From positions 5,141 to 69,140 of the IMG/VR virus record IMGVR_UViG_3300042363_001075: a stretch of DNA of 64,000 nucleotides; one strand, 5' to 3'. The notes below the pieces were generated by a model. The model saw nothing but the letters and a program-made list of their open reading frames with translations, was not told the DNA's origin and did not search any database. A program made the position numbers and the translations under genes. This document shows positions 1 to 64,000 of this stretch, one piece after another. Positions within the stretch are counted from its first letter, which is position 1. Each line of letters opens with the position of its first letter. The DNA is from a virus (lineage: Duplodnaviria > Caudoviricetes).

Positions 1-1790
1 ATCCACTACTACCTGAAGAACCTGCACTTCCACTACTTCCGCTTGATCCCGTTGTTCCGCTAGTCCCTGAACTTCCGCTTGATCCCGTTGTTCCGCTAGA
101 CCCCGAACTCCCACTTGTACCAGTTGACCCTGAAGATCCACTAGACCCTGCAGATCCTGAACTACCTGTACTACCGCTTGATCCCGATGTTCCTGACGAA
201 CCGCTAGTTCCTGTTGATCCTGAACTACCACTTGATCCTGAAGAACCTCCTGATCCAGAAGTACCACTACTTCCACTTGAACCTGCACTACCGCTAGATC
301 CCGATGTTCCTGTAGAACCTGATGTTCCACTACTTCCGCTAGTTCCTGTTGATCCTGAAGATCCGCTAGAACCTGAACTACCACTTGATCCTCTTGTACC
401 AGAAGTTCCTGATGAACCGCTTGTACCTGATGTTCCACTCGATCCGCTAGTTCCTGTTGAACCTGAAGAACCACTTGATCCTGCACTACCGCTAGAACCA
501 GATGTTCCACTACTTCCACTTGTACCTGTCGATCCTGATGAACCACTAGACCCCGCACTACCGCTTGATCCTCCTGTTCCCGATGTCCCTGAAGATCCAC
601 TAGACCCTGCAGATCCTGAACTACCACTTGATCCGGAAGTACCACTACTTCCACTTGTACCTGTAGAACCTGAGCTACCGCTAGATCCCGATGATCCAGC
701 ACTTCCTGATGTTCCTGTCGACCCTGAACTACCACTAGTTCCTGTTGATCCTGCACTACCACTACTTCCACTAGTACCTGTAGATCCGCTAGATCCCGAT
801 GTTCCTGTTGATCCTGAACTTCCACTAGAACCTGAAGATCCGCTAGATCCTCTCGTTCCTGAAGTACCACTACTACCTGATGTTCCGCTTGTTCCCGAAC
901 TTCCACTAGTTCCTGTCGAACCTGATGATCCGCTTGATCCTCCACTACCGCTAGATCCCGATGTACCTGTTGATCCTGAAGATCCTGAACTACCCGCACT
1001 TCCACTTGACCCTGAAGAACCACTTGTACCTGAGCTTCCACTACTACCTGACGATCCTGCACTTCCGCTTGATCCAGATGATCCACTTGTACCTGTAGAA
1101 CCTGAACTACCTGATGAACCGCTTGATCCACCTGTACCTGAAGTACCACTACTTCCGCTCGTACCTGTAGATCCTGAAGACCCACTTGATCCGGCACTAC
1201 CACTTGATCCTGATGTTCCCGTTGAACCTGAAGTTCCACTTGTTCCTGATGTCCCTGACGAACCGCTAGTACCAGTACTTCCACTTGAACCTGCAGATCC
1301 TGAACTACCTGACGATCCCGAGCTACCGCTAGATCCTGATGTTCCTGTTGACCCTGAAGATCCCGAACTTCCGCTCGAACCTGCAGATCCTGAAGAACCA
1401 CTTGTACCTGATGTTCCTGAAGAACCACTTGATCCTGCACTTCCGCTTGTTCCTGATGTCCCTGAAGAACCGCTAGTTCCTGTTGACCCACTACTACCTG
1501 AAGAACCAGCACTACCTGAAGATCCGCTTGATCCTGATGTTCCCGTTGATCCTGATGAACCCGAACTTCCACTTGATCCTCTCGTTCCTGAAGTACCACT
1601 ACTTCCGCTAGTTCCTGTTGAACCACTTGAACCTGAACTACCACTAGAACCCGCACTTCCGCTTGTTCCTGATGTACCGCTAGTCCCTGAAGAACCACTC
1701 GTACCTGTACTTCCACTACTACCTGATGTACCACTTGAACCTGAACTTCCTGAGGAACCACTACTTCCTGAAGAACCTGATGTTCCTGAA
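1..1790 (-). repeat. 9-nt-period coding repeat (Gly-X-Y, Ser/Thr, Asp-free)
   Basis: Continuous cctga/ccact/ccgct units; Gly every third codon. Confidence 0.95.
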
Positions 1791-2110
1791 TTTCCACCTA
1801 TGTCCCAATTAGCCCCGTCACTTTGAACGGAGATGGATCCATATTGTAATAATGTTTTAGTTGAAGTTCCGTCTATTGTTTGACCACCTGTAGTTGCGAC
1901 GGTAATTGTACCTGAACCACTATTTTTAATAACAAAGATTTGACCTGTATTTCCTACTGAAGTAGGTAGAGTTACGGTAAAAGTTCCGCTCGTACAGTCA
2001 ACCAAGTAATTATCAAAGTTGACGGTATAAGTCGTGCTTACCGCAGTATAAGGAAAATTAATTCCCCCTAAAGATTTGAACCCATTACGGGCTATAAATT
2101 CGTTTGCCAT
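1..2110 (-). CDS. Gly-X-Y Ser/Thr repeat fibre-like protein (partial, runs off left edge; not in ORF track)
   Basis: Hand translation from ATG at 2110: MANEFIARNGFKSLGGINFPYTAVSTTYTVNFDNYLVDCTSGTFTVTLPT...GQIFVIKNSGSGTITV...TIDG...SDGANWDIGGNSG. This tail-fibre-like beta module is followed by G-S-S/G-T-S/G-S-A triplets to position 1, with no stop seen. Confidence 0.85.
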   Translation of the reverse strand, partial: MANEFIARNGFKSLGGINFPYTAVSTTYTVNFDNYLVDCTSGTFTVTLPTSVGNTGQIFVIKNSGSGTITVATTGGQTIDGTSTKTLLQYGSISVQSDGANWDIGGNSGTSGSSGSSGSSGSSGSSGTSGSSGSTGTSGSSGTSGTSGTSGSAGSSGSSGSSGSTGTSGSSGTSGTRGSSGSSGSSGSTGTSGSSGSSGSAGSSGSSGSTGTSGSSGTSGTSGSAGSSGSSGTSGTSGSSGSAGSSGSSGSSGSTGTSGSSGSSGSSGSSGSAGSSGSTGTSGSSGTSGTSGTSGSTGTSGSSGSAGSSGSSGSTGTSGSSGTSGTGGSSGSSGSSGSTGTSGSSGSSGSAGSSGSSGSSGTSGSSGSSGSAGSSGSSGSTGTSGSSGSGGSSGSSGSTGTSGSSGTSGTSGSSGTSGTRGSSGSSGSSGSSGSTGTSGSSGSTGTSGSSGSAGSTGTSGSSGSTGTSGSAGSSGSSGSSGSTGTSGSSGTSGSSGSSGSAGSSGSSGTSGTGGSSGSAGSSGSSGSTGTSGSSGTSGSSGSAGSSGSSGSTGTSGSSGTSGTSGSSGTSGTRGSSGSSGSSGSSGSTGTSGSSGTSGSTGTSGSSGSAGSSGSSGTSGSGGSSGSSGSSGSTGTSGSSGTSGSSGSTGSSGSAGSSGSSGSTGTSGSSGSSGTTGSSGSSGTSGTTGSSGSSGSAGSSGSSG

Positions 2111-2157
2111 GTAGTTTTTCTTTTTTCCCTATCCAAAAGAAAATTTATGTTTTATAG

Positions 2158-2165
2158 ATAAATAC
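2158..2165 (-). promoter_or_regulatory. Putative late promoter box GTATTTAT
   Basis: 47 nt upstream of ATG 2110; same motif precedes many late genes. Confidence 0.55.
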
Positions 2166-2187
2166 TCCCCAATTATAGTTTGGGGAG
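2165..2187 (-). terminator. Hairpin after giant repeat gene (possible terminator or processing site)
   Basis: CTCCCCAA-7nt-TTGGGGAG perfect 8-bp stem; weak U-tract. Confidence 0.45.
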
Positions 2188-2216
2188 AAATTTTAAAAAA
2201 TAAATAAGATTTGATT

Positions 2217-5200
2217 TTAGAAGATAATTCTAGTCGCAACTAAGATGTCCCAAGTACCCGCATTTATCTTAGCAAATAGGTTAACAAAACCACCTGAGAC
2301 TGTCATATCCCATTTAAGACCCGCGGTTGATGCATTTAAATCGGGTGAAGAAACATCCGTGAAAGTAACTCCACCACTATCCCAAGTAGAATAAACTTGA
2401 CCCATTCTTTTTGCCCCACCGTTTTCAGTAATACAGTATTCAAAAAAGGCCGCACATCCAAAATCAGGTGTAAACTTATCCACAAGTACTGTTATATTTT
2501 GATTGTTTAACGATACCGTATTAACCTTATCGTAACTGACCGTTAATGTTAATACATTATCAACGGCATTATAAGTAAAGTTAGTTTCTGCGTTAATACC
2601 ACCAGCACCATCTGAAGTTAAAATATCGTTATCAGCACCTGGTACTGTTGGTGAAACACCACTTGTACCTGCAGATCCGCTAGTTCCTGATGTACCACTT
2701 GATCCGCTAGTTCCTGAAGATCCTGAACTACCGCTAGAACCTGAACTACCACTTGACCCTGAAGATCCACTAGTACCTGAACTTCCTGATGTACCGCTAG
2801 TACCTGAACTTCCTGATGTACCATTAGATCCTGATGTCCCGCTTGTACCTGAACTACCGCTTGACCCGCTGGTACCCGATGAACCTGATGTTCCACTTGT
2901 TCCCGATGTTCCGCTTGTTCCTGAACTTCCGCTTGATCCTGCAGATCCACTAGATCCAGAAGATCCTGATGATCCACTACTTCCTGATGTTCCTGTGCTT
3001 CCTGAAGAACCTGAACTACCGCTTGATCCTGCACTTCCGCTAGAACCTGATGTTCCACTTGTACCCGAACTACCGCTAGTTCCTGTAGAACCACTCGATC
3101 CCGAAGACCCTGAAGAACCGCTAGATCCCGCACTTCCACTTGTTCCTGTTGATCCTGAAGAACCTGAACTACCGCTAGATCCTGATGTACCTGTACTACC
3201 ACTTGAACCACTTGAACCTGAACTTCCTGAAGAACCGCCACTACCACTTGATCCTGATGTTCCTGAAGTACCACTACTTCCACTTGTACCTGTAGAACCT
3301 GACGATCCCGATGATCCTGAACTTCCTGAAGAACCTGAACTACCTGCAGATCCTGAAGATCCACTTGTACCTGTTGAACCTGAAGAACCTGAAGAACCAC
3401 TTGAACCTGAAGATCCAGAACTTCCTGATGTTCCACTACTTCCGCTTGTACCCGTTGAACCTGAAGAACCGCTAGACCCTGAACTACCTGATGAACCACT
3501 ACTTCCACTTGACCCCGCAGATCCTGATGTCCCACTAGTTCCTGATGATCCCGAACTTCCGCTTGTCCCTGATGTTCCGCTAGTTCCACTTGTTCCTGAA
3601 GATCCCGCACTTCCACTAGTACCTGAAGTACCCGATGAACCGCTTGACCCTGCAGATCCACTACTTCCGCTAGTTCCTGTTAAGCCTGAACTTCCTGAAG
3701 ATCCGGAAGAACCTGAACTACCGCTAGACCCTGAACTACCTGATGTACCACTTGATCCAGCACTACCACTAGTTCCACTTGTTCCTGATGAACCTGATGT
3801 TCCTGTTGATCCGCTACTACCACTTGAACCTGAACTACCGCTTGAACCTGTAGTCCCTGATGTACCACTTGATCCACTAGTCCCTGTTGAACCTGAAGAT
3901 CCACTACTACCACTTGATCCTGCACTTCCGCTAGACCCTGATGTTCCTGTTGAACCGCTACTTCCACTAGTACCTGATGTTCCTGCGCTTCCGCTAGACC
4001 CACTTGTTCCTGAAGAACCTGATGTTCCGCTACTACCTGATGTACCACTTGATCCTGAACTTCCTGATGTACCTGAAGAACCGCTTGTTCCTGTTGAACC
4101 GCTACTTCCACTAGTACCTGATGTTCCTGCACTTCCGCTAGACCCACTTGTTCCTGAAGAACCTGATGTCCCTGTTGATCCGCTACTACCTGATGTACCA
4201 CTTGATCCTGCACTTCCGCTAGAACCTGAGCTTCCTGAAGAACCACTTGATCCTGATGTACCTGTTGATCCACTACTTCCACTTGAGCCGGCAGATCCTG
4301 ATGTACCACTTGTTCCTGAACTACCGCTTGTACCCGTTGAACCGCTTGACCCTGAAGAACCACTTGTTCCTGATGATCCTGATGTTCCTGTTGATCCGCT
4401 ACTACCACTTGATCCAGTACTTCCGCTAGATCCTGATGTACCTGAAGAACCACTTGATCCTGCAGATCCTGATGTTCCTGTGCTACCACTACTTCCACTT
4501 GAACCGCTACTTCCTGAAGATCCCGCACTTCCGCTTGTACCTGAAGAACCTGATGTTCCTGAAGAACCGCTAGTTCCTGTTGATCCACTACTACCTGAAG
4601 ATCCTGCACTACCGCTTGATCCCGCAGATCCTGAAGTACCACTTGATCCCGCACTTCCGCTAGACCCCGATGTACCTGTTGATCCTGATGTTCCACTACT
4701 TCCTGAAGATCCCGCACTTCCACTTGAACCTGATGTTCCCGATGTTCCTGATGAACCACTACTTCCTGAACTACCCGCAGAACCGCTTGAACCTGAAGAT
4801 CCACTTGAACCTGCACTTCCGCTAGTTCCTGTTGAACCACTACTTCCTGAAGATCCAGCACTTCCGCTAGACCCACTTGTTCCTGTTGTTCCGCTACTTC
4901 CGCTAGTTCCGCTTGAACCTGATGATCCTGTAGAACCACTTGATCCTGATGATCCTGCACTACCGCTAGACCCTGATGTTCCACTTGTTCCCGAACTTCC
5001 ACTTGTTCCTGAAGATCCGCTTGATCCGGCAGAACCTGAACTACCTGATGTTCCTGAAGAACCACTAGTTCCTGTTGATCCTGAACTACCACTTGTACCT
5101 GCAGATCCAGATGTTCCACTTGATCCCGCAGATCCGCTAGTACCTGTCGATCCTGAACTTCCTGAAGACCCACTAGATCCCGAAGAACCTGATGTCCCAC

Positions 5201-8200
5201 TTGTTCCTGAACTACCACTTGACCCTGCGCTTCCGCTAGATCCTGATGAACCGCTTGTACCCGCACTTCCTGATGTTCCTGTAGAACCACTACTTCCACT
5301 AGATCCTGCAGACCCACTGCTCCCACTAGATCCTGCAGACCCTGATGTCCCTGATGTACCGCTTGTTCCTGAACTTCCACTTGTTCCTGTTGAACCTGAC
5401 GATCCCGAACTACCCGCAGAACCACTACTTCCGCTTGTTCCTGTACTACCGCTACTTCCTGATGATCCTGAAGAACCGCTAGATCCTGCAGAACCACTAC
5501 TTCCGCTTGTTCCTGTACTACCGCTACTTCCACTTGTTCCTGAAGAACCACTCGAACCTGATGTCCCACTTGATCCGCTAGTCCCCGTTGAACCTGAAGA
5601 TCCACTTGATCCCGCAGAACCTGATGTCCCACTTGATCCGCTAGTCCCCGTTGAACCTGAAGAACCTGAACTACCTGAAGAACCACTTGTTCCTGTAGTA
5701 CCGCTTGTCCCTGATGAACCTGATGATCCACTACTTCCACTACTTCCTGATGTTCCGCTAGTTCCTGAAGAACCACTAGTACCTGAAGTACCCGATGAAC
5801 CGCTTGTACCACTAGTCCCTGATGAACCGCTTGACCCCGCAGATCCGCTAGTTCCTGATGAACCATCTGTTCCGCTTGTACCGGCACTTCCACTTGTACC
5901 TGATGAACCGCTTGATCCTGAACTTCCACTTGATCCTGAAGAACCACTTGACCCTGCGGATCCTGAACTACCACTTGAACCTGATGTACCTGTTGAACCT
6001 GATGTACCGCTCGATCCTGAAGATCCAGAACTTCCTGATGAACCATCTGTTCCACTTGTACCCGCACTACCGCTAGTTCCTGTAGAACCACTTGATCCCG
6101 CACTACCGCTAGAACCTGTTGTACCACTTGAACCTGAACTTCCTGAAGAACCGCTACTACCACTTGTACCTGATGAACCATCCGTCCCACTTGTTCCCGA
6201 ACTTCCACTTGTTCCTGTTGATCCTGATGTTCCTGAAGATCCGCTAGTTCCTGCAGAACCTGCACTTCCTGAAGAACCGCTTGACCCTGATGTTCCTGTT
6301 GATCCGCTACTACCACTTGTACCTGATGAACCGCTTGTACCATCAGTACCGCTAGTACCTGAAGATCCACTTGTTCCGTCTGTTCCTGAAGTTCCGCTTG
6401 AACCTGAAGTTCCTGTTGAACCTGAGCTACCTGAAGATCCTGATGACCCACTACTACCACTTGATCCTGTACTTCCGCTAGATCCTGATGTTCCACTCGA
6501 ACCCGAGCTACCGCTAGTCCCCGATGAACCGCTTGTTCCATCTGTACCACTAGTCCCTGAACTTCCTGAAGTACCTGAGCTACCACTAGTTCCTGATGAA
6601 CCAGATGTTCCGCTTGAACCTGAGCTACCACTACTCCCACTTGATCCCGATGAACCACTAGTACCATCAGTTCCTGAAGTTCCGCTAGACCCTGAGGATC
6701 CACTTGTTCCACTACTTCCTGATGTACCATCTGTTCCTGAAGTTCCACTTGTACCGCTAGACCCTGATGTACCATCTGTTCCTGAAGTTCCACTAGATCC
6801 GGCACTTCCTGAAGTACCGTCTACACCTGAAAGACCTGAGGTTCCATCCGTTCCACTAGTCCCTGAAGACCCACTTGTTCCGTCTGTTCCTGAAGTTCCG
6901 CTTGAACCTGAAGTTCCATCTGTACCACTTGAACCTGATGTTCCATCTGTACCACTAGATCCTGAAGTTCCGTCAGTACCTGAAGTCCCTGAAGATCCGC
7001 TTGAACCATCAGTACCGCTAGTTCCTGAAGATCCACTTGAACCATCAGTACCGCTTGTACCACTACTACCTGAAGTTCCATCTGTTCCGCTTGTTCCTGA
7101 AGAGCCTGAAGTTCCATCTGTTCCGCTTGTTCCTGAAGAGCCACTTGTTCCATCTGTTCCGCTAGTTCCGCTTGACCCTGAAGTTCCGTCAGTACCTGAA
7201 GTACCGCTAGACCCTGAAGTTCCGTCTGTTCCGCTTGTTCCTGAAGACCCACTTGTTCCGTCTGTTCCGCTTGTTCCTGAAGACCCACTTGTTCCTGAAG
7301 ACCCACTTGTTCCGCTTGAACCAGAAGTTCCATCTGTTCCGCTCGTACCGCTTGAACCTGAAGTTCCATCTGTACCTGATGTACCGCTAGACCCTGAAGT
7401 CCCTGAAGAGCCGCTTGTTCCATCAGTACCACTTGTTCCTGATGAACCTGAAGATCCACTTGTTCCGTCTGTACCACTTGTACCTGAAGAACCTGAAGTT
7501 CCGTCTGTACCGCTAGTTCCTGATGATCCTGATGATCCGTCCGTACCTGAAGTTCCACTTGAACCTGAAGTTCCGTCTGTCCCACTAGTTCCGCTTGATC
7601 CCGAACTACCTGATGATCCATCTGTTCCACTTGTGCCTGAAGACCCGTCAGTCCCTGATGTCCCTGAAGATCCGTCCGTACCGCTTGTTCCATCAGTACC
7701 GCTTGATCCTGAACTACCGTCTGTACCTGATGTGCCGCTTGATCCTGATGAACCATCTGTTCCCGAAGTACCGGAACTACCATCAGTACCACTTGTACCT
7801 GAAGAACCACTACTACCGTCTGTCCCTGAAGTTCCGCTTGTTCCTGAAGAACCTGAAGTCCCATCTGTTCCGCTAGTTCCCGATGAACCGCTTGAACCTG
7901 AAGACCCATCAGTACCTGAAGTACCGCTAGAACCAGAAGTTCCATCAGTACCTGAAGTACCGCTAGACCCATCTGTTCCACTAGTTCCGCTCGAACCTGA
8001 AGATCCGTCTGTACCTGAAGTCCCTGAAGAACCACTGCTACCATCTGTTCCTGAAGTTCCACTAGACCCATCTGTCCCACTAGTACCACTACTACCCGAA
8101 GAACCGTCAGTACCGCTAGTCCCTGAAGATCCGCTTGTCCCATCAGTACCACTTGTTCCTGATGAACCTGAAGTTCCTGAAGATCCACTTGTTCCGTCTG

Positions 8201-10490
8201 TTCCACTAGTGCCGCTACTTCCTGAAGTTCCACTTGAACCTGAAGTTCCATCAGTACCACTAGTTCCTGAAGAACCTGAAGTTCCATCAGTACCACTAGT
8301 TCCGCTTGACCCTGAAGTCCCATCAGTACCTGAAGTACCGCTTGAACCTGAAGTTCCTGATGATCCATCTGTTCCGCTTGTTCCTGATGAACCGCTCGTA
8401 CCATCAGTTCCTGATGTTCCACTTGAACCACTACTTCCTGATGTACCGTCAACACCCGAAAGTCCTGAAGTTCCATCAGTACCACTTGTTCCATTTATAC
8501 CTGAAGTTCCATCAGTCCCACTTGTTCCTGATGAACCGTCTGTTCCACTTGTACCACTACTCCCACTAGACCCATCAGTTCCGCTTGTACCTGAAGTTCC
8601 GTCTGTACCACTTGTACCTGAAGAACCTGAAGTTCCGTCTGTGCCGCTAGTTCCTGATGATCCTGAAGTTCCGTCTGTGCCGCTTGTACCACTTGAACCT
8701 GAAGTTCCGTCTGTCCCACTAGTTCCGCTTGATCCCGAACTACCTGAAGTTCCGTCTGTGCCGCTTGTACCACTACTTCCTGAAGTACCATCTGTTCCAC
8801 TTGTTCCGCTTGACCCTGAAGTTCCATCAGTGCCGCTTGTCCCTGATGAACCGCTTGTTCCGTCTGTTCCTGAAGTTCCTGATGAACCACTTGACCCATC
8901 AGTCCCACTAGTTCCACTTGAACCTGAAGTTCCATCAGTACCTGAAGTACCGCTAGATCCTGAAGTTCCGTCTGTTCCACTTGTCCCACTTGATCCTGAA
9001 GTTCCATCTGTCCCACTAGTCCCTGAAGATCCGCTTGTACCGTCTGTTCCACTAGTCCCTGAAGACCCTGAAGTTCCGTCTGTCCCACTAGTGCCTGAAG
9101 AACCTGAAGAACCTGAAGTTCCATCAGTACCTGAAGTTCCACTTGAACCTGAACTACCGTCTGTTCCAGAAGTTCCTGAACTACCTGAAGTTCCACTTGT
9201 CCCACTTGACCCTGAAGTTCCACTTGTCCCTGAAGAACCGCTTGTTCCGTCAGTACCTGAAGTCCCGCTAGTTCCTGAAGAACCTGAAGTTCCATCTGTT
9301 CCACTAGTCCCTGAAGATCCGCTTGTACCGTCCGTACCGCTTGTACCGCTTGATCCAGAAGAACCATCTGTTCCACTAGTACCTGAACTACCTGAAGTTC
9401 CGTCTGTTCCACTTGTACCTGATGAACCACTTGTTCCGTCTGTACCGCTTGTACCACTACTACCTGAAGTTCCGTCTGTACCTGAAGTTCCTGAAGATCC
9501 ACTTGTACCATCAGTACCACTAGTTCCGCTTGACCCTGAAGTCCCATCAGTACCTGAAGTACCGCTTGAACCTGAGGTTCCGTCTGTACCTGAGGTTCCT
9601 GAAGATCCACTTGTACCATCAGTGCCGCTTGTGCCGCTACTTCCTGAGGTTCCGTCTGTGCCGCTTGTTCCACTTGAACCTGAAGTTCCGTCTGTGCCGC
9701 TTGTTCCACTTGAACCTGAAGTTCCGTCTGTACCGCTTGTACCACTACTACCTGAAGTTCCGTCTGTTCCACTAGTTCCTGATGATCCCGAAGTTCCATC
9801 TGTTCCGCTAGTTCCTGAAGATCCACTTGTACCATCAGTTCCACTAGTTCCTGATGAACCTGAAGTTCCTGATGAGCCTGAAGTACCATCTACCCCCGAT
9901 AAACCAGAAGTTCCACTTGTACCACTTGATCCTGAACTACCGTCAGAACCTGCCGTTCCGCTTGTACCTGAAGATCCTGAAGTTCCATCTGTACCACTTG
10001 TTCCGCTTGATCCTGAAGACCCATCTGTCCCCGCAGAACCACTTGTTCCGCTTGATCCTGAACTACCGTCAGAACCTGCAGTTCCGCTTGATCCTGAAGT
10101 TCCACTACTACCATCAGTACCACTTGTTCCTGATGAACCTGAACTACCAACAGTTCCTGAAGATCCACTTGTACCAGAACTACCACTTAATCCGTCAGTA
10201 CCTGATGTACCACTTGACCCTGAAATTCCTGATGTACCACTTGATCCACTAGATCCTGCACTTCCCGTAATACCACTTGATCCGTCTTGACCACTTGACC
10301 CTGAAGTACCAGAAGTACCCATAGTACCACTTGCACCACTTAAAATTGCTTGTAAATCACTTAGGGGAGCATAAAAAGATGAACCTTGAGGGCTTTGGGA
10401 AGTATCGCCTGTTACTACAACATGGAATATGTCATTTAATGTGACTGCTGAAACTCTGGTCCTATCGGTTAATCTATTATATATTGGCAT
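2217..10490 (-). CDS. Giant collagen-like / polyglycine-II-like Gly-X-Y Ser/Thr fibre protein (2757 aa)
   Basis: ~50 aa N-terminal head, ~2560 aa of G-X-Y (X mostly S/T; Y mostly S/D/A/T; no Pro), then a fibre-type motif NDILTSDGAGGINAETNFTYN and a ~110 aa beta-rich C-terminal domain. Confidence 0.85.
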   Translation of the reverse strand: MPIYNRLTDRTRVSAVTLNDIFHVVVTGDTSQSPQGSSFYAPLSDLQAILSGASGTMGTSGTSGSSGQDGSSGITGSAGSSGSSGTSGISGSSGTSGTDGLSGSSGTSGSSGTVGSSGSSGTSGTDGSSGTSGSSGTAGSDGSSGSSGTSGSAGTDGSSGSSGTSGTDGTSGSSGTSGTAGSDGSSGSSGTSGTSGLSGVDGTSGSSGTSGSSGTSGTDGTSGSSGTSGTDGTSGSSGTSGTDGTSGSSGTSGTDGTSGSSGTSGTDGTSGSSGTSGTDGTSGSSGTSGTDGTSGSSGTSGTDGTSGSSGTSGTDGTSGSSGTSGTDGTSGSSGTSGTDGTSGSSGTSGTDGTSGSSGTSGTDGTSGSSGTSGTDGSSGSSGTSGTDGTSGSSGTSGTDGTSGSSGTSGTSGTDGTSGSSGTSGTSGSSGTSGTSGSSGTSGTDGSSGSSGTSGTDGTSGSSGSSGTSGTDGTSGSSGTSGTDGTSGSSGTSGTDGTSGSSGTSGTDGTSGSSGTSGTDGTSGSSGTSGTDGSSGSSGTSGTDGTSGSSGTSGTDGTSGSSGTSGTDGTSGSSGTSGTDGTSGSSGSSGTSGTDGTSGSSGTSGTDGTSGSSGTSGTDGTSGSSGTSGTDGTSGTSGTDGSSGSSGTSGTDGSSGTSGTDGTSGINGTSGTDGTSGLSGVDGTSGSSGSSGTSGTDGTSGSSGTSGTDGSSGTSGSSGTSGTDGTSGSSGTSGTDGTSGSSGTSGTDGTSGSSGTSGSSGTSGTDGTSGSSGTSGSSGTSGTDGTSGSSGTSGTDGSSGSSGTSGTDGSSGTSGTDGSSGSSGTSGTDGSSGSSGTSGTDGSSGTSGTDGTSGSSGTSGTDGSSGSSGSSGTSGTDGTSGSSGTSGTSGTDGSSGSSGTSGTDGSSGTSGTDGSSGSSGTSGTDGSSGSSGTDGTSGTDGSSGTSGTDGSSGTSGTDGSSGSSGSSGTSGTDGTSGSSGTSGTDGSSGSSGTSGTDGTSGSSGTSGTDGTSGSSGSSGTSGTDGTSGSSGTSGSSGTSGTDGTSGSSGTSGTDGTSGSSGTSGSSGTSGSSGTSGTDGTSGSSGTSGTDGTSGSSGTSGTDGTSGSSGTSGTDGTSGSSGTSGTDGTSGSSGTSGTDGTSGSSGTSGTDGSSGSSGTSGTDGSSGSSGTSGTDGTSGSSGTDGTSGSSGTDGTSGSSGTSGTDGTSGSSGTSGTDGTSGLSGVDGTSGSAGSSGTSGTDGTSGSSGTSGTSGTDGTSGSSGTSGSSGSSGTSGTDGTSGSSGSSGSSGSSGSSGTSGSSGTSGSSGTSGSSGTSGTDGTSGSSGTSGSSGSSGTSGSSGSTGSSGSSGSSGSSGSSGSTGTSGSSGTSGTDGTSGSSGTSGTDGTSGSSGTSGSSGSTGTSGSSGSSGSAGSAGTSGSSGTSGSTGTSGSSGTSGTDGSSGTSGSSGSSGSSGSSGTTGSSGSAGSSGSTGTSGSAGTSGTDGSSGSSGSSGSSGTSGSTGTSGSSGSSGSAGSSGSSGSSGSSGSSGSSGTSGSAGTSGTDGSSGTSGSAGSSGSSGTSGTSGSSGTSGTSGSSGTSGTSGSSGSSGSSGSSGTSGTTGTSGSSGSSGSSGSTGTSGSSGTSGSAGSSGSSGSTGTSGSSGTSGSSGSSGTSGSSGSTGTSGSSGSAGSSGSSGSSGSSGSTGTSGSSGSAGSSGSSGSTGTSGSSGTSGTSGTSGSAGSSGSSGSAGSSGSSGSTGTSGSAGTSGSSGSSGSAGSSGSSGTSGTSGSSGSSGSSGSSGSTGTSGSAGSSGTSGSAGTSGSSGSTGTSGSSGTSGSSGSAGSSGSSGTSGSSGTSGTSGSSGSAGSSGSSGSTGSSGSSGTSGSSGTTGTSGSSGSAGSSGSSGSTGTSGSAGSSGSSGSSGSAGSSGSSGSSGTSGTSGSSGSAGSSGSSGTSGSTGTSGSSGSAGSSGTSGSAGSSGSAGSSGSSGSTGTSGSSGTSGSSGTSGSAGSSGSSGSSGSSGSTGTSGSAGSSGSSGTSGSSGSTGSSGSSGSTGTSGSSGTSGSSGSSGSTGTSGSSGTSGTSGSAGSSGSSGSTGTSGSSGSSGSSGSSGSAGSSGTSGSSGSTGTSGSSGTSGSSGSAGTSGTSGSSGSTGTSGSSGTSGSSGSSGTSGSSGTSGSSGTSGSSGSAGTSGTSGSSGSTGTSGSSGSAGSSGSSGSSGSTGTSGSSGTSGTTGSSGSSGSSGSSGSTGTSGSSGTSGTSGSAGSSGTSGSSGSSGSSGSSGSSGSSGLTGTSGSSGSAGSSGSSGTSGTSGSAGSSGTSGTSGTSGTSGSSGSSGTSGTSGSAGSSGSSGSSGSSGSSGSSGSTGTSGSSGTSGSSGSSGSSGSSGSSGSTGTSGSSGSAGSSGSSGSSGSSGSSGSTGTSGSSGTSGTSGSSGSGGSSGSSGSSGSSGSTGTSGSSGSSGSSGSTGTSGSAGSSGSSGSSGSSGSTGTSGSSGTSGTSGSSGSAGSSGSSGSSGSTGTSGSSGSSGSSGSSGSAGSSGSSGTSGTSGTSGTSGSSGTSGSSGSSGTSGTSGSNGTSGSSGTSGTSGSSGTSGSSGSSGSSGSSGSSGSSGTSGSSGTSGTSGSAGTSGVSPTVPGADNDILTSDGAGGINAETNFTYNAVDNVLTLTVSYDKVNTVSLNNQNITVLVDKFTPDFGCAAFFEYCITENGGAKRMGQVYSTWDSGGVTFTDVSSPDLNASTAGLKWDMTVSGGFVNLFAKINAGTWDILVATRIIF
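2659..10340 (-). repeat. ~7.7 kb Gly-X-Y coding repeat (~850 triplets)
   Basis: Gly every third residue throughout; synonymous codons heavily shuffled. Confidence 0.95.
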
Positions 10491-10498
10491 CTCAAACT

Positions 10499-10506
10499 AT
10501 AAATAT
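10499..10506 (-). promoter_or_regulatory. Putative late promoter box ATATTTAT
   Basis: 8 nt upstream of ATG 10490; part of palindrome ATAAATATTTAT. Confidence 0.6.
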
Positions 10507-10578
10507 TTATGACTTGGAAAGTATCTCCTTGTATTATATAATAATTATTAGGTTTATTGGTTTATAAGTATAGAACTC

Positions 10579-11082
10579 TTATCTTAAACATGGATTTAAG
10601 TTGGGAGTATTAGTCGGAGTTGGTGTTCTATACATACTTGGAGAAGGTATAACGGGAAGTGGATAATTTCCACAAGGATTATATGATGGTGTTACTGTTG
10701 GCGTACTTATTGGAGTTCCTGTTGGTGTTGAGGTATATGTAGGGGTAGGTGTTGGTGAAGGCAAACTACATTGATCGTATGTTGGTGTAGGTGTTGGTGT
10801 AGGTGTCGGAGTTGAGGTTTGTGTTTTTGTTGGTGTCAATGTTGGTGTATTTGTCGGTGTTGGTCGAGGCACATTTAAATAATATGTACACTTAGAATCC
10901 AAAACAAAAATTGTATAAGATCCGTAAATTTCTCTTGGTGGTATTAATAAAGAAGGATCAAAAGTGAAAGGTAATGTTACTTCACCTAAATTTATTGATA
11001 CATCACTATTATCAGGTTTGAACATTACTTGAGCTAACTCACCTTCGTTCAAAAAACTATTAATTATAATTTCATTTGCCAT
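10579..11082 (-). CDS. Pro/Thr-rich putative virion protein
   Basis: ~70 aa globular N-terminus, then [13 protein letters not shown] repeats with spaced Cys. Confidence 0.7.
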   Translation of the reverse strand: MANEIIINSFLNEGELAQVMFKPDNSDVSINLGEVTLPFTFDPSLLIPPREIYGSYTIFVLDSKCTYYLNVPRPTPTNTPTLTPTKTQTSTPTPTPTPTPTYDQCSLPSPTPTPTYTSTPTGTPISTPTVTPSYNPCGNYPLPVIPSPSMYRTPTPTNTPNLNPCLR

Positions 11083-13263
11083 TTATACGATTGTATAAGT
11101 AAAGTCGTTTATGAAACAAGATGATGTATCACAAACAGGACAGTCAGGATCAAACATCATAAATGGAGTTTTCAATAAAGAGAAGTTGTGTTTAACTTCA
11201 GGTGCCGATAATGGTTCGGTATAAAATCTAAATTGTGAAATACCACCATCGAAAGTTCCTGCAAAATTTTGTTCAAGTAATATGTGAGTTTTTAATTTGT
11301 TTAAGGTTGTTGCACTTAAAATATTTTCAGGAAAACATTCAGGATCTTGAATGTACAATCCTTCAGTTGTTGCTGTACAAGCAGATAATGTTAAGTTTTC
11401 GTGAAGACCCTGTGTTCCACCACCCCAAGACATGTTGAAAGGTACTGCAACTTGTTTTTCTTTGTCAGTATCTAATGCCCTTGGAATAACCTCTTCAAAA
11501 TTTTCAACTACATAAAATATTCTTCCGTTGATATAAATTTTCAACCTACCCAATCTGAACTTTGTGTCGTCTAACCATCTTTGGTTAAGTTGCACTATTT
11601 CTATTTCACCAGGTATTTCATATCCATTTGTGTATGGTGGTGCAATTAACGCAATATCATTGTTAGCAAGACTCTGTAAAAATTCTACTCTTGTGATATC
11701 ATCTAAACCACCAAACCATTTTAGATCACAAAAGTCAAGATATGTATATCTTTCCCAAACAACATCAATTAAAAACCAATGTTCTAGTTCTAACCAAGCA
11801 GGATTTACTTGTAGACAGTACGGATAAATTGGTGGTGTACAAATATCTACAATTGTGTAACCTGTAGTATAAGTTTGACCTGTAACGCAAGTTCCTGTTG
11901 TTTCACATCCGCCTGTAATTTTAATTGCTCTGATACCTATACCAGGATTTTTTGGATCCCCACAAAGTCTAAAAGATAAATTATTTGACAAATCATCCAT
12001 TTTTGGATCCTTTTCACAAGTATCCTCAACTGATTGAAAAATATTTGAGGGTTCTGCTGGAGGACATCCGCAAGTATCACAACCACAATTATAACAAGAT
12101 GTACAACACGGTGTTGTTGGTTCACACACCACAACACTTGGGTAAGTATCGCAAGGTGGTGTTGGCGATGGAGTTGGGGTCGGAGTTGGTGTGGGTATTG
12201 TTATTCCTGAACACACATGTTCAAAACACATCCATCCACAAGTTTCGCAAGGATCTAAGTCACAACCACAACCACATGTAAGTTTTTCTTGATAATTTCC
12301 TTGACATAAATTACAACCATAATTTAAATGAGGATCATACACACCACCTATTGGTCTTGGTGGATAAACATATATACATCTACTATTGTTTACGGAATAA
12401 TCACAACAAGCACATGTTTCTTCACATGTTAAACCTGATGTAACTCTTGTATATCCCGTATCACATTTAGGACTTCCGTCAGCGTAGTGATAAAATTTAT
12501 TTTCCGCTCTTGATCCTAAATAGAAAAAAGTGTTTTTATTATTTGGATAAATTTGATTTAAAGTTGTATATCCTGGAGGTGGGGTGTATTCGTCAACAAA
12601 TCTTGGTTTTAAAACCATTTCAACTGTCCAACCTTTATTCATTCTTTCAGGAAGGATATTATAGTCGTACCCGAATAACTTATAGAATCCTTGATAAAAA
12701 CCACCATAAAGTTCAACATATCTTCCTATCGTTGGTGCTGTTTTAGAAACCATTTGATATGTCGTATATAAAGGAACGCCTGAGAATTTATGATTATCAG
12801 GAACATTTGTTGTGGTTTGAATAAACTTCATTCGTCTATCATAAACAAGTCTATCAAATTTTTCACTGTCGTTAAAAAATCCGTTTGTGTATTGTAATAT
12901 ATCACCTTTAATTTTAGTGACTAAACCATTGTCAACACCAGTAAGTCCAATATCACAAAGAGTGTTTGCACTAAAACATTTAAAATCAACATCTTTAGGG
13001 TCATAAAAACTTTCAGAAACAATAACATTATTATAGTTGTATTGACCATAAAGAAGATTTAAGTTCTGAGTAGTCATTGGACTATTAAGATTTAAATTGA
13101 CTGGTAATTTTTTACCGTCCTCTAAACCAATAAGAAACGGAGAGAATACAACTTCTTGATTGTAGTCCACCTCATCCGACGCTAAAGACATATCCTGCCC
13201 GTCATAAATGACTTGCAACTTAAGTTTTGGATAGTTATATTGATTTATATTCTGATATGCCAT
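11083..13263 (-). CDS. LamG/concanavalin-like lectin-fold protein with Cys-rich and Pro-Thr insertions
   Basis: GWTVEMVLKP, GRLKIYINGR and FDGGISQFRFYTEPLSAPEVKHNF resemble LamG strands; CGCGC and CCTSCYNCGCDTCGC clusters. Confidence 0.6.
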   Translation of the reverse strand: MAYQNINQYNYPKLKLQVIYDGQDMSLASDEVDYNQEVVFSPFLIGLEDGKKLPVNLNLNSPMTTQNLNLLYGQYNYNNVIVSESFYDPKDVDFKCFSANTLCDIGLTGVDNGLVTKIKGDILQYTNGFFNDSEKFDRLVYDRRMKFIQTTTNVPDNHKFSGVPLYTTYQMVSKTAPTIGRYVELYGGFYQGFYKLFGYDYNILPERMNKGWTVEMVLKPRFVDEYTPPPGYTTLNQIYPNNKNTFFYLGSRAENKFYHYADGSPKCDTGYTRVTSGLTCEETCACCDYSVNNSRCIYVYPPRPIGGVYDPHLNYGCNLCQGNYQEKLTCGCGCDLDPCETCGWMCFEHVCSGITIPTPTPTPTPSPTPPCDTYPSVVVCEPTTPCCTSCYNCGCDTCGCPPAEPSNIFQSVEDTCEKDPKMDDLSNNLSFRLCGDPKNPGIGIRAIKITGGCETTGTCVTGQTYTTGYTIVDICTPPIYPYCLQVNPAWLELEHWFLIDVVWERYTYLDFCDLKWFGGLDDITRVEFLQSLANNDIALIAPPYTNGYEIPGEIEIVQLNQRWLDDTKFRLGRLKIYINGRIFYVVENFEEVIPRALDTDKEKQVAVPFNMSWGGGTQGLHENLTLSACTATTEGLYIQDPECFPENILSATTLNKLKTHILLEQNFAGTFDGGISQFRFYTEPLSAPEVKHNFSLLKTPFMMFDPDCPVCDTSSCFINDFTYTIV

Positions 13264-13274
13264 TTGTTTTACTT

Positions 13275-13282
13275 ATAAATAC
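13275..13282 (-). promoter_or_regulatory. Putative late promoter box GTATTTAT
   Basis: 11 nt upstream of ATG 13263. Confidence 0.6.
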
Positions 13283-13293
13283 TGCAAGTCAAA

Positions 13294-13301
13294 GTATTTA
13301 T
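13294..13301 (+). promoter_or_regulatory. Putative late promoter box GTATTTAT
   Basis: 15 nt upstream of ATG 13317; back-to-back with the box at 13275. Confidence 0.6.
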
Positions 13302-13316
13302 TAAGAAACTTTGACC

Positions 13317-14204
13317 ATGATTGGATTGAACCAAGAGTATTTTCAAACACCATATTATTTCTTTCTTAAAGATAAGGGAGATAAAATTGCCGTATATTAC
13401 TCAGTATCGGACACCATAACAGAATCAAGAAAAACGGATGATGTAATTATTGTTGATAAAGAGGTTTTCGAGGAAATCCAAAAAGTAATATCAAAAATTT
13501 TAAATTCAGGAAAAAAATTAACAAAAGAGTTTGTTCACAATCTTTTAGATAAAAAGGCAAAATCAAAAGAAAAACCTGACGGTGAACTTGGGGAGTTAGT
13601 TAATCCAGACGGATCTATAGTTAGTTCAAGTATTCCAATTTTGAATCAAAGAAACTTGGCGAAAAAGACTATGGACCAAACAGTTCGTATGTCACGAGTA
13701 AATCAATTCCCTTGGGTAAGAGTTTACTATGGTGAATCAACGGAAAGTAATGGTGAGACTATTAGTGAAATAGACCAATCTGAATCTTTCGGGTATGATG
13801 AAACAGAAGACGCATCAACTTACGATCAGGCAAACAAGATTTTGAAGAAAATGGGGGTTGAGGATCCGTTTGAAAGAAAAGAAAGAGTTCAGAGACTTGG
13901 GTTTGATAAAAATCTTGATAAAGAATTAAAAAACGAAAAAAAAAGGGGTGAATGTAAAAATTGCTTTACTAAAAGAAGATTGTCTGAGTTAGAAAAAGAA
14001 AAAATGGAAAAAATGATTGATGAGATATTAATTTCAAAAAAATCAAAAGACAAAGACTTTGTTAAAAAAACAAAAGATAGTGATGGAACTGAAAGTGTTA
14101 TTGAAAAATTACTTTTAAGAAATTTAGAAGCGGTAAAAAAACTAGCAGATAAAGAAGATATTGATATCGAAAAATTATTAAAACAATTAAAAAAAGGTGA
14201 ATAG
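13317..14204 (+). CDS. Hypothetical charged protein (possible internal head protein)
   Basis: ORF; ATG at 13317 preferred over TTG at 13311; K/E-rich with ITE-type sites. Confidence 0.7.
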   Translation: MIGLNQEYFQTPYYFFLKDKGDKIAVYYSVSDTITESRKTDDVIIVDKEVFEEIQKVISKILNSGKKLTKEFVHNLLDKKAKSKEKPDGELGELVNPDGSIVSSSIPILNQRNLAKKTMDQTVRMSRVNQFPWVRVYYGESTESNGETISEIDQSESFGYDETEDASTYDQANKILKKMGVEDPFERKERVQRLGFDKNLDKELKNEKKRGECKNCFTKRRLSELEKEKMEKMIDEILISKKSKDKDFVKKTKDSDGTESVIEKLLLRNLEAVKKLADKEDIDIEKLLKQLKKGE

Positions 14205-14664
14205 TAATTTATATAATAAAACAATTGAGTTACCAGAAGAAATTGTTGAGTACTTACAATCTTGCTTTGAGTATATCCCAAATTCGGATAGTAGTGTGGA
14301 AGGACACAAAAGAAATCAAGAATTAAGGGACACTGGATATGTTACTTATCAACAATTGGGTAGAATTAAAAGTTGGTTTGATAATTATAGTGGTGATGGG
14401 ACTGACGCACCTTATATATTAAATGGTGCTGACTATATGAAAAATTGGGTAGAAACAACTATTCAGGATTTGAGAAAACAAGATACAACAAACCCTGAGG
14501 TTGAGAATATAATGCCAGATGAAATAGATGGTAAACTTGTTAAAGACTTAGGACCAATCGCTGATATGATAAGACCTTCAAAAGATCATAGCACTTTTAC
14601 TCAAGATGTTAGAATTAAAGAAGATCTCGACAGAATAAACCAAATAATGAAACAAATAATTTAA
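14197..14664 (+). CDS. Hypothetical protein
   Basis: 155 aa ORF overlapping the previous stop. Confidence 0.7.
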   Translation: MNSNLYNKTIELPEEIVEYLQSCFEYIPNSDSSVEGHKRNQELRDTGYVTYQQLGRIKSWFDNYSGDGTDAPYILNGADYMKNWVETTIQDLRKQDTTNPEVENIMPDEIDGKLVKDLGPIADMIRPSKDHSTFTQDVRIKEDLDRINQIMKQII

Positions 14665-14665
14665 A

Positions 14666-14950
14666 ATGCAAACAGAAAGATTAGACTTCGCACAACCGGC
14701 AAATGACTTGACTGCAATTGCTGATTTACAAAGAAAAAGTTTGATAGTAAAAAACGATTACAAAACTGTCAACCCATATTCTTCTGTAAACCCTGACGCT
14801 CTCTCTGACGGAGATGAATCAGGAAAAGGCACAGGTATTTTTTTAGACACCGTTAATGGTGGTTCTTCTATTGATATCATAGAAAGAAAAAATGAAATCA
14901 AAGTTAATGAATATCAACCTAACAAACCATATACTACTCCTGCGGCGTAA
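14666..14950 (+). CDS. Hypothetical small protein with internal duplication
   Basis: RKSLIVKNDYKTVNPYS / RKNEIKVNEYQPNKPYT repeat pair. Confidence 0.65.
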   Translation: MQTERLDFAQPANDLTAIADLQRKSLIVKNDYKTVNPYSSVNPDALSDGDESGKGTGIFLDTVNGGSSIDIIERKNEIKVNEYQPNKPYTTPAA

Positions 14951-15348
14951 TGAAACTTTACAACACATTAAATAAACTTATTTTAGAAGTAGCAACAGCT
15001 GATCAAATAACTGATGCTATAAGAAATAAAAAGGTATGTGTTATTTATTATAACGGTGACGAACCTGGTGGTAAGGGGTTGAGGGTTGTTGAACCTGTAG
15101 CCTATGGTTACAGTAAAAAAGGTAATCCTGTATTAAGGGCTTGGGATAGAGAAGGATCTTCACACAGAGCTTATTTAGGAGAAAAACCTCTTCCAAGTTG
15201 GAGATTTTTTAGGGTGGATAAAATGGAATTTATTAGACCTACTCAAGAAGTATTCAACGAGCCTCGACCTGGTTATAATCCTACAGGTGACAGGAGTATG
15301 GAAAGAATGATAATTAACGCAGTATTTGGAAACGAAAATATAACATAA
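14950..15348 (+). CDS. Stand-alone WYL-domain protein
   Basis: DAIRNKKVCVIYY...LRVVEPVAYG...VLRAW...WRFFRVDKM fits the WYL pattern; no HTH. Confidence 0.7.
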   Translation: MKLYNTLNKLILEVATADQITDAIRNKKVCVIYYNGDEPGGKGLRVVEPVAYGYSKKGNPVLRAWDREGSSHRAYLGEKPLPSWRFFRVDKMEFIRPTQEVFNEPRPGYNPTGDRSMERMIINAVFGNENIT

Positions 15349-15349
15349 T

Positions 15350-15970
15350 ATGAATTCAGAATCAGAACTACTACAAAAATTAATGATCTCAAAACAGATC
15401 ATGGAAAAACACAATGATATGAGTAGAGGTCAATCTCGTAACATAAACATGGGTAACGACTTTTCAAGTCCCATGGTTGAGAATTACGAAGCACCAGCAG
15501 CAAGATATAATTTACCTCAAGATTTATTAGAAGAATCAAGACCAGTGTCACAACCAAGACAATCAAATGTTCCAATAGAAGATAGAATTGCAAGTTCTAA
15601 ATTACCTGATGAAATTAAAAAATTAATGATGGAACACCCAATACAACAACCTAGTATGGGCATGTCTACAAATAGTGTTTTATCAGAAGAATTAATTTCA
15701 AAGGCATCAAGGTTGATGGGTACGAATGCTAAAGGTGATCCTTATCAAGAAGAACCACAAAGAAAACAACAAAAACAAACTACCTCACAATCATTTGGTT
15801 TAGACATTAACCAAATAAAACAAGTTGTTAGAGAAACTGTTGAGGAGGTCCTGTCGGAAAATGGTCTTTTAGTAGAACAAGAAAGCAAATCTTCAGATAT
15901 GTTTAAGTTTAGAGTAGGACAACATTTGTTTGAGGGTAAAGTCCTCAAAGTAAAAAAAATGAGTAAATAA
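15350..15970 (+). CDS. Hypothetical protein
   Basis: 206 aa ORF; Q/S-rich linker and small C-terminal beta domain. Confidence 0.7.
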   Translation: MNSESELLQKLMISKQIMEKHNDMSRGQSRNINMGNDFSSPMVENYEAPAARYNLPQDLLEESRPVSQPRQSNVPIEDRIASSKLPDEIKKLMMEHPIQQPSMGMSTNSVLSEELISKASRLMGTNAKGDPYQEEPQRKQQKQTTSQSFGLDINQIKQVVRETVEEVLSENGLLVEQESKSSDMFKFRVGQHLFEGKVLKVKKMSK

Positions 15971-15990
15971 TATTTTACAATAGATTTATG

Positions 15991-16018
15991 AAACCCACTT
16001 TTACGAGTGGGTTTTTTT
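15991..16018 (+). terminator. Rho-independent terminator
   Basis: AAACCCACT-TTTACG-AGTGGGTTT followed by a T-tract. Confidence 0.85.
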
Positions 16019-16065
16019 GTTGATTATTCTGAAATTTTGGCTTATAATTTTACAAAGAAAAAATT

Positions 16066-17277
16066 ATGTCAAAAATTAATGTATTAGTCCTACCCTCGGA
16101 CACAAGTGGTGTTGGTAAATTCAGATCAGTATCCCCACACATAAAACTTCAAAATTTATACCCTGATGATTTTCATGTCGATATTGATTACGCACCAAAG
16201 TTAAATGATGTAAATTTTTGGAAAAAATACCAAATCGTTCATTTTCATAGAAGTGTTGGTCAAATGGAGAATTGCCCAAGTTTAATAAAAAATCTAAGGA
16301 ATATGGGTATTGTTGTGATTGCCGATATCGATGATTATTGGTTACCAACTAAAGAACACCCAATTCACCAATTGATTCTCGAAAATAAAATGAATTTAAA
16401 AATTATTGAGAATCTTAAAGCAGCAAGTTATGTAACAACAACAACAGAACTATTTGCAAATGAAATAAGAAAGTTCAACAAGAATGTTATAGTTTTACCT
16501 AACGCAATTGACCCAACTGAAGGTCAGTTTACTCAACCTACATTACCATCAGATAAAGTCAGAGTTGGTTGGTTAGGAGGATCATCACACTTACATGATT
16601 TAAAATTATTAGATGGTATGGTAAGTAAGTTACAACCTATCCAAGACAAGTTACAATTTTATGTTTGTGGTTTTGATATCAGAGGAACTGTTACTGAATT
16701 GAACAAACAAACGGGAGAACAAAAACAACGACCAATAAAACCTGAGGAAACTGTTTGGGTTAGATATGAAGAAATTTTTACAAATAACTATAAAATTGTT
16801 TCACCTGAGTACAAACAATTTTTAGATAACTTTGAGGATTCTGTTTATCCTAATTTGAATAACGAAAATTATGTTCGAGTTTGGACAAGACCTGTAGACT
16901 CTTACGCAAGAAACTACTCAAACTTTGATATCTCTTTAGCGCCAATTAAAAACCATGTTTTCAACAGAATGAAATCTCAGCTCAAAGTTATTGAGGCAGG
17001 TTTTTACAAAAAAGCTTTAATCGCATCAAATGTTGGTCCTTACACAATTGATTTAAAACACGCAATGAAAAATGGTGAATTCACTGACGGTAACGCACTT
17101 TTAGTTGATGAACCAAAAAATCATAGTGATTGGGCTAAGTACATTAAAAAATTGGTTGACAATCCAAATATGATTGTTGATCTTGGTGAAAGACTATATG
17201 AAACTGTTAGTCACAAATACCATTTAGACACTGTAACACACGAAAGAGCATCATTTTATAAATCCTTAATTAAATAA
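16066..17277 (+). CDS. GT-B fold glycosyltransferase (GT4-like)
   Basis: VGWLGGSSHLHDL, FDISLAPI...KSQLKVIEAG...IASNVGPY. Confidence 0.8.
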   Translation: MSKINVLVLPSDTSGVGKFRSVSPHIKLQNLYPDDFHVDIDYAPKLNDVNFWKKYQIVHFHRSVGQMENCPSLIKNLRNMGIVVIADIDDYWLPTKEHPIHQLILENKMNLKIIENLKAASYVTTTTELFANEIRKFNKNVIVLPNAIDPTEGQFTQPTLPSDKVRVGWLGGSSHLHDLKLLDGMVSKLQPIQDKLQFYVCGFDIRGTVTELNKQTGEQKQRPIKPEETVWVRYEEIFTNNYKIVSPEYKQFLDNFEDSVYPNLNNENYVRVWTRPVDSYARNYSNFDISLAPIKNHVFNRMKSQLKVIEAGFYKKALIASNVGPYTIDLKHAMKNGEFTDGNALLVDEPKNHSDWAKYIKKLVDNPNMIVDLGERLYETVSHKYHLDTVTHERASFYKSLIK

Positions 17278-17280
17278 GAC

Positions 17281-18006
17281 ATGATTAATATCCCAATTAC
17301 AAAAATTTTATTTTTAGATATAGAGACAGTTGGTAGTTGTAAAGACTATCAAACTTGTATAAAATCAAATCCTCGAGTTGCAGAACAGTTTGACAAGTAT
17401 TTTGATTGGTTTTTAAAAAGATTCCCTGAAGATAAAGAATGGGCTGAAGATAGGTCAACAGAAGAACACATGGACATGGTGTTTAGATCAAGAGCGGCAC
17501 TTGTTCCTGAATTCGCAAAAATTGTTTGTGTTTCTATGGCCTTTGTTTTAGATAATGGTGAAACAAAAAAACAAACATTCTCAGGTGATGATGAACACAA
17601 ATTACTTAGCGAGGTTAGAGATCTTTTAAATCGTTGTCATAAATTAGATTTTTATCTTTGTGGTCATAACCTTAAAAACTTTGATATTCCTATGTTGGCA
17701 AAACGAATGATTATCAACGGAATTATGCCATCAAAGATTCTCCCTTCATACGATACAAAACCTTGGGAGATTAAAGCAATTGATACAAAAGAAATTTGGC
17801 AGTACGGAGCATACACGGCTATTGGGTCTTTGGATTTGATGTGTGCTTGTTTGGACATCCCAACCCCAAAAGATGGTGAAGTTAATGGAGGTATGGTTCA
17901 TAGTGCTTATTGGGAACAAAGTAGGTTAAAAGAAATTTCTGAATACTGTGAAAGAGATGTTGAGGTATTAATTGACGCAATAATAAAATTAAAAAGTTTA
18001 AAATGA
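17281..18006 (+). CDS. DEDD 3'-5' exonuclease (PolB-exonuclease-like, stand-alone)
   Basis: FLDIET, GHNLKNFDIPML and YCERDV motifs. Confidence 0.85.
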   Translation: MINIPITKILFLDIETVGSCKDYQTCIKSNPRVAEQFDKYFDWFLKRFPEDKEWAEDRSTEEHMDMVFRSRAALVPEFAKIVCVSMAFVLDNGETKKQTFSGDDEHKLLSEVRDLLNRCHKLDFYLCGHNLKNFDIPMLAKRMIINGIMPSKILPSYDTKPWEIKAIDTKEIWQYGAYTAIGSLDLMCACLDIPTPKDGEVNGGMVHSAYWEQSRLKEISEYCERDVEVLIDAIIKLKSLK

Positions 18007-18605
18007 TAGAAAACGATAAAAATCCCGAAGAGGAGAATTTTGATGACTTATTAGAAATGTTAAATTCTTTTGATGGTGACTCGCCAACAGATTATGATAA
18101 ATTTATGGACGCATTGGGTATTGATTTTGATGATTTAGATTCTGAAGCAATAAGAGATGCATATCTTTTAGATTTAGAATTTAGCAAATCTCATCCTGAT
18201 GCAATGGACCCGATTCACGCTTATCCAACAGATTCAGGATTTGATCTCTATTCTACAGAAGATATTTGGATTCACTCTTTTGATAGAAAGTTAATCCCAA
18301 CAGGATTACATTTTAACATTCCTGATGGATATGAATTACAAGTAAGATCAAAAAGTGGATTAGCACTTAAACAAGGATTAATGGTATTAAATTCACCAGG
18401 AACAATCGATCAAGGATATACAGGAGAAATTCAAGTAATTGTATTCAATACAACCAAAGAAAATGTTAAAATAAAAAAAGGACAAAAAATTGCTCAAGGT
18501 GTTTTGTGTCCAGTTGTTTCAGGAAAATGGATCAGAATGAAACAAACAGAAAAAATAAAAGAGAAGGATAGAAACGATAACGGTTTCGGGAGTACAGGAG
18601 TATGA
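18003..18605 (+). CDS. dut: dUTPase with acidic N-terminal extension
   Basis: DSGFDL, RSKSGLA, PGTIDQGYTGEI and RNDNGFGSTG motifs. Confidence 0.95.
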   Translation: MIENDKNPEEENFDDLLEMLNSFDGDSPTDYDKFMDALGIDFDDLDSEAIRDAYLLDLEFSKSHPDAMDPIHAYPTDSGFDLYSTEDIWIHSFDRKLIPTGLHFNIPDGYELQVRSKSGLALKQGLMVLNSPGTIDQGYTGEIQVIVFNTTKENVKIKKGQKIAQGVLCPVVSGKWIRMKQTEKIKEKDRNDNGFGSTGV

Positions 18606-20011
18606 TTACAATAGGATTTTCAACAAGAAGTCATAACCAAGAATACATTGATTATTTACAAAAAACATCAATGTATAAAGATGTGGAGGTTATTGAAAAA
18701 ATTAATAACGGTTATAAGTCATTGTCTGAAGTTTACAACGAAATTTTAAGTGAGTCAAAATATGATGTTGTTGTTTTATGTCATGACGATTTAGAGTTTG
18801 ATACAAAGAATTGGGGTGATAAAGTATTGAAGCACATAACAAAAAATCCTGAGTACGGAATCTTTGGTTTAGCCGGTTCAAAATATTTAGATTCAACTGC
18901 CAAATGGTGGGAAGTAAACTCTACAATGTATGGGATTGTTAATCACAAACATCAAGGAAAAAAATGGACAAGCGTGTACTCAAAAGATTTGGGTAATAAA
19001 GTTGAAGATGTTGTTTTAGTTGATGGTCTTTTTATTGTTGTTAATAAAAAGAAAATTAAACATAATTTTGACGAAAGTATTAAAGGCTTCCATTTTTATG
19101 ATCTTGGATTTTGTTTACCAAACTTTGTTGATGGAGTTAAAGTTGGTGTAATGTTCGATGTTAGAGTGACTCACCTCTCAATTGGACAAACTAATCAACA
19201 ATGGGAAGATAACAGAATTGAGTTTTCTAAAAGATACGAAAATGTTTTACCTATAGATATAAACGATAAAACTCAAAGTGAGACATTTATTTTCATTCAT
19301 GACCAAGATTTAATTTTAGATTTTGAATCGAAGAAAAAATTCTCAAACTTATATAAATACACATATGTTTTTTTAGGTCAAAGACCGACTGATAAACTAT
19401 CAGATATACCAAACATATTAATTGCAAGAAATTATGAGTATAATTTAGAATCATACCCACTATTTACTTCATATACAGGTTGGTATTTCTTATGGAAGAA
19501 TAATTTCATCAAAACAAATTATATTAACCTATTAGAATACGATGTAATTTTGGATAAAAATTTTGATCAAATACATACTAAATTTTACAATGAGAGAGTT
19601 GAAATGATCGGGTATGTCCCTTTTCCAATAAACCATTTTCAATTTGTAATGAATCCTGAATGGAATGAACACATATTACCAATCATTCAAAATAAAAACA
19701 AAGTGGATTTAAAAAAATATTTTACTAAAATTTCTGAGAACAACCCAAATGCGGTTTGGTCATCAACATCAAACACCACATTTAGGTCTGACATATTTGA
19801 TCAATACATGAAGTGGTTCGAACCGATTGGAGATCAAATAAAAGAAACCAAAACCTGTGGTCACGCACATGAAAGGTCCATAACTTTTTTCACTCATTTG
19901 ATGAGTAAAAAAATGTTAATAACAAATAATGTGTTAAAACATTTACAACTAGACTCACACAAGACTCAAGGTCATAAAGTAAACTTAGAAGAAAGTTTAA
20001 ACAAATTGTAA
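18602..20011 (+). CDS. GT-A glycosyltransferase-like domain fused to a second domain
   Basis: YNEIL...VVLCHDDLEF, VVLVDGLFI, FHFYDLGFCL; C-terminal LLEYDVIL and GHAHERSI. Confidence 0.7.
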   Translation: MITIGFSTRSHNQEYIDYLQKTSMYKDVEVIEKINNGYKSLSEVYNEILSESKYDVVVLCHDDLEFDTKNWGDKVLKHITKNPEYGIFGLAGSKYLDSTAKWWEVNSTMYGIVNHKHQGKKWTSVYSKDLGNKVEDVVLVDGLFIVVNKKKIKHNFDESIKGFHFYDLGFCLPNFVDGVKVGVMFDVRVTHLSIGQTNQQWEDNRIEFSKRYENVLPIDINDKTQSETFIFIHDQDLILDFESKKKFSNLYKYTYVFLGQRPTDKLSDIPNILIARNYEYNLESYPLFTSYTGWYFLWKNNFIKTNYINLLEYDVILDKNFDQIHTKFYNERVEMIGYVPFPINHFQFVMNPEWNEHILPIIQNKNKVDLKKYFTKISENNPNAVWSSTSNTTFRSDIFDQYMKWFEPIGDQIKETKTCGHAHERSITFFTHLMSKKMLITNNVLKHLQLDSHKTQGHKVNLEESLNKL

Positions 20012-20015
20012 AAAA

Positions 20016-20675
20016 ATGAATTATTTAAGTTTTAGTTTATGGGGAGATAAACCATTTTACAATGTAGGGGCAATCAGAAACTCCGAACTGATAAAATCAG
20101 TTTACCCAAATTGGAAAATGATTTTATATTATGACAATACGACCCCTCAAGAAACAATACAAGAATTATTAAAAAATGATGTCCTGTGTTTTGATGTCAC
20201 CGAAAAAAACATTTATGGTCCTTTTTGGAGATTTTACGCGGCAGACTTACCTGACGCTGAATATGTCTGTTTTAGAGATTGCGATTCAAGAATATCAGAA
20301 CGAGAATATTTGGCAGTAGTCGAATGGATTAATAGTGGAAAAACTCTTCATGTAATGAGAGATCATCCAGCACATAGAATTCCTTATGGAAATAATGAGA
20401 TGGGAATTCTTGCCGGTATGTGGGGTTTAAAAACAAAAAAAATATTCCTTACTGAAATGATAAATGATTTTTGTAAAAACAATCAACCAACATATGGTGC
20501 GGATCAAAAATTTTTAAAACACATCTATAAAACATTTAAAAATGATAAATGTACCCATGATGAATTTTTTGAAAAAAACCCATTCCCAACTAAAAGACAA
20601 AACGGAAGATTCATTGGTGAAAGAATAAACATCGATGAAAAACCATTAACTAATGATCATTTAATTTTATTATGA
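20016..20675 (+). CDS. Putative glycosyltransferase (GT-A-like)
   Basis: SFSLWGDKPFY, FRDCDSR (DxD), RDHPAH, ILAGMWG, YGADQKFL. Confidence 0.55.
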   Translation: MNYLSFSLWGDKPFYNVGAIRNSELIKSVYPNWKMILYYDNTTPQETIQELLKNDVLCFDVTEKNIYGPFWRFYAADLPDAEYVCFRDCDSRISEREYLAVVEWINSGKTLHVMRDHPAHRIPYGNNEMGILAGMWGLKTKKIFLTEMINDFCKNNQPTYGADQKFLKHIYKTFKNDKCTHDEFFEKNPFPTKRQNGRFIGERINIDEKPLTNDHLILL

Positions 20676-21427
20676 AAATAGACTACGCAATAATGAGTAG
20701 CGATTCAAACCCTACTTATTTAGATTTTTGGCCAATAGTTTCCAAAATTTGGAAAGAACACTTTAACATTACTCCGGTCTTGTATTATATAGACAATAAC
20801 CAAGATGTGGAAATAGATGAAACTTACGGTATTGTTATTAAAATGTTACCTGAACCAAAAGTACCAATATACCTTCAATGCCTTTGGGTAAGATATTGGT
20901 GTTTTACTCAATATCCTGATGATGTATGTATTATTTCAGACATTGATATGATTCCGCTATCTAAAAAGTATTTTGTTGATAATATATCCGATATAAATGA
21001 TGAAAAATATGTTCACCTAAATCCTTGTTATGCATCTTATGGTACACTCCCGTCTTGTTACCATGTTTCAAAAGGTAAAACATTTACTAAAATGTTAGAA
21101 TTGGATATGGATTGGCCTACAAGTATAAATAAATTACATTCATTAAATTTAGGTAGAGACCCAGGTGGTCATTTAAGTGGAAAAAAACAATGGTTTGCGG
21201 ATGAAAAATTTTCTTCTGACAAAATATTTGAATACAAAAAAAATAATATGGATGATGTAATATTTTTACACAGGGAAGGTGGTCAAAACGGATTTAGAAT
21301 AGATAGGTTAAGGTGGTCTTATGATCCATCTTTGGTAAAAAGTGGTTACTATTACGATTCCCATAGTGTAAGACCTTATTTGGAATATAAGGATAAAATT
21401 GATAATCTTGTTAATTTGGTTTTATGA
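20672..21427 (+). CDS. Putative glycosyltransferase
   Basis: YLDFWPIVSKIW, CIISDIDMIPL (DxD), YYDSHSVRPY. Confidence 0.55.
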   Translation: MKIDYAIMSSDSNPTYLDFWPIVSKIWKEHFNITPVLYYIDNNQDVEIDETYGIVIKMLPEPKVPIYLQCLWVRYWCFTQYPDDVCIISDIDMIPLSKKYFVDNISDINDEKYVHLNPCYASYGTLPSCYHVSKGKTFTKMLELDMDWPTSINKLHSLNLGRDPGGHLSGKKQWFADEKFSSDKIFEYKKNNMDDVIFLHREGGQNGFRIDRLRWSYDPSLVKSGYYYDSHSVRPYLEYKDKIDNLVNLVL

Positions 21428-22059
21428 AATTGATTATTTTAGTTTTATCTTACGACGATAATGGAATTTATACTAAATTTTACAAATCACAAATGGAAAC
21501 TTGGGATAGTGTTAATATTGGTAATGTTTCAACATATTATTACTTTGGTAACCATGAATGTGATGAAATGTGTGGTAATAAAATATTAACGAGTATAAGT
21601 GAGAGTTTTGAAAACTGCGGTCACAAGTTATTAAATTCCTTGGAATTAATTAAAGATTTAGACTATGATTTTATCTTCAGGACTAATTCTAGTTCTTATG
21701 TTGATAAATCTATTTTATATGACAATTTATCTAAAATAAAAGATCTTAATTACTATGCCGGCATTAATGGTAATTTTAGAAATGTTAGTTACGCCTCAGG
21801 ATCAGGTTTTGTAATGACAAAAAATTTAGTAAATCTTATTTTAGAAAATAAATCAAATTTTGAACATGATTTAATTGATGATGTTGCAGTTGGCAAACTT
21901 GTTGGTGATTTAGGAGTCCCTTTATATTCCACAGAAAGGTTTGATATCAATAATAATAACCATATCGCTAAAAATCATTATCATTATAGAATTAAAACCA
22001 ATAATAGAGAAAACGATATATCAACTATGTATAAAATACATGAAATAAAAACAAAATAA
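21424..22059 (+). CDS. GT31/Fringe-like glycosyltransferase
   Basis: FIFRTNSSSYVD, YASGSGFVMT, IDDVAVG. Confidence 0.6.
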   Translation: MKLIILVLSYDDNGIYTKFYKSQMETWDSVNIGNVSTYYYFGNHECDEMCGNKILTSISESFENCGHKLLNSLELIKDLDYDFIFRTNSSSYVDKSILYDNLSKIKDLNYYAGINGNFRNVSYASGSGFVMTKNLVNLILENKSNFEHDLIDDVAVGKLVGDLGVPLYSTERFDINNNNHIAKNHYHYRIKTNNRENDISTMYKIHEIKTK

Positions 22060-22067
22060 CTTTATAC

Positions 22068-22730
22068 ATGATTAAGATAGCAATAGCAACAAACAAAAAT
22101 TTCAGCCAATTTAGTTTACCTATAATTTTGAAATCTCTCATTGATTGTCAAATAAACTTAGACGACATTATCGTATTCCATGCCGGATATGATGAAAGAG
22201 AAGAAAAAATTATTGACGGAATAAAAAATATTTTTTTAAATCACAACTCATTCGAGTATAGTCCTCTTATAGATATTTGTGAAAACAATTTAGAATCTGA
22301 GTATTGGTTTTTAATTCATGATACTTGTAAAGTTGGTCCTCGATTTAAGGAATTATTGTATAATATACCTGAAGATAAACCCGAAAAACTTGCTTTAAAA
22401 TCTAGACCAGCAATGTCTATAGGTTTATACAAATATAGTTATTTAAAGAGTGTTGAACAAAAAATTTTCACGATAAAGAACACCGACTACTCCCATGAGT
22501 CAATGATGAAGTGGAAACTTTGGGGTGTACCAAATGAAGACTTTATATTGTGGATGACCGAACCTAACCCAAAATTTTGTAACAACAGAGATGAATGGAG
22601 TGTAGTTGATAATGAAAATTGGTACGGTACAAATACCACAAGAAGAACTGAATACTATCCATCTTTAGATATCTATAAAAATAAATCTAATTGGGGTCAG
22701 ACAGGAAATAATATGGTCCTACACATTTAA
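22068..22730 (+). CDS. Hypothetical protein, possibly glycosyltransferase-like
   Basis: In glycan operon; NSFEYSPL and YWFLIHDTC motifs. Confidence 0.45.
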   Translation: MIKIAIATNKNFSQFSLPIILKSLIDCQINLDDIIVFHAGYDEREEKIIDGIKNIFLNHNSFEYSPLIDICENNLESEYWFLIHDTCKVGPRFKELLYNIPEDKPEKLALKSRPAMSIGLYKYSYLKSVEQKIFTIKNTDYSHESMMKWKLWGVPNEDFILWMTEPNPKFCNNRDEWSVVDNENWYGTNTTRRTEYYPSLDIYKNKSNWGQTGNNMVLHI

Positions 22731-22732
22731 GT

Positions 22733-23719
22733 ATGAAAATAGCAATAATTGGTGGTGGATGGGTTGGATGTCATTTAACAAAAAATTTAATAGATCTTCA
22801 TCAAGTAGATTTATTCGAAAAGAACGATCTTCTTTTTTTGGAGACTTCGTCTAAAAATCAAAATAGGTTACATTACGGGTTTCATTATTCTAGAAATTAC
22901 AAAACAAGAAATTTGTGTAAAATAACATTCGATAGGTTTATAGATGAATATGGGTTTATTGTTTCAGAAATAGAAAAAAATTATTACTGTATACCTAAAA
23001 AAGAATCATTAATTGATTTCCAAACCTACATAAAAATTTTCGAGGATTACGACTTAACTATAGTGGATAATAATTTTACTGAAATTGAGGGGTGTTTAAA
23101 CACAAAAGAAAAACACATCGATTACAAAAAATCTAAATTATACTTCAATGAGATATTAAAAAATAATTTTATTAAAAAAGAAATCAAAGAATCAGACTTA
23201 GTCAGTCTAAAAAAAGATTATGATTTAGTTATAAATTGTACAAATAATTTTTTAAATTCTTCTTCATCGGATGATCATTTTTATGAAATAACAATATCTT
23301 TTTTGTACCGTAAAATAAACGAAATTGAATTTGACGCATTAACTTTGGTCGACGGTAATTTATTTTCAATATACCCTTATTCTGAAAATTTATTTACAGT
23401 TACTGATGTTGAGTTTACACCAATAAAAAAAGTTTTAGATTCAAATTCTTTGGGTGATGAGGTTAAAAAAATTAAAGAATCTGATCATTCCGAAAGGAGG
23501 AAAAAAATTGAGTCTAAGATTAAAAAATATTACAAAAATTTTAATCAAAATTTTGTTTACGATTCTTTTTTTATATCTATTAAATCTAAAGTTGTTTCAG
23601 AGTCGGATGATAGAAGTCCTATAATTCGTTCTGAAGATAACTTGATAAATGTCTTTACAGGTAAAATTCAAGGAGTTTATTTTGTTGAGGATTTTGTTAA
23701 AAATATTTTAAACACATGA
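22733..23719 (+). CDS. FAD-dependent oxidoreductase
   Basis: N-terminal IAIIGGGWVG...LFEK Rossmann fold; SSKNQNRLHYGFHY. Confidence 0.8.
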   Translation: MKIAIIGGGWVGCHLTKNLIDLHQVDLFEKNDLLFLETSSKNQNRLHYGFHYSRNYKTRNLCKITFDRFIDEYGFIVSEIEKNYYCIPKKESLIDFQTYIKIFEDYDLTIVDNNFTEIEGCLNTKEKHIDYKKSKLYFNEILKNNFIKKEIKESDLVSLKKDYDLVINCTNNFLNSSSSDDHFYEITISFLYRKINEIEFDALTLVDGNLFSIYPYSENLFTVTDVEFTPIKKVLDSNSLGDEVKKIKESDHSERRKKIESKIKKYYKNFNQNFVYDSFFISIKSKVVSESDDRSPIIRSEDNLINVFTGKIQGVYFVEDFVKNILNT

Positions 23720-24483
23720 AAGTATTAATAGGTCATACAGGGTTGGTTGGATCAACTTTAACCGATAAAATTAAATTTGATTTTTTATTCAACACTAAAA
23801 ATATAGAAACATTCAATAACTACAATTTTGATGGTTATGATTTGTATCTGTCTTGTTTACCAGCAACAAAGTGGATGGTAAATAAAAACATTACCTCAGA
23901 TTTAAATAACATGATTTCTATCATCGATATAATATCTAAATTTAATTATAATAAAATTTATCTAATATCGACTATTGATGTTTATTGTGATTCGCCTTTG
24001 GAGTCTGATGAAAACTACAATCCTAATTTTTCAGATCTTAATTATGGGTCAAATAGATTGTTGTTTGAAAAATTAATTAAAAATTACTTAACATACGAAA
24101 AAATCTATACTTTTAGATTACCAGCAGTTTTTAATAAAAAAATTAAAAAAAATGTAATTTACGATTTGATAAATAATAATAATGTCGATCAAATCAATGT
24201 TAATTCAAAATACCAATGGTACAATTTAGATTACCTTGATGAGGACATTAATTTTTTAATTAGTACTTTTCCAAACGAAACAATCTTTAATTTATTTACA
24301 GAACCAATTGACACAAAAGAAATTGTCGATCTTTTTGAAAACCATAAAGATAAAGTAGTATATAATAAAAATTCTGTAGTTTACGATTTTAAAACAAAGC
24401 ATTTTGTGTCGGGTTATTTAAAAAATAAAACTGAAATATTTGATGAAATAAAAAAATTTGTAAATGAATTTAGCGGTAAGTAA
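23716..24483 (+). CDS. NAD-dependent sugar epimerase/dehydratase-like protein
   Basis: LIGHTGLVGS, LISTIDVY, YGSNR, FRLPAVF. Confidence 0.7.
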   Translation: MKVLIGHTGLVGSTLTDKIKFDFLFNTKNIETFNNYNFDGYDLYLSCLPATKWMVNKNITSDLNNMISIIDIISKFNYNKIYLISTIDVYCDSPLESDENYNPNFSDLNYGSNRLLFEKLIKNYLTYEKIYTFRLPAVFNKKIKKNVIYDLINNNNVDQINVNSKYQWYNLDYLDEDINFLISTFPNETIFNLFTEPIDTKEIVDLFENHKDKVVYNKNSVVYDFKTKHFVSGYLKNKTEIFDEIKKFVNEFSGK

Positions 24484-25219
24484 TTTAGCTTGGGAATCCA
24501 AAGATTTATCAAGTGTATTGAAAATATTAAAAGATCAAAAAATTAAGAACATAGAGGGTGTTATCAGTAAAATTAGTCCATGGGATGATTTAAGTGATGA
24601 CAAGTTGAGGGAATTCAGGTTAATACTAAGTGATTATGAAATAAAGATCCCATCTTTACAGTCAATTTTTTTTGGTACTCAGATCTCTTCTCTTAATGAA
24701 GAAAAATTAGTTTTAGAACATTTTGAAAAATTAAAACACATATCCAAAGTACTTGGTGTATCCACCTTAGTATTTGGTTCACCAAACCTTAGAAAAAAAA
24801 GTAACTCAAATTTTGTTGAAACATTTAAAAAAATTGATGAGGTATTTGATGGAGAAAACATAACATTATGTATTGAACCTAACACTAAAATTTATGGTGG
24901 TGATTTTTTCTTTACAGTCAATGAAATTATTAACTTTATTAATTTGGGTAAGTTTAAAAATATTAAAACTATGATCGACACTCATAATATAATATTAGAA
25001 GACCAAGACCCTATTCGTATACTTAGAAACAATTTTGATTACATTTCTCACATACACATATCTGAAAAAAAATTATCTCCGATTGAAGATGTAAAATTTC
25101 ATGAGGACTTTTCATCGGAACTTAAACAACTCAAATATGATAAAATAATAACCTATGAGGTTTTACCTTGTGATAATATAAAAAAAGAAATAAAATTATT
25201 TACAGAAATTTATGGATAA
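24464..25219 (+). CDS. Sugar-phosphate isomerase/epimerase (xylose isomerase-like TIM barrel)
   Basis: LVFGSPNLR, LCIEPN, MIDTHN, HIHISE, ITYE metal-binding motifs. Confidence 0.8.
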   Translation: MNLAVSNLAWESKDLSSVLKILKDQKIKNIEGVISKISPWDDLSDDKLREFRLILSDYEIKIPSLQSIFFGTQISSLNEEKLVLEHFEKLKHISKVLGVSTLVFGSPNLRKKSNSNFVETFKKIDEVFDGENITLCIEPNTKIYGGDFFFTVNEIINFINLGKFKNIKTMIDTHNIILEDQDPIRILRNNFDYISHIHISEKKLSPIEDVKFHEDFSSELKQLKYDKIITYEVLPCDNIKKEIKLFTEIYG

Positions 25220-26126
25220 AATTTTAATTACAGGAGGAAATGGTTTGGTTGGTTCTGAATTCAAAGGAGACCAATACCTCAAACCTAGTTCTAAAGAATA
25301 TGATCTTACAGATAAAGATCAAACCTATCGTTTAATGTTAAAAGGTTTTGACGGTATAATACATTGTGCTGCGAAAGTTGGTGGTGTTGGTGCCAACATG
25401 AATTATAAAGGTGAGTTTTTTTACGATAACATTATGATCAACACAAATGTTATTGAGGGTGCAAGACTATCAGGAGTTAAAAACTTAGTCGCATTTTTAT
25501 CAACCTGTATTTTTCCAAATGAGGTAGATTACCCATTAACCGAAAAAAAAATTCACTTAGGACCACCTCATTTTTCTAACGACGCATATGCGTACGCCAA
25601 AAGAATGACGGACATTCAAATACGATCATATAATGAACAATATGGTTTAAATTATAAATCTGTAATACCTACAAACATTTATGGTCCAAATGACAACTAT
25701 GATATTCAGAATGGTCATGTCGTTCCTTCATTAATCCACAAATGTTTTTTAGCTAGAGAAAATAAAACACCACTTACTATTTGGGGTTCTGGAACTCCAC
25801 TTAGAGAGTTTATTTTCAGTAAAGATGTCGCAAAACTTACGGAATGGGTACTACACAATTATAAAGAAAATGAACCAATAATACTGTCTACATCGGAAGA
25901 AATTTCAATAAAAGATGTTGTAGGTATGATAGTAGAATTAATGAACTTCAAAGAAGATGTTTTATTTGATTCTACAAAACCAGATGGCCAATTTAGGAAA
26001 CCTTCGGATAATTCCAAAATAAAAAACTATCTACCTAACTTTAAGTTCACACCCATGTACGAAGGGTTAAAAGAAACTATTGAGTATTTCGAAAAAAATT
26101 ATAATCTTATAAGAAAAAATGGATAA
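25212..26126 (+). CDS. fcl: GDP-L-fucose synthase
   Basis: ITGGNGLVGS, HCAAKVGG, FLSTCIFP, YAYAKR, PTNIYGP, WGSGTPLREF, KPDGQFRK. Confidence 0.92.
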   Translation: MDKILITGGNGLVGSEFKGDQYLKPSSKEYDLTDKDQTYRLMLKGFDGIIHCAAKVGGVGANMNYKGEFFYDNIMINTNVIEGARLSGVKNLVAFLSTCIFPNEVDYPLTEKKIHLGPPHFSNDAYAYAKRMTDIQIRSYNEQYGLNYKSVIPTNIYGPNDNYDIQNGHVVPSLIHKCFLARENKTPLTIWGSGTPLREFIFSKDVAKLTEWVLHNYKENEPIILSTSEEISIKDVVGMIVELMNFKEDVLFDSTKPDGQFRKPSDNSKIKNYLPNFKFTPMYEGLKETIEYFEKNYNLIRKNG

Positions 26127-27105
26127 AAAAACTGCACTAATTACGGGTATCAACGGACAAGACGGATCATATCTTGCCGAACTACTTTTGGATAAAGGTT
26201 ATGAAGTTTGGGGAACAGTTAAAAGAAACTCCGTGTCAGAAACGCAATCCACAAGAATTGAACATCTCAGGGAAACAAACAAATTAAATTTAGAATACGC
26301 CGACCTTACAGATATGGGATCTTTAATTAGTATCCTGTCTAAAGTTCAACCCGATGAGGTTTATAATTTGGCGGCACAATCTCATGTTAGAATTAGTTTT
26401 GATCAACCAATATATACCGCAAATGTTACAGGTGTTGGCACATTAAATCTATTAGAGGCAATTAGAATTGTATCACCACATTCAAAAATATATCAAGCAT
26501 CTTCATCAGAAATGTTTGGTAACTCGATTGATGAGGATGGATATCAAAGAGAAACCACCCAAATGAACCCTGTCTCACCATATGGGTGTGCAAAAGTGTT
26601 CTCATATAATATTTGTAGAAACTACAGAAATGCATACAATATGAAAATATGGAACGGTATTCTGTTTAACCACGAATCACCAAGACGAGGAACTAACTTT
26701 GTAACAAACAAAGTTGTAAAAGCTGCTGTCAGAATTAGTTTAGGTTTACAAGAAAAACTACACATTGGAAATTTAGAGGCAACAAGAGATTGGGGTCACG
26801 CTAAGGATTATGTGTACGCAATGTGGTTGATGTTACAATCTGACAAACCTGACGATTATGTGTGTGCAACTGGAGTATCACACACAGTTCAAGATTTATG
26901 TAGTTATGTGTTTAGTTCATTAGGTTTGGATTATTTAGATCACATCGTAATTGATGAAAAACATTTTAGGCCAGAGGAGCTTGAGAATTTGAAGGGTGAT
27001 TCCTCCAAAATAAAAAAAGAACTATTATGGCAACCCGAATATACATTCGAGACCATGTTAGATGAAATGATAAATTATTGGTTAGAATATTATGGAAAGA
27101 AGTAA
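26119..27105 (+). CDS. gmd: GDP-mannose 4,6-dehydratase
   Basis: ALITGINGQDGSYLAE, YNLAAQSHV, YQASSSEMFG, SPYGCAK, LFNHESPRRG, RDWGHAKDYV. Confidence 0.97.
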   Translation: MDKKTALITGINGQDGSYLAELLLDKGYEVWGTVKRNSVSETQSTRIEHLRETNKLNLEYADLTDMGSLISILSKVQPDEVYNLAAQSHVRISFDQPIYTANVTGVGTLNLLEAIRIVSPHSKIYQASSSEMFGNSIDEDGYQRETTQMNPVSPYGCAKVFSYNICRNYRNAYNMKIWNGILFNHESPRRGTNFVTNKVVKAAVRISLGLQEKLHIGNLEATRDWGHAKDYVYAMWLMLQSDKPDDYVCATGVSHTVQDLCSYVFSSLGLDYLDHIVIDEKHFRPEELENLKGDSSKIKKELLWQPEYTFETMLDEMINYWLEYYGKK

Positions 27106-27538
27106 AAAAGTAGTGGGGATCACTTGTTCAACATTTGATCTTCTACACGCAGGTCACATTATAATGTTACAAGAGTGTAAAAAATATTGCGACTATTTAA
27201 TATGCGCACTTCAAAGTGACCCAACTATAGATAGAAAAGAAAAAAACGCCCCGATACAATCATTGGTGGAGAGATATATACAACTTGACGCGGTTGAATA
27301 TGTGGACAAAATAATTCCTTACAACACTGAACAAGAATTGGAAACAATATTTGCTTCTATGGATTTAGATGTGAGAATTATTGGTGAAGAATATAAAGAT
27401 AAAGATTTCACAGCAAAAAGAGTTTGTGAAAAAAGAGGAATTAAACTGATTTACAATAAAAGAGATCACGACTTTTCCACAAGCAGTTTAAGAAAAAGGG
27501 TTTATGAAGAGGAATCCGCTAAAAGATTTGTAAAATAA
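27092..27538 (+). CDS. Glycerol-3-phosphate cytidylyltransferase-like (TagD family)
   Basis: CSTFDLLHAGH (HxGH), ERYIQL, RDHDFSTSSLR. Confidence 0.85.
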   Translation: MERSKKVVGITCSTFDLLHAGHIIMLQECKKYCDYLICALQSDPTIDRKEKNAPIQSLVERYIQLDAVEYVDKIIPYNTEQELETIFASMDLDVRIIGEEYKDKDFTAKRVCEKRGIKLIYNKRDHDFSTSSLRKRVYEEESAKRFVK

Positions 27539-27540
27539 AT

Positions 27541-28272
27541 ATGACAAGAAGAAAGCCACAACCAACCGAGGAACCTTATGTTCCGATTAATTCAAAACGA
27601 GATATAATCTCACAAGTAGTTAAGAAAAGACCAAAAAGTAAATTTCTTACAGAGAATCAAAAAATTTATGCCGAGACATTATTAAACAATCAAATAACAA
27701 TTTGTTCAGGTCCTGCCGGTGTTGGTAAAAGTTATATCGCAATGAAAACGGCTGTAGATCTTTTACTCGATGATGGTAATGGGTATGATAAAATTATTAT
27801 AGTAAGACCAGCGGTTGAGGCCGAAGAAAAATTAGGAGCGTTACCAGGAAACTTAGAAGAAAAATTAGATCCTTATATTTTCCCATCTTATTACCTTTTA
27901 AATAAAATTATTGGTAAGGAAGCTAGAGAAAAATTAAAAGATGCTGAAATCATCGAGGTGTTTGCTTTGGCGTATATGAGAGGTATGACAATTGACAACT
28001 CTATTTTGATTTTTGAGGAAGCTCAAAATGCAACTCCTAAACAAATGAAATTATTACTAACAAGAATTGGTACAAGTACTAAATTTTTTATTTCGGGCGA
28101 TATTGAACAAACAGATAGATATAAAGACAAAAAACAATCAGGTCTTTACGACGCACTAATTAGATTTAACAATATTCCAGGAATTGGTGTTTTTGAATTT
28201 GGTGATAAAGATGGTGTACGAAATCCTATAATCACAAAAATTTTACAAAAGTATGACGAAGATAGGGATTGA
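27541..28272 (+). CDS. phoH: PhoH-family ATPase
   Basis: GPAGVGKSY, RPAVEAEEKLGALPG, AYMRGMT, EEAQN, LTRIG, GDIEQTD. Confidence 0.93.
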   Translation: MTRRKPQPTEEPYVPINSKRDIISQVVKKRPKSKFLTENQKIYAETLLNNQITICSGPAGVGKSYIAMKTAVDLLLDDGNGYDKIIIVRPAVEAEEKLGALPGNLEEKLDPYIFPSYYLLNKIIGKEAREKLKDAEIIEVFALAYMRGMTIDNSILIFEEAQNATPKQMKLLLTRIGTSTKFFISGDIEQTDRYKDKKQSGLYDALIRFNNIPGIGVFEFGDKDGVRNPIITKILQKYDEDRD

Positions 28273-28918
28273 TGTTAATGGTGTTTTAAGAGATACAATT
28301 GGTAAGTTTGAGCAACTTTATACTAAACACTTAGTTGAGAAAGACGACAAAGAATTTCTTAACGCTACTTATCGATTAGATTTAAATGGGAATCCAATTT
28401 TAATTGAAAATAAAATTGATGACTTTGACTATAAAAAAATCTCTGAGGTTACGACTTTAAAATTAGACGATCATTTCACTTTTAAAAATGAAGATGAATT
28501 GTTCAGTTTTATATATGAGGAATATGCAATGGAGTTATTTGGTCACGCACCGTCAACCGAAATGACCACCTTCAACACACTAAACGATTTTTACCATGAA
28601 AATCGAGATAACAATGAATTATTAATCGTTTCAAATGAAATCGGTAAATCAAAACCGTCTACTTTATTCTTTCTTTCAAAGTTTGGGTGTCTATTAGAAA
28701 AGGTTGTTTTTTTTAGTGAAGTAACTAAAGATGATATGTGGAAACAAGTGGACATTTTACTTACGGCAAATCCCTCTTTATTATTAGAAAAACATGATGA
28801 TAAAATTGTTATAAAGTTTGAGACAACTTACAATAAACACATCGATTCGGAATACACAATTTTATCTCTTTCCGAATTGAGTCAAATAATTAATAAAATT
28901 AAAGAAAATGCTATTTAG
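28253..28918 (+). CDS. HAD-like (5'-nucleotidase-like) protein
   Basis: IGIDVNGVLRD resembles HAD motif I, with DxD changed to DxN. Confidence 0.5.
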   Translation: MTKIGIDVNGVLRDTIGKFEQLYTKHLVEKDDKEFLNATYRLDLNGNPILIENKIDDFDYKKISEVTTLKLDDHFTFKNEDELFSFIYEEYAMELFGHAPSTEMTTFNTLNDFYHENRDNNELLIVSNEIGKSKPSTLFFLSKFGCLLEKVVFFSEVTKDDMWKQVDILLTANPSLLLEKHDDKIVIKFETTYNKHIDSEYTILSLSELSQIINKIKENAI

Positions 28919-29162
28919 TACATTTGGGGATAATTACTATATCGACTTAGATAAATTAGAAAAAGAAATTGAGTTATCTACTACGGGGGAAACACATTAT
29001 CATTTGGTTAAGTATGAACTTTACAAAATGATGATAGAGACTATTTTAACCGAAGATGAACCTGTTGACGAGAAGTTAGGACCTAAAAACAGTGAATTAA
29101 CTGTTCCGTTTAAAATTTCATTTAACACATTAAGAGTTAAAAACATAATAAACAAAATATAA
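28908..29162 (+). CDS. Hypothetical protein
   Basis: 84 aa ORF in tightly overlapping operon. Confidence 0.65.
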   Translation: MLFSTFGDNYYIDLDKLEKEIELSTTGETHYHLVKYELYKMMIETILTEDEPVDEKLGPKNSELTVPFKISFNTLRVKNIINKI

Positions 29163-29168
29163 AAAAAT

Positions 29169-30227
29169 ATGAGTACGGAAAACTACGAAAAGTTACAGAA
29201 ATCAATAAGTAACATGAATGAGAAACTCTCAAGAATTTACTTTTTGGTCCAAGATACTAAAGGAAACGCAAAAGCATCAATTAAGTACATTTATGACATG
29301 GCACTTACTTTAAAAAATGCAGGATACAACGCAATAATCTTACATGAAAAACCTGAGTATTTTGGGGTATCATCTTGGTTGGGCGAAGAATACATGTCAA
29401 AACTTGATCACAGATCAATCGAAGGGACAAGTCTTGAAATTTCTCCAGACGATTTAATTATTATTCCTGAAATTTATGGATTTGTTATGGAACAAATTAC
29501 TAAACTTCCTTGTGGTAAAATTGTTTTAAGTCAGGCTTTTGACCATATGTTTGAGACCTTACAACCAGGTCAATCATGGCCACAATTAGGATTCTACAAA
29601 TGTATTACAACATCAAACAAACAAAAAGAATATATCGAATCAGTAATGAGAAGTGTTTCAGTTGATGTTATTGAACCGTTCATTTCTGAAAATTTTCAAA
29701 AAAGCAAGTTCCCACCAAAAACAATTGTAAGTATTCACACTCGTGATCATAGAGATACAACTAATTTAATTAAAAGTTTTTACATTAAATTTCCACAATA
29801 CAGATGGATTACATTTAGAGACCTTAGAGGACTTTCTCAAGAAGAATTCTCTGAAGCAATGAAAGAAAGTTTTATCTCTATTTGGGTTGACCAAGCAAGT
29901 TCATATGGAACTTTTCCTTTAGAATCTATGAAAATGGGAATACCTGTTTTAGGTTTAGTACCTGATATGACACCTTCTTGGATGACCGAAGATAACGGTC
30001 TATGGGTAAATAATAAAACAATAATCGTTGATGTCCTTTCCGATTTTATTCAAAATTGGTTAGAAGATAATATCAATCCTACATTATTTGAACAAATGGA
30101 AAAAACAGTGTCAGAGATTCAAACAAAAGAACAGTTTGAGGAAAACACAATCACCTTGTTTTCAAAAATGTTTGAGACAAGATTAGCTTCTTTTGAAGAT
30201 CAACTTTCTAAATTTGAAACAGTATAA
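29169..30227 (+). CDS. GT-B-like glycosyltransferase
   Basis: DLIIIPEI; C-terminal SSYGTFPLESMKMGIPVLG resembles the GT-B nucleotide-binding signature. Confidence 0.6.
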   Translation: MSTENYEKLQKSISNMNEKLSRIYFLVQDTKGNAKASIKYIYDMALTLKNAGYNAIILHEKPEYFGVSSWLGEEYMSKLDHRSIEGTSLEISPDDLIIIPEIYGFVMEQITKLPCGKIVLSQAFDHMFETLQPGQSWPQLGFYKCITTSNKQKEYIESVMRSVSVDVIEPFISENFQKSKFPPKTIVSIHTRDHRDTTNLIKSFYIKFPQYRWITFRDLRGLSQEEFSEAMKESFISIWVDQASSYGTFPLESMKMGIPVLGLVPDMTPSWMTEDNGLWVNNKTIIVDVLSDFIQNWLEDNINPTLFEQMEKTVSEIQTKEQFEENTITLFSKMFETRLASFEDQLSKFETV

Positions 30228-30229
30228 TT

Positions 30230-31033
30230 ATGAGTAACAATAAAATATCGGTGGTATTACCCATCAAGTCAGGAAAAGCAATTGGATTCGAAGATTTTTT
30301 TAAAAGATCTATTGAGTCAGTAAAAAATCAAAAGGACTTTTTACAGGAGTTAATTATTGTACACGGAATTGAGGAATATTTGTCTACTTTTCTTTCTTCA
30401 TTTGATTTTGAAGGATTGAATGTTCGTTTAATCGAATGGTCGGATTCACCAAGTTTCGCTAAACAAGTTAACCATGGGGTTGAGATTTCAGATTCTAATT
30501 GGTGTTCAATATTAGAATTTGACGATGAGTATTCAAATATTTGGTTTAAAAACGCAACTAACTATATGGATATTTATAAAGATGTAGATGTATTTCTACC
30601 TATAGTTGTTGATGTAGATGATAAGTTAGTTTTTGCAGGTTTTACAAATGAGGCAACATTCGCCGCAAATGTTTCGTCGGAAATGGGAATTTTAACAAAC
30701 GAAACTTTACAAACATTCCAAAATTTCCAAATATCAGGAATGGTTTTTAGTAAAGAAAAGTTTTTAGAAATGGGTGGTTTAAAATCAAATTTAAAACTCA
30801 CTTTTGGGTATGAATTATTTTTAAGATTGACATATAACTCAACTAAAATAATGACTATACCTAAGATTGGTTATAAACACATGAATTTGCGTGAGGGATC
30901 AATTTTTTGGAACTATAAAAATGGTGAAGATAAAATGTCCCAAGATGAGGCAAAGTTTTGGATAGATTCCGCAAAAAAAGAATATTTCTACAACAATGAG
31001 AGAGAAATAAAATATGAACCTCAAGAAATTTAA
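30230..31033 (+). CDS. GT2-family glycosyltransferase
   Basis: ISVVLPI, SIESVKNQ, QVNHGV...WCSILEFDD, FLEMGGL. Confidence 0.7.
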   Translation: MSNNKISVVLPIKSGKAIGFEDFFKRSIESVKNQKDFLQELIIVHGIEEYLSTFLSSFDFEGLNVRLIEWSDSPSFAKQVNHGVEISDSNWCSILEFDDEYSNIWFKNATNYMDIYKDVDVFLPIVVDVDDKLVFAGFTNEATFAANVSSEMGILTNETLQTFQNFQISGMVFSKEKFLEMGGLKSNLKLTFGYELFLRLTYNSTKIMTIPKIGYKHMNLREGSIFWNYKNGEDKMSQDEAKFWIDSAKKEYFYNNEREIKYEPQEI

Positions 31034-31776
31034 TGCTAGAGAATGAAACTGAATCGACATTAGAAAAGAAAAAGAAAGGTAGAAAACCAAAAACAAATAA
31101 TTATTTTGATGAGAGAGAAGAAAGGGCCGTAAGGTTGTTTTTAGTAGCAGAAACCTACGAAGAAAAAAACAAAATATATAACGAGTTTTTAAAAGAACCT
31201 TTAGACAAAATGATATCTTCAATCATCAGAAGATATAAATTGTACAGGAAAGACATGAACTATGAAGAAATACACATAGATACCCATTCTTTTCTCATGA
31301 CCAAAATTGATAAGTTTAAGCCTTCTAAAGAAAAAAAGGCTTATTCTTATTTTGGTACTATTTGTAAAAATTATTTGATGGGTCAAATAATGAAAGATCA
31401 AAAAGAAATGAATAGAAAAATTTCTTATGAAGATATTTCTGCTGATTTATCAAACCGACCAGACTTTTCTTATACGATAGAAAATGATGATTTAAGTTCA
31501 GAGACAATAATAAAAAAGTTTTTAGAAAAACTAAAAACTAACCTTGAGGAGTCAATCGACAACGAACACGAACAAAAACTTGGATCCGCAATTTATGATT
31601 TGTTTGATAATTACAATTTAATTTTTCCTGATAGTAACAATAACAAATTTAATAAAAACATAATTCTTTTTGAATTAAGGGAGATGACTAACTTATCAAC
31701 TAAAGAAATTAGAACCTCAATCAAAAAATTTAAAAAATTGTATTTTGATTTAGTTCAAGAATTATTAAAAAATTAA
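31033..31776 (+). CDS. Putative phage RNA polymerase sigma factor (gp55-like)
   Basis: KIDKFKPSKEKKAYSYFGTICKNYL resembles sigma region 2; C-terminal HTH-like ELREMTNLSTKEIRTSI. Confidence 0.6.
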   Translation: MLENETESTLEKKKKGRKPKTNNYFDEREERAVRLFLVAETYEEKNKIYNEFLKEPLDKMISSIIRRYKLYRKDMNYEEIHIDTHSFLMTKIDKFKPSKEKKAYSYFGTICKNYLMGQIMKDQKEMNRKISYEDISADLSNRPDFSYTIENDDLSSETIIKKFLEKLKTNLEESIDNEHEQKLGSAIYDLFDNYNLIFPDSNNNKFNKNIILFELREMTNLSTKEIRTSIKKFKKLYFDLVQELLKN

Positions 31777-31783
31777 TATTTAT
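31776..31783 (+). promoter_or_regulatory. Putative late promoter box ATATTTAT
   Basis: 4 nt upstream of ATG 31788. Confidence 0.6.
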
Positions 31784-31787
31784 TGAT

Positions 31788-32159
31788 ATGCCAAGGCCAC
31801 CAAAAAAAGAAATTAATCTTAGTAAAGAATCAATGTTATCATTGATGCAGGAAATCTATAATGAACTTGTAGAACAAAGAAACACCGCTATTAGGATCCA
31901 AAACAAAATGTTAACAATGATGAAAGAACCTGAAGATATGACGCTTATAGGTCCTGTAATTGAGAAACAACAAAAAATTATAAATGACTGTGTTGAGAAA
32001 AAATTAACTCTTTCTAAACTACAATCGACAATGTGGCAAAAAAATACAGACAAAGAAGACGATTTTACATTATCGGATTTAGATATCGATGATGCAACAT
32101 TTCAAAGCTTATTAAAGAAAGATGTAGAGGATGATGGTAAATATAAAATGAAAAAGTAA
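31788..32159 (+). CDS. Hypothetical coiled-coil protein
   Basis: Basic N-terminus, two helices, acidic tail. Confidence 0.7.
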   Translation: MPRPPKKEINLSKESMLSLMQEIYNELVEQRNTAIRIQNKMLTMMKEPEDMTLIGPVIEKQQKIINDCVEKKLTLSKLQSTMWQKNTDKEDDFTLSDLDIDDATFQSLLKKDVEDDGKYKMKK

Positions 32160-32164
32160 TAAAA

Positions 32165-34111
32165 ATGGGAGTAGATATTAGAGAAGATGTAAAGACTGTT
32201 TCCAACCAAGTTACGACTTACCAACAGTACAAAGAATTTAAAGAAAGTTATGATGGTCTTAAAAAAGTTGCGGGAGACAATTATGAAGATAATAAAAAAT
32301 TCATAAGTGAAGTTTTAAATAAAGTTGATCGTAACAAAAGAAAACAAGATAGTACCTGCACTCCTTTTTTACAACATCTAATTAAACAACTAAAAAAATT
32401 AGATGGTACAGGTGAAGATACCAACAAGTTTGTAAAAAAGTTATATATCAACGCTCTTAAGGACACAAGAAAAGGTTTGGTTGAGTTACTTGTAAAACTC
32501 GCACAAGAATTTCTTAATTGTGGTGACAATCAAACATATCAAGTTAATTCCACATTTTATGTACCTGTTGATCAAGTAGATTTATTTGGAATGTTACAAA
32601 ATTCGCCTGATAGCAATATAGGAAAGTTTTTTTACGAACCAAAAAAGGCCGATTACCCACTATATTTGTCTGACCCAACAACTAACCCATATTCAATGAA
32701 TCGTGAGTTATATAACAGGATTCAAAATATGAATCAACCTTTTCAAGCGCAAAACAACAACTCTTACATTGGCACATCCTTCCAAGATCTTTTTGACATT
32801 ACATATGTTGAGTCTTATACAGACCTTAATAATCAAGTAATAAACGGTAGTTTTTTTAAAATAGATCTCCAACCAAGAACTACTTTCCCAACAATAAATG
32901 AATTTTTAAATGATTACTATTCATCAATTAATATATTAGAATATAAAACATTTTTTGCATATTTACTTGATTTTTCAACTGGAGTACTTTCTTTTGGTGC
33001 AAATGCCGGTAAATCTAAATTAGAGGTTGTTCAAAAAACAATGGCTTTAAATAAAAGACTATCTTGTTTATGTTCTGATACGACTAAAGAAATTTCAGTT
33101 GGTGGAACCGCAAAAGTTTCTGAACTTGAGGATATAAATGATTCTTTTTTTGAATTAAGTGATGTTGAACTTAGAATAATTGAACAGAATATCTCAAACA
33201 TTAAATTAGGTGTTGTTGAATTCGAGGATTGTGATAATGTTCAAGTCCCCATGAATTTACAAGCGTCTATTGATGCGTTAGATCAATTAACATTTAATGA
33301 AGACACAAATAATCCTGACGAATTAAATGACGCTCTTGGTATTCTTTATCCAGCAACAAGCGAAAGTTTTAAAGCATCGTTAGATGCAAGTTTTTTAGAT
33401 CAATTTATTAACGCAGTTATGGCGACAGTACTTTCACCAAAGGCTATTTTGCCGTTTATGACTATGGTTTATGCAACTAATCAAAAAGTACCACAAGAAC
33501 CATTTTTTGATATTGAGAAATTCGCTAAGAATTTTCGTACTTATTTTGTGAAATTCATAACAGGTTTGGTTTCCAAATTAACTGAAATAGTTTTTAAACT
33601 TTTAAAAAAACAAATTGTTAAATTAGTTTCATTTATAAGAAAAAATTTGTCTGAAGAAAAAAGAGAAAAGACGCAAAAAATGATTTTATCAATTGTTTCA
33701 CTTTTAGCCGCTCCTGTTAATTTTGTTTTGGATTTTAGAGAATGTAAAAGTTGTTTAAATGAATTATTAAAAATATTAAATTTAGCGGTAACTGCCGCAA
33801 GAGTTAAGGCAGCAAGTAAACCTGGCGGTGAAGTACCTTTACCGTTGTTGTTAGCGTCAAAAGCTTTAGATGGGTATTCATCAACAAGGGCTTTTATGAA
33901 TGTGGTACAAGACTTAGAAGCTATAGGAGTTCCGGTTGGCCCAATGCCAGATGGTAGTCCAAACAAATTTGTTGCCTCAGTTTATTCTATTTTAAAAGGA
34001 CAAGAAAAAGAAATGACCGAAAATGGTAAAGTTGCTATTGGTATTGGGCCACTAACATCTTTACCAACAGGAATAACAATACCAAACGACGCTTATGGAA
34101 AACTCATTTGA
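32165..34111 (+). CDS. Hypothetical large protein, probably tail/baseplate associated
   Basis: 648 aa, in a late operon upstream of the gp5-like gene. Confidence 0.55.
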   Translation: MGVDIREDVKTVSNQVTTYQQYKEFKESYDGLKKVAGDNYEDNKKFISEVLNKVDRNKRKQDSTCTPFLQHLIKQLKKLDGTGEDTNKFVKKLYINALKDTRKGLVELLVKLAQEFLNCGDNQTYQVNSTFYVPVDQVDLFGMLQNSPDSNIGKFFYEPKKADYPLYLSDPTTNPYSMNRELYNRIQNMNQPFQAQNNNSYIGTSFQDLFDITYVESYTDLNNQVINGSFFKIDLQPRTTFPTINEFLNDYYSSINILEYKTFFAYLLDFSTGVLSFGANAGKSKLEVVQKTMALNKRLSCLCSDTTKEISVGGTAKVSELEDINDSFFELSDVELRIIEQNISNIKLGVVEFEDCDNVQVPMNLQASIDALDQLTFNEDTNNPDELNDALGILYPATSESFKASLDASFLDQFINAVMATVLSPKAILPFMTMVYATNQKVPQEPFFDIEKFAKNFRTYFVKFITGLVSKLTEIVFKLLKKQIVKLVSFIRKNLSEEKREKTQKMILSIVSLLAAPVNFVLDFRECKSCLNELLKILNLAVTAARVKAASKPGGEVPLPLLLASKALDGYSSTRAFMNVVQDLEAIGVPVGPMPDGSPNKFVASVYSILKGQEKEMTENGKVAIGIGPLTSLPTGITIPNDAYGKLI

Positions 34112-34331
34112 TTTAGACAAAAAAAGAGTAAAAGCCACAGAGGTTTTACAAACAATTAAAGAATATAAAGCAAAGTCTAATAAAGATTTACAAATCGCAT
34201 TAGAGTTTATTAACGAAGATTTCAAAGTAACAAAAGATTCTATAATTAAACTAACACATCATTTAGATTCGTTAGAGAACACATATAATATGTTACATAA
34301 AGAATATACAGATAGAATGAAAAATGCTTAA
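34095..34331 (+). CDS. Hypothetical small coiled-coil protein
   Basis: 78 aa ORF overlapping both neighbours. Confidence 0.6.
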   Translation: MENSFDLDKKRVKATEVLQTIKEYKAKSNKDLQIALEFINEDFKVTKDSIIKLTHHLDSLENTYNMLHKEYTDRMKNA

Positions 34332-35874
34332 TGACTTAAAAGTAATATTTCAAGGGTTTGTCACAAACAATCAAGATCCATTAATGTTAGGTAGGGTTCG
34401 AGCGGTTCCTATCGATCAAACCGAATCTGCTTTACTACCACAAGATTGGAATCCTGAAAAAGATATTTGGACTTCAAGAGACCCTTTAATTTATTTACCA
34501 CTTTTACCTTATTATATAAGTCAAGTTCCAAAAGTTGACGAATACATTCATATTTTTTATTACAACACAAGTCAAACCGTAGACAACACAAAGTTCTACA
34601 TACAGGGTCCTATATCAAGACCTCAGAATAATAATTATGAAAATTGGCACAACTCTGAATCATTATTAGCGTCGGGTCCGTTTTTAAAACAAGCCAACAA
34701 CATTAAAGACCCTTTGAGTTTTGTAGTTAAAGGTGAAGCAAAAGGTATATATCCAGAACCAGGTGATAATTCACTTTTGGGTAGAGGTACTGCGGATGTA
34801 ATTGTAAAAGAAGATGAGGTTTTAATTAGAGCAGGAAAAAACATTACAACTCAAACGGCAGGATTCAACTTACCAACACCAAGACAAAATAGAAGTTTTG
34901 TACAGTTATCAAGTTTTACTCAAGAAAAGAAAGAATTAGAACCAATTAAAAAAACTTTATTCGAAAGAAAATCTTTATTAATAAAGAAATTAGTGGAATG
35001 GGAAATTACTAGTCAAAACCAAGTTACGGGTCCGTCACCAAATGGTACTACAGGTACAACATTTTATAACGGTAATATTAAGTTATATTCACTTCTCCCA
35101 AAAGATCAAACAAAAACAACAGTTGTTAATATGAACACCCCATTGGATTCTTTGAAAAGTCCTGTGGAATATTCATTATTTTTTACGGGAAAAACTAAAG
35201 AGGAAGGTATTGCAATTATTAATCAATTTATAACAGGAGTTAATAAAGGTAAAATAACGATCAATGGGTATAGACAATTCCCATTTGAATCTGATTCAAG
35301 GATACAAGGTCAATTTCCTTTTTATTTTAGACCAACAAAGAATAATGTTGATAAGTTAGTTTCAACGGGATCTACTGATTTCAACATGGTTAATGATTTC
35401 TTTAGGAAAATTAAACTTTTACCTTCAGATCAACAATTTGGTAGTGTTTTAGTTTGGAAACAAAATGTTATTGGCGAGCAATTAACTAGAAAAGAAATTT
35501 CAGAAAGACAAACTGTTTATAATCGAAATCCAGTCTCTTATGGTACAATGGCGGGAGATTTCTTGTATTTACTATCACATAAAACTGATATACCGGCAAA
35601 AGCAAAAATTAATTTATTACCCAAAGAAACATTATACGGAATTACTCAAGAATATTTTACAGGTGATATATTACCAAATACGGACCCAATGGTAAGAGGT
35701 GATGAGTTGATGAAATTACTAAAGAAAATTGTGGACTTTTTAGGTTCTCATGTTCACAACATAAATGAGGCTCCAATTCCTATTGGTGTGGATGGAACAC
35801 AATTAGAAGAAATCAGAACAATTCTACAAGATGCTAATAACACAATACTAAATCAAAATATTCGAATTAATTGA
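34324..35874 (+). CDS. Baseplate hub/spike protein (gp5/VgrG-like)
   Basis: N-terminal OB-fold pattern GFVTNNQDPLMLGRVRA...LPLLP...VPKVDEYIHIF; C-terminal PMVRGDELMKLL...SHVH (HxH). Confidence 0.65.
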   Translation: MLNDLKVIFQGFVTNNQDPLMLGRVRAVPIDQTESALLPQDWNPEKDIWTSRDPLIYLPLLPYYISQVPKVDEYIHIFYYNTSQTVDNTKFYIQGPISRPQNNNYENWHNSESLLASGPFLKQANNIKDPLSFVVKGEAKGIYPEPGDNSLLGRGTADVIVKEDEVLIRAGKNITTQTAGFNLPTPRQNRSFVQLSSFTQEKKELEPIKKTLFERKSLLIKKLVEWEITSQNQVTGPSPNGTTGTTFYNGNIKLYSLLPKDQTKTTVVNMNTPLDSLKSPVEYSLFFTGKTKEEGIAIINQFITGVNKGKITINGYRQFPFESDSRIQGQFPFYFRPTKNNVDKLVSTGSTDFNMVNDFFRKIKLLPSDQQFGSVLVWKQNVIGEQLTRKEISERQTVYNRNPVSYGTMAGDFLYLLSHKTDIPAKAKINLLPKETLYGITQEYFTGDILPNTDPMVRGDELMKLLKKIVDFLGSHVHNINEAPIPIGVDGTQLEEIRTILQDANNTILNQNIRIN

Positions 35875-35881
35875 TATTTAT
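35874..35881 (+). promoter_or_regulatory. Putative late promoter box ATATTTAT
   Basis: 13 nt upstream of ATG 35895. Confidence 0.6.
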
Positions 35882-35894
35882 TAAATAAAAGTAA

Positions 35895-37361
35895 ATGTCA
35901 GTTCTTAATTCATATTTTAGTAGAAACAATACCATAGTTTATAGGGATTATGTAAATACGGGAAGAAACCCTGTAATGCAACTCTATTATGGTGATGGTG
36001 GATTATCAACACCGATAGGATACTCAAGGTTTATATTTGATTTAGATTTAACATTACTAAGACAAAAATATCTTGATGGTACCATTTCTTTGAATTGTTC
36101 TACGGGTATGACTCATACCCTAAAGATGACCAATACTTCGGCATTTGACCAAGCGTTGCTGAATACCTCAATGCCTGACGGTAGTTTAAGAGCAACATCA
36201 TTTGATCTTATTTTATTTAGAATACCTCATTTTGATTTTGATCCTACTCAACCTCAATATTGGGACGAAGGAGTTGGTTATGACTTTTTAGATATGGGGG
36301 AAACCTTAGGTCCAAACAAAGAATTTTCTGTAAGACCTTCAAATTGGTTTCAAAGAACCACAATTAAAAATTGGCAACAATCAGGAATCTACGACAACAG
36401 AAATGTTGGTCCTGTTCCTTTTTCCGCAATTACAATTTTGGATATCCAACATTTTGAATTTGGTAATGAGAATATTGAGTTTGATATGACTAACGAAATA
36501 AATCAAATTTTAACAGATTCATTAGTAAATGTATCAGGATGGGGAATTGCTTATCTTCCTGATGTTGAGAATTTGAGTGGTACGACAGGTTCATACTCAG
36601 TTGGTTTTTTCACAAGACATACTCAAACATTTTATGAACCATATCTTTTAACATCGTATGATGATTTAATTGAGGATGACAGAAATAATTTTACATTAAA
36701 TAAAACAAACAAATTATACCTATACATTTACGAAGACGGGGACTTTAAAAACTTAGATCAGAATCCTTTGGTTTCTATTTCAGATTCAAGTGGTAACCCA
36801 ATTCCCAACTTACAAAATTTACAATCTTGTTTAAGAACAAAAGGCGTATATGAAATAACTATACCAGCTCTTGTTGGTTATAAAACACCTTGTATGTTTA
36901 CCGATACTTGGTCAAATTTAAAATTAGGAGGGTTTAATTTACCTAATCAAATAAATGAATTTACTGTTTACCCTTTAAGAAAATCAATCCAAATTGGTAC
37001 CAATACAAATGATCCCGCACAATACGGGTTCTCATATTATGGTATAAAACAAAATGAATACATTTTCAAAGGAGAGGTTAGAAAAGTAGGTGTAATTATA
37101 AAACAAGCTTACACGGCAAATAAACAATTACCAAATGTAGATGCTCAGTACCGAGTTTATGTGACTGAAGGTACTACTGAAGTTACAGTTCAAGATTGGA
37201 CTATCATCAACAGAACACCTAATGAGTATTATTTTATGTTTGATACAAGAGACAAAATACCAAACGAATATTACATAGATTTAAAAGTTACGACATCTGG
37301 TCAGGTAAATGTTTATAAACAACAAATTAATTTCCTCATTGTAAATCAAAAAGAGGAATAA
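35895..37361 (+). CDS. Putative virion structural protein (beta-rich)
   Basis: 488 aa; late box; beta-sandwich-like C-terminal half. Confidence 0.55.
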
Positions 37362-37365
37362 AGAC

Positions 37366-37373
37366 ATATTTAT
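37366..37373 (+). promoter_or_regulatory. Putative late promoter box ATATTTAT
   Basis: 14 nt upstream of ATG 37388. Confidence 0.6.
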
Positions 37374-37387
37374 TAAGAAAAAGAAAA

Positions 37388-38566
37388 ATGGGAATTTTAA
37401 TAACCGTACTTCAGGTAGGTCCTGATGTTATAATCCAAGGATCAGGGACTGCAAATACAACTGATTTATCTAGAGGTACGACAACCAATTTTTTGGGTCA
37501 AAGTACAACGCCAAACACAGGAAAATTAATTTACAGTATTTCAAATCCGACTTATACTGAACATACAGGTGCAGGTTTAACAGGACCCTCATCTTTTGGT
37601 ACTGGAAGTCTTATTGGTGGACCAAACACAGGTACTATAAGTAACAGTAATTGTTTGGCAATTACCCAATCACCCCTTAAATTATGGTTTGTTGATACAG
37701 TATCACCTGTTAGTGGTACTGGTTCTATGACATACGAAAGTACGACTATTGCGGCTTTAGGATTTACAATAGGTGTTTATGTTTGGTCATGGGGATCAGA
37801 TGCAAATGTTGATACAATTACACTACAAGTGGGTGAAATTACAACACCGACACCAACCGTAACACAAACACCAACTAATACGCCAACACCAACAACTACT
37901 CCTACAAATACAGGAACTCCTAACCCAACACCAACAAATACTCCAACAAATAGTCAAACACCAACTAACACACCAACAAATACCACAACTCCAACTAAAA
38001 CACCAACAAATACACCAACAAATACATCAACACCAACAAATACCACAACTCCAACTAAAACACCAACAAATACACCGACAGTTACTAAAACTCCTACAAA
38101 CACACCGACTGTAACAAAGACACCAACAAACACACCGACTGTAACAAAAACACCAAGTCAAACTCCAACAAATACACCGACTGTAACAAAAACTCCAACA
38201 AATACACCGACTAATACTCAAACTCCAACAAATACACCGACTAATACTCAAACACCGACCACAACACCAACTCAAACTCCAACTAACACACCTACACTTA
38301 CACAAACACCAACAAATACACCAACAGTTACTCAAACCCCTACAAACACTCCTACACAAACTGTTACACCTACACCTTCATTTACACCATTATTTAGAAT
38401 TGCAATTGGTACAGGTTATGAAGAATGTGTTGTTTGTTACGAATTGTCAGGTAATACTGTAACAAGTGTTGAGGCCCCTCACGCAGTTTGGACAAATAAT
38501 CAAGGTTTTGCAGTAGTTCAAATGAACTCGGTACAACTTGGTGGAATGAACGGATTAAACAGTTAA
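37388..38566 (+). CDS. Mucin-like Thr/Pro-repeat protein
   Basis: ~150 aa beta-rich N-domain, ~180 aa [10 protein letters not shown] repeats, short Cys-containing C-domain. Confidence 0.75.
37843..38380 (+). repeat. TPT(N/V/Q)T coding tandem repeat
   Basis: acaccaacaaatacacc-type units, some as near-identical 24-bp copies. Confidence 0.85.
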
Positions 38567-38569
38567 GAT

Positions 38570-39055
38570 ATGAACTTAGATAGACTAATTAGAAGGGTAA
38601 TAAGAGAAACCGTTGAGGATATCCCGTCAAGACAAGAAAAAGAATCTTCAAGATATATGTTCTTTTCTAATTTAGAACAAATGAGAAGACAATGTGATTT
38701 GTTATTAGATTTAGATCACTCTATGATTGAGAATATCTTAGACAGTGGTCATGATTGGGCTCAAGATCATATTGCAGAAGCAAAAAATAATATGGACCAA
38801 GTTTTTGATTTTTTAATGAATGAATCAAAAAAAGACGGTATGGAACTATCAATGGACATGGATGATAAAGACATGGTCATGATGGAAGGTAGAAAAAAAA
38901 CAGGAACTAAACTTTGTGCCAGAGGCAAAGCGGCAGCTAAGTCTAAGTTTGATGTTTACCCTTCGGCGTATGCTAACGGATACGCAGTTCAGGTTTGTAA
39001 AGGAACTAAGCCTGGATTGGATGGTAAAAAGAGATGCTCAGGAGCATATTGTTAA
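38570..39055 (+). CDS. Putative internal head protein with basic Cys-containing C-terminal domain
   Basis: MNLDRLIRRVIRE leader; C-terminal KFDVYPSAYANG domain follows VMME. Confidence 0.6.
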   Translation: MNLDRLIRRVIRETVEDIPSRQEKESSRYMFFSNLEQMRRQCDLLLDLDHSMIENILDSGHDWAQDHIAEAKNNMDQVFDFLMNESKKDGMELSMDMDDKDMVMMEGRKKTGTKLCARGKAAAKSKFDVYPSAYANGYAVQVCKGTKPGLDGKKRCSGAYC

Positions 39056-39095
39056 AATTTTTTTACTTTCTTTTTTTTTAATCAATAATTTCATA

Positions 39096-39103
39096 TATAT
39101 TTG
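39096..39103 (+). promoter_or_regulatory. Bacteroidota-type -7 element TATATTTG
   Basis: Matches TAnnTTTG 23 nt upstream of ATG 39127; no clear -33 element. Confidence 0.55.
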
Positions 39104-39126
39104 TAGTTAGAAACTAAAAACTAACT

Positions 39127-39558
39127 ATGAAAAAATTCTTTAAAAGACTCTACAAACGATTTAAGGTAAGATTAAGTAAGATTGGCCGATCTTCGGCTAT
39201 GAAAACCTATGAAGAAGTCGAACTACACGAAAAAACAGCATTCAAGATATGTGTAAAATTAATATCTGATAAGAACTCAGATTTTATGATCGCACCTATG
39301 TCACAAAAAAGATTCATAATAAATGAAAAGTTAAATCTTTTTATTATAATTGACTATGGAAGAGTTGAGATTACGAATCATGTTTTCCACTACGATGTAA
39401 GACTTTCAAATAGAGATTACGAAAGAATCACATATTTATATGATACGGAGACTGAGAAGAGAAGAATAAAAACTGAGATGACGATCAAGTCTAACATCAA
39501 AAATACTTTAGAGAAAGTATACGACGCAATAAGTAAAGAAACCGAAAAAAACCAATAA
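39127..39558 (+). CDS. Hypothetical protein
   Basis: 143 aa ORF downstream of host-type promoter. Confidence 0.7.
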   Translation: MKKFFKRLYKRFKVRLSKIGRSSAMKTYEEVELHEKTAFKICVKLISDKNSDFMIAPMSQKRFIINEKLNLFIIIDYGRVEITNHVFHYDVRLSNRDYERITYLYDTETEKRRIKTEMTIKSNIKNTLEKVYDAISKETEKNQ

Positions 39559-39560
39559 AA

Positions 39561-39824
39561 ATGAAAAGTCTATTTTTTGTATCTATTTTAACACTTACTT
39601 TGGTAAGTTGTAAAACATCTTCTCACACACCATGTGATGCTTACTCAATGAATACTACACCTGAAGATAGTAGTATTGTAAGATCAATGGATGTATTATC
39701 TGATTCTGCAGAGAATTGGACATTAGAACAAAAACAAGAGTTTGCAGAAGTATTCTTTATCGAAAGAGGTAAGTTTACAGTTCCTGAGAAACCAATTGTT
39801 TTAAAAAGTTTTAAAGGGAATTAA
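39561..39824 (+). CDS. Putative lipoprotein
   Basis: MKSLFFVSILTLTLVSC: signal peptide II with lipobox LVS-C17. Confidence 0.7.
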   Translation: MKSLFFVSILTLTLVSCKTSSHTPCDAYSMNTTPEDSSIVRSMDVLSDSAENWTLEQKQEFAEVFFIERGKFTVPEKPIVLKSFKGN

Positions 39825-40254
39825 AATAATTTGTCCAATCTTTATCAGTTCCACTATCTAATGTACAAAAGTATGGGTTACTTTCTGACGGTGTATATAA
39901 AATTACAAGTTTTTCTTGTGAATTATCAACACCTATTGTTTTTCTAAATCTATTTAAATCAGGATTTGTCGCATTTAAAATTCTAACAAAAATTTGGTCT
40001 CCCTGTATCTCATATTCTTGGGCTACAGGGGAATCTTCCACATTCAAATAAAGTTTTTTAAATCCTTTCTCATTACTTAATCCCCCATACATATCTTGTT
40101 CACTGTCATAAGTCAAGTTCTCCAACCTTTGTTGGTCCGAAGAACCCTGACAAAATAAATTTAATTTTTTGTCTGGTGTTGGTTGTTCCATAAGTAATGG
40201 TCTTACATTACCCATATGTGATTCTAAAAGTTGTTTAAATCTATTTGTATTCAT
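39811..40254 (-). CDS. Hypothetical protein with MNTNRFKQLLES leader
   Basis: 147 aa ORF. Confidence 0.7.
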   Translation of the reverse strand: MNTNRFKQLLESHMGNVRPLLMEQPTPDKKLNLFCQGSSDQQRLENLTYDSEQDMYGGLSNEKGFKKLYLNVEDSPVAQEYEIQGDQIFVRILNATNPDLNRFRKTIGVDNSQEKLVILYTPSESNPYFCTLDSGTDKDWTNYFNSL

Positions 40255-40259
40255 AATCT

Positions 40260-41207
40260 TTAGTTTTTTCTTGGTTTATAACTTGTCATAACAGGTTTTT
40301 GACCTTTACCACTTTGTGAGTCCTTTTTTTCTGCCGCTCTTTTTTGTGCACATGCCGCTCGTTTTTGTGAGTCACTCATTTTACCTGCAACTCCCGATGC
40401 TCTACATTTAGGGTATGACCCTTTAGAAGTGTCGTGTCGTCCACAAGGGGGGTGTTTTCCGTCGACTTTACGACAAATGTTTACCCATGGACCTTTTGGT
40501 TGAGAAGATCCCTTAGGTTTCTTCTTTTTACCAAACCAAACTGCAAGGTCTTCATTTATAGTATCAGGATAATTTATGTCTTTTCTGTACGACCCATCTT
40601 TGTCTTTCTCCCAAACACTAACAATTCTTCTTATATTTTTTTTCAAAGTGTTTTTTAAAGACTTTTCATTAAATTCATTTTTTACTTTTTCGGTAAATGG
40701 ACCTAACTCACTATCTTTCCATTCGTAACTACCAATTTCTACAGGTGCGTTGTAGGGGCCCGCAGTTGTTGATGTACTAACTTCATTTATAACATTCTCA
40801 TGAGTTAACTCAACCCATTCATTAAATGGTACCTTCTGTGTGAATGGTTTCATTGGGCTATCCCCTTTAGGTGTTTTATGATCATACATGTATCGATTTA
40901 TAACCCCACCATCGTCATCTCCTGATGTCAAATCAGGATGTTTTCTCATAAAATTAGTTACCTTATTTGCTTCTTTTTCTAATTTCGCAACTTGATCTTT
41001 TCTTAAGTCCATTTTGTGATCTAAACTATCGTATTGAACTAACGGGCTATTGTATTTAGAAACAGATATGTTATATGGCGCTAAACTATCTTCAGTAAAA
41101 GGTCTAAACCCTGGTTGTACAGGTGTTACATATTGACCTGAAGCCGCTCCTTTTTGTGAAGTAGCCTCTTTGATAACTTTTTTTATAATTTGACTTAATC
41201 TATCCAT
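40260..41207 (-). CDS. Putative internal head polyprotein with basic Cys-containing C-terminal domain
   Basis: Start reassigned to ATG 41207 (MDRLSQIIKKVIKEA), 12 nt after a late box; C-terminal EDLAVWF...WVNIC...CG...YPKC domain. Confidence 0.65.
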   Translation of the reverse strand: MDRLSQIIKKVIKEATSQKGAASGQYVTPVQPGFRPFTEDSLAPYNISVSKYNSPLVQYDSLDHKMDLRKDQVAKLEKEANKVTNFMRKHPDLTSGDDDGGVINRYMYDHKTPKGDSPMKPFTQKVPFNEWVELTHENVINEVSTSTTAGPYNAPVEIGSYEWKDSELGPFTEKVKNEFNEKSLKNTLKKNIRRIVSVWEKDKDGSYRKDINYPDTINEDLAVWFGKKKKPKGSSQPKGPWVNICRKVDGKHPPCGRHDTSKGSYPKCRASGVAGKMSDSQKRAACAQKRAAEKKDSQSGKGQKPVMTSYKPRKN

Positions 41208-41219
41208 TTTGTTATTATT

Positions 41220-41227
41220 ATAAATAT
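41220..41227 (-). promoter_or_regulatory. Putative late promoter box ATATTTAT
   Basis: 12 nt upstream of ATG 41207. Confidence 0.6.
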
Positions 41228-41241
41228 CTTTAATTTTGATT

Positions 41242-41451
41242 ATGGAACAAGAAAACACAAATTATGGTAATTTATTTGGTACAATAAATTTACTTAATGA
41301 AGAACATGTGGAAGCTATCTTATCTAGTATGGATGAAGAACATGCAATTTTCTATCTTATAGAGTCAGTAAAATGTGCACATAAAAAAGGATGTTTTACT
41401 ATAGGTGAATCAGAGGTATTATCTAAGTCAATTAGAACTTTACTTAAATAA
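41242..41451 (+). CDS. Hypothetical small protein
   Basis: ATG at 41242; 69 aa; ends at bidirectional terminator. Confidence 0.6.
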   Translation: MEQENTNYGNLFGTINLLNEEHVEAILSSMDEEHAIFYLIESVKCAHKKGCFTIGESEVLSKSIRTLLK

Positions 41452-41479
41452 AAAAGGTCAGATTTCTCTGACCTTTTTT
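41451..41479. terminator. Bidirectional terminator
   Basis: AAAAAGGTCAG-ATTTCT-CTGACCTTTTTT between convergent genes, directly after the capsid gene. Confidence 0.85.
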
Positions 41480-41498
41480 CTTATTAACATTTAATTGA

Positions 41499-43454
41499 TT
41501 ATCTCAATTCTCTTAAGTCAAATGTACGAACTCCATCAACTGTGATACGAGCGTAGAAACGGTTGTTAACCATTTTCTTAGCGTATCTTGTCATGATACC
41601 TTTAATAGGTGTGAAGTTGAACGGGTTATACATTGTAGGTGTTAATTGTAGAGGTACATACGGTGCGTAAATGTAACCTGTGTCTAACAATGATGTTCCT
41701 TTGTGTCCAATCAAAACTTGGTTTGGTGGGAAGTAAGGATCACGGTACACTTGGTAACGTCCTGCTAAAGTACCAACTCTTTCGATACCCATGTTATACT
41801 GATCTTGCTCAGGAGATGCGTTAGATACGTGGAAGTATTCTAAGTCATCAAAGATTGCTGAAACCTCAGAAGATACAACGATCCAGTTAGCTCCACCTCT
41901 CAATGTAGATTTGTGGATTTGTGCTGACAATTGGTTGATTGCTGTAATCAAAGTTTGGTTCCAGTCTTTCTGAGTGTAAGAAACTTGGTTGTTGATTCTT
42001 CTCCATCCGTTGTAGTCCCAACGAAGGTTCCAAGCCGCTCCTTTTCTCAAGTCACGAAGGATTTCACGGTCGATCTCTGCTGCTACTTGTTCTGATAACA
42101 ATGCTGTCAATTCAGCTTCAGCGTCGATGTTGTGGAATGCCGCCACATCTTGAGCTAGTTCAGGAGACCATTGTGCTCTTAGTTTTCTTTCTGTAACAGA
42201 TACAGTTACTGACTCAAGGTCAAAAGAAACCTCACCAATTTGATCTTCGAACTCAAGGTTAGCATATCTTCTATACCAAGCCAAGAATGATGTTCCAGAT
42301 GGAGCCTCATTGATTGTAGTACCTGTGTAACCATCTAAAGAAGAAGCGTCACAATCAGCACATATTGGACAAGAAAGATCCACTTCTAAGTAGATACAAC
42401 CATTTTGGTCACAGATGTCATTGTAGTTACCACCATTACCTGTGTTAGTACCTGTAGCGTTACCTGAATTTCTAAATACAGTTTGTGCGTTAGTACTTGT
42501 AGGTTGAACGATACCTTTACCGTAGATTTGAGTTACAACTCTAAACAATAATGGTTTGAATACTGGGCTAGACGCAGTACCACCTGTAATTACTTGACAT
42601 GGTGTAATATCGTAATCTAAAACTGGTGTACCGTAGATTCTCAAGTCAGAAAGGAAAGACTCAGTATCCATTTCGTTACCGTCAGGACCGATTAATTTTC
42701 CTGTACCTGCATTTGCAAATCCACAAAGTTTCATGATAACTTTTCTGTAGTTACCAGCTGGAAGTTCAGCACCTAGTGGAGGAGTACCAGAGGCGATTGA
42801 TGCGCTTACTAAATCACCACCAACCCAAGTTTGGATTGTTGTGTTAGCCGTTACTGCAGTCCATCTACCTTTAGAGTAGTCAAACAATCCTGGAGGATCT
42901 AAGTCAGCCTCATTTCCTTCGTAGAATAAATCATAAAGATCTTTCTTGTAAGAGTAAGGACCATTTGGTGGATAACCTTGGTTAGGGTCATTTTTTCCTG
43001 AATTTACCGCCTCAGGTGAACCAATTGGTGCATAGTGATCACCACCTGCGTTAGCAACATTTGTTGCATCGTTACTTGGATATCCGTTTGCAAGTAAAGA
43101 TTCTGCATTTTGGTATCCTTGGATACGAGGTACGAAGTAGAACAATTTACCGATAGGTAAGTTCATTGCTTGTACTGATACGATGTCGTTAGCCAACAAT
43201 TTAGAGAATACTCTTCTTACGATTGGGAAAACAACTGTTTCAAACGCTCCGTTAGAAGAACCGTCAGAAGTTGCTTCGTTAATCAAGAAAGATGCTTGGT
43301 TCTCATATAACTGAGCTACATTTTCTTTTAAGTGACCTTTTAGACCATCTAAGAAGCCTAATCTGTCCCATTTGTTAATTGTGTCTTCTTTGATAACTTT
43401 AAGGTGTTTTAACCCGATGTTACCTACAAGACCTGATTCTAATAATGCTCCCAT
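41499..43454 (-). CDS. Major capsid protein (T4 gp23-like) with large insertion
   Basis: FPIVRRVF...DIVSVQAMNLPIG; VTERKLRAQWSPELAQD; EIDREI; GYIYAPYVPL; GIMTRYA. Confidence 0.95.
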   Translation of the reverse strand: MGALLESGLVGNIGLKHLKVIKEDTINKWDRLGFLDGLKGHLKENVAQLYENQASFLINEATSDGSSNGAFETVVFPIVRRVFSKLLANDIVSVQAMNLPIGKLFYFVPRIQGYQNAESLLANGYPSNDATNVANAGGDHYAPIGSPEAVNSGKNDPNQGYPPNGPYSYKKDLYDLFYEGNEADLDPPGLFDYSKGRWTAVTANTTIQTWVGGDLVSASIASGTPPLGAELPAGNYRKVIMKLCGFANAGTGKLIGPDGNEMDTESFLSDLRIYGTPVLDYDITPCQVITGGTASSPVFKPLLFRVVTQIYGKGIVQPTSTNAQTVFRNSGNATGTNTGNGGNYNDICDQNGCIYLEVDLSCPICADCDASSLDGYTGTTINEAPSGTSFLAWYRRYANLEFEDQIGEVSFDLESVTVSVTERKLRAQWSPELAQDVAAFHNIDAEAELTALLSEQVAAEIDREILRDLRKGAAWNLRWDYNGWRRINNQVSYTQKDWNQTLITAINQLSAQIHKSTLRGGANWIVVSSEVSAIFDDLEYFHVSNASPEQDQYNMGIERVGTLAGRYQVYRDPYFPPNQVLIGHKGTSLLDTGYIYAPYVPLQLTPTMYNPFNFTPIKGIMTRYAKKMVNNRFYARITVDGVRTFDLRELR

Positions 43455-43487
43455 TTTTTTGGTTTTTTATTATTTTTTGGTTTATGT

Positions 43488-45113
43488 TTATTTTATTTTA
43501 CCCATCAAATCCTTCATTCTTAAGAATTGAGGATTCTCATAAGTTTTTGATTCGATCAAATTAGCTGATGATCCTGTTTCAACAGATCTATTTACAGTTC
43601 TTTCGATTGACTCGTTTATTTTTTGTTCTGATGAAGAACTACCAGTGCTTAATTCATTTTTGATAGATCTGTACAGATTTTTAGATTCTTTCAAAGATTC
43701 AACACCGTCAAATCTTCTAAGAATATTTATTTTTTCTTGTTTTGTTGTAGAGTGTTCAGTGAACAAACGAGTTGCGTAAGCCAAGTTAGAATTGAATACA
43801 GCCACTTCGTTCAATTTAGTTCTGAAAACATCAAGAGCTTTTCTGTACTCTTCATTTTTTTCTCTCAATAATTGAACTTGTTGATTGTCTCTACTTTCAG
43901 AAAGTTTGAATGGGTTATATTCATAATTTCTGTTGTTTGTTTTTGCTTTTCTTAAACCGCGACTACCGTCTTTAGATCCATTTCCGTAAGTTCTTGAAGC
44001 TTCTTTAGTTTCAACTTTCTTCATAGATCCTTTTTCCATGTTCTCACCCTCTTTATATTCGAATTTTGCTTTTCCTGTACCAACTGCTTTAGTACCTTTT
44101 CCAAAAGCTTCTTTTTTCTTAGTATTAAATCCACCTCCCATATTTGGTTTTTTGTCATATGCGAATTTTGGACCTTTTCCAATTCCAACACCTTTAGGAT
44201 TTACAGATTTTGTTAATGATTTTTTTACAGCTTCCATTACAGAATCAAATTCATCTTCTTCTTCGTAAGTCATGCCTTCTCCCATTTCGAATTCGTCTTC
44301 TTCTTCATAATCCATGTCTTCAGACATTTCATAATCTTTGTAGTGTCCGTCAACATCTCCCATTTTGTGTCCGTGTCTTCTTTTAAAATCGTGTTTGTTT
44401 CCTCCGAACATGTCTTCATCTAATTCAAATTCATCTTCTTCGTCATCTTCTTCGTCATCCATTTCAATTTCATAAAGGTCACCTTCTAAGTCAACATCAG
44501 CGTCACCATACATTTCGTCTTCAGCTAAACCATCGTAAGATGAGTCGTCCATTTCGATTTCGTAAATAGTTTCTTCATCCTCATCTTCAAAATCCATTTC
44601 TTCATCCATTTCAGAATACTCTTCAGCATCAATGTCGATTTCTTCATCAGATTCACCTAAATGAATCATGTACTCGTCCTCACCGTCTTTAAGATGAATG
44701 TTTTCACCATCTTTTGTAACGATAATTCCATCTTCATCTCCCATTGCTTTAAATACTCTTAAAACTTCAGCGTCTGATGCTCCCGTCATATCAATGGTTT
44801 CTTCGTCTCCCATATCCATGTCTTCGTCATCCATGTCCATTTCTTCGTCTCCCATATCCATGTCTTCGTCATCCATAGCCATTTCCTCATCGTCCATGTC
44901 CATTTCCTCGTCATCCATTGCCTCAGGTGAGTCAGAGTCTAGTGTTGGGTCTTCAATCTCATCGTCTTGTTCTTTTAGAGATTCTTTTACCAATTGTTTG
45001 ATTTCTTCACTCATCGTAGACTGAAGTATTCCTTTTGCATTCTCTTGAAGAGTCTCCTCCAAATTCTTGATTTGGAAAAGTGCTTCTTCTACTACATTTT
45101 TGTTATAACTCAT
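43488..45113 (-). CDS. Prohead core/scaffold protein (highly acidic)
   Basis: Lies between protease and MCP; D/E/M-rich middle; C-terminal coiled coil LNEVAVFNSNLAY...QEKINILRRFD. Confidence 0.75.
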   Translation of the reverse strand: MSYNKNVVEEALFQIKNLEETLQENAKGILQSTMSEEIKQLVKESLKEQDDEIEDPTLDSDSPEAMDDEEMDMDDEEMAMDDEDMDMGDEEMDMDDEDMDMGDEETIDMTGASDAEVLRVFKAMGDEDGIIVTKDGENIHLKDGEDEYMIHLGESDEEIDIDAEEYSEMDEEMDFEDEDEETIYEIEMDDSSYDGLAEDEMYGDADVDLEGDLYEIEMDDEEDDEEDEFELDEDMFGGNKHDFKRRHGHKMGDVDGHYKDYEMSEDMDYEEEDEFEMGEGMTYEEEDEFDSVMEAVKKSLTKSVNPKGVGIGKGPKFAYDKKPNMGGGFNTKKKEAFGKGTKAVGTGKAKFEYKEGENMEKGSMKKVETKEASRTYGNGSKDGSRGLRKAKTNNRNYEYNPFKLSESRDNQQVQLLREKNEEYRKALDVFRTKLNEVAVFNSNLAYATRLFTEHSTTKQEKINILRRFDGVESLKESKNLYRSIKNELSTGSSSSEQKINESIERTVNRSVETGSSANLIESKTYENPQFLRMKDLMGKIK

Positions 45114-45132
45114 TTTTTTAAATAGTTTTCTA

Positions 45133-45140
45133 ATAAATAT
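45133..45140 (-). promoter_or_regulatory. Putative late promoter box ATATTTAT
   Basis: 19 nt upstream of ATG 45113; would drive core plus MCP. Confidence 0.6.
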
Positions 45141-45181
45141 TCACTTTTTTAAAAAAAATTCGTATAACAGTACTTTTAGAC

Positions 45182-45220
45182 AAAAAAAAAGGGAAAAGAA
45201 CAATTTGTCCCTTTCCCTTT
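45182..45220 (-). terminator. Rho-independent terminator
   Basis: GGGAAAGGGAC/GTTCTTTTCCC 11-bp stem plus 9-U tract on minus strand. Confidence 0.75.
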
Positions 45221-45238
45221 GCGGTTAATTTTTTTCTT

Positions 45239-45451
45239 TTAGTTTTCTATAACCTCATCGATTTTAGATTCAACTATTGAGGTAATTCTCCATTCCATAG
45301 AATAATTTTCATAAACTTTTGTCACTTTTGCTTCGACATCAGTTGGTGAATAACCTTTAACGAGTTTCTCTTCTCTCGTTTTTTTGATCTTACCTGTATT
45401 CTCATCAGGCATGTCTGTGGTAATTTTTGCTATAAAATATTTTTCGTCCAT
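45239..45451 (-). CDS. DUF4494-like small protein
   Basis: YFIAKI...ENTGKIKKTREEKLVKGYSPTDVEAKV...WRITSIVESKIDEV resembles the Bacteroidota DUF4494 pattern. Confidence 0.55.
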   Translation of the reverse strand: MDEKYFIAKITTDMPDENTGKIKKTREEKLVKGYSPTDVEAKVTKVYENYSMEWRITSIVESKIDEVIEN

Positions 45452-45457
45452 AATTAA

Positions 45458-46186
45458 TTATTTGTTCAAATAATCGGTTAATCTATTCATTAAGTCAAGC
45501 GAATTACCACCAGTAGATCCAATATGTCTTTCTGCTTGAGCTCTTTTTTCTTCATCTAAGTTTTCTTCAAAGTTTACTCTTTCGTCTTTATCTCTGAATA
45601 GATATGCTCCTGGTGTAGATGGTGAAGATACCAAGTCAAAACAAATTAACTCAAAATCATCTTGTACCTCATTTTGTTCGCCAACTTTTTTAAGTGATCC
45701 CACACCACGAGAAGATATACCCAAAGTAACCCCTTGACGAAGATAGTTAGCGGCTAAATCTCCTTTTGTAGAAACAATCCCTCTTTCGTGAAAACCTGGA
45801 CTTGTAAGTAATTTTAATTTACCTAACAATACAGGTCCTTCCCACCATATTTCAGTAATAGCATGTGATACTCTATCTAAATCTATAAGAGATGATTCAG
45901 GGTGATTCAACTCAGAAAGAGCCGTTCCTTTTTGGATCATTTTCTTATAGTTATCTGCTTCTCTTTTGAGAATTTTCTCAGGATAGATTCTTCCGTTTCT
46001 ATTTGGTGTGTTATATTTTTGAAGTACAGCATAAAACTCAAATGGTTTTGAGTGATCTAACATATCGCGATTTTCTCTAATCATTGATAAGTTTCTTCTT
46101 TCATTTGGATCTATGTATCCTGCATCGTACTCAACAAGAATCCCTTTTCCTAAATCTTTTGGTCCTAATATTTTTAAATCGCTCAT
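45458..46186 (-). CDS. Prohead maturation protease (T4 gp21-like)
   Basis: NRNGRIYP, LSELNHP, LGISSRGVGS, FDLVSSPSTPGA. Confidence 0.92.
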   Translation of the reverse strand: MSDLKILGPKDLGKGILVEYDAGYIDPNERRNLSMIRENRDMLDHSKPFEFYAVLQKYNTPNRNGRIYPEKILKREADNYKKMIQKGTALSELNHPESSLIDLDRVSHAITEIWWEGPVLLGKLKLLTSPGFHERGIVSTKGDLAANYLRQGVTLGISSRGVGSLKKVGEQNEVQDDFELICFDLVSSPSTPGAYLFRDKDERVNFEENLDEEKRAQAERHIGSTGGNSLDLMNRLTDYLNK

Positions 46187-46200
46187 TTAATATTTTATTT

Positions 46201-46208
46201 ATAAATAC
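46201..46208 (-). promoter_or_regulatory. Putative late promoter box GTATTTAT
   Basis: 14 nt upstream of ATG 46186. Confidence 0.6.
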
Positions 46209-46675
46209 TAAATAGTTTCAGTTTCTTTCTTTAATGGTTTTTGATTTCCGGTTTTTGTAAGGTAAAATTTGAAATACTTATTCCTACTCATTACATCACC
46301 ATATATAGATTTGATGAGGTTCTTAACTTGTTTTTTTAATTTTGGGGATTTGAAATCTAATGGTTCGAGTAAGAATAAATTTACTTCTAAATTCATGAAA
46401 GATTTCTTTTTTAATTGTAGACCGCTTGTTCTAAGGTCTAAATCTACGATAAACTTTGTATCAAAAGTTTCTTTGTTTATGTTATCTAACACTGAGTGTT
46501 TTACATTTCTTGTCATATTTAATACGACTCTATTCCAATTTTCGATCTCATCTTTTGGTTCTACCCAAGTTTGGATATTTAAAAAAATTGATTTTAAATT
46601 TGTGGCATCAATTGTACCAAATTGGGATTTGAAGGACTTGTATCCGCTCAATTTTACCGTTTTTCCTTTTTTCAT
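46208..46675 (-). CDS. Hypothetical protein
   Basis: 155 aa basic ORF. Confidence 0.7.
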   Translation of the reverse strand: MKKGKTVKLSGYKSFKSQFGTIDATNLKSIFLNIQTWVEPKDEIENWNRVVLNMTRNVKHSVLDNINKETFDTKFIVDLDLRTSGLQLKKKSFMNLEVNLFLLEPLDFKSPKLKKQVKNLIKSIYGDVMSRNKYFKFYLTKTGNQKPLKKETETI

Positions 46676-46728
46676 AAAAATTTTTCATCTCTGAACTGTT
46701 TATTTTTAGATAATTGTAACGAATTATT

Positions 46729-46736
46729 ATATTTAT
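46729..46736 (+). promoter_or_regulatory. Putative late promoter box ATATTTAT
   Basis: 19 nt upstream of bS21 ATG 46756. Confidence 0.6.
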
Positions 46737-46755
46737 ATCAACAACCCAAAAAATA

Positions 46756-46944
46756 ATGTTATTAGTAGAAGTAAAAAAAGGTAATATAGAAAAGGCCATT
46801 AAGGATCTAAAAGGTAAACTTATTAGAACCAAACAAAATGCTATTCTTTTCGATAGAAAAGAGTTCACAAAAAAATCTGTGATTAAAAGAGAAGAGAAGA
46901 AAAAGGCCGCTTATATTCAAAGACTTAAATCTCAAAAAGATTAA
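46756..46944 (+). CDS. rpsU: Ribosomal protein bS21 homolog
   Basis: VEVKKGNIEKAIKDLKGK...RKEFTKKSVIKR...KKAAYIQR; 62 aa; C-terminus resembles Flavobacterium bS21. Confidence 0.85.
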   Translation: MLLVEVKKGNIEKAIKDLKGKLIRTKQNAILFDRKEFTKKSVIKREEKKKAAYIQRLKSQKD

Positions 46945-47657
46945 AGACCCTCTCTCAAGTTTTTTAACTTAAAGTAATTAATTTCAGAAAAAGACTCAGT
47001 TTGTAATTTTTCAATAACTTGATCAATCGTTTTGATTGTTTCACCGTCATTCTCTTTTCCTTTATTTTCCAATAGTTTTTCTAAAACTGTTTCTTTTTCT
47101 TTTTCGTAATTTTCTTTAATTACGGACTTAGGAGTGTTTAAAATTTTAACTAATTCTTTTTTCTCACTTTCATTCAAAGAAGAAATATAAGATTCAACCG
47201 TTCTGTTTGCAATTTTAACCATTGTATTTAAAGGGACTTTGATCGCATCTTTTTGGACCTCTTTTTGTTTTTTTAAATTTTCAACTAAAACTTTTTTACT
47301 TTTGATTTTACTCTCTAAAGTTAAAATGTTTGATGAAAACAAATTATCAATTTCTTCGTATTTGTTTTCACATTGTACATGACCAACCCAAGACTTTAAT
47401 TCTTTAAGACTTTTAGGTTGTACTTTGTTGTACAAATTCTCATATGCTGTAATAGATTCGTGAATAAATTCATTTGCAACAGATTCGTTTAATCCTTTGT
47501 TTTGTGACAATTCGTCGTAAAGGAAAAATATTTTTGATACATTTTTATTTTTCAATACCAACTGTTCAAAAACAAATAAACTATCCTTAAGTTTATTTTT
47601 CTTATACGACTCAACTAAATAAGTTTCTATTTTTGATTTTAATTCTCCGAATTTCAT
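46941..47657 (-). CDS. Hypothetical helical head-module protein
   Basis: 238 aa, K/E-rich, repeated L/V-x-E-S sites; late box. Confidence 0.7.
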   Translation of the reverse strand: MKFGELKSKIETYLVESYKKNKLKDSLFVFEQLVLKNKNVSKIFFLYDELSQNKGLNESVANEFIHESITAYENLYNKVQPKSLKELKSWVGHVQCENKYEEIDNLFSSNILTLESKIKSKKVLVENLKKQKEVQKDAIKVPLNTMVKIANRTVESYISSLNESEKKELVKILNTPKSVIKENYEKEKETVLEKLLENKGKENDGETIKTIDQVIEKLQTESFSEINYFKLKNLREGL

Positions 47658-47672
47658 TTTTCTAATTTTCTA

Positions 47673-47680
47673 ATAAATAT
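47673..47680 (-). promoter_or_regulatory. Putative late promoter box ATATTTAT
   Basis: 15 nt upstream of ATG 47657. Confidence 0.6.
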
Positions 47681-48138
47681 CAACTTAATTTATTTATTTC
47701 ATCATAATCAGTATCTGTTGTTTCTTCATCATACTCCTCTCGGTCAACCATTTCACCTTCCCACCAATCATTACCACCAAACCAACTATCAAAATCTTGA
47801 ACATCATTCTCATCTTCAAAATAACTTTCAACATTACTTTTCCACAATTCTCTTACACTAATATTTGCATATCTTTTTGTGTAAATTTCGTAAGTATGTA
47901 GTTCAGGAATTTTTATTGGTTCAGTGTCGTAGTTTGGATTCAACCTGTATAATGAGAAAATAAATGATAAATCCTCATTAGTAGGGGTCATTCCAATATC
48001 GTCAAGAATATCTGTAAGAATTTTTTTATTAACACCTGAAATTAAATCTCTTGTTAATCCAAAATTATTAATATCTTCTCTCATCCTTTTAATAAGGAAC
48101 TTAATATTTTTTTCGCTAAGACTTTTGAATTTACTCAT
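47680..48138 (-). CDS. Hypothetical protein
   Basis: 152 aa ORF with acidic C-terminus. Confidence 0.7.
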   Translation of the reverse strand: MSKFKSLSEKNIKFLIKRMREDINNFGLTRDLISGVNKKILTDILDDIGMTPTNEDLSFIFSLYRLNPNYDTEPIKIPELHTYEIYTKRYANISVRELWKSNVESYFEDENDVQDFDSWFGGNDWWEGEMVDREEYDEETTDTDYDEINKLS

Positions 48139-48142
48139 GTTA

Positions 48143-48150
48143 ATAAATAT
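48143..48150 (-). promoter_or_regulatory. Putative late promoter box ATATTTAT
   Basis: 4 nt upstream of ATG 48138. Confidence 0.6.
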
Positions 48151-49976
48151 TAGTCACCTAAGAGTTTTGACAATTCGTCGTCCATATCACCTAAAGATTC
48201 ATTAATTTTTCTAAAATCTAAAAACTCATCTTCATCAAAATCGTCCTCAGTCATAGATTCTAAAATTAATTTGTTTTTATCTTTTCTATATGATTCAGGA
48301 ATTGGTGGAGCTCCTCCTGCATCAGGTTCAGGTGGTGGTGGAGCTCCTCCTCCCATATCTCCTCCTGGAGGTGGTGGTGCTCCTGCGTCACCACCAGCGG
48401 CACCTGCAGTTGCGGTACCACCTGTAACTGTTTTATACAATCTATCTACAGTATCAAATACGCCTGTTTTTGTGATGATTGTTGCCGTATTATCAAGTTC
48501 AGCAGAAACTGCTCTCTCCATTCTAATCTGTTGAAGTTCTAATTTAATCTCATCGTCTGAGAATCCAAATATGTGTTTTTTGGCCCATGTTGCTGAAGTT
48601 GGTTGTATTGATTTTGCAATCTCTGTAACCATATCTTTATACAATGTTACCTTTTCTTTCCAAACATCAATCATTAACAAATCAGCTTGTTTTGATGGGT
48701 TTGTAAGTTGTAATGTAAAGTTTGACAATTCATCTTCAAACCCCATAAGGAAAAGGTGAATAATTGCAATTTTATTCATTTCTGCAATTGCAGACTTTTG
48801 AATTCTATTAATTGTTCTTGCAAAACGAATATCCAATAATGATAGGTTTTTACCGTCCCCAACAGGTTCCTCAAATCCAAGATAAGCTTTAGGTATTCTA
48901 AGAGCTGTAACCAATTTCTTTTGGATGTACTCAATATCCGCAATTTCAGATAGGTTTTGTGCTCCTGCTAATGTCTCGATTGGCATTGTAGCGGCTGGAT
49001 CACGAACAGGTATGAAATAATCTTGGTCAACCGCCATTTGATTAAATCTTAAATCGACATTTCCTGTTTTTTTATCTACAATCTGATCTCTTTTAAATTT
49101 GTTTGCAACCCTTTGTACATAAGCTTCAACATCTTTGTCATCCATGTTACCAACATAAACTTTAAACACCCTTCTTTCGGGTGCTCTTGATGTACGGTAG
49201 ATTAACATCGCATCTTCAGACAACACAAGTTGCTTCCAAATACGACGAGCTTTCTCCAACATCGATGTTCCGTAAGGAAGTTTTCTATCATCACCTAATA
49301 ATCTAAAATGGGCAACCTCCCAAGTATTGAATTCTACATCTCGTGCTTTCCATGCAAACTTTAAAGATTTTCTATTAACATTGATTGTTGCTTGAAATGT
49401 TCTTGAATCAATACCTCTTTCTAATCTTTCGATTTCAATGTTAGGTAATTGCATACAACCTGTAACACCTTTTTCAGGGTCTAATTTCAAGTAAACAAAG
49501 TTATCACCGTACTTACACATGTTTCTAATCCACATAGGTAAGTTTGTGTTGATATCCAATGTGTTAACAAATAAATCAACAAGAATACTTTTAATTCTTT
49601 TAGATTCTGAATAAACTTGTAATACATAACCATTTTGGTCTGGTGTTGTTGATTCCTCAGCGTAAATATCTAACGCAGTTGAGATCTCAGGTGTATATTC
49701 CATAGACTCATAATCATAAAACGCCGCCAATCTTGTTGGTTCGTAGTAGACCGCTTGAGTATATAGGTTATTTTCTACTTTAGCCCAATTTGAACTTAGA
49801 TAGAGTGATTGTTGATTTTGTAACTTAGCCTGCTCAAATTCACTTTTATTTTGTGTTTTGAGGATTTCATCCTTATCTAATTTGTAATCAGGTTGGCTTT
49901 GTCCGAGTGTGGAATTAGGACCAAAGGTTTTCGATAACCTTTGCCACACCGTAAAATTTTGATTATTTTTTTCCAT
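48150..49976 (-). CDS. Portal protein (T4 gp20-like)
   Basis: YESMEYTPEISTALDIYAEE, YGTSMLEKARRIWKQL, YRTSRAPERRVF, DQDYFIPVR, ALRIPKAYLG. Confidence 0.95.
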   Translation of the reverse strand: MEKNNQNFTVWQRLSKTFGPNSTLGQSQPDYKLDKDEILKTQNKSEFEQAKLQNQQSLYLSSNWAKVENNLYTQAVYYEPTRLAAFYDYESMEYTPEISTALDIYAEESTTPDQNGYVLQVYSESKRIKSILVDLFVNTLDINTNLPMWIRNMCKYGDNFVYLKLDPEKGVTGCMQLPNIEIERLERGIDSRTFQATINVNRKSLKFAWKARDVEFNTWEVAHFRLLGDDRKLPYGTSMLEKARRIWKQLVLSEDAMLIYRTSRAPERRVFKVYVGNMDDKDVEAYVQRVANKFKRDQIVDKKTGNVDLRFNQMAVDQDYFIPVRDPAATMPIETLAGAQNLSEIADIEYIQKKLVTALRIPKAYLGFEEPVGDGKNLSLLDIRFARTINRIQKSAIAEMNKIAIIHLFLMGFEDELSNFTLQLTNPSKQADLLMIDVWKEKVTLYKDMVTEIAKSIQPTSATWAKKHIFGFSDDEIKLELQQIRMERAVSAELDNTATIITKTGVFDTVDRLYKTVTGGTATAGAAGGDAGAPPPPGGDMGGGAPPPPEPDAGGAPPIPESYRKDKNKLILESMTEDDFDEDEFLDFRKINESLGDMDDELSKLLGD

Positions 49977-49997
49977 ATTAAAAGTTTAACTATAGAT

Positions 49998-50005
49998 ATA
50001 AATAT
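49998..50005 (-). promoter_or_regulatory. Putative late promoter box ATATTTAT
   Basis: 21 nt upstream of portal ATG. Confidence 0.6.
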
Positions 50006-50054
50006 TTCAATAGTTCAATAAACCTTATCAATTATAATATGGTGTAATTAAAGA

Positions 50055-50258
50055 TTAAGGGTTTTGTGATGCAGGTGGTGTTGTAGATGGTGTTTGTTGA
50101 TTTACACTATGGCTATAAAACTCACTATCCTTAGTTGCTGAAGTTTTATACTTAAAAGATGGTGTAAATACTTTTATACCTGTTGTTGGTTGTCCATCAA
50201 CAATCAATCTTGATCCATTAGCAATCCTACCTGATTTTGGTCTTATGTTCAGTCCCAT
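50055..50258 (-). CDS. Small hypothetical protein
   Basis: 67 aa, 3 nt after the terminase stop. Confidence 0.55.
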   Translation of the reverse strand: MGLNIRPKSGRIANGSRLIVDGQPTTGIKVFTPSFKYKTSATKDSEFYSHSVNQQTPSTTPPASQNP

Positions 50259-50261
50259 ATT

Positions 50262-52040
50262 CTATTTCATTAAACCACCAAATAACCAACCATATTTTTG
50301 ATAGTCTTCTCTTGATGCACCATTGTTATTTAATCCCATTCGTTCATTTAAAATATTTTGATTCGGGATTAGAGGATCAAAATGTGTTTCATTTTTAACG
50401 GCTTCATTATTTACTATCGCCCAAGATTCGATCATGGACTTAGCCTGATCAGTTGCTTTTTCTAATTTAGAGAATGAGGATTCGGCAATATATATCGCCA
50501 TAGAAATACCCATGATAAGGTCATCATGTTGCCCTTTTTGGTGGTCAGGTCTACCATTTATATAAACAAAAGTATTCATTTCGTTATATAACCTAACACT
50601 TCTAATTTTAAACTTATGTCTAACCCACTCCTCAAATGCTGCAATAATTTGAACCCTTTTATTGTTAAAGTTAATTCCAGGTATTTTCTCAACAGATGTT
50701 TTGTTATTTGCCCAAATATTAAATGGATCAATACCGTCAACATATAAGTTTTTATAACCAAGTTCTTGCATTTTTCTTACTGTGGTAATTCCCATACCTC
50801 CAGTGATATCAACAACAACATATGAGTTATATAACATCCCCCACTTATAGGCAACTTCTGCTAATGTATCGGGTGGAATTTTTCCCACATATTCCAATAC
50901 TTGTTCTCTTTCGTCAAAATCTATAATTTGTATAGAAGAAAAGTCTTCACTATCTCCTCTCGACACATCGACACCCATAATGTATTTATGTCCTTCAATA
51001 GGTTCTTTCCATATCCAAATTGAGTTACCCATTAATTTTGACGGTGCGTCTAACAAGGAGTTATTTTTAATTTCTTCAAGTTGTTTATTATCAAATACAT
51101 TATCGCCCGACCCTAAAAACTCACAATTTAACTCTTGGTTTATTTTTCTTTTGTCATACTTAAGTTTTTTAACCATTTTTTCATACCAAGTTGAGCATGG
51201 TTTGTACCCTTGTTTAAAAAAATGTTTTAGTTCTTCATAGTCTCTTTCATATGGATCAACATGAGCAAAAGATACATTTTTAGAATCATCAAACTCTTCA
51301 CGATTTAAAAGATAGTGTATTAAATCATCGGTAGGTACTAAGAATAAGTCTTTTGCATATCTTGGATCTCTATACCAAAACATTTCAGAAATCTTAAAGT
51401 TATTCATGCCCTTTAATGATTGATCGTAGATCTCATAATAAATTGGGTCATATCCGTTTGGTGTTGATACAACAATTACCTTACCCCCTGTGGATAAGGA
51501 TGCCATACAAGCTGCCCAGAAATCACTGTCCGCTTCGATAAACGCGGCCTCGTCAAATACAAGAATTGTTGGGGTAAATCCACGAAGTGCATCTTTTGAG
51601 GTGGCAACCGCTTTAACCTCAGATCCGTTAGTTAACTTATAATGTCTTTGTGAGTTTTTATCGTTGGAGAATCCAGCTCCTACCCAACTTGGCCATTGAT
51701 CAACAAAGGCTCTGATCTTATTTGCCATCTCCATTGATGTATCAAGTTTGTTGGCAATTATCAATATTTTTTCAGGTTGAGTTTTCTTAGCAAATACCAA
51801 TCGTTTTGATATCCAAGCTGCGGTTACTGTTGATACGCCTGCCTGACGATATTTGAGTGCTATGTTTTCCTCATAGTCTTCATAATCTTTTAACAATGAA
51901 ACTTGATCAGGAAATAGTTCTAATGGAACATATTTAGAAACCGTATTGTCGTATGTTTGAAGGTATGTTCTAAGAGCATATGGAGTGTCGTTCATACACT
52001 TCACATACTCAATCATTACTTGTTCTTTAGTTAAACCCAT
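50262..52040 (-). CDS. terL: Terminase large subunit (T4 gp17-like)
   Basis: LKYRQAGVST, LVFDEAAF (Walker B), VSTPNG, QELNCEF, YIMGVDVSRG, DDLIMG. Confidence 0.95.
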   Translation of the reverse strand: MGLTKEQVMIEYVKCMNDTPYALRTYLQTYDNTVSKYVPLELFPDQVSLLKDYEDYEENIALKYRQAGVSTVTAAWISKRLVFAKKTQPEKILIIANKLDTSMEMANKIRAFVDQWPSWVGAGFSNDKNSQRHYKLTNGSEVKAVATSKDALRGFTPTILVFDEAAFIEADSDFWAACMASLSTGGKVIVVSTPNGYDPIYYEIYDQSLKGMNNFKISEMFWYRDPRYAKDLFLVPTDDLIHYLLNREEFDDSKNVSFAHVDPYERDYEELKHFFKQGYKPCSTWYEKMVKKLKYDKRKINQELNCEFLGSGDNVFDNKQLEEIKNNSLLDAPSKLMGNSIWIWKEPIEGHKYIMGVDVSRGDSEDFSSIQIIDFDEREQVLEYVGKIPPDTLAEVAYKWGMLYNSYVVVDITGGMGITTVRKMQELGYKNLYVDGIDPFNIWANNKTSVEKIPGINFNNKRVQIIAAFEEWVRHKFKIRSVRLYNEMNTFVYINGRPDHQKGQHDDLIMGISMAIYIAESSFSKLEKATDQAKSMIESWAIVNNEAVKNETHFDPLIPNQNILNERMGLNNNGASREDYQKYGWLFGGLMK

Positions 52041-52045
52041 ATCTA

Positions 52046-52053
52046 ATAAATAT
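52046..52053 (-). promoter_or_regulatory. Putative late promoter box ATATTTAT
   Basis: 5 nt upstream of terL ATG. Confidence 0.6.
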
Positions 52054-52078
52054 CAATTATGGGTTTTTGTTGTAAACA

Positions 52079-52924
52079 TTACTTTTTTCCTATTGAAAAC
52101 ATTTTTGATATTGGTAATTCCTTAGGTGCTTCGTGAGAAAACATGGAAACTTTTTTTGGTCTACGGATAATCATTGACTTAGACTTTTTTTTTATTGTCT
52201 CGATTAAATCCTTTTTTGACATTTTAGCATCTATGTTATTATCGACCATTTCTAAGATTTTTTTTTCTAAAAATTTTTTAAAATTTTCATTTGTGTTTTT
52301 CTTAACAGTTTTTTCGGGATGTTTTTTTTCCGGCATATTTTTGTACTGTTTTTTTGATGTGGAATCAGAAAATTCTTTTGCCATTTTACACCATTTACAA
52401 TCTTTAGAAGAACATTTGTTACAACGAGCCCAAAATAAACCCTGCTGAGCCTTAGATTCAAACTTTTCTGTAATTTCTGACTCTGCCATACCCATATTGG
52501 ATCTGTTGTTATCAGAATCATCGTCCATACCATCAGGTGCCATGTCATTAGCCATGTGAGGAGCTTCTTGACCTGTATATTTTTGTAATTCTACATCACC
52601 TTGAGCGTTTGATGAAGTTACATCATCTGTTTCATCCTCTTTTATTTCACTTTCCATAGGTGTTGCAGTAACGGTTCCGTCAGGATTTTTTTTGACTTGA
52701 TATCCTTTCGGGTTGGGTGGTAATTCTCCTGGTCCTTTGATTTTGTATGAAGTTTTTGCCGGTTCAGTAACTTGGTCAACCTGTTCTTTAGCCTCTTTTT
52801 TAAATTTTTCAACCAAGACTTTTACCTGATTGTCAGTTAATTTACTAATAACATTAGTAGACAAACCGTTCTCAACTAAAAACATAATATTCTTCTTATT
52901 TTTCATAAACAACTTCTTTTTCAA
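52079..52924 (-). CDS. Putative internal head polyprotein
   Basis: Acidic linkers, then ITE followed by basic KFESKAQQ...CNKC...CKWC...MPEKK module. Confidence 0.55.
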   Translation of the reverse strand: MKKKLFMKNKKNIMFLVENGLSTNVISKLTDNQVKVLVEKFKKEAKEQVDQVTEPAKTSYKIKGPGELPPNPKGYQVKKNPDGTVTATPMESEIKEDETDDVTSSNAQGDVELQKYTGQEAPHMANDMAPDGMDDDSDNNRSNMGMAESEITEKFESKAQQGLFWARCNKCSSKDCKWCKMAKEFSDSTSKKQYKNMPEKKHPEKTVKKNTNENFKKFLEKKILEMVDNNIDAKMSKKDLIETIKKKSKSMIIRRPKKVSMFSHEAPKELPISKMFSIGKK

Positions 52925-53303
52925 ATTGTAATACTATATCTCTTTCATATAGTTTGTTTTTAACATCGTCTTCACTTTCCCCAAATCTAAATACTAATCT
53001 CTTAACTAATGAAAAATCAATGTCGTTAGTTTCTTTTTCCCAACCTAACGCAATTACACCATCCATAGAGTCTATAACAGAAAACACATCTGAATCTTGT
53101 ACAAGTTCAAACAATAAATCGTCGTTGATAAGTGTACCAACTTTTTTGATGTATTCTAAATCGGGTGGTAAAGGATAACTATTTGCTGGTTTTGCTTCCC
53201 AATTTTCACCAAATACTTCTAAAGTATCAGAAAAAATAAATTCATAAATATTGTCACCCTTGTAGTTAGGCCCCAAACCATTTATGTAAATCAAATGATT
53301 CAT
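52896..53303 (-). CDS. Hypothetical protein
   Basis: 135 aa ORF overlapping neighbours. Confidence 0.7.
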   Translation of the reverse strand: MNHLIYINGLGPNYKGDNIYEFIFSDTLEVFGENWEAKPANSYPLPPDLEYIKKVGTLINDDLLFELVQDSDVFSVIDSMDGVIALGWEKETNDIDFSLVKRLVFRFGESEDDVKNKLYERDIVLQFEKEVVYEK

Positions 53304-54766
53304 ATCAACTTACCTGATTTTGTAATTCTAACTTCATTAATACCTTCTTTGAAGATAAGGTTTCCTTTATTACTCAATCCCAATAACTTAACTCTTTGGT
53401 TTTCTTTGATGTACTCCAAAGCTACTGATAATTGTTCAGATGATTCAGCAAGTTTAATTATGTTTTGTTTGTTGGTATTGTAAATACGATTTGTTTTTTG
53501 ATCTTTGGTGTTTTGATATTTTTTATCTTCTGACTCGTTAAGAATAAAATATTTAGACAACACTTTGTCAACCGATGATTCAGAAAAAGTACCATGTTCT
53601 AAATGATCAACATTAGGATAATGTCTTTTTCTTCTTCTTTCATTTCTATGTGACTCTTCGTAAGATTCTTCTTCACCCATTTCACTTGTTAAAGCTTTAG
53701 AAGCTTGTGATGCGTAAGCCCCACCGAAATAGTCATTAAAGGCGTCGTTTATGTTATCATACCCTTCTGCCATTTCAGGTTCTGCTGGTGGTTCAGGTAC
53801 AACTTCTTCTTCGTCTTCAGTTTCATCAAATGTTACATCTTCCTCTTCGTCACCTCCCTCATCTTCGTCCGTTCCTTCTAACTTATCAATGATTTGTTCA
53901 ATATCATCTTCATCCAATACCTCAACATCGATAGCGGACAAAATAGAATTAATAATATATTTGATTTCTTTTGGGGAGAGTTCTTTGTCTTCTTCGTAAG
54001 TTCTAATTTTTTGAGCTAACTTACCTACCAAAATTTGGATTCTTTTAAGATCGGAAACTTTTTTTTCTCTAGGTTTTTTTTCTATTTCAATATCTTCTTC
54101 CTCATCTTCCATACCCATGTCAGGTTCTTCCATATCTGGTGACGGTTCTTCCATACCCCCCTCATCTGTACCCATATCTGTCGGCGGTTCTTCCATCCCT
54201 CCTTCAGGTGCGCCCATATCAGGTGCCGGTTCTTCCATCCCTCCTTCAGGTGCCCCCATATCAGTTGGCGGAGGTACTGCACCTTCTTCTGGCGTTGGTG
54301 CCGGAGCGGGTAATGGTGCCGGAGCTGGAGCAGGTTCTGCAGGTGGTGGTGTTTCTTGCGCAGGTTCATCTGCAGCTTTTTTCTTTTTAGTTTTTAGTAT
54401 GAACTTTTTTTTTTGCTCACCTATTAGTGAGATACCTTCTTCGTTTTCGTGTAGAACATTAATTTCTTTAGCCATTAAGTTTAATCGCTTAAGTGCTGAT
54501 GAATAAGAAGAATAATATTTTCTTGATTTCATAGGTTCAATGTAATCAGTCTCAGACTCATTAATTGCCATTTTGATAATATATCCGTTTCTTTCTTTTT
54601 CAATACGGTATGTGTTACCGTCAGCAAAGTCTATGCTATATTCAGTAGATTTTGTTTCATTTACAGACTGAGGTATATTTTCATTATAACGAGCAATTTC
54701 CATTATTCGTCTGATTTTATCCATTCCCTCTAATTTTTCACTTCCGATAGGTTTAAATCCTCCCAT
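53300..54766 (-). CDS. Acidic Pro/Met-rich head-module protein
   Basis: MGAPEGGMEEPxPD repeats (42-bp units near 54130-54270); many L/I/V-x-E sites. Confidence 0.7.
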   Translation of the reverse strand: MGGFKPIGSEKLEGMDKIRRIMEIARYNENIPQSVNETKSTEYSIDFADGNTYRIEKERNGYIIKMAINESETDYIEPMKSRKYYSSYSSALKRLNLMAKEINVLHENEEGISLIGEQKKKFILKTKKKKAADEPAQETPPPAEPAPAPAPLPAPAPTPEEGAVPPPTDMGAPEGGMEEPAPDMGAPEGGMEEPPTDMGTDEGGMEEPSPDMEEPDMGMEDEEEDIEIEKKPREKKVSDLKRIQILVGKLAQKIRTYEEDKELSPKEIKYIINSILSAIDVEVLDEDDIEQIIDKLEGTDEDEGGDEEEDVTFDETEDEEEVVPEPPAEPEMAEGYDNINDAFNDYFGGAYASQASKALTSEMGEEESYEESHRNERRRKRHYPNVDHLEHGTFSESSVDKVLSKYFILNESEDKKYQNTKDQKTNRIYNTNKQNIIKLAESSEQLSVALEYIKENQRVKLLGLSNKGNLIFKEGINEVRITKSGKLI

Positions 54767-54802
54767 GTTATTTTTTTATTTAATGTGAATTATTTTTTCT
54801 TA

Positions 54803-54822
54803 ATAAATATACCAATAAATAT
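54803..54822 (-). promoter_or_regulatory. Two tandem late promoter boxes ATATTTAT
   Basis: 54803-54810 and 54815-54822, upstream of ATG 54766. Confidence 0.55.
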
Positions 54823-54844
54823 AATTATTCTATAATGTGGTTAT

Positions 54845-55582
54845 TTATTGTTTCATTGATAATTTTTTGTCGATAATTTCAGTTGGTAAGTCATAAAGTT
54901 TCTCAATGTATCCATTTCTTCTTAGTAGTTTGAATACTAAATTTTCAATAGACATTTCACCGTTTTTTTCTAATCCACAGTTTCTGAAATTCTTCAATTT
55001 CTCCTTGTATTTTTTTACAATACTTTTTATCTCTTCAGGATCCTCATCTTCTATATTATCCACAACACCATCAATTATTCTCATCCATTGTTTAGATTTT
55101 TCCTTGATTAGTTCTTTATCAATATTTGTTTTATCAAGTTTTTTTGGTTCATTTACCCACATATCATATAGTATGGAATAAATACCACTACTGAAAGTTG
55201 TTTCACTTTCACTTTGTACGAAACACTCAACATCGTAACCAAACATTTTAATATTATGTTTTTGATTAAAAATTACTTTTTTTAAGTCAAAAAATTCAAC
55301 ATATAAGTCTTGTGAATTTGTTGGGAACTGGTTGAAGTTTACTACAATATGTAAATCTATGTCAGAGTATTTGGACCAATTATAATTAACAAGTGATCCG
55401 ATCATTATTATGTCGGTTACTAATATCTCAATCCCTAAAAAATCTATAAAAATATTTGAGGTTTCTAAAAGTTTTTTTCTAACCTCAGGTCTCATAGAAT
55501 ATGAGTTACCTTTTTTTTCCCAAATTTTAGAATTTAGTTCATCCTGAGACTCAAAACTTTTTATAATATCCGAAGTATCCAT
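54845..55582 (-). CDS. Pol-beta superfamily nucleotidyltransferase
   Basis: IIMIGSLVNYNWSKYSDIDLHIV (hGS...DxD) and YDVECFVQ third carboxylate. Confidence 0.75.
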   Translation of the reverse strand: MDTSDIIKSFESQDELNSKIWEKKGNSYSMRPEVRKKLLETSNIFIDFLGIEILVTDIIMIGSLVNYNWSKYSDIDLHIVVNFNQFPTNSQDLYVEFFDLKKVIFNQKHNIKMFGYDVECFVQSESETTFSSGIYSILYDMWVNEPKKLDKTNIDKELIKEKSKQWMRIIDGVVDNIEDEDPEEIKSIVKKYKEKLKNFRNCGLEKNGEMSIENLVFKLLRRNGYIEKLYDLPTEIIDKKLSMKQ

Positions 55583-55586
55583 AATG

Positions 55587-55594
55587 ATAAATAC
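55587..55594 (-). promoter_or_regulatory. Putative late promoter box GTATTTAT
   Basis: 4 nt upstream of ATG 55582. Confidence 0.6.
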
Positions 55595-55601
55595 TTTCTA
55601 G

Positions 55602-55844
55602 TTAGAGTTTCTTATATGTGTGAGCTTTAGAAATGTTTTTATTAAAGAAGTTTCCTTGTGATTCAGCCATTCTAAATTGAGTATATTTTTGATGAGGAAT
55701 ATCATTGTACTCATATCTTACTCCGTTTTTAAACTCTGCGATCATTTTTTTAGTTGATGTATCATATTGTGTTCTTACAATATTTGAGGATTCTACTTCA
55801 TTTAAAATTGTAGTACCGCTAATTATTTCACTTGTTATTGCCAT
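55602..55844 (-). CDS. KTSC-domain protein
   Basis: VESSNIVRTQYD...AEFKNGVRYEY...AESQGNFFNKNI. Confidence 0.88.
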   Translation of the reverse strand: MAITSEIISGTTILNEVESSNIVRTQYDTSTKKMIAEFKNGVRYEYNDIPHQKYTQFRMAESQGNFFNKNISKAHTYKKL

Positions 55845-56139
55845 TTGGTTTTCTTAATGGGGTTATGTCATCTATATGACTAAGTTTATCCATAATATAA
55901 TAATGAACTATGTCTCCGTCAACATTAAAACCATAATCTTTAATTGTTTGAAAAATCTCACGCATTTTTGGTTGGAATCTGGAGTGCAAAACTAATAAGT
56001 CTTGAGGAAAATATCTTGGACTTAACAAATCTTCTTCTGACCACTCCTCTCTTTGGAATATTTTTCTCATGTCAAAATAATCCTGTTCTAAATCTTTTGT
56101 CAATTCCAAAGTATCTACAAATTTTCTCCATCCTTCCAT
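55828..56139 (-). CDS. Hypothetical protein
   Basis: Start reassigned to ATG 56139 (MEGWRKF), 4 nt after a late box. Confidence 0.65.
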   Translation of the reverse strand: MEGWRKFVDTLELTKDLEQDYFDMRKIFQREEWSEEDLLSPRYFPQDLLVLHSRFQPKMREIFQTIKDYGFNVDGDIVHYYIMDKLSHIDDITPLRKPNGNNK

Positions 56140-56143
56140 ATCT

Positions 56144-56151
56144 ATAAATAT
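56144..56151 (-). promoter_or_regulatory. Putative late promoter box ATATTTAT
   Basis: 4 nt upstream of ATG 56139. Confidence 0.6.
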
Positions 56152-56154
56152 ACG

Positions 56155-56183
56155 AAAAAAAAAATCCACCCGAAGGTGGATTT
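56155..56183 (-). terminator. Rho-independent terminator after dnaK
   Basis: AAATCCACC-TTCG-GGTGGATTT plus U-tract on minus strand. Confidence 0.88.
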
Positions 56184-56204
56184 CTAACTTTAAAATTTAA
56201 GAGA

Positions 56205-58061
56205 TTATTTAACTTCCTCGAACTCTACATTTGAAAAGTCTTCTTCTGTTACTTCAGAGTTGTTTGTTTGTTCATACAACTTCTGACTTATGGTTTGGAA
56301 TTTTTGGTTAACCTCTTCCATCAAAACTTTTACTTCTGAAATTTCTTTCTTGTCGTAAGCAGTTTTTAACTTATCTACCGCCGAATTAATTTCGGCCTTT
56401 TCTTCTTCAGTAATCTTACCTTCAAGATCTTCCATAGATTTACCAACTTGGAACATTAATGAATCCGCAGAATTTAATGTATCAACATCTTCTTTTAATT
56501 TTTTGTCCGCCTCGGCATTCATCTCCGCCTCTTGTTTCATTCTTTCAATTTCTTCTTTTGACAAACCTGAAGATGACTCAATTCGAATTGATTGAACTTT
56601 ATTTGTTGCTTTATCAACCGCCGAAACATTAATAATACCATTTGCATCAATATCAAAAGTCACCTCAATTTGTGGAGTTCCTCTTCTTGATGGTGGAATT
56701 CCTTCTAAGTTAAATTTACCGATAGTTCTGTTGTCTTTTGCCATTGCTCTTTCTCCTTGTAGAACATGAATTTCTACTATAGGTTGATTATCAACTGCCG
56801 TTGAGAAAACTTCAGATTTTTTAGTAGGGATTGTTGTGTTTGCATCAATTAGTTTTGTAAACACACCACCCATAGTTTCAATACCTAATGAAAGTGGTGT
56901 TACATCAAGTAATAATACATCAGTTACATCACCGGCCAATACTCCTCCTTGGATTGCTGCCCCCAAAGCAACTACCTCATCAGGATTTACTCCTTTTGAT
57001 GGTTCTTTACCAAAGAATTTTTTAACCGCTTCTTGAACCGCAGGGATTCGAGTAGATCCACCAACTAAGATAATCTCGTCAATCTCACCAACAGTAAGAT
57101 TTGCGTTGGACATTGCTCTTTTACAAGGTTCAATTGTTCTATCTACCAAAGATTGTGTTAATTGATCAAACTTAGATTTTGTAATTGTTATTACCAAGTG
57201 TTTTGGACCTGTAGAATCTGCCGTTACATACGGTAAATTGATTTCTGTTTGTGGTGAAGAAGATAATTCAATCTTTGCTTTTTCAGCCGCTTCACGAAGT
57301 CTCTGAAGTGCCATAGGGTCTTTTGAAATATCCATTCCGTTTTCTTTTTTGAACTCAGACACTAAATAATCTATAAGTGCTTGGTCAAAATCGTCACCAC
57401 CTAAGTGAGTGTCACCGTCAGTAGACAATACTTCAAATACGCCGTCACCAAGTTCTAATACCGATACATCGTGCGTTCCACCACCACAGTCAAATACTAC
57501 GATTTTCATGTCTTTTGACATTTTATCAAGTCCGTAAGCCAAAGCAGCTGCGGTTGGTTCGTTGATAATTCTTTTTACGGTAAGTCCTGCAATTTCACCA
57601 GCTTCTTTAGTTGCTTGTCTTTGTGCGTCATTAAAATACGCAGGAACTGTAATTACGGCTTCAGTAACAGATTGACCTAAATAGTCTTCCGCAGTTTGTT
57701 TCATTTTTTGAAGAATTGCGGCTGAGAGTTCTTGTGGTGAATAAGTTCGATCGTTGATTTGAACTTTTGGTGAGTTATTTTCTTTAACTACCTTGTAAGG
57801 GACCTTTGATGTTTCGTTTTTAATTTCATCAAAAGAAGATCCCATAAATCTTTTAATTGAGTAAATTGTTTTATCTGGATTTGTTACCGCCTGTCTTTTG
57901 GCAGGGTCTCCAATTTTTCTTTCACCCTCTTTAACAAATCCTACAATAGATGGTGTGGTTCTTTTTCCTTCACTGTTAGCAATAACTACAGGTTCCTTTC
58001 CTTCCATTACAGCAACACACGAGTTAGTTGTTCCCAAGTCAATTCCAATTATTTTTCCCAT
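56205..58061 (-). CDS. dnaK: Chaperone DnaK (Hsp70)
   Basis: [68 protein letters not shown]. Confidence 0.98.
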
Positions 58062-58105
58062 TTTTAATCATTTTATTTTTATGTTTATTTTTTCACATTT
58101 TTTAC

Positions 58106-58136
58106 CAAATATATGCCATTCCATAAAACCTGTCAA
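58106..58136 (-). promoter_or_regulatory. Bacteroidota sigma70-type promoter of dnaK (TTG-N20-TATATTTG)
   Basis: Minus strand TTG at 58134-58136, TATATTTG at 58106-58113. Confidence 0.7.
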
Positions 58137-58138
58137 TA

Positions 58139-58166
58139 TGTCAGTATATTTTTTTTTATACTGACA
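58139..58166. promoter_or_regulatory. Perfect 10-bp inverted repeat (operator-like)
   Basis: TGTCAGTATA-T8-TATACTGACA between divergent dnaK and clpC. Confidence 0.6.
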
Positions 58167-58229
58167 AAATAACAATATTGGACTTTTCTAAATTTATTTC
58201 TTAGTTTTTGAATGTAAAACAATAGAAGT

Positions 58230-60269
58230 ATGTTAGAATTTATGGATGAAGGAAATGATAAAGCGAAAAAAAAGTCTGATTCAGGAACACCTGTGTTAGA
58301 TAATTTCAGCAAGGACTTAAACAAATTAGCACAGGAAGGTAAATTAGACCCTGTGATTGGTAGAAAAAAAGAAATCTTAAGGATTGCTCAGATTTTATCT
58401 AGAAGAAAGAAAAATAACCCAATTATTATTGGTGAACCAGGAGCAGGAAAAACTGCAATTGTTGAGGGTCTCGCTATGATGATACATGACGGTGAATGTC
58501 CTAAAAATTTAATGGACAAAAGAATCGTATCTTTAGATATGAATTCTTTGGTTGCCGGAACAAAGTATCGTGGTCAGTTTGAGGAAAGAATGAAGGTCAT
58601 TATTGAAGAACTCCAAGCGGCACCAAACATTATCTTATTTATTGATGAGATTCATACAATAGTAGGTGCGGGTAATAGTTCAGGTTCGTTAGATGCATCG
58701 AACATCTTTAAACCGGCACTTTCTCGTGGAGAGATTCAATGTATCGGGGCAACTACTTTAGATGAGTACCGAACAAACTTTGAGAAGGATGGAGCATTAG
58801 AAAGAAGATTCCAAAAAGTTGTTGTAGATCCTTCTTCAAAGGAGGAAACATTTGAAATTTTGAAGATGAGTAAAGAAAAGTATGAGGATCATCACAAAGT
58901 AACATACGATGATGACACTCTATGGACATTTGTTGAGTTGGCAGATCGTTACATTACTGATCGTGAGTTTCCCGATAAAGCTTTTGATATTTTGGATGAG
59001 GTTGGGGCAAGAATGCAAATTGACATCAAACTTCCTGAAGTAATTGAAAACTTAAAAGACGAAGCAAACAAGATCAAACAAGAGAAGTTGGATGTTATTA
59101 AAAGACAGGATTATGAACAAGCTGCAGAACTTCGTGATCGTGAACGAGGAATAATTGCAAAACTTGAGGAAGAAAAGAAAAAATTTGAGGAACACCTTAG
59201 AAGTAGTAAAAGAACTATTCCTGAAGAATTGGTTTACGAAGTAGTTTCAAACATGACCAAAATTCCAATCTCAAATATCAATCTTGATGAAAGAAATAAC
59301 CTTATTAACTTGAGTAACAATTTAGGTTCAAAAGTTATTGGTCAAGAAGAAGCCGTATTAAAAATTACAAAGGCAATCCGTAGAAATAGAATGGGTATTA
59401 AAGATCCAAATAAACCAATCGGTTCATTTATCTTCTTAGGTTCAACCGGTGTTGGTAAAACATACTTGGCGAAACAATTAGCAAAAGAGATCTTTGGTAG
59501 TGAAGATAACATGATCCGTGTGGACATGAGTGAATACCAAGAGAAACACACCATTTCTCGTTTGATCGGTTCACCTCCAGGATATGTTGGTCACGATGAT
59601 GGTGGACAACTTACAGAACAAGTAAAAAACAAACCTTACTCTGTTGTATTGTTCGATGAAATTGAGAAAGCACATAAAGATATCTTTTCAACACTTCTTC
59701 AGTTATTGGATGATGGTCACATTACAGATTCATTGGGTCGTAAAATCAACTTTAAAAATTGTTTAATCATTATGACCTCTAACATTGGGGTTAAAAAACT
59801 ACAGGACTTTGGTGCTGGAGTTGGGTTTAAGACTGGAAAAAGTGAAGCGGTTAGAGAAGAAGAAAAAAGAGAAATTCTTAAAAAAGAACTAAGTAAATTT
59901 TTCGCACCTGAATTCTTAAATCGTATCGATGATGTAGTCATCTTCAATTCACTTGAAAAGAAACATATTGATGTGATCACAAAACTTGAGGTTGACCGAC
60001 TACTAAAAAGAGTTTTAGAGAAGAAGTATATTTTCACTTATGATCAAGATCTAATTGATTATATTTCCAAAGTAGGATTTGACGAAACATTTGGGGCTAG
60101 ACCAATCAAAAGAGCAATCCAAGATAAGATTGAGGATTTAATTTCTGAAAAAATCCTAATGATGGAGATTGAAGAAAATAAAGATTATATCTTGAAGGTT
60201 GAAAATGATGAGGTTATTGTTTCTGATAAAGAAGAAAAAGTCAAAAAAACAAGAAAAAAGAAAGATTAA
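58230..60269 (+). CDS. clpC: ClpC-type AAA+ unfoldase lacking the N-terminal Clp domain
   Basis: Two NBDs (GEPGAGKT/FIDEIH; GSTGVGKT/FDEIEKAH), short UVR-type M-domain (QDYEQAAELRD) and VGF loop; only ~20 aa before NBD1. Confidence 0.88.
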   Translation: MLEFMDEGNDKAKKKSDSGTPVLDNFSKDLNKLAQEGKLDPVIGRKKEILRIAQILSRRKKNNPIIIGEPGAGKTAIVEGLAMMIHDGECPKNLMDKRIVSLDMNSLVAGTKYRGQFEERMKVIIEELQAAPNIILFIDEIHTIVGAGNSSGSLDASNIFKPALSRGEIQCIGATTLDEYRTNFEKDGALERRFQKVVVDPSSKEETFEILKMSKEKYEDHHKVTYDDDTLWTFVELADRYITDREFPDKAFDILDEVGARMQIDIKLPEVIENLKDEANKIKQEKLDVIKRQDYEQAAELRDRERGIIAKLEEEKKKFEEHLRSSKRTIPEELVYEVVSNMTKIPISNINLDERNNLINLSNNLGSKVIGQEEAVLKITKAIRRNRMGIKDPNKPIGSFIFLGSTGVGKTYLAKQLAKEIFGSEDNMIRVDMSEYQEKHTISRLIGSPPGYVGHDDGGQLTEQVKNKPYSVVLFDEIEKAHKDIFSTLLQLLDDGHITDSLGRKINFKNCLIIMTSNIGVKKLQDFGAGVGFKTGKSEAVREEEKREILKKELSKFFAPEFLNRIDDVVIFNSLEKKHIDVITKLEVDRLLKRVLEKKYIFTYDQDLIDYISKVGFDETFGARPIKRAIQDKIEDLISEKILMMEIEENKDYILKVENDEVIVSDKEEKVKKTRKKKD

Positions 60270-60293
60270 TTTTTTTATTAACAATTAATCAAC

Positions 60294-60301
60294 TACTTTT
60301 G
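60294..60301 (+). promoter_or_regulatory. Bacteroidota-type -7 element TACTTTTG
   Basis: 15 nt upstream of ATG 60317. Confidence 0.5.
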
Positions 60302-60316
60302 TAGAAACAATTTGAA

Positions 60317-61342
60317 ATGGATCTAAATAAATTTAAAGAACTCTTATCTGTCCCTACTAAGACCTATAAGGAAAGTAAAATGGTAGAATATCTGATTTCT
60401 ACCATTGGGGATATGGATGGAGTTACTCTTACTTGTGACGAACATAATAACATATACGCAGTTAAAGGAACATTGGGTGAAGGAGAATTTTACCCAATGT
60501 TTATTTCTCACACTGATACAGTTCACGAACTTGTTGACCTTATTGATGTAAAAGAAGAATATCTTCTTCGTCCTTACACTTTTGGAAAAGACTTTGGTTC
60601 AGAACAAGTATTATGTTTAAAGGCGTACGATAAAGACGGCAAACCAACAGGTATTGGTGGTGATGACAAATGTGGGATCTACATTTGTTTAGAATTACTT
60701 TCTAAATTAGACAAAGTTAAAGTTGCGTTTTTCGTATCAGAAGAAACAGGTTGTCACGGATCAAAATTGGTGGATAAAGATTTCTTAAAAGATGTTGGTT
60801 ATTGTACACAATACGATGCTCCTGGTGATCACTTAATTTCTTACAGTTGTATGGGAACTGTATTGTTTGATAAAGATGGTGAGTTTTTTGATCTTTCTTT
60901 ACGAGCAATTACAGATGGGTTTAAAAATGAGATGATGGTTCAAAGTCACCCATACACAGATATCATGATGATTAAACAACTATCTGATTTATCTTGTATC
61001 AACATGTCTTGTGGTTATTATAACATGCACACAGCAAATGAATTCGTTTGTATTGATGATGTTGAAAGATCTATTGTTGCGGGAAAAAATATGGTTAAAG
61101 AATTAGGTTTGAAAAAATACGAGTTCAAAACAGAACCAAAACCGACAACTACCACAACAACTTTGTTTGATGATGAAAGTCCATTCTACGATGATATTCA
61201 CCAACTAACATCTATTGATGTGATTGAGGAAAAAGATGGGTTTATAATCGCAGATATCTACGATGAAAATCAATTCTATATTGATGATGAGGATGGATAC
61301 AGGTTGTACGAGATTCTAAAAGAGCGTTATCGTTTCAATTGA
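60317..61342 (+). CDS. M20/M28-family metallopeptidase
   Basis: SHTDTV, GGDDKCG, SEETGCHGS, QYD, YYNMHTANE zinc ligands. Confidence 0.85.
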   Translation: MDLNKFKELLSVPTKTYKESKMVEYLISTIGDMDGVTLTCDEHNNIYAVKGTLGEGEFYPMFISHTDTVHELVDLIDVKEEYLLRPYTFGKDFGSEQVLCLKAYDKDGKPTGIGGDDKCGIYICLELLSKLDKVKVAFFVSEETGCHGSKLVDKDFLKDVGYCTQYDAPGDHLISYSCMGTVLFDKDGEFFDLSLRAITDGFKNEMMVQSHPYTDIMMIKQLSDLSCINMSCGYYNMHTANEFVCIDDVERSIVAGKNMVKELGLKKYEFKTEPKPTTTTTTLFDDESPFYDDIHQLTSIDVIEEKDGFIIADIYDENQFYIDDEDGYRLYEILKERYRFN

Positions 61343-62466
61343 CCTGGTTGGATTCTATACTCAGTTGGTTTAAATAGTCCTGGTTGAGTTGCCATCGCAA
61401 TTACCGAATCAGGAGTTGATAAACCATACTGACGGTCTCCAAAGTAAGAATTTCTTCCGACTATATATTTTACTTTTAAAGTTTCAGGATCAACTTCTTC
61501 GACTCTTATGTATTCGTTAACTTGACCTGGTATTTTTACGCCACTAGTTCTAAAAAGACCTAACGAACTAAGTTTATCCATAGTTTTTGCATATTCAGGA
61601 GAAAATTCTTCTTGAGCTCTTTCTATATACTCATCAATTAAATTAACCAATTTTTCACAGGATTGGGATTGGAACATTTCATTATCCATTACATAATATT
61701 CCATCTCATAATGTTCAGGAAGAGAATGTTTAAATTTTTTATCAATTTTTTGTATTAACAAATCAAGAGCATTCCCATCAAATTCACCATCCTCAACAAA
61801 TAACTGAACTAAATTACCCCAACTTATAAAGTATAACCCAAAACACCACTTACCCCATTTCTCAACTCCAAAGTCACTTAATGTGTCACAATATACCTTT
61901 TGTATTTCCTCTTTAGCGCCTTCTTCAGTTGCATTTGATTTAGCGGAACATATGATCTCATCCACTTCATCACCAAACCCTCTAAAGTATTTATCTAATA
62001 CTGCGGAGATTTCACCTTCACCATCAATTTTTTTACCGTCTTCAGAAATATATTTTACAAGATTAGGTGAGATTATTTTAAGAAATTCTCTTAGTCTAAC
62101 ACCTGCTTCACCACAGAAATAACCTAAAGTATATCCTTCTTGCCAATCATCATATGCTCGCTCTTGGCACGAATCATAAAAATCGTAAGAACCATAATAC
62201 ATACGATCATAGTTAATAGCATCCCACTCACCATCAGATCCTTCTTCAAACGCAGGGTAATGAAAAAATTTCAAAAACTGTTCTAAATCTTCAAAATCAA
62301 ATAATAAACCATCAGGTTTAATTTGAACCTTATTTAAATCAATGTCATAATCTTTAGTTATGAATTCGACATCATCAGGAGACAACTTTCTTTTATTTAA
62401 AAGAAGGATTTTTTGAAAGTCCGTCATTTCATTAACATCATTTTCTATAAGAAGTCTTTTTTTCAT
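61327..62466 (-). CDS. Hypothetical acidic protein (late)
   Basis: 379 aa; MKKRLLIE leader; late box 6 nt upstream. Confidence 0.7.
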   Translation of the reverse strand: MKKRLLIENDVNEMTDFQKILLLNKRKLSPDDVEFITKDYDIDLNKVQIKPDGLLFDFEDLEQFLKFFHYPAFEEGSDGEWDAINYDRMYYGSYDFYDSCQERAYDDWQEGYTLGYFCGEAGVRLREFLKIISPNLVKYISEDGKKIDGEGEISAVLDKYFRGFGDEVDEIICSAKSNATEEGAKEEIQKVYCDTLSDFGVEKWGKWCFGLYFISWGNLVQLFVEDGEFDGNALDLLIQKIDKKFKHSLPEHYEMEYYVMDNEMFQSQSCEKLVNLIDEYIERAQEEFSPEYAKTMDKLSSLGLFRTSGVKIPGQVNEYIRVEEVDPETLKVKYIVGRNSYFGDRQYGLSTPDSVIAMATQPGLFKPTEYRIQPGQLKR

Positions 62467-62480
62467 ATATTTATAAATAT
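62467..62480. promoter_or_regulatory. Palindromic double late box ATATTTATAAATAT
   Basis: Minus copy (62473-80) faces gene 62466; plus copy (62467-74) faces ssrA. Confidence 0.55.
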
Positions 62481-62481
62481 A

Positions 62482-62512
62482 TTGGATAATACAAATCTTT
62501 GTATTATATTTG
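62482..62512 (+). promoter_or_regulatory. Bacteroidota sigma70-type promoter of ssrA (TTG-N20-TATATTTG)
   Basis: TTG at 62482-84; TATATTTG at 62505-12. Confidence 0.7.
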
Positions 62513-62533
62513 TATAGAAGTTATTTGACATAT

Positions 62534-62923
62534 GGGGGCGTTTTTGGATTTGACAGATATTGGCTGAGGAATAAGGGCATGTAGGGACTGAGTTAATCTC
62601 TTTAAAAACTGACTTAAGAAAACAACTGGCAATGTGCTAAACAAAATGGAAACTCTTGGATTAGTAAGAGGTTCTGAAGTTACTGTAGCTTAAGAATAAG
62701 TTCGGAAACGGGGGGTCGGCAGACATATAACCTAGCAACAGAAGTCGTAGTTTGTGGTGGATTACTATTGAACCCTAAATCGAATGGTAACCATTGGTTG
62801 TTGATTTACGATGGTGAAGAACAAATCAACTATTTTGGGGTGTTAGAAAATACCAACCTAAACATGTAGTCCTTATCTGACAGGATAGACTGGACGAGGG
62901 TTCGAGTCCCTCCGCCTCCACCA
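62534..62923 (+). ncRNA. ssrA: tmRNA
   Basis: 5' GGGGGCG pairs with 3' CGCCTCC-ACCA, including a G3-U wobble; T-arm GAGGGTTCGAGTCCCTC; PK1 (AGGGA/TCTCT, TGAGTTA/TGACTTA); tag ORF 62628-62693 GNVLNKMETLGLVRGSEVTVA*. Confidence 0.95.
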
Positions 62924-62926
62924 ACT

Positions 62927-62955
62927 AAACCTCATCTTCGGATGGGGTTTTTTTA
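62927..62955. terminator. Terminator after ssrA (also at FkbM stop)
   Basis: AAACCTCATC-TTCG-GATGGGGTTT followed by a T-tract. Confidence 0.85.
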
Positions 62956-63564
62956 TCTTGACCAATAACCATCACCCCAACTACCGTCGGTCCAATAGTC
63001 TTCTCTTAATGTAAAACCATGTTGGTATAAAAATTCGCAAAGTTCAGAAAGTGTGGGACAACCCTCATACATCTCTACACCATTGATTTCACAAAAGATG
63101 TGATCAATCCTTTTTAAGGTTTCAGTGGATCCTTTTAATACTTCCATCTCAAACCCTTGAACATCTAAAACTAAAAGATTAGAATCTTGTATATTAAATT
63201 CATCTAATGTTTTAATCTCTAAAATTTCTGACTGTACAAAGTTTATATGGGGATAAATTTCTAAAACTTTTTCAGGGCGACTAAAAGATGCACTTTGACC
63301 TTCGTTACTTGAATCCCACATTTGTTTTAGTTCTGATTTAGAACCTAATCCGTAATTATAAAAAATATTATTAGGTTTTGTTTCTAAATTGTTTTTTAAA
63401 GTTTCATAAACTTCTTTTTGCGGCTCAAACCAATGTATTTTTGGTTGGTTAAAAAATTCTTGATATTCATCATATTCTTGACCAAAATGAGCACCAACAT
63501 GAATGACTCCATTAACATTAGAGAAATCATATTTATTTTTATATTCGTTAAATCCTACTATCAT
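62953..63564 (-). CDS. FkbM-family methyltransferase
   Basis: VIHVGAHFG, HWFEP, LLVLDVQGFEMEVLKG, IFCEI, YEGCP, WGDGYW. Confidence 0.9.
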   Translation of the reverse strand: MIVGFNEYKNKYDFSNVNGVIHVGAHFGQEYDEYQEFFNQPKIHWFEPQKEVYETLKNNLETKPNNIFYNYGLGSKSELKQMWDSSNEGQSASFSRPEKVLEIYPHINFVQSEILEIKTLDEFNIQDSNLLVLDVQGFEMEVLKGSTETLKRIDHIFCEINGVEMYEGCPTLSELCEFLYQHGFTLREDYWTDGSWGDGYWSR

Positions 63565-63591
63565 AATTTAAGTATAGGAAAGTTTTTGCAT

Positions 63592-63620
63592 AAAAAAAGG
63601 GATCGATTCACATCGTCCCT
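63592..63620 (-). terminator. Rho-independent terminator
   Basis: AGGGACGAT-GTGA-ATCGATCCC plus 7 U on minus strand. Confidence 0.7.
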
Positions 63621-63654
63621 AAATTTTTTTGCCGGTCGCTCCATTTAAAAATAA

Positions 63655-64000
63655 AAACCTGAGATTACAGTTTTTGTGAGGTATCTTTCGAAGGATTATT
63701 CTTTCCCTTCTTATCCACTTCCTTTTGAGAAGTAATCCTCAGTGACGGTCTTTTAGGTATACCACTCCTTGAGATAACAGTTACTCTCTTATTACTCGAC
63801 TCTCTCCGAGAATGCCTTCCCAGTTGGTCCTTGCGGGACTAGAGGTGTTTGGTAAGAATACGATCAGACTTGCGATCCTTTCGTGCAATGAACGGCTCAT
63901 TACTATGTAGTCACCTTTCACTGTTACCTGACGGACACTTTTGCTTCTGTAGTTTCATATTGGAAAATATCAACTTCCATAAGTTTTTGTGTCGTGGATT
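63655..64000 (-). ncRNA. Candidate large structured ncRNA, 3' part (family unassigned)
   Basis: No ORF in track; higher GC than flanks; nested helices and GNRA-type loops on minus strand; followed by a terminator. Confidence 0.55.

Follow-up and report, generated by a model that had tools for sequence, protein, structure and literature searches.

A giant proline-free Gly-X-Y protein with fibre-type terminal domains encoded by a T4-like jumbo phage

Two giant Gly-X-Y genes and their surroundings

The window analysed here is a 64,000-nt stretch of a 69-kb contig, which is a piece of a T4-like jumbo phage with an estimated genome of ~300–330 kb. Its host is probably a member of the Bacteroidota, and flavobacteria are hinted at as the host group. 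Two adjoining genes for giant Gly-X-Y proteins, an operon upstream of them and a cluster of glycan genes were located in the window as follows.

2..2110 (-): gene 2, the part inside the window, adjoining gene 1, with its frame cut by the contig end
1796..2110 (-): N-terminal domain of gene 2 (105 aa), common in phage tail-fibre-like proteins
2158..2165 (-): promoter-like motif GTATTTAT, upstream of gene 2
2217..10490 (-): gene 1, giant Gly-X-Y protein (2757 aa, 227 kDa, pI 4.05)
2220..2651 (-): C-terminal all-beta tip domain of gene 1 (144 aa), from a family of 208 representatives
2652..5864 (-): repeat zone B, triplets 498-854 (aa 1543-2613), without charge or periodicity, with GSS/GTS/GSA/GST triplets
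5865..10337 (-): repeat zone A, triplets 1-497 (aa 52-1542), acidic, with 99 Asp
10338..10490 (-): N-terminal anchor module of gene 1 (51 aa), also in gene 1 of L019-L028 and L012
10499..10506 (-): promoter-like motif ATATTTAT, 8 nt upstream of the gene 1 ATG
10579..11082 (-): 167-aa protein with a Pro/Thr-rich mucin-like tail, in the gene 1 operon, conserved in the relative G001
11083..13263 (-): Cys-rich 726-aa protein carrying a PT linker, opens the operon, 61% identity with its G001 counterpart
16066..31776 (+): glycan gene cluster, candidate fibre modifiers

The open reading frame of gene 1 starts with ATG and encodes 854 consecutive Gly-X-Y triplets in unbroken register (aa 52-2613, 2562 aa), with Gly running in one phase and the remaining two phases free of any run. 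The non-repeat flanks comprise the N-terminal 51 aa and the C-terminal 144 aa. The X position is occupied by S (437), T (403) and others (14), so that S/T accounts for 840/854, and the Y position by S (663), D (99), A (46), T (41) and others (5). These counts bear out the first-pass annotation, which had described Gly at each third residue over ~2560 aa without a register break, X as mostly S/T and Y as S/D/A/T with no Pro or basic residue, and a small head and a C-terminal domain around the repeat. The repeat contains no Pro, no K/R/H and no Glu, Asp being its sole charged residue; Ser/Thr makes up 60% and Gly 33.3%, and a single GSG triplet is present.

Pfam Collagen (PF01391) scored 1102.8 bits on gene 1 against a curated cut-off of 27.2, and the repeat is collagen-like in its long unbroken run, in its Gly at each third residue and in this score. 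Neither helix-stabilising Pro/Hyp content nor charge pairs are found in it. A search of 300 aa of the repeat against PDB sequences returned only animal collagens and designed peptides, matched through the Gly period, and was uninformative. An antisense ORF at 2995-10290 (+) was rejected as a by-product of the repeat, the conserved end domains being missing from it.

The repeat is divided into two zones. Zone A has a period of ~4 triplets (12 residues) with the unit GTS-GSS-GTS-GTD, and its Asp residues are spaced 2 to 20 triplets apart; zone B consists of 357 triplets without periodicity. If triple-helical, the zones would measure ~426 nm and ~306 nm, respectively, and the full spacer 733 nm at 0.286 nm per residue, a length valid only for a triple helix. 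The two-zone layout, the second giant gene and the strong divergence of the repeat DNA (below) are additions to what had been described before for this locus.

The open frame of gene 2 spans at least 2416 aa and contains 770 triplets without interruption. The window has 32 copies of the motif RTATTTAT where 13.7 are expected, 0 of 100 shuffles having reached 32, and the motif precedes gene 1, gene 2 and the portal, terminase and protease genes. The late box that had been proposed ahead of gene 1 would correspond to the promoter-like ATATTTAT 8 nt upstream. Pfam and PHROGs gave nothing for the 726-aa and 167-aa operon partners. The glycan gene cluster encodes glycosyltransferases (GT-B, GT2_5, GT31-like and GT2), a GDP-mannose 4,6-dehydratase, an epimerase, a cytidylyltransferase and a sugar-isomerase-like TIM barrel, and in the relative G001 glycan clusters flank the fibre genes on both sides.

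Repeat DNA and related phages

Repeats often defeat short-read assemblies, and the contig terminates within gene 2 at an exact repeat of 77 bp. The giant length might be an assembly artefact (a short-repeat expansion or a chimera), or the frame might be non-coding, which we regard as extremely improbable. Against it, exact DNA repeats inside gene 1 reach 68 bp at most, which is below read length, the repeat DNA is only ~65–70% identical to itself, and non-repeat conserved domains lie at both ends of gene 1 in one frame. Furthermore, related phage from ten different samples was assembled with 783/784 triplets and an identical sequence (99.95–100% identity over 17.2 kb, with one 9-bp indel).

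The 12-aa peptide unit GTSGSSGTSGTD is present in 52 copies with 46 distinct DNA versions in gene 1, and the GC3 of the gene (0.158) fits an AT-rich genome. That the Gly period is kept strictly over 2562 aa despite such scrambled DNA indicates a constraint at the protein level on each third-position Gly.

The tandem giant pair is also found in IMG/VR relatives with capsid proteins 77–82% identical, and the Gly-X-Y runs of relatives resume in register beyond globular inserts. A comparison of the repeat arrays of the window and L019 for colinear DNA orthology gave no diagonal that stood out (best ~0.65–0.69 identity, z ~2), and no GenBank phage was matched by the capsid gene in megablast. Among the 1516–4825-aa proteins searched, the longest uninterrupted triplet run was 108, so that the 854 triplets of gene 1 are ~8 times the longest run found in these large database proteins. 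No giant protein with the same anchor was found in a collection of 5.8 billion proteins, from which the IMG/VR proteins are evidently absent.

Modular build and folds of the terminal domains

The 51-aa anchor is common to 29 smaller proteins (53–570 aa, with 0–44 triplets each), which carry at least four different C-terminal tips, Peptidase_S74 included. An ortholog with both the anchor and the tip of gene 1 has 16 triplets only, and the tip domain is found on collagen and non-collagen stalks alike. Gene 1 has the build of a fibre, with a constant anchor, a variable shaft and an exchangeable tip.

Pfam and PHROGs searches gave nothing for the gene 1 C-domain, the 51-aa anchor or the globular inserts and tips of the relatives, and a PDB profile search with both terminal domains gave no sequence match. 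In searches with the gene 1 C-domain no cultured phage was matched, and as a single query it retrieved no IMG/VR relative.

The terminal domains were compared at the level of predicted structure. The gene 1 C-domain model (pLDDT 88.8) aligned by VIA-align with the baseplate protein 9f4a_LA of Klebsiella phage KP1 (Z 11.4, rmsd 2.2, 106 aligned) and with the C-terminal domains of the trimeric tailspikes and tail fibre 6e1r, 7xy1 and 6c72 (Z 8.3–9.6: P1 tailspike 9.6, Kp9 fibre 9.1, Fri1 tailspike 8.3), beta-sandwich matches that at Z 8–12 point to a shared fold and not to a shared function. T4 gp9 was also among its Foldseek matches. The tailspike-like fold is no more than suggestive of a trimerisation domain adjacent to the repeat.

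The gene 2 N-domain model (pLDDT 91.8) matched the Solidus tailspike (Z 12.8), CBA120 TSP4 (aa 46-175) and a baseplate protein of KP1 (both Z 10.3) and the capsid spike of Pa223 (Z 9.8), below which the next fold match dropped to Z 5.5. This domain also matched genes annotated as 'minor tail protein' in cultured phages and many tail-fibre-like BFVD models. The folds of both domains are of fibre, tailspike or baseplate type.

These similarities bear on where the giant proteins are located. They might be made in the infected cell or exported, serving as a matrix, cell coat or decoy outside the virion, and the neighbouring glycan genes could then belong to a programme of cell-surface remodelling (PMC7824862). 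We consider a location outside the virion improbable. A signal peptide is not evident in the 51-aa N-terminus, the terminal domains resemble those of tailspikes, baseplates and capsid spikes, the gene 2 N-domain is present in annotated minor tail proteins, and the promoter-like motif is held in common with head and packaging genes.

Candidate structures of the shaft and comparison with known fibres

We consider it moderately probable that the product of gene 1 is a virion fibre of three chains, whose collagen-like shaft has been hugely expanded and is probably O-glycosylated, and that gene 2 likewise encodes a structural fibre. The first-pass annotation had offered a virion whisker as one of its readings, and this gains partial support from the anchor-spacer-tip build, the tailspike- and baseplate-like terminal folds, the motif common to the portal, terminase and protease genes and the recurrence of the same giant pair in relatives; the virion location itself is what we infer from them.

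In such a fibre, the short N-terminal anchor would dock to the virion and the shaft would determine reach, while the C-terminal beta-sandwich domain would trimerise the chains and probably touch the target. The Gly-X-Y spacer would have grown in the source lineage to 854 triplets from a module that in the other proteins with this anchor spans 0–44. Three chains aligned at the C-terminal domain would wind up into a collagen-type triple helix, free of proline and ~0.73 micrometres long, in which the ~1540 Ser/Thr hydroxyls per chain would be O-glycosylated by the neighbouring phage glycosyltransferases, and the O-glycans would stabilise and hydrate the helix without imino acids. With its 99 Asp per chain, the acidic proximal stretch of 426 nm would hold the fibres extended and apart, and the neutral distal 306 nm would bear the tip. 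The likely benefit would be a much wider capture radius for a big, slow-diffusing virion.

In host-guest peptides, triple helices form poorly with Ser and Thr. The shaft may be a flexible, heavily O-glycosylated, mucin-like tether or brush and not a triple helix, in a virion fibre whose chains are joined only at their folded ends and whose role would be that of a hydrated shield or a sticky tentacle. The Pro-free repeat with 60% Ser/Thr, the PT-rich mucin-like protein of the same operon and the glycan clusters flanking the fibre genes are all consistent with a tether. However, a disordered brush needs no exact third-residue Gly, and 0 register breaks were found in the 854 + 770 triplets of the two genes despite near-saturated synonymous divergence; the Gly-X-Y runs of relatives also restart in register past their globular inserts. 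On balance, we think a disordered shaft unlikely.

Gly-X-X repeats with small side chains can also adopt polyglycine-II (PGII) helices, and the 12-residue period of zone A could in principle represent a helix plus turn. The repeat would then be folded back into a compact PGII bundle or sheet, possibly binding ice or surfaces, and would form no long fibre. Known PGII bundles, such as the snow-flea antifreeze protein and the T-even gp38 tip, resemble gene 1 in Gly-X-X periodicity and small side chains but are small and compact, with short helices of fixed length, regular turns and a Gly content well above one third. The gene 1 repeat has exactly 33% Gly and one GSG triplet, zone B shows no turn-like period over 357 triplets, and the Asp spacing of zone A is irregular. 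Spacers behind the same anchor vary between 0 and 854 triplets in length, a spread easier to reconcile with a linear shaft than with a closed bundle. The bundle raised as an alternative in the first-pass annotation, together with an ice-binding role, therefore finds no support here, and we regard it as very improbable.

The expected stability of the helix counts against the trimeric fibre. In known stable bacterial and phage collagens, Pro occupies ~19–50% of X positions (PMC3368898, PMC8968730). Gene 1, unlike these, has no Pro/Hyp and no ion pairs, and a triple helix of G-S-S triplets might, when unmodified, reach no more than marginal stability. Stabilisation of the Pro-free helix by glycosylation would fit the adjoining glycosyltransferase clusters, a link by association. 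These glycosyltransferases may instead remodel the surface polysaccharide of the host, as has been proposed for glycosyltransferase clusters of cyanophages (PMC7824862). Only tentatively do we extend the fibre reading to a jumbo-phage lineage with ~0.7-micrometre, imino-acid-free, homotrimeric collagen helices, held together by dense O-glycans that the glycan enzymes of the phage itself would supply.

Annelid (vent-worm) cuticle collagen forms a micrometre-scale triple helix in which galactosylated Thr at Y does the stabilising work of hydroxyproline. If gene 1 forms a glycosylated triple helix, the two would be alike in their great length; the annelid protein differs in containing Pro and in belonging to an animal extracellular matrix, and glycosylation of gene 1 is putative.

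Collagen-like phage fibre shafts have been known since 1998 (Smith et al. 1998, as cited in PMC1079782), and orf028 of the cyanomyovirus P-SSM2 has Gly-X-Y repeats with Pro, Ser or Thr often at X and Y (PMC1079782). EPclA of an EHEC prophage is a proven trimer whose triple helix is nucleated by flanking domains, with Pro in about half of its X positions and many charge pairs (PMC3368898). Gene 1 resembles these bacteriophage collagens in placing Gly-X-Y between non-collagen anchor and tip domains. It differs in having 854 unbroken triplets, free of Pro and basic residues, where they have tens, and is far beyond what has been described.

The BclA collagen-like regions of the Bacillus/Clostridioides exosporium are O-glycosylated and form a hair-like nap (PMC8968730). 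Like gene 1, BclA runs from an N-terminal anchor through a Thr-rich Gly-X-X shaft, of strain-variable length, to a C-terminal beta-sandwich trimerisation domain, a putative one in gene 1. By contrast, it is a bacterial spore protein and not a phage protein, its triplets are mostly GPT (Pro-containing) and number some tens at most, and its C-domain is C1q/TNF-like. No C1q/TNF-like chain was present in the 50 best fold matches of the gene 1 C-domain, which need not mean that this domain lacks such a fold.

Extra flexible head or tail fibres, proposed as aids to host capture, are borne by the jumbo myoviruses PTm1/PTm5 (Tenacibaculum phages), CBB, 121Q, Atu_ph07 and Y3 (PMC7824862, PMC13282480); neither of these two reviews names the fibre genes or speaks of collagen. 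The host of PTm1/PTm5 is a flavobacterium, and thus of the group that is hinted at for the source phage. None of these hair or whisker phages was matched in the gene 2 N-domain search. A literature search on proline-free or giant phage collagens, on huge phages with collagen and on glycosylated phage fibres found nothing specific.

If triple-helical, the gene 1 shaft would be a spacer of ~0.7 micrometres, far longer than any described phage fibre. As O-glycosylated trimers, these would surpass all known viral fibres in length and be a proline-free collagen occurring in nature, with a capture radius increased several-fold, and at least ~5% of an estimated 330-kb genome would be devoted to two fibres several times the virion length. 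Such a helix would be a natural test of collagen stabilisation by glycosylation and hydration alone, and, as a long, protease-poor, sequence-simple scaffold, would be of interest for biomaterials. Such fibres would also make reach-extending appendages in dilute waters a testable idea. Proteins that share both anchor and tip and have 16, 783/784 and 854 triplets, together with those in which the anchor is joined to other tips by 0–44 triplets, provide a natural structure-function series.

The giant gene pair and its phage

In the 2757-aa product of gene 1, Gly occupied every third residue over 854 consecutive triplets (aa 52–2613), as the first-pass annotation had claimed from inspection; a script found no Gly run in either of the remaining two phases. 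Its description of the composition was also borne out: the X position held Ser (437), Thr (403) or other residues (14), the Y position Ser (663), Asp (99), Ala (46), Thr (41) or others (5), and Pro, Lys, Arg, His and Glu were all absent from the repeat. Pfam Collagen matched gene 1 with 1102.8 bits. The chain has a calculated mass of 227 kDa and a pI of 4.05, with 1544 Ser/Thr in the repeat. Third-position GC was 0.158, matching the AT-rich genome; the overall GC of 49% stems from the first two positions of Gly, Ser and Thr codons.

Features of the putative fibre region
Window 2217–10490 (−): gene 1, open reading frame of 2757 aa
Gene 1 triplets 1–497: acidic zone with all 99 Asp, spaced by 2 to 20 triplets; unit of about four triplets, GTS-GSS-GTS-GTD
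Gene 1 triplets 498–854: neutral zone, without charge; no periodicity found
Window 2–2110 (−), running to the contig end directly downstream of gene 1: gene 2, at least 2416 aa, 770 uninterrupted triplets, Ser/Thr-rich like gene 1 but without acidic character
Window 10579–13263 (−), upstream of gene 1 in the same orientation: operon partners of 726 aa (Cys-rich, PTPTPTP linker) and 167 aa (Pro/Thr mucin-like over the C-terminal two thirds); no Pfam or PHROG match found for either
Window 16066 to about 31800, strand opposite to the fibre genes: glycan cluster

Tandem Repeats Finder detected only diverged arrays in gene 1 (matches 61–91%), and the longest exact DNA repeat was 68 bp. The peptide GTSGSSGTSGTD was encoded in 46 distinct DNA versions among 52 copies, and GSSGSSGSS in 57 among 58. 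Judged from this DNA diversity, the repeat shows protein-level selection rather than recent slippage. Assembly expansion or collapse is unlikely, because ordinary short reads bridge every exact repeat in the gene. Ten assemblies of a related phage (L019-type) were 99.95–100% identical over 17.2 kb, with one 9-bp indel, corresponding to one triplet, as their sole structural difference, and are independent evidence that such giant genes assemble reproducibly. The contig end falls in a 77-bp exact repeat within gene 2.

The source IMG/VR contig (69,140 bp, with the window at bases 5141–69140) had a CheckV completeness of 21%, implying a genome of roughly 330 kb. Its T4-type genes encode a gp23-type capsid protein, a gp20-type portal, a large terminase and a prohead protease, along with PhoH, DnaK and an AAA+ protein of Clp type. 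The closest capsid proteins, 40–46% identical, were those of LR756508 (484-kb metagenomic phage), Microcystis phage Mel-JY01 and Flavobacterium “immuto” phages. The 651-aa major capsid protein (window 41499–43454 (−)) matched Pfam Gp23 over aa 399–636 only, and its tblastn matches to other phage capsids fell into two segments that together span about half its length, which suggests a large insertion or additional domain. Full-length DnaK (HSP70, 858 bits) adjoins a ClpB/ClpC-type double AAA+ protein (window 56205–60269); the two could have a role in folding very large structural proteins.

The octamer RTATTTAT occurred 32 times in the window (13.7 expected) and directly precedes gene 1, gene 2 and the portal, terminase and protease genes; its enrichment and placement fit a late-promoter element. 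The late box noted earlier before gene 1 is a promoter-like motif shared with packaging genes, and late co-expression is supported, not proven. Many genes for structure and packaging have such a site just ahead of them; examples of sites are 46201–46208, 49998–50005 and 52046–52053.

Relatives and modular construction

Among the IMG/VR contigs retrieved with the gene 2 N-terminal domain, those listed below carry the tandem pair. The giant Pro-free Gly-X-Y gene is confirmed, and the observation extends to a second one beside it and to the pairs of other phages.

Giant Gly-X-Y gene pairs in related phage loci
L019–L028 (ten samples): gene 1 with 783/784 uninterrupted triplets, window anchor and tip kept; gene 2 a complete 3122-aa open frame with 684+132+36 triplets, globular inserts of about 120 aa between them and a 212-aa tip
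L014: gene 1 with 430+266 triplets; gene 2 truncated at contig end
L015/L016: gene 1 with 265+118 triplets; gene 2 with 334–342 triplets
L017/L018: gene 1 with 365+33 triplets; gene 2 of 3072 aa
L029: gene 1 with 224+258 triplets; gene 2 truncated at contig end

Capsid identities to the window phage were 82% and 77%, and the operon partners and divergent neighbours were 43–70% identical (61% for the 726-aa and 55% for the 167-aa partner in the L019-type relative G001). The acidic-then-neutral zones of gene 1 and the non-acidic character of gene 2 were also conserved. By these protein comparisons, the phages are true relatives and the giant fibre genes a conserved pair in an uncultured jumbo phage lineage. 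Gene 2 of L018 (10001–19216 (+)) has a non-repeat N-terminal part of 1087 aa, Ala at X and Gln at Y in 192 triplets each, and 49 Pro, so the chemistry of the shaft varies within the family. LR756501 (735-kb metagenomic phage; L011, 107296–131529) encodes a row of three proteins rich in G-[ST]-[ST] (L011 7243–24232 (+)), with lengths of 1664 aa, 2372 aa and 1349 aa or more; the first ends in a gene 1-type tip (42% identity).

The 51-aa N-terminus of gene 1 recurred on 29 smaller proteins (53–570 aa, 55–96% identity) bearing 0, 4, 6, 11–20 or 40–44 triplets. Their C-terminal tips are of at least four unrelated kinds, one of which has a Peptidase_S74 intramolecular chaperone. The 243-aa P0006, followed by a gene 2 homologue on the same contig, combines the gene 1 anchor and tip (50% identical) with just 16 triplets. 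In these combinations the Gly-X-Y stretch behaves as a length-variable spacer between anchor and tip, and phage receptor-binding fibres are built on this logic.

Terminal domains

The C-terminal 144 aa of gene 1 belong to a family of 208 representatives (E ≤ 1e-3; 1.84 billion proteins searched), nearly always C-terminal and preceded by Pro-free Ser/Thr Gly-X-Y, Pro-containing collagen or non-collagen stalks. The predicted structure (31 sequences, pLDDT 88.8) was all-beta and, in VIA-align, resembled KP1 (Klebsiella phage) baseplate protein 9f4a_LA aa 176–298 (Z 11.4, rmsd 2.2, 106 aligned) and the C-terminal domains of Acinetobacter phage P1 tailspike 6e1r (Z 9.6), Klebsiella phage Kp9 tail fibre 7xy1 (Z 9.1) and phage Fri1 tailspike 6c72 (Z 8.3); the Foldseek list included T4 gp9. 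All are from trimeric fibre or baseplate proteins, which supports the fibre-like C-terminal domain proposed earlier.

The N-terminal 105 aa of gene 2 form a widespread viral domain (81 IMG/VR loci). Its model (pLDDT 91.8) matched Solidus tailspike (Z 12.8), CBA120 TSP4 aa 46–175 (Z 10.3), KP1 baseplate protein (Z 10.3) and Pa223 capsid spike (Z 9.8), with a clear gap to the next structure (Z 5.5). It also matched Microbacterium phage “minor tail protein” genes and many tail-fibre-like BFVD models. Other carriers included a giant-virus-MAG-labelled contig, haloarchaeal tailed viruses (Halorubrum tailed viruses 4 and 29) and a Thermocrinis virus (L068, H25–H29), a very wide host range for a single attachment-type domain.

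Shaft conformation and glycan genes

That Gly keeps strict register over 854 and 770 triplets, although the DNA is scrambled, speaks for a structure requiring Gly at every third residue. A flexible glycosylated tether, the main rival, leaves this unbroken register unexplained. The polyglycine-II bundle offered by the first-pass annotation is disfavoured: Gly makes up exactly one third of the repeat, GSG occurs just once, half of the repeat has no periodic turns, and anchor-bearing proteins differ freely in the length of the spacer. The best reading is a phage fibre of known architecture with an extreme proline-free shaft, for which we infer the triple helix, glycosylation, virion location and function. 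The C-terminal domains would register three chains, with zipping then proceeding towards the N-terminus, which the resemblance to trimeric tailspike tips fits. A triple-helical shaft rising 0.286 nm with each residue would measure 733 nm (426 nm acidic and 306 nm neutral).

Phage tail fibres are known to carry collagen-like repeats (Smith et al. 1998; P-SSM2 orf028, PMC1079782). A search limited to proteins of 1516–4825 aa yielded 84 that were collagen-like, and many of these were Pro-free and Ser/Thr-rich and many had Peptidase_S74; Pro-free G-S/T-S/T shafts are thus common in phage-like proteins. Their longest unbroken run was 108 triplets and their greatest total 236. The literature searched yielded no account of phage collagens that are giant or proline-free. 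The triple helix is proven for the EHEC prophage collagen EPclA, which has Pro at about half of its X positions (PMC3368898), whereas the gene 1 repeat has none.

Lacking imino acids, the helix would need different stabilisers. Gene neighbourhood makes dense Ser/Thr O-glycosylation, carried out by enzymes encoded alongside, the obvious candidate, by analogy with the glycosylated exosporium protein BclA and vent-worm cuticle collagen. The window cluster encodes GT-B, GT2_5, GT31-like and GT2 glycosyltransferases, a GDP-mannose 4,6-dehydratase, an epimerase, a cytidylyltransferase and a sugar-isomerase-like TIM barrel. Such clusters in cyanophages have been interpreted as host-surface remodelling (PMC7824862). 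G001 has a second block on the far side of the fibre pair (L094, G001:C1:77300–90538, 459–10799 (−)), with a GT1+GT9 fusion, an 895-aa GT1, GT2, GT9 and two FkbM-type methyltransferases, so its fibre genes have glycan genes on both sides.

Follow-up and report, generated by a model that had tools for sequence, protein, structure and literature searches.

A glycosyltransferase island with an exchangeable cassette in an uncultured jumbo phage and its probable role in glycosylating the phage's own fibre proteins

The window analysed here, a 64-kb stretch of the 69-kb contig of an uncultured jumbo phage, contains 20 co-oriented open reading frames at positions 16066-31776 (plus strand), which are separated by intergenic gaps of -20 to +8 nt and form one tightly packed operon, as the initial annotation had it. 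A terminator-like hairpin (15990-16015, plus strand; an 11-bp stem plus a T run) is directly followed by a promoter-like TTGATT-17-TATAAT (16020-16048, plus strand), and with this stretch (15990-16048) the glycosyltransferase (GT) operon appears to begin a transcription unit of its own. The late-box motif RTATTTATNA, which has 17 sites against 4.5 expected and precedes the head genes and those at 13311, 11083, 35895, and 37388, was not found ahead of 16066 in a motif search. The interval also holds genes that were absent from the initial annotation, namely, a PolB-exo-like 3'-5' exonuclease (17281-18006; PF10108, 3e-12), a conserved flank gene rather than a glycan gene; a dUTPase (18003-18605; 4e-27), likewise a conserved flank gene; and a conserved right flank (27541-29162) with PhoH (27541-28272), a HAD/NT5C-like phosphatase (28253-28918), and an 84-aa ORF (28908-29162), all on the plus strand. 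The last gene of the unit (31033-31776, plus strand) weakly resembles a T4 gp55-type late sigma factor (phrog_234, 8e-4). Given the interleaved exonuclease, dUTPase, PhoH, and HAD genes, the missing late box, and the sigma-like end gene, the island has the look of an early or middle gene block, not of a morphogenetic one, and the unit is probably expressed ahead of the late genes.

About eight GTs had been proposed in this unit (all on the plus strand): five are confirmed by family and one by fold, while two, recognized by a motif or a look-alike, are leads only. The GT4-like GT-B enzyme at 16066-17277 matches phrog_7162 (glycosyltransferase, 7e-48) and is found lineage-wide at 52-95% identity. 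Its AF2 model (pLDDT 82.5) has a generic GT4 fold, and the PDB entries that match it best (MshA, sucrose-phosphate synthase, and BshA) have also been reported as the nearest structures of the RB69 and DLP3 DNA arabinosyltransferases (PMC13326640). The two-domain GT at 18602-20011 combines a conserved N-terminal 220 aa (Glyco_tranf_2_5, 7e-24) with a C-terminal half that is exchanged among relatives. The family profile of the GT-B enzyme at 29169-30227 matches AmGGT (PDB 8xsg, 7.5e-14), the sole solved relative of this family by sequence, which is itself homologous to the Agt enzymes of Actinobacillus that extend glucose on glycopeptides; by analogy, a family that takes in cytoplasmic glycopeptide-extending enzymes would speak for a protein glycan. 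A GT2 enzyme (30230-31033; 1e-5) and a GT31-like (Galactosyl_T) enzyme with a DDVAVG motif (21424-22059; 3.4e-7) complete the family matches. The protein at 22068-22730 belongs to a Pfam-less family and has 286 homologues labelled "hypothetical"; a wide VIA search with its AF2 model (pLDDT 87.6) gave, among the matches listed (Z 12.4 down to 9.0), nearly all GT-A glycosyltransferases and a few nucleotidyltransferases of the same fold, so that the model confirms it as a GT by predicted fold. The gene at 20016-20675 probably encodes a GT-A enzyme; its product, of an apparently virus-restricted family, has an invariant R-D-C-D-S-R (DxD) and resembles GT8/Nucleotid_trans in the Atlas at 0.92. That at 20672-21427 possibly encodes another, with a hydrophobic strand followed by a DxD motif as its sole support and no family match. 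As previously noted, the GTs of the window have no membrane anchor, no hydrophobic 19-mer reaching a Kyte-Doolittle mean of 1.6. Likewise, the window and 374 cassette proteins from 39 relatives yielded no initiating phosphoglycosyl transferase, flippase, polymerase, or ligase, and those 374 include no multi-pass membrane protein.

The sugar-pathway genes (all on the plus strand) only partly match their earlier labels. Gmd, the GDP-mannose 4,6-dehydratase (26119-27105), scores 410 bits with Pfam and 404 with NCBIfam, where the cut-off is 415. Its presumed Fcl partner (25212-26126) is an Fcl-like NDP-sugar epimerase/reductase with GDP-L-fucose synthase as its best match, at 230 bits under a curated cut-off of 500. 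The "TagD-like" enzyme (27092-27538) has the cytidylyltransferase fold, and by its matches this predicted nucleotidyltransferase is slightly nearer to RfaE domain II (1e-20) than to TagD (1.5e-18). Of the three predicted sugar-tailoring genes (22733-25219), two have family matches, a FAD/NAD-Rossmann oxidoreductase at its N-terminus only (22733-23719) and a xylose-isomerase-like TIM-barrel epimerase/isomerase (24464-25219); the SDR-like protein between them (23716-24483) has a GxxGxxG start and no family. The decorations once suggested remain guesses: Gmd and the Fcl-like enzyme are compatible with a fucosylated glycan, but no recognizable fucosyltransferase is present in the 64-kb window (GT11 occurs in the cassettes of 26 of 39 relatives). 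Methylation finds no methyltransferase in the operon, the only one seen in the window being an FkbM-family gene 32 kb away (62953-63564, minus strand; 1.2e-18), and for phosphoglycerol, the 27092 product is not specifically a TagD.

Comparison of about 120 related loci reveals a core-plus-cassette architecture: the GTs at 16066, 18602, 29169, and 30230 are kept across the lineage and frame a hypervariable cassette of 0-13 genes. The 16066-type GT adjoins the island at a constant position in all of these loci, and loci fetched through the exonuclease, a non-GT gene, all keep it and the 18602-type GT where the flank is covered. In 39 relatives, the Pfam content of the cassette includes GT2, GT11, GT47, NDP-sugar epimerases/dehydratases, DegT aminotransferases, acyltransferases, and sugar O-methyltransferases. 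The 3' end of the dUTPase gene is a sharp recombination breakpoint relative to one relative (L067), with 93% DNA identity stopping at 18599, and 22068 and the next three genes travel as a four-gene module, also found in L142. Homologues of 16066 are further found alone in the 735-kb phage LR756501, as solitary GT genes next to those of DNA polymerase in phAPEC8-like phages, and, by tblastn, in Campylobacter phages.

Genes for candidate acceptors flank the island, and late-promoter fibre and baseplate genes adjoin it. The two G-S/T-rich giants described earlier are present: a proline-poor collagen-like protein of 2757 aa (2217-10490, minus strand) with 854 uninterrupted G-X-Y triplets and 1582 Ser plus Thr, and a second one that is cut by the contig end (1-2110, minus strand; an open frame of 2422 aa on the contig). 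The three Pro/Thr proteins are borne out too: a small Pro/Thr-rich protein (10579-11082, minus strand), a late-promoter Cys-rich fibre-like protein, divergent from the island, with a short (PT)n linker (11083-13263, minus strand; homologues of 549-1593 aa), and a protein behind a late promoter in which TPTNTPT repeats span about 190 aa (37388-38566, plus strand). The late-box motif ahead of 11083 and 37388, and near-matches to it ahead of the collagen-like giants, mark candidate acceptors as late proteins. That Thr-linked glycans would stabilize the collagen is a tentative idea; in worm collagen the glycosylated Thr is reportedly at the Y position, whereas the intact giant has Thr at X in 403 triplets and at Y in 41. 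The predicted co-occurrence of operon size and collagen repeats did not emerge: the four core GTs are lineage-wide, whereas a collagen-like gene adjoins the locus in 6 of 36 assessable distinct relatives, and its presence is linked neither to gmd nor to cassette size in these small numbers.

A further component comes from the relatives. All eight long relatives, two of which are more than 90% complete, encode a PF11397/GT60 domain (E 1e-55 to 1e-62; 237 bits in G005), which was detected in none of 14 control bacteria; the homologues share 38-90% pairwise identity and an invariant D-S-H motif. The members of this family that have been characterized act in mucin-type glycosylation, as polypeptide alpha-GlcNAc transferases (PMC8724618, PMC9472816). 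GT60 is a protist-type protein O-glycosyltransferase family, and its polypeptide alpha-GlcNAc transferases start mucin-type glycans. In the relatives, the gene has fibre genes around it that encode Pro/Thr-rich or collagen-like tracts: G003, G004, and G005 share the order GT island, 11083 homologue, PT-rich or collagen-like proteins, and GT60; the sole PT-rich gene among the 262 of G001 adjoins it; in G008 it is flanked by a collagen-like and a PT-rich gene; and in G006 it lies 3.6 kb from a collagen-like protein that, over 53 aa of its N-terminus, shares 92% identity with the giant of the window. The whole window has a collinear counterpart in G005 (290.7 kb, 97% complete; MCP 76%, TerL 82%). 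The 3313-aa giant of G005 has the island on one side and a GT-B+GT9+FkbM fusion, a GT9 gene, and GT60 on the other, with GT60 6.6 kb past the giant, at the point matching the end of our contig. The 69-kb contig itself has no GT60; from collinearity, the gene would be expected just past its left end.

Since the GTs are soluble and have no membrane partners, late genes adjoin them, and GT60 lies among the relatives' fibre genes, we propose that the island is probably the extension and tailoring part of a cytoplasmic protein O-glycosylation system for the phage's own late proteins, chiefly fibres. We infer the acceptor, the sugars, and the order of steps as follows. Transcription of 16066-31776 from its own non-late promoter would supply the enzymes ahead of the late proteins. 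Gmd and the Fcl-like enzyme would convert GDP-mannose to a GDP-6-deoxyhexose, probably GDP-L-fucose, the 27092 product would activate a second sugar-phosphate or polyol-phosphate, and the 22733, 23716, and 24464 products would remodel a further sugar. A GT60-type polypeptide alpha-GlcNAc transferase might start chains on Thr/Ser of the Pro/Thr-rich linkers and perhaps also of the G-S/T collagen-like shafts, whereupon the core GTs (16066, 18602, 29169, and 30230) would build a conserved inner glycan and the cassette GTs (20016, 20672, 21424, and 22068) a strain-specific outer part. Cassette swaps between otherwise near-identical genomes might thus change the glycan type. Several observations count against this reading: the early or middle look of the island; relatives with the full island but neither a collagen-like gene nor a PT linker in the neighbouring fibre; the position, far from any identified GT gene, of four of the six low-complexity Ser/Thr/Pro proteins of G005; the lack of GT60 on the contig; the lone 16066 homologues next to DNA polymerase genes; and the generic GT4 fold of 16066, with its best PDB matches shared by DNA arabinosyltransferases.

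Targets other than the fibre proteins appear less likely. The soluble GTs could work at the inner membrane face on intermediates of host LPS, capsule, or O-glycan that are linked to undecaprenyl, with host flippases exporting an altered glycan that blocks superinfection or keeps progeny off debris. The "LPS genes" of T4-like cyanophages have traditionally been read as such host-surface remodelling, and the enzyme set (GT2, GT4, GT11, Gmd/Fcl, DegT, acyl-, and methyltransferases) is like that of an O-antigen or capsule locus, its hypervariability suits surface antigens, and the unit is probably expressed ahead of the late genes. Nevertheless, glycan-specific Wzx/Wzy normally co-vary with O-antigen/capsule-type cassettes, and membrane proteins are part of the known seroconverting phage modules; the lack of any initiating transferase, flippase, polymerase, ligase, or multi-pass membrane protein in the window and the 374 cassette proteins, together with a polypeptide O-GT family encoded among the lineage's fibre genes, makes this explanation unlikely in our view. 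That two cassette GT families look virus-restricted in the Atlas points the same way, as a lead only.

We consider it very unlikely that the GTs, in part or all together, place sugars on hydroxylated bases of the phage DNA against restriction, as in T4, RB69, and DLP3. The GTs are indeed interleaved with dUTPase, exonuclease, PhoH, and HAD phosphatase genes in every relative, T4-like phages combine DNA-glycosylating GT-B enzymes with HAD and nucleotidyltransferase enzymes that supply the sugars (PMC13326640), phage DNA glycans are diverse (bioRxiv 2023.12.21.572611), and the polymerase-adjacent homologues of 16066 fit such a role. Against this, no precursor enzyme was found: five related contigs (~700 kb) yielded neither a C5-cytosine methyltransferase nor, in a search that for TET had no positive control, TET/JBP, and in the ThyA homologues of G001 and G003 the Asn (PFNIAS) is of the dUMP type, in place of the dCMP-type Asp. 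Moreover, at least eight GTs and the tailoring of deoxy-, amino-, and methyl-sugars go well beyond the DNA glycans known so far, which are mono- to trisaccharides, and GT60 is a protein O-GT family. It is also rather doubtful that the "eight-GT system" is in fact two adjoining systems, the cassette and GT60 serving virion proteins and 16066, with the exonuclease and dUTPase, another pathway, such as one of DNA or a small molecule. The occurrence of 16066-type GTs alone in LR756501, beside replication genes in phAPEC8-like phages, and in Campylobacter phages would suit such a division, as would the two nucleotide-metabolism genes that part 16066 from the remaining GTs; yet 16066 heads one tightly coupled transcription unit with them, its place beside the island is constant in ~120 loci, and a DNA-modification precursor gene was not found.

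Glycosylation of the phage's own fibres hence remains the best reading, and the initial interpretation as a whole is partly supported, whereas its specific pairing with the collagen-like giants is not. If this reading is true, an uncultured jumbo phage would sugar-coat its own Ser/Thr-rich fibre proteins by means of a swappable cassette.

Twenty co-oriented ORFs (named here by their start positions in the window), separated by intergenic distances of -20 to +8 nt, run from 16066 to 31776 and constitute a genuine operon of glycosyltransferases (GTs) and sugar genes, as the initial annotation had proposed. Five of the GTs can be recognized by family: 16066 (GT-B; phrog_7162, 7e-48), 18602 (Glyco_tranf_2_5, 7e-24), 21424 (GT31-type Galactosyl_T, 3e-7), 29169 (GT-B; family profile against PDB 8xsg, 7.5e-14), and 30230 (GT2, 1e-5). 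A sixth, 22068, falls outside all Pfam families, and none of its 286 homologues has a name; its AlphaFold model, built from 22 sequences (pLDDT 87.6), aligns over residues 1-207 with structures whose listed Z scores descend from 12.4 to 9.0, nearly all of them GT-A glycosyltransferases, with a few nucleotidyltransferases of the same fold (GlmU, MobA). They include A64R of the chlorovirus PBCV-1 (Z 9.4) and R655 of Mimivirus (Z 9.0), and the predicted model confirms 22068 as a GT-A enzyme by fold. For 20016 and 20672, each with a DxD motif downstream of a hydrophobic strand, assignment as GTs is a lead and not a finding; an Atlas look-alike of 20016 is of the GT8/Nucleotid_trans type (0.92), and Nucleocytoviricota clusters appear among the look-alikes of both 20016 and 22068. 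Searches of PDB sequences with 20016, 20672, and 22068, and with family profiles of 16066 and 20016, returned nothing useful. The absence of membrane anchors also stands, for none of the GTs, whether assigned by family or by fold, has a membrane segment by the Kyte-Doolittle criterion (a 19-mer at or above 1.6).

Two of the GT-B enzymes deserve comment with respect to their acceptors. The only solved relative of the 29169 family is AmGGT (8xsg), a homologue of the Actinobacillus Agt enzymes, which extend glucose on glycopeptides; the profile match spans only residues 128-336, mainly the donor-binding half, and hence the type of acceptor cannot be read from it. The fold of 16066 is that of a generic GT4, which does not discriminate between protein, lipid, and DNA acceptors, and its homologue in the 735-kb phage LR756501 has neighbors unrelated to those in the window, so that the context there is uninformative. 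Also within the interval are an exonuclease, a dUTPase, PhoH, a HAD-like phosphatase, and an 84-aa ORF.

Among the sugar-pathway genes, Gmd is solidly assigned, with a full-length match to PF16363 (410 bits) and a score of 404 bits against TIGR01472, just below its cut-off of 415. Its companion has Fcl as the best NCBIfam match, at 230 bits against an equivalog cut-off of 500, and could yield another GDP-6-deoxyhexose. The fucosylation proposed earlier is plausible, but no fucosyltransferase of GT11, GT10, or another recognizable family is present among the window ORFs; one of the unassigned GT-A proteins could serve as such. By appearance, 22733 looks like an oxidoreductase, 23716 like an SDR-like reductase, and 24464 like a TIM-barrel epimerase. 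The protein 27092 has the cytidylyltransferase fold and is marginally nearer the RfaE heptose adenylyltransferase domain than TagD, with both matches below cut-off; TagD, and with it a phosphoglycerol decoration, is not favored over the RfaE-type alternative. For the suggested methylation, the one gene in the window is that of an FkbM-family methyltransferase (PF05050, 1.2e-18) at 62953-63564(-), far to the right beside the tmRNA region and distant from the operon.

The window covers 64 kb of a 69-kb contig from an uncultured virus (CheckV completeness, 21%), and its source is a T4-related jumbo phage. It encodes a gp23-type major head protein (phrog_138), a portal, a large terminase, and a T4-type prohead protease, together with DnaK (859 bits) and a ClpB/C-like ATPase; the nearest capsid genes are those of huge uncultured phages, Microcystis phage Mel-JY01, and the Flavobacterium "immuto" phages. 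The contig fits the description of the "moraphages," large aquatic, T4-related jumbo phages with Bacteroidota as predicted hosts, to which a 2025 paper, in the passages drawn on here, ascribes DnaK and four core GT orthogroups of unknown role (PMC12619734). The likeness is one of description: the window likewise has DnaK and four core GTs. The same passages do not describe a cassette, a GT60 enzyme, or acceptors. At least 300 related contigs of this lineage are present in IMG/VR. None of 50,697 phage records matched the island by megablast, and tblastn likewise recovered nothing for 29169 and a single uncultured sequence for 18602; hence, there is no cultured relative with experimental data.

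Comparison across the lineage reveals a constant frame around a variable interior. An IMG/VR scan with 18602 recovered 41 loci, and a second, with the non-GT exonuclease, was taken to the best 80 of 300 relatives; in every locus with covered flanks the gene frame is identical. On the left it comprises a homologue of 11083 on the opposite strand, five small genes, the GT-B 16066, the exonuclease, the dUTPase, and the 18602-type GT, and on the right PhoH, the HAD protein, the 84-aa ORF, the GT-B 29169, the GT2 30230, and a sigma-like gene. Between them lies a block of 0 to 13 genes, and the four core GTs (16066, 18602, 29169, and 30230) are kept even in relatives with no such cassette. The 374 block proteins of 39 loci form 117 clusters, of which the most widespread is a GT11 (26 of 39 loci); the best 25 of 94 Pfam families include GT2 (16 clusters), NDP-sugar epimerases/dehydratases, the FkbM, TylF, and CmcI sugar methyltransferases, DegT aminotransferases, hexapeptide acyltransferases, and GT47. 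In the window, this block (20016-27538) is a mosaic of ten genes: 20016 is common to about 10 loci, 20672 and 21424 to another set, and gmd and fcl to a third, and the four genes of 22068-24464 recur, all together, only in locus L142. The DNA of locus L067 is 93% identical to window positions 11246-18599, and the match ends abruptly at the junction of the dUTPase and the GT2 gene (window 18599; L067:7355), beyond which there are only patches (73% at 19938-20679 and 82% over gmd). This exact boundary is the left breakpoint of a recent cassette replacement. In homologues of 18602-20011 (469-709 aa in total), the first ~220 residues are conserved throughout the lineage, and in many the C-terminal half is swapped for unrelated sequence; hence, the cassette boundary passes through the gene. 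Separately, some relatives have an extra gene of ~300 aa inserted directly before a shortened 16066 homologue (L002:6511-7425 and L008:6569-7471).

The long relatives supply a candidate for the enzyme that starts the glycan. All eight of those searched, including two near-complete genomes (G005, 97%; G006, 93%), encode a match to PF11397 (E values of 1e-55 to 1e-62), and none of 14 control bacteria does. The ORFs match this family over its full length, scoring 237 and 228 bits where the cut-off is 21, and the D-S-H (DxH metal-binding) motif is invariant in the eight sequences, which are 38-90% identical; by sequence, we assign the relatives' gene to CAZy GT60. The characterized enzymes of this family transfer alpha-GlcNAc to Thr of mucin-like proteins (PMC8724618, PMC9472816). 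The placement of the gene is informative. In G003, G004, and G005 the order is the GT island, the 11083 homologue, PT-rich or collagen-like proteins, and GT60; the sole PT-rich gene among the 262 of G001 adjoins GT60; in G008 it is flanked by a collagen-like and a PT-rich gene; and in G006 a collagen-like protein encoded 3.6 kb away shares 92% identity with the window's giant over 53 aa at its N terminus. The whole window is collinear with G005, in which a 3,313-aa giant is succeeded by a 972-aa fusion, a pair of ConA-type lectin proteins, a separate GT9 gene, and finally GT60. The fusion, directly after the giant, is a single ORF (L160:10541-13459(-); G005:52541-55459) combining GT-B (Glycos_transf_1), GT9 heptosyltransferase-like, and FkbM methyltransferase domains. 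The 69-kb contig, in which no GT60 was found, breaks off within the second giant and hence lacks the region corresponding to this stretch of G005; from the synteny we infer that the phage would carry its GT60 beyond the contig end.

The Ser/Thr-rich proteins resembling acceptors are also real, in the form of two giants and three proteins with Pro/Thr tracts. In the giant at 2217-10490(-), 854 G-X-Y triplets follow one another without a break, and Ser and Thr together number 1,582; the second, at 1-2110(-), passes the contig end, with an open frame of 2,422 aa; with 109 matches to PF01391 on the contig, the giants are classifiable as collagen triple-helix repeat proteins. Pro/Thr tracts occur in 10579-11082(-), 37388-38566(+), and 11083-13263(-). 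The last is Cys rich with a (PT)n linker, and its homologues (L002-L146; 549-1,593 aa) share ~340 residues and in some cases contain TPTNTPT tracts of great length; the pattern resembles that of a receptor-binding fiber whose distal part can be exchanged. We considered and rejected the idea that every locus has a low-complexity acceptor next to it: of 101 homologues of 11083, 59 have PT linkers reaching 70%, but some forms of 642-651 aa have none.

The giants do not account for the system as a whole. A collagen-like gene adjoins the locus in only 6 of 36 assessable distinct relatives, and these six have all kinds of cassettes, with or without gmd; relatives without any cassette keep the four core GTs, and the PT linker of the neighboring fiber is also missing from some relatives. 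The co-occurrence of operon size with repeat proteins that had been suggested as a check is not seen either, in tests of low power: collagen presence is not associated with gmd (2-by-2 table of 1/1/0/3, p = 0.4), and complete cassettes have 4-8 genes in collagen-positive loci versus 0-9 in collagen-negative ones. In G005, four of six low-complexity proteins are encoded elsewhere in the genome. The acceptors are probably several late proteins, and it is plausible that the giants of this phage are among them.

Taking these observations together, we propose, with moderate confidence, that the phage O-glycosylates its own late fiber-type proteins in the host cytoplasm: GT60, predicted here and encoded in the relatives, would start the chains, the four core GTs would extend them, and the cassette would diversify the glycan. 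The earlier idea that the phage glycosylates its own proteins is thereby partly upheld, by GT60 beside fiber-type genes in all eight long relatives, but its specific pairing with the giants is not. The same enzymes might instead remodel the host surface, which we consider improbable. Wzx/Wzy- and ABC-dependent O-antigen or capsule loci have membrane proteins for initiation, export, polymerization, or ligation, which the window and the 374 block proteins lack; indeed, no flippase, polymerase, ligase, transporter, or initiating phosphoglycosyl transferase occurs among the window ORFs, the block proteins, or the best 25 of 94 Pfam families, and none of the block proteins (0 with two or more hydrophobic segments) or of the unit's window ORFs is a multipass membrane protein. 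If a lineage kept inventing new repeat-unit chemistries for the host surface, one would expect it to encode the corresponding export proteins.

Some points favor glycosylation of the phage DNA: genes of nucleotide metabolism are interspersed among the GTs, T4-related phages glycosylate their DNA with GT-B enzymes (PMC13326640; bioRxiv 2023.12.21.572611), and 16066 homologues lie beside DNA polymerase genes in phAPEC8-like phages. We nevertheless give it very little credence: there is no C5-cytosine methyltransferase (PF00145) in ~700 kb of related contigs, the two ThyA homologues (in G001 and G003) have the dUMP-type Asn (PFNIAS) and not Asp, and the number of GTs and tailoring steps is far above that of any known DNA glycan. 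No enzyme for a hydroxylated base is present in the contig (21% of a genome), and a dUMP hydroxymethylase is conceivable; TET/JBP (PF12851) gave no match, but neither did the control, so this result carries no weight. The thymidylate synthase homologue of G003 (L044; G003:653-2047, minus strand) is 482 aa long, with large insertions relative to the 361-aa form in G001. A separate role for 16066, compatible with glycosylation of the phage's own proteins, seems to us doubtful.

The promoters offer a view of timing. The motif RTATTTATNA is present at 17 sites in the window, whereas 4.5 would be expected and none of 100 shuffles gives as many; the sites lie 10-25 nt in front of head, fiber, and baseplate genes, e.g., at 13294-13303(+), 35874-35883(+), 45131-45140(-), and 52044-52053(-). 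It precedes the head genes, 13311, 11083, 35895, and 37388, has near-matches upstream of the giants, and probably serves this phage as its late promoter. The ORF 34324-35874(+), which has the late-box genes 35895 and 37388 downstream, matches no family; its N terminus contains a stretch, LGRVRAVP, reminiscent of phage baseplate hub/spike (gpV/gp5-type) proteins. Bacteroidota host-type -7 boxes (TAnnTTTG) precede dnaK, a peptidase gene, and 39127. No late box lies in front of the GT unit, which is preceded by a strong terminator-like hairpin (15990-16015) and then TTGATT-17-TATAAT, and whose last gene weakly resembles a T4 gp55-type late sigma factor. With its own promoter-like element and without a late box, the unit would be expressed before the proposed substrates, an order compatible with the host surface, DNA, and the phage's own proteins alike, so that it separates none of them.

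If the acceptors are the phage's own proteins, the system is a further form of virus-encoded virion glycosylation, which is already known from mycobacteriophages and giant viruses. The viral genomes themselves supply the enzymes for the glycans of the PBCV-1 capsid and the Mimivirus fibrils: GDP-mannose dehydratase with the epimerase/reductase, numerous soluble GTs of the GT-A and GT-B types, and methyltransferases for sugars; glycosylation proceeds in the cytoplasm without ER or Golgi, and the gene sets are clade specific. This autonomous glycosylation (PMC4691112) parallels the present case in its enzyme set, clade specificity, and proposed cytoplasmic setting, and the parallel extends to the alignment of the 22068 model with A64R and R655, whereas here the host is a bacterium and the virus a tailed phage, and the fold matches are generic to GT-A enzymes and do not establish orthology. 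In mycobacteriophages, ~2-4 phage-encoded GTs, in some cases together with methyltransferases, modify capsid and tail-tube subunits at their C-terminal tails, and these glycans have been measured (Freeman et al. 2023, as cited in PMC12619734). Soluble phage GTs acting in the host cytoplasm on the phage's own structural proteins would be common to both; the present lineage differs in having four core GTs, a cassette of 0-13 genes, and GT60 (in the relatives), with fiber-type PT-rich or collagen-like tracts as candidate acceptors. The protist GT60 enzymes, T. cruzi TcOGNT and Dictyostelium pp-alphaGlcNAcT/Gnt1, are polypeptide alpha-GlcNAc transferases (PMC8724618, PMC9472816); G001-G008 encode full-length PF11397 with D-S-H beside Thr/Pro-rich proteins resembling mucin-type acceptors, but the protist enzymes act mostly in the Golgi, whereas those of the phages are predicted for the bacterial cytoplasm. 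The glycosylated DNA of T-even-like phages, glucosyl-hmC in T4 and arabinosyl-5hoC in RB69 and DLP3 (PMC13326640), involves GT-B, HAD, and nucleotidyltransferase sugar-supply genes amid nucleotide-metabolism genes, as here; the present lineage has no detected hydroxylated-base synthase in the contig, far more GTs and tailoring steps, and a protein O-GT family.

For the giants themselves, a more specific but tentative possibility is that these Pro-poor proteins (>5,000 residues, ~3,000 of them Ser/Thr) are densely O-glycosylated by GT60 and the island, yielding glycan-sheathed fibers. Cassette exchange between near-identical genomes would then switch the type of the outer sugar, a phage "serotype" system on viral collagen akin to O-antigen variation but on the virus particle. 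The collagen-like G-X-Thr protein BclA of the Bacillus exosporium is decorated heavily, by soluble enzymes, with O-linked glycans of deoxy-, amino-, and methyl-sugars; it is a spore protein with Pro in its triplets, and we offer it as an analogy only. Thr occupies position X in 403 triplets of the giant versus Y in 41; in the worm-collagen precedent, the stabilizing glycosylated Thr is at Y.

To our knowledge, virion glycosylation has been chemically shown only for a few mycobacteriophages and giant eukaryotic viruses. If our proposal is correct, an abundant jumbo-phage lineage (at least 300 IMG/VR contigs) would devote more than 15 kb to glycosylating its own fibers, using a kit that combines a mucin-initiating enzyme of the protist type, the four core GTs, and a cassette with the variability of an O-antigen locus. 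It would turn the role of the four core GTs, a question open in the literature, into testable predictions, and would provide a natural toolbox of soluble GTs working in the bacterial cytoplasm. It would also bear on the folding, protease resistance, and host recognition of phage fibers and on the real role of the "LPS genes" of large phages.
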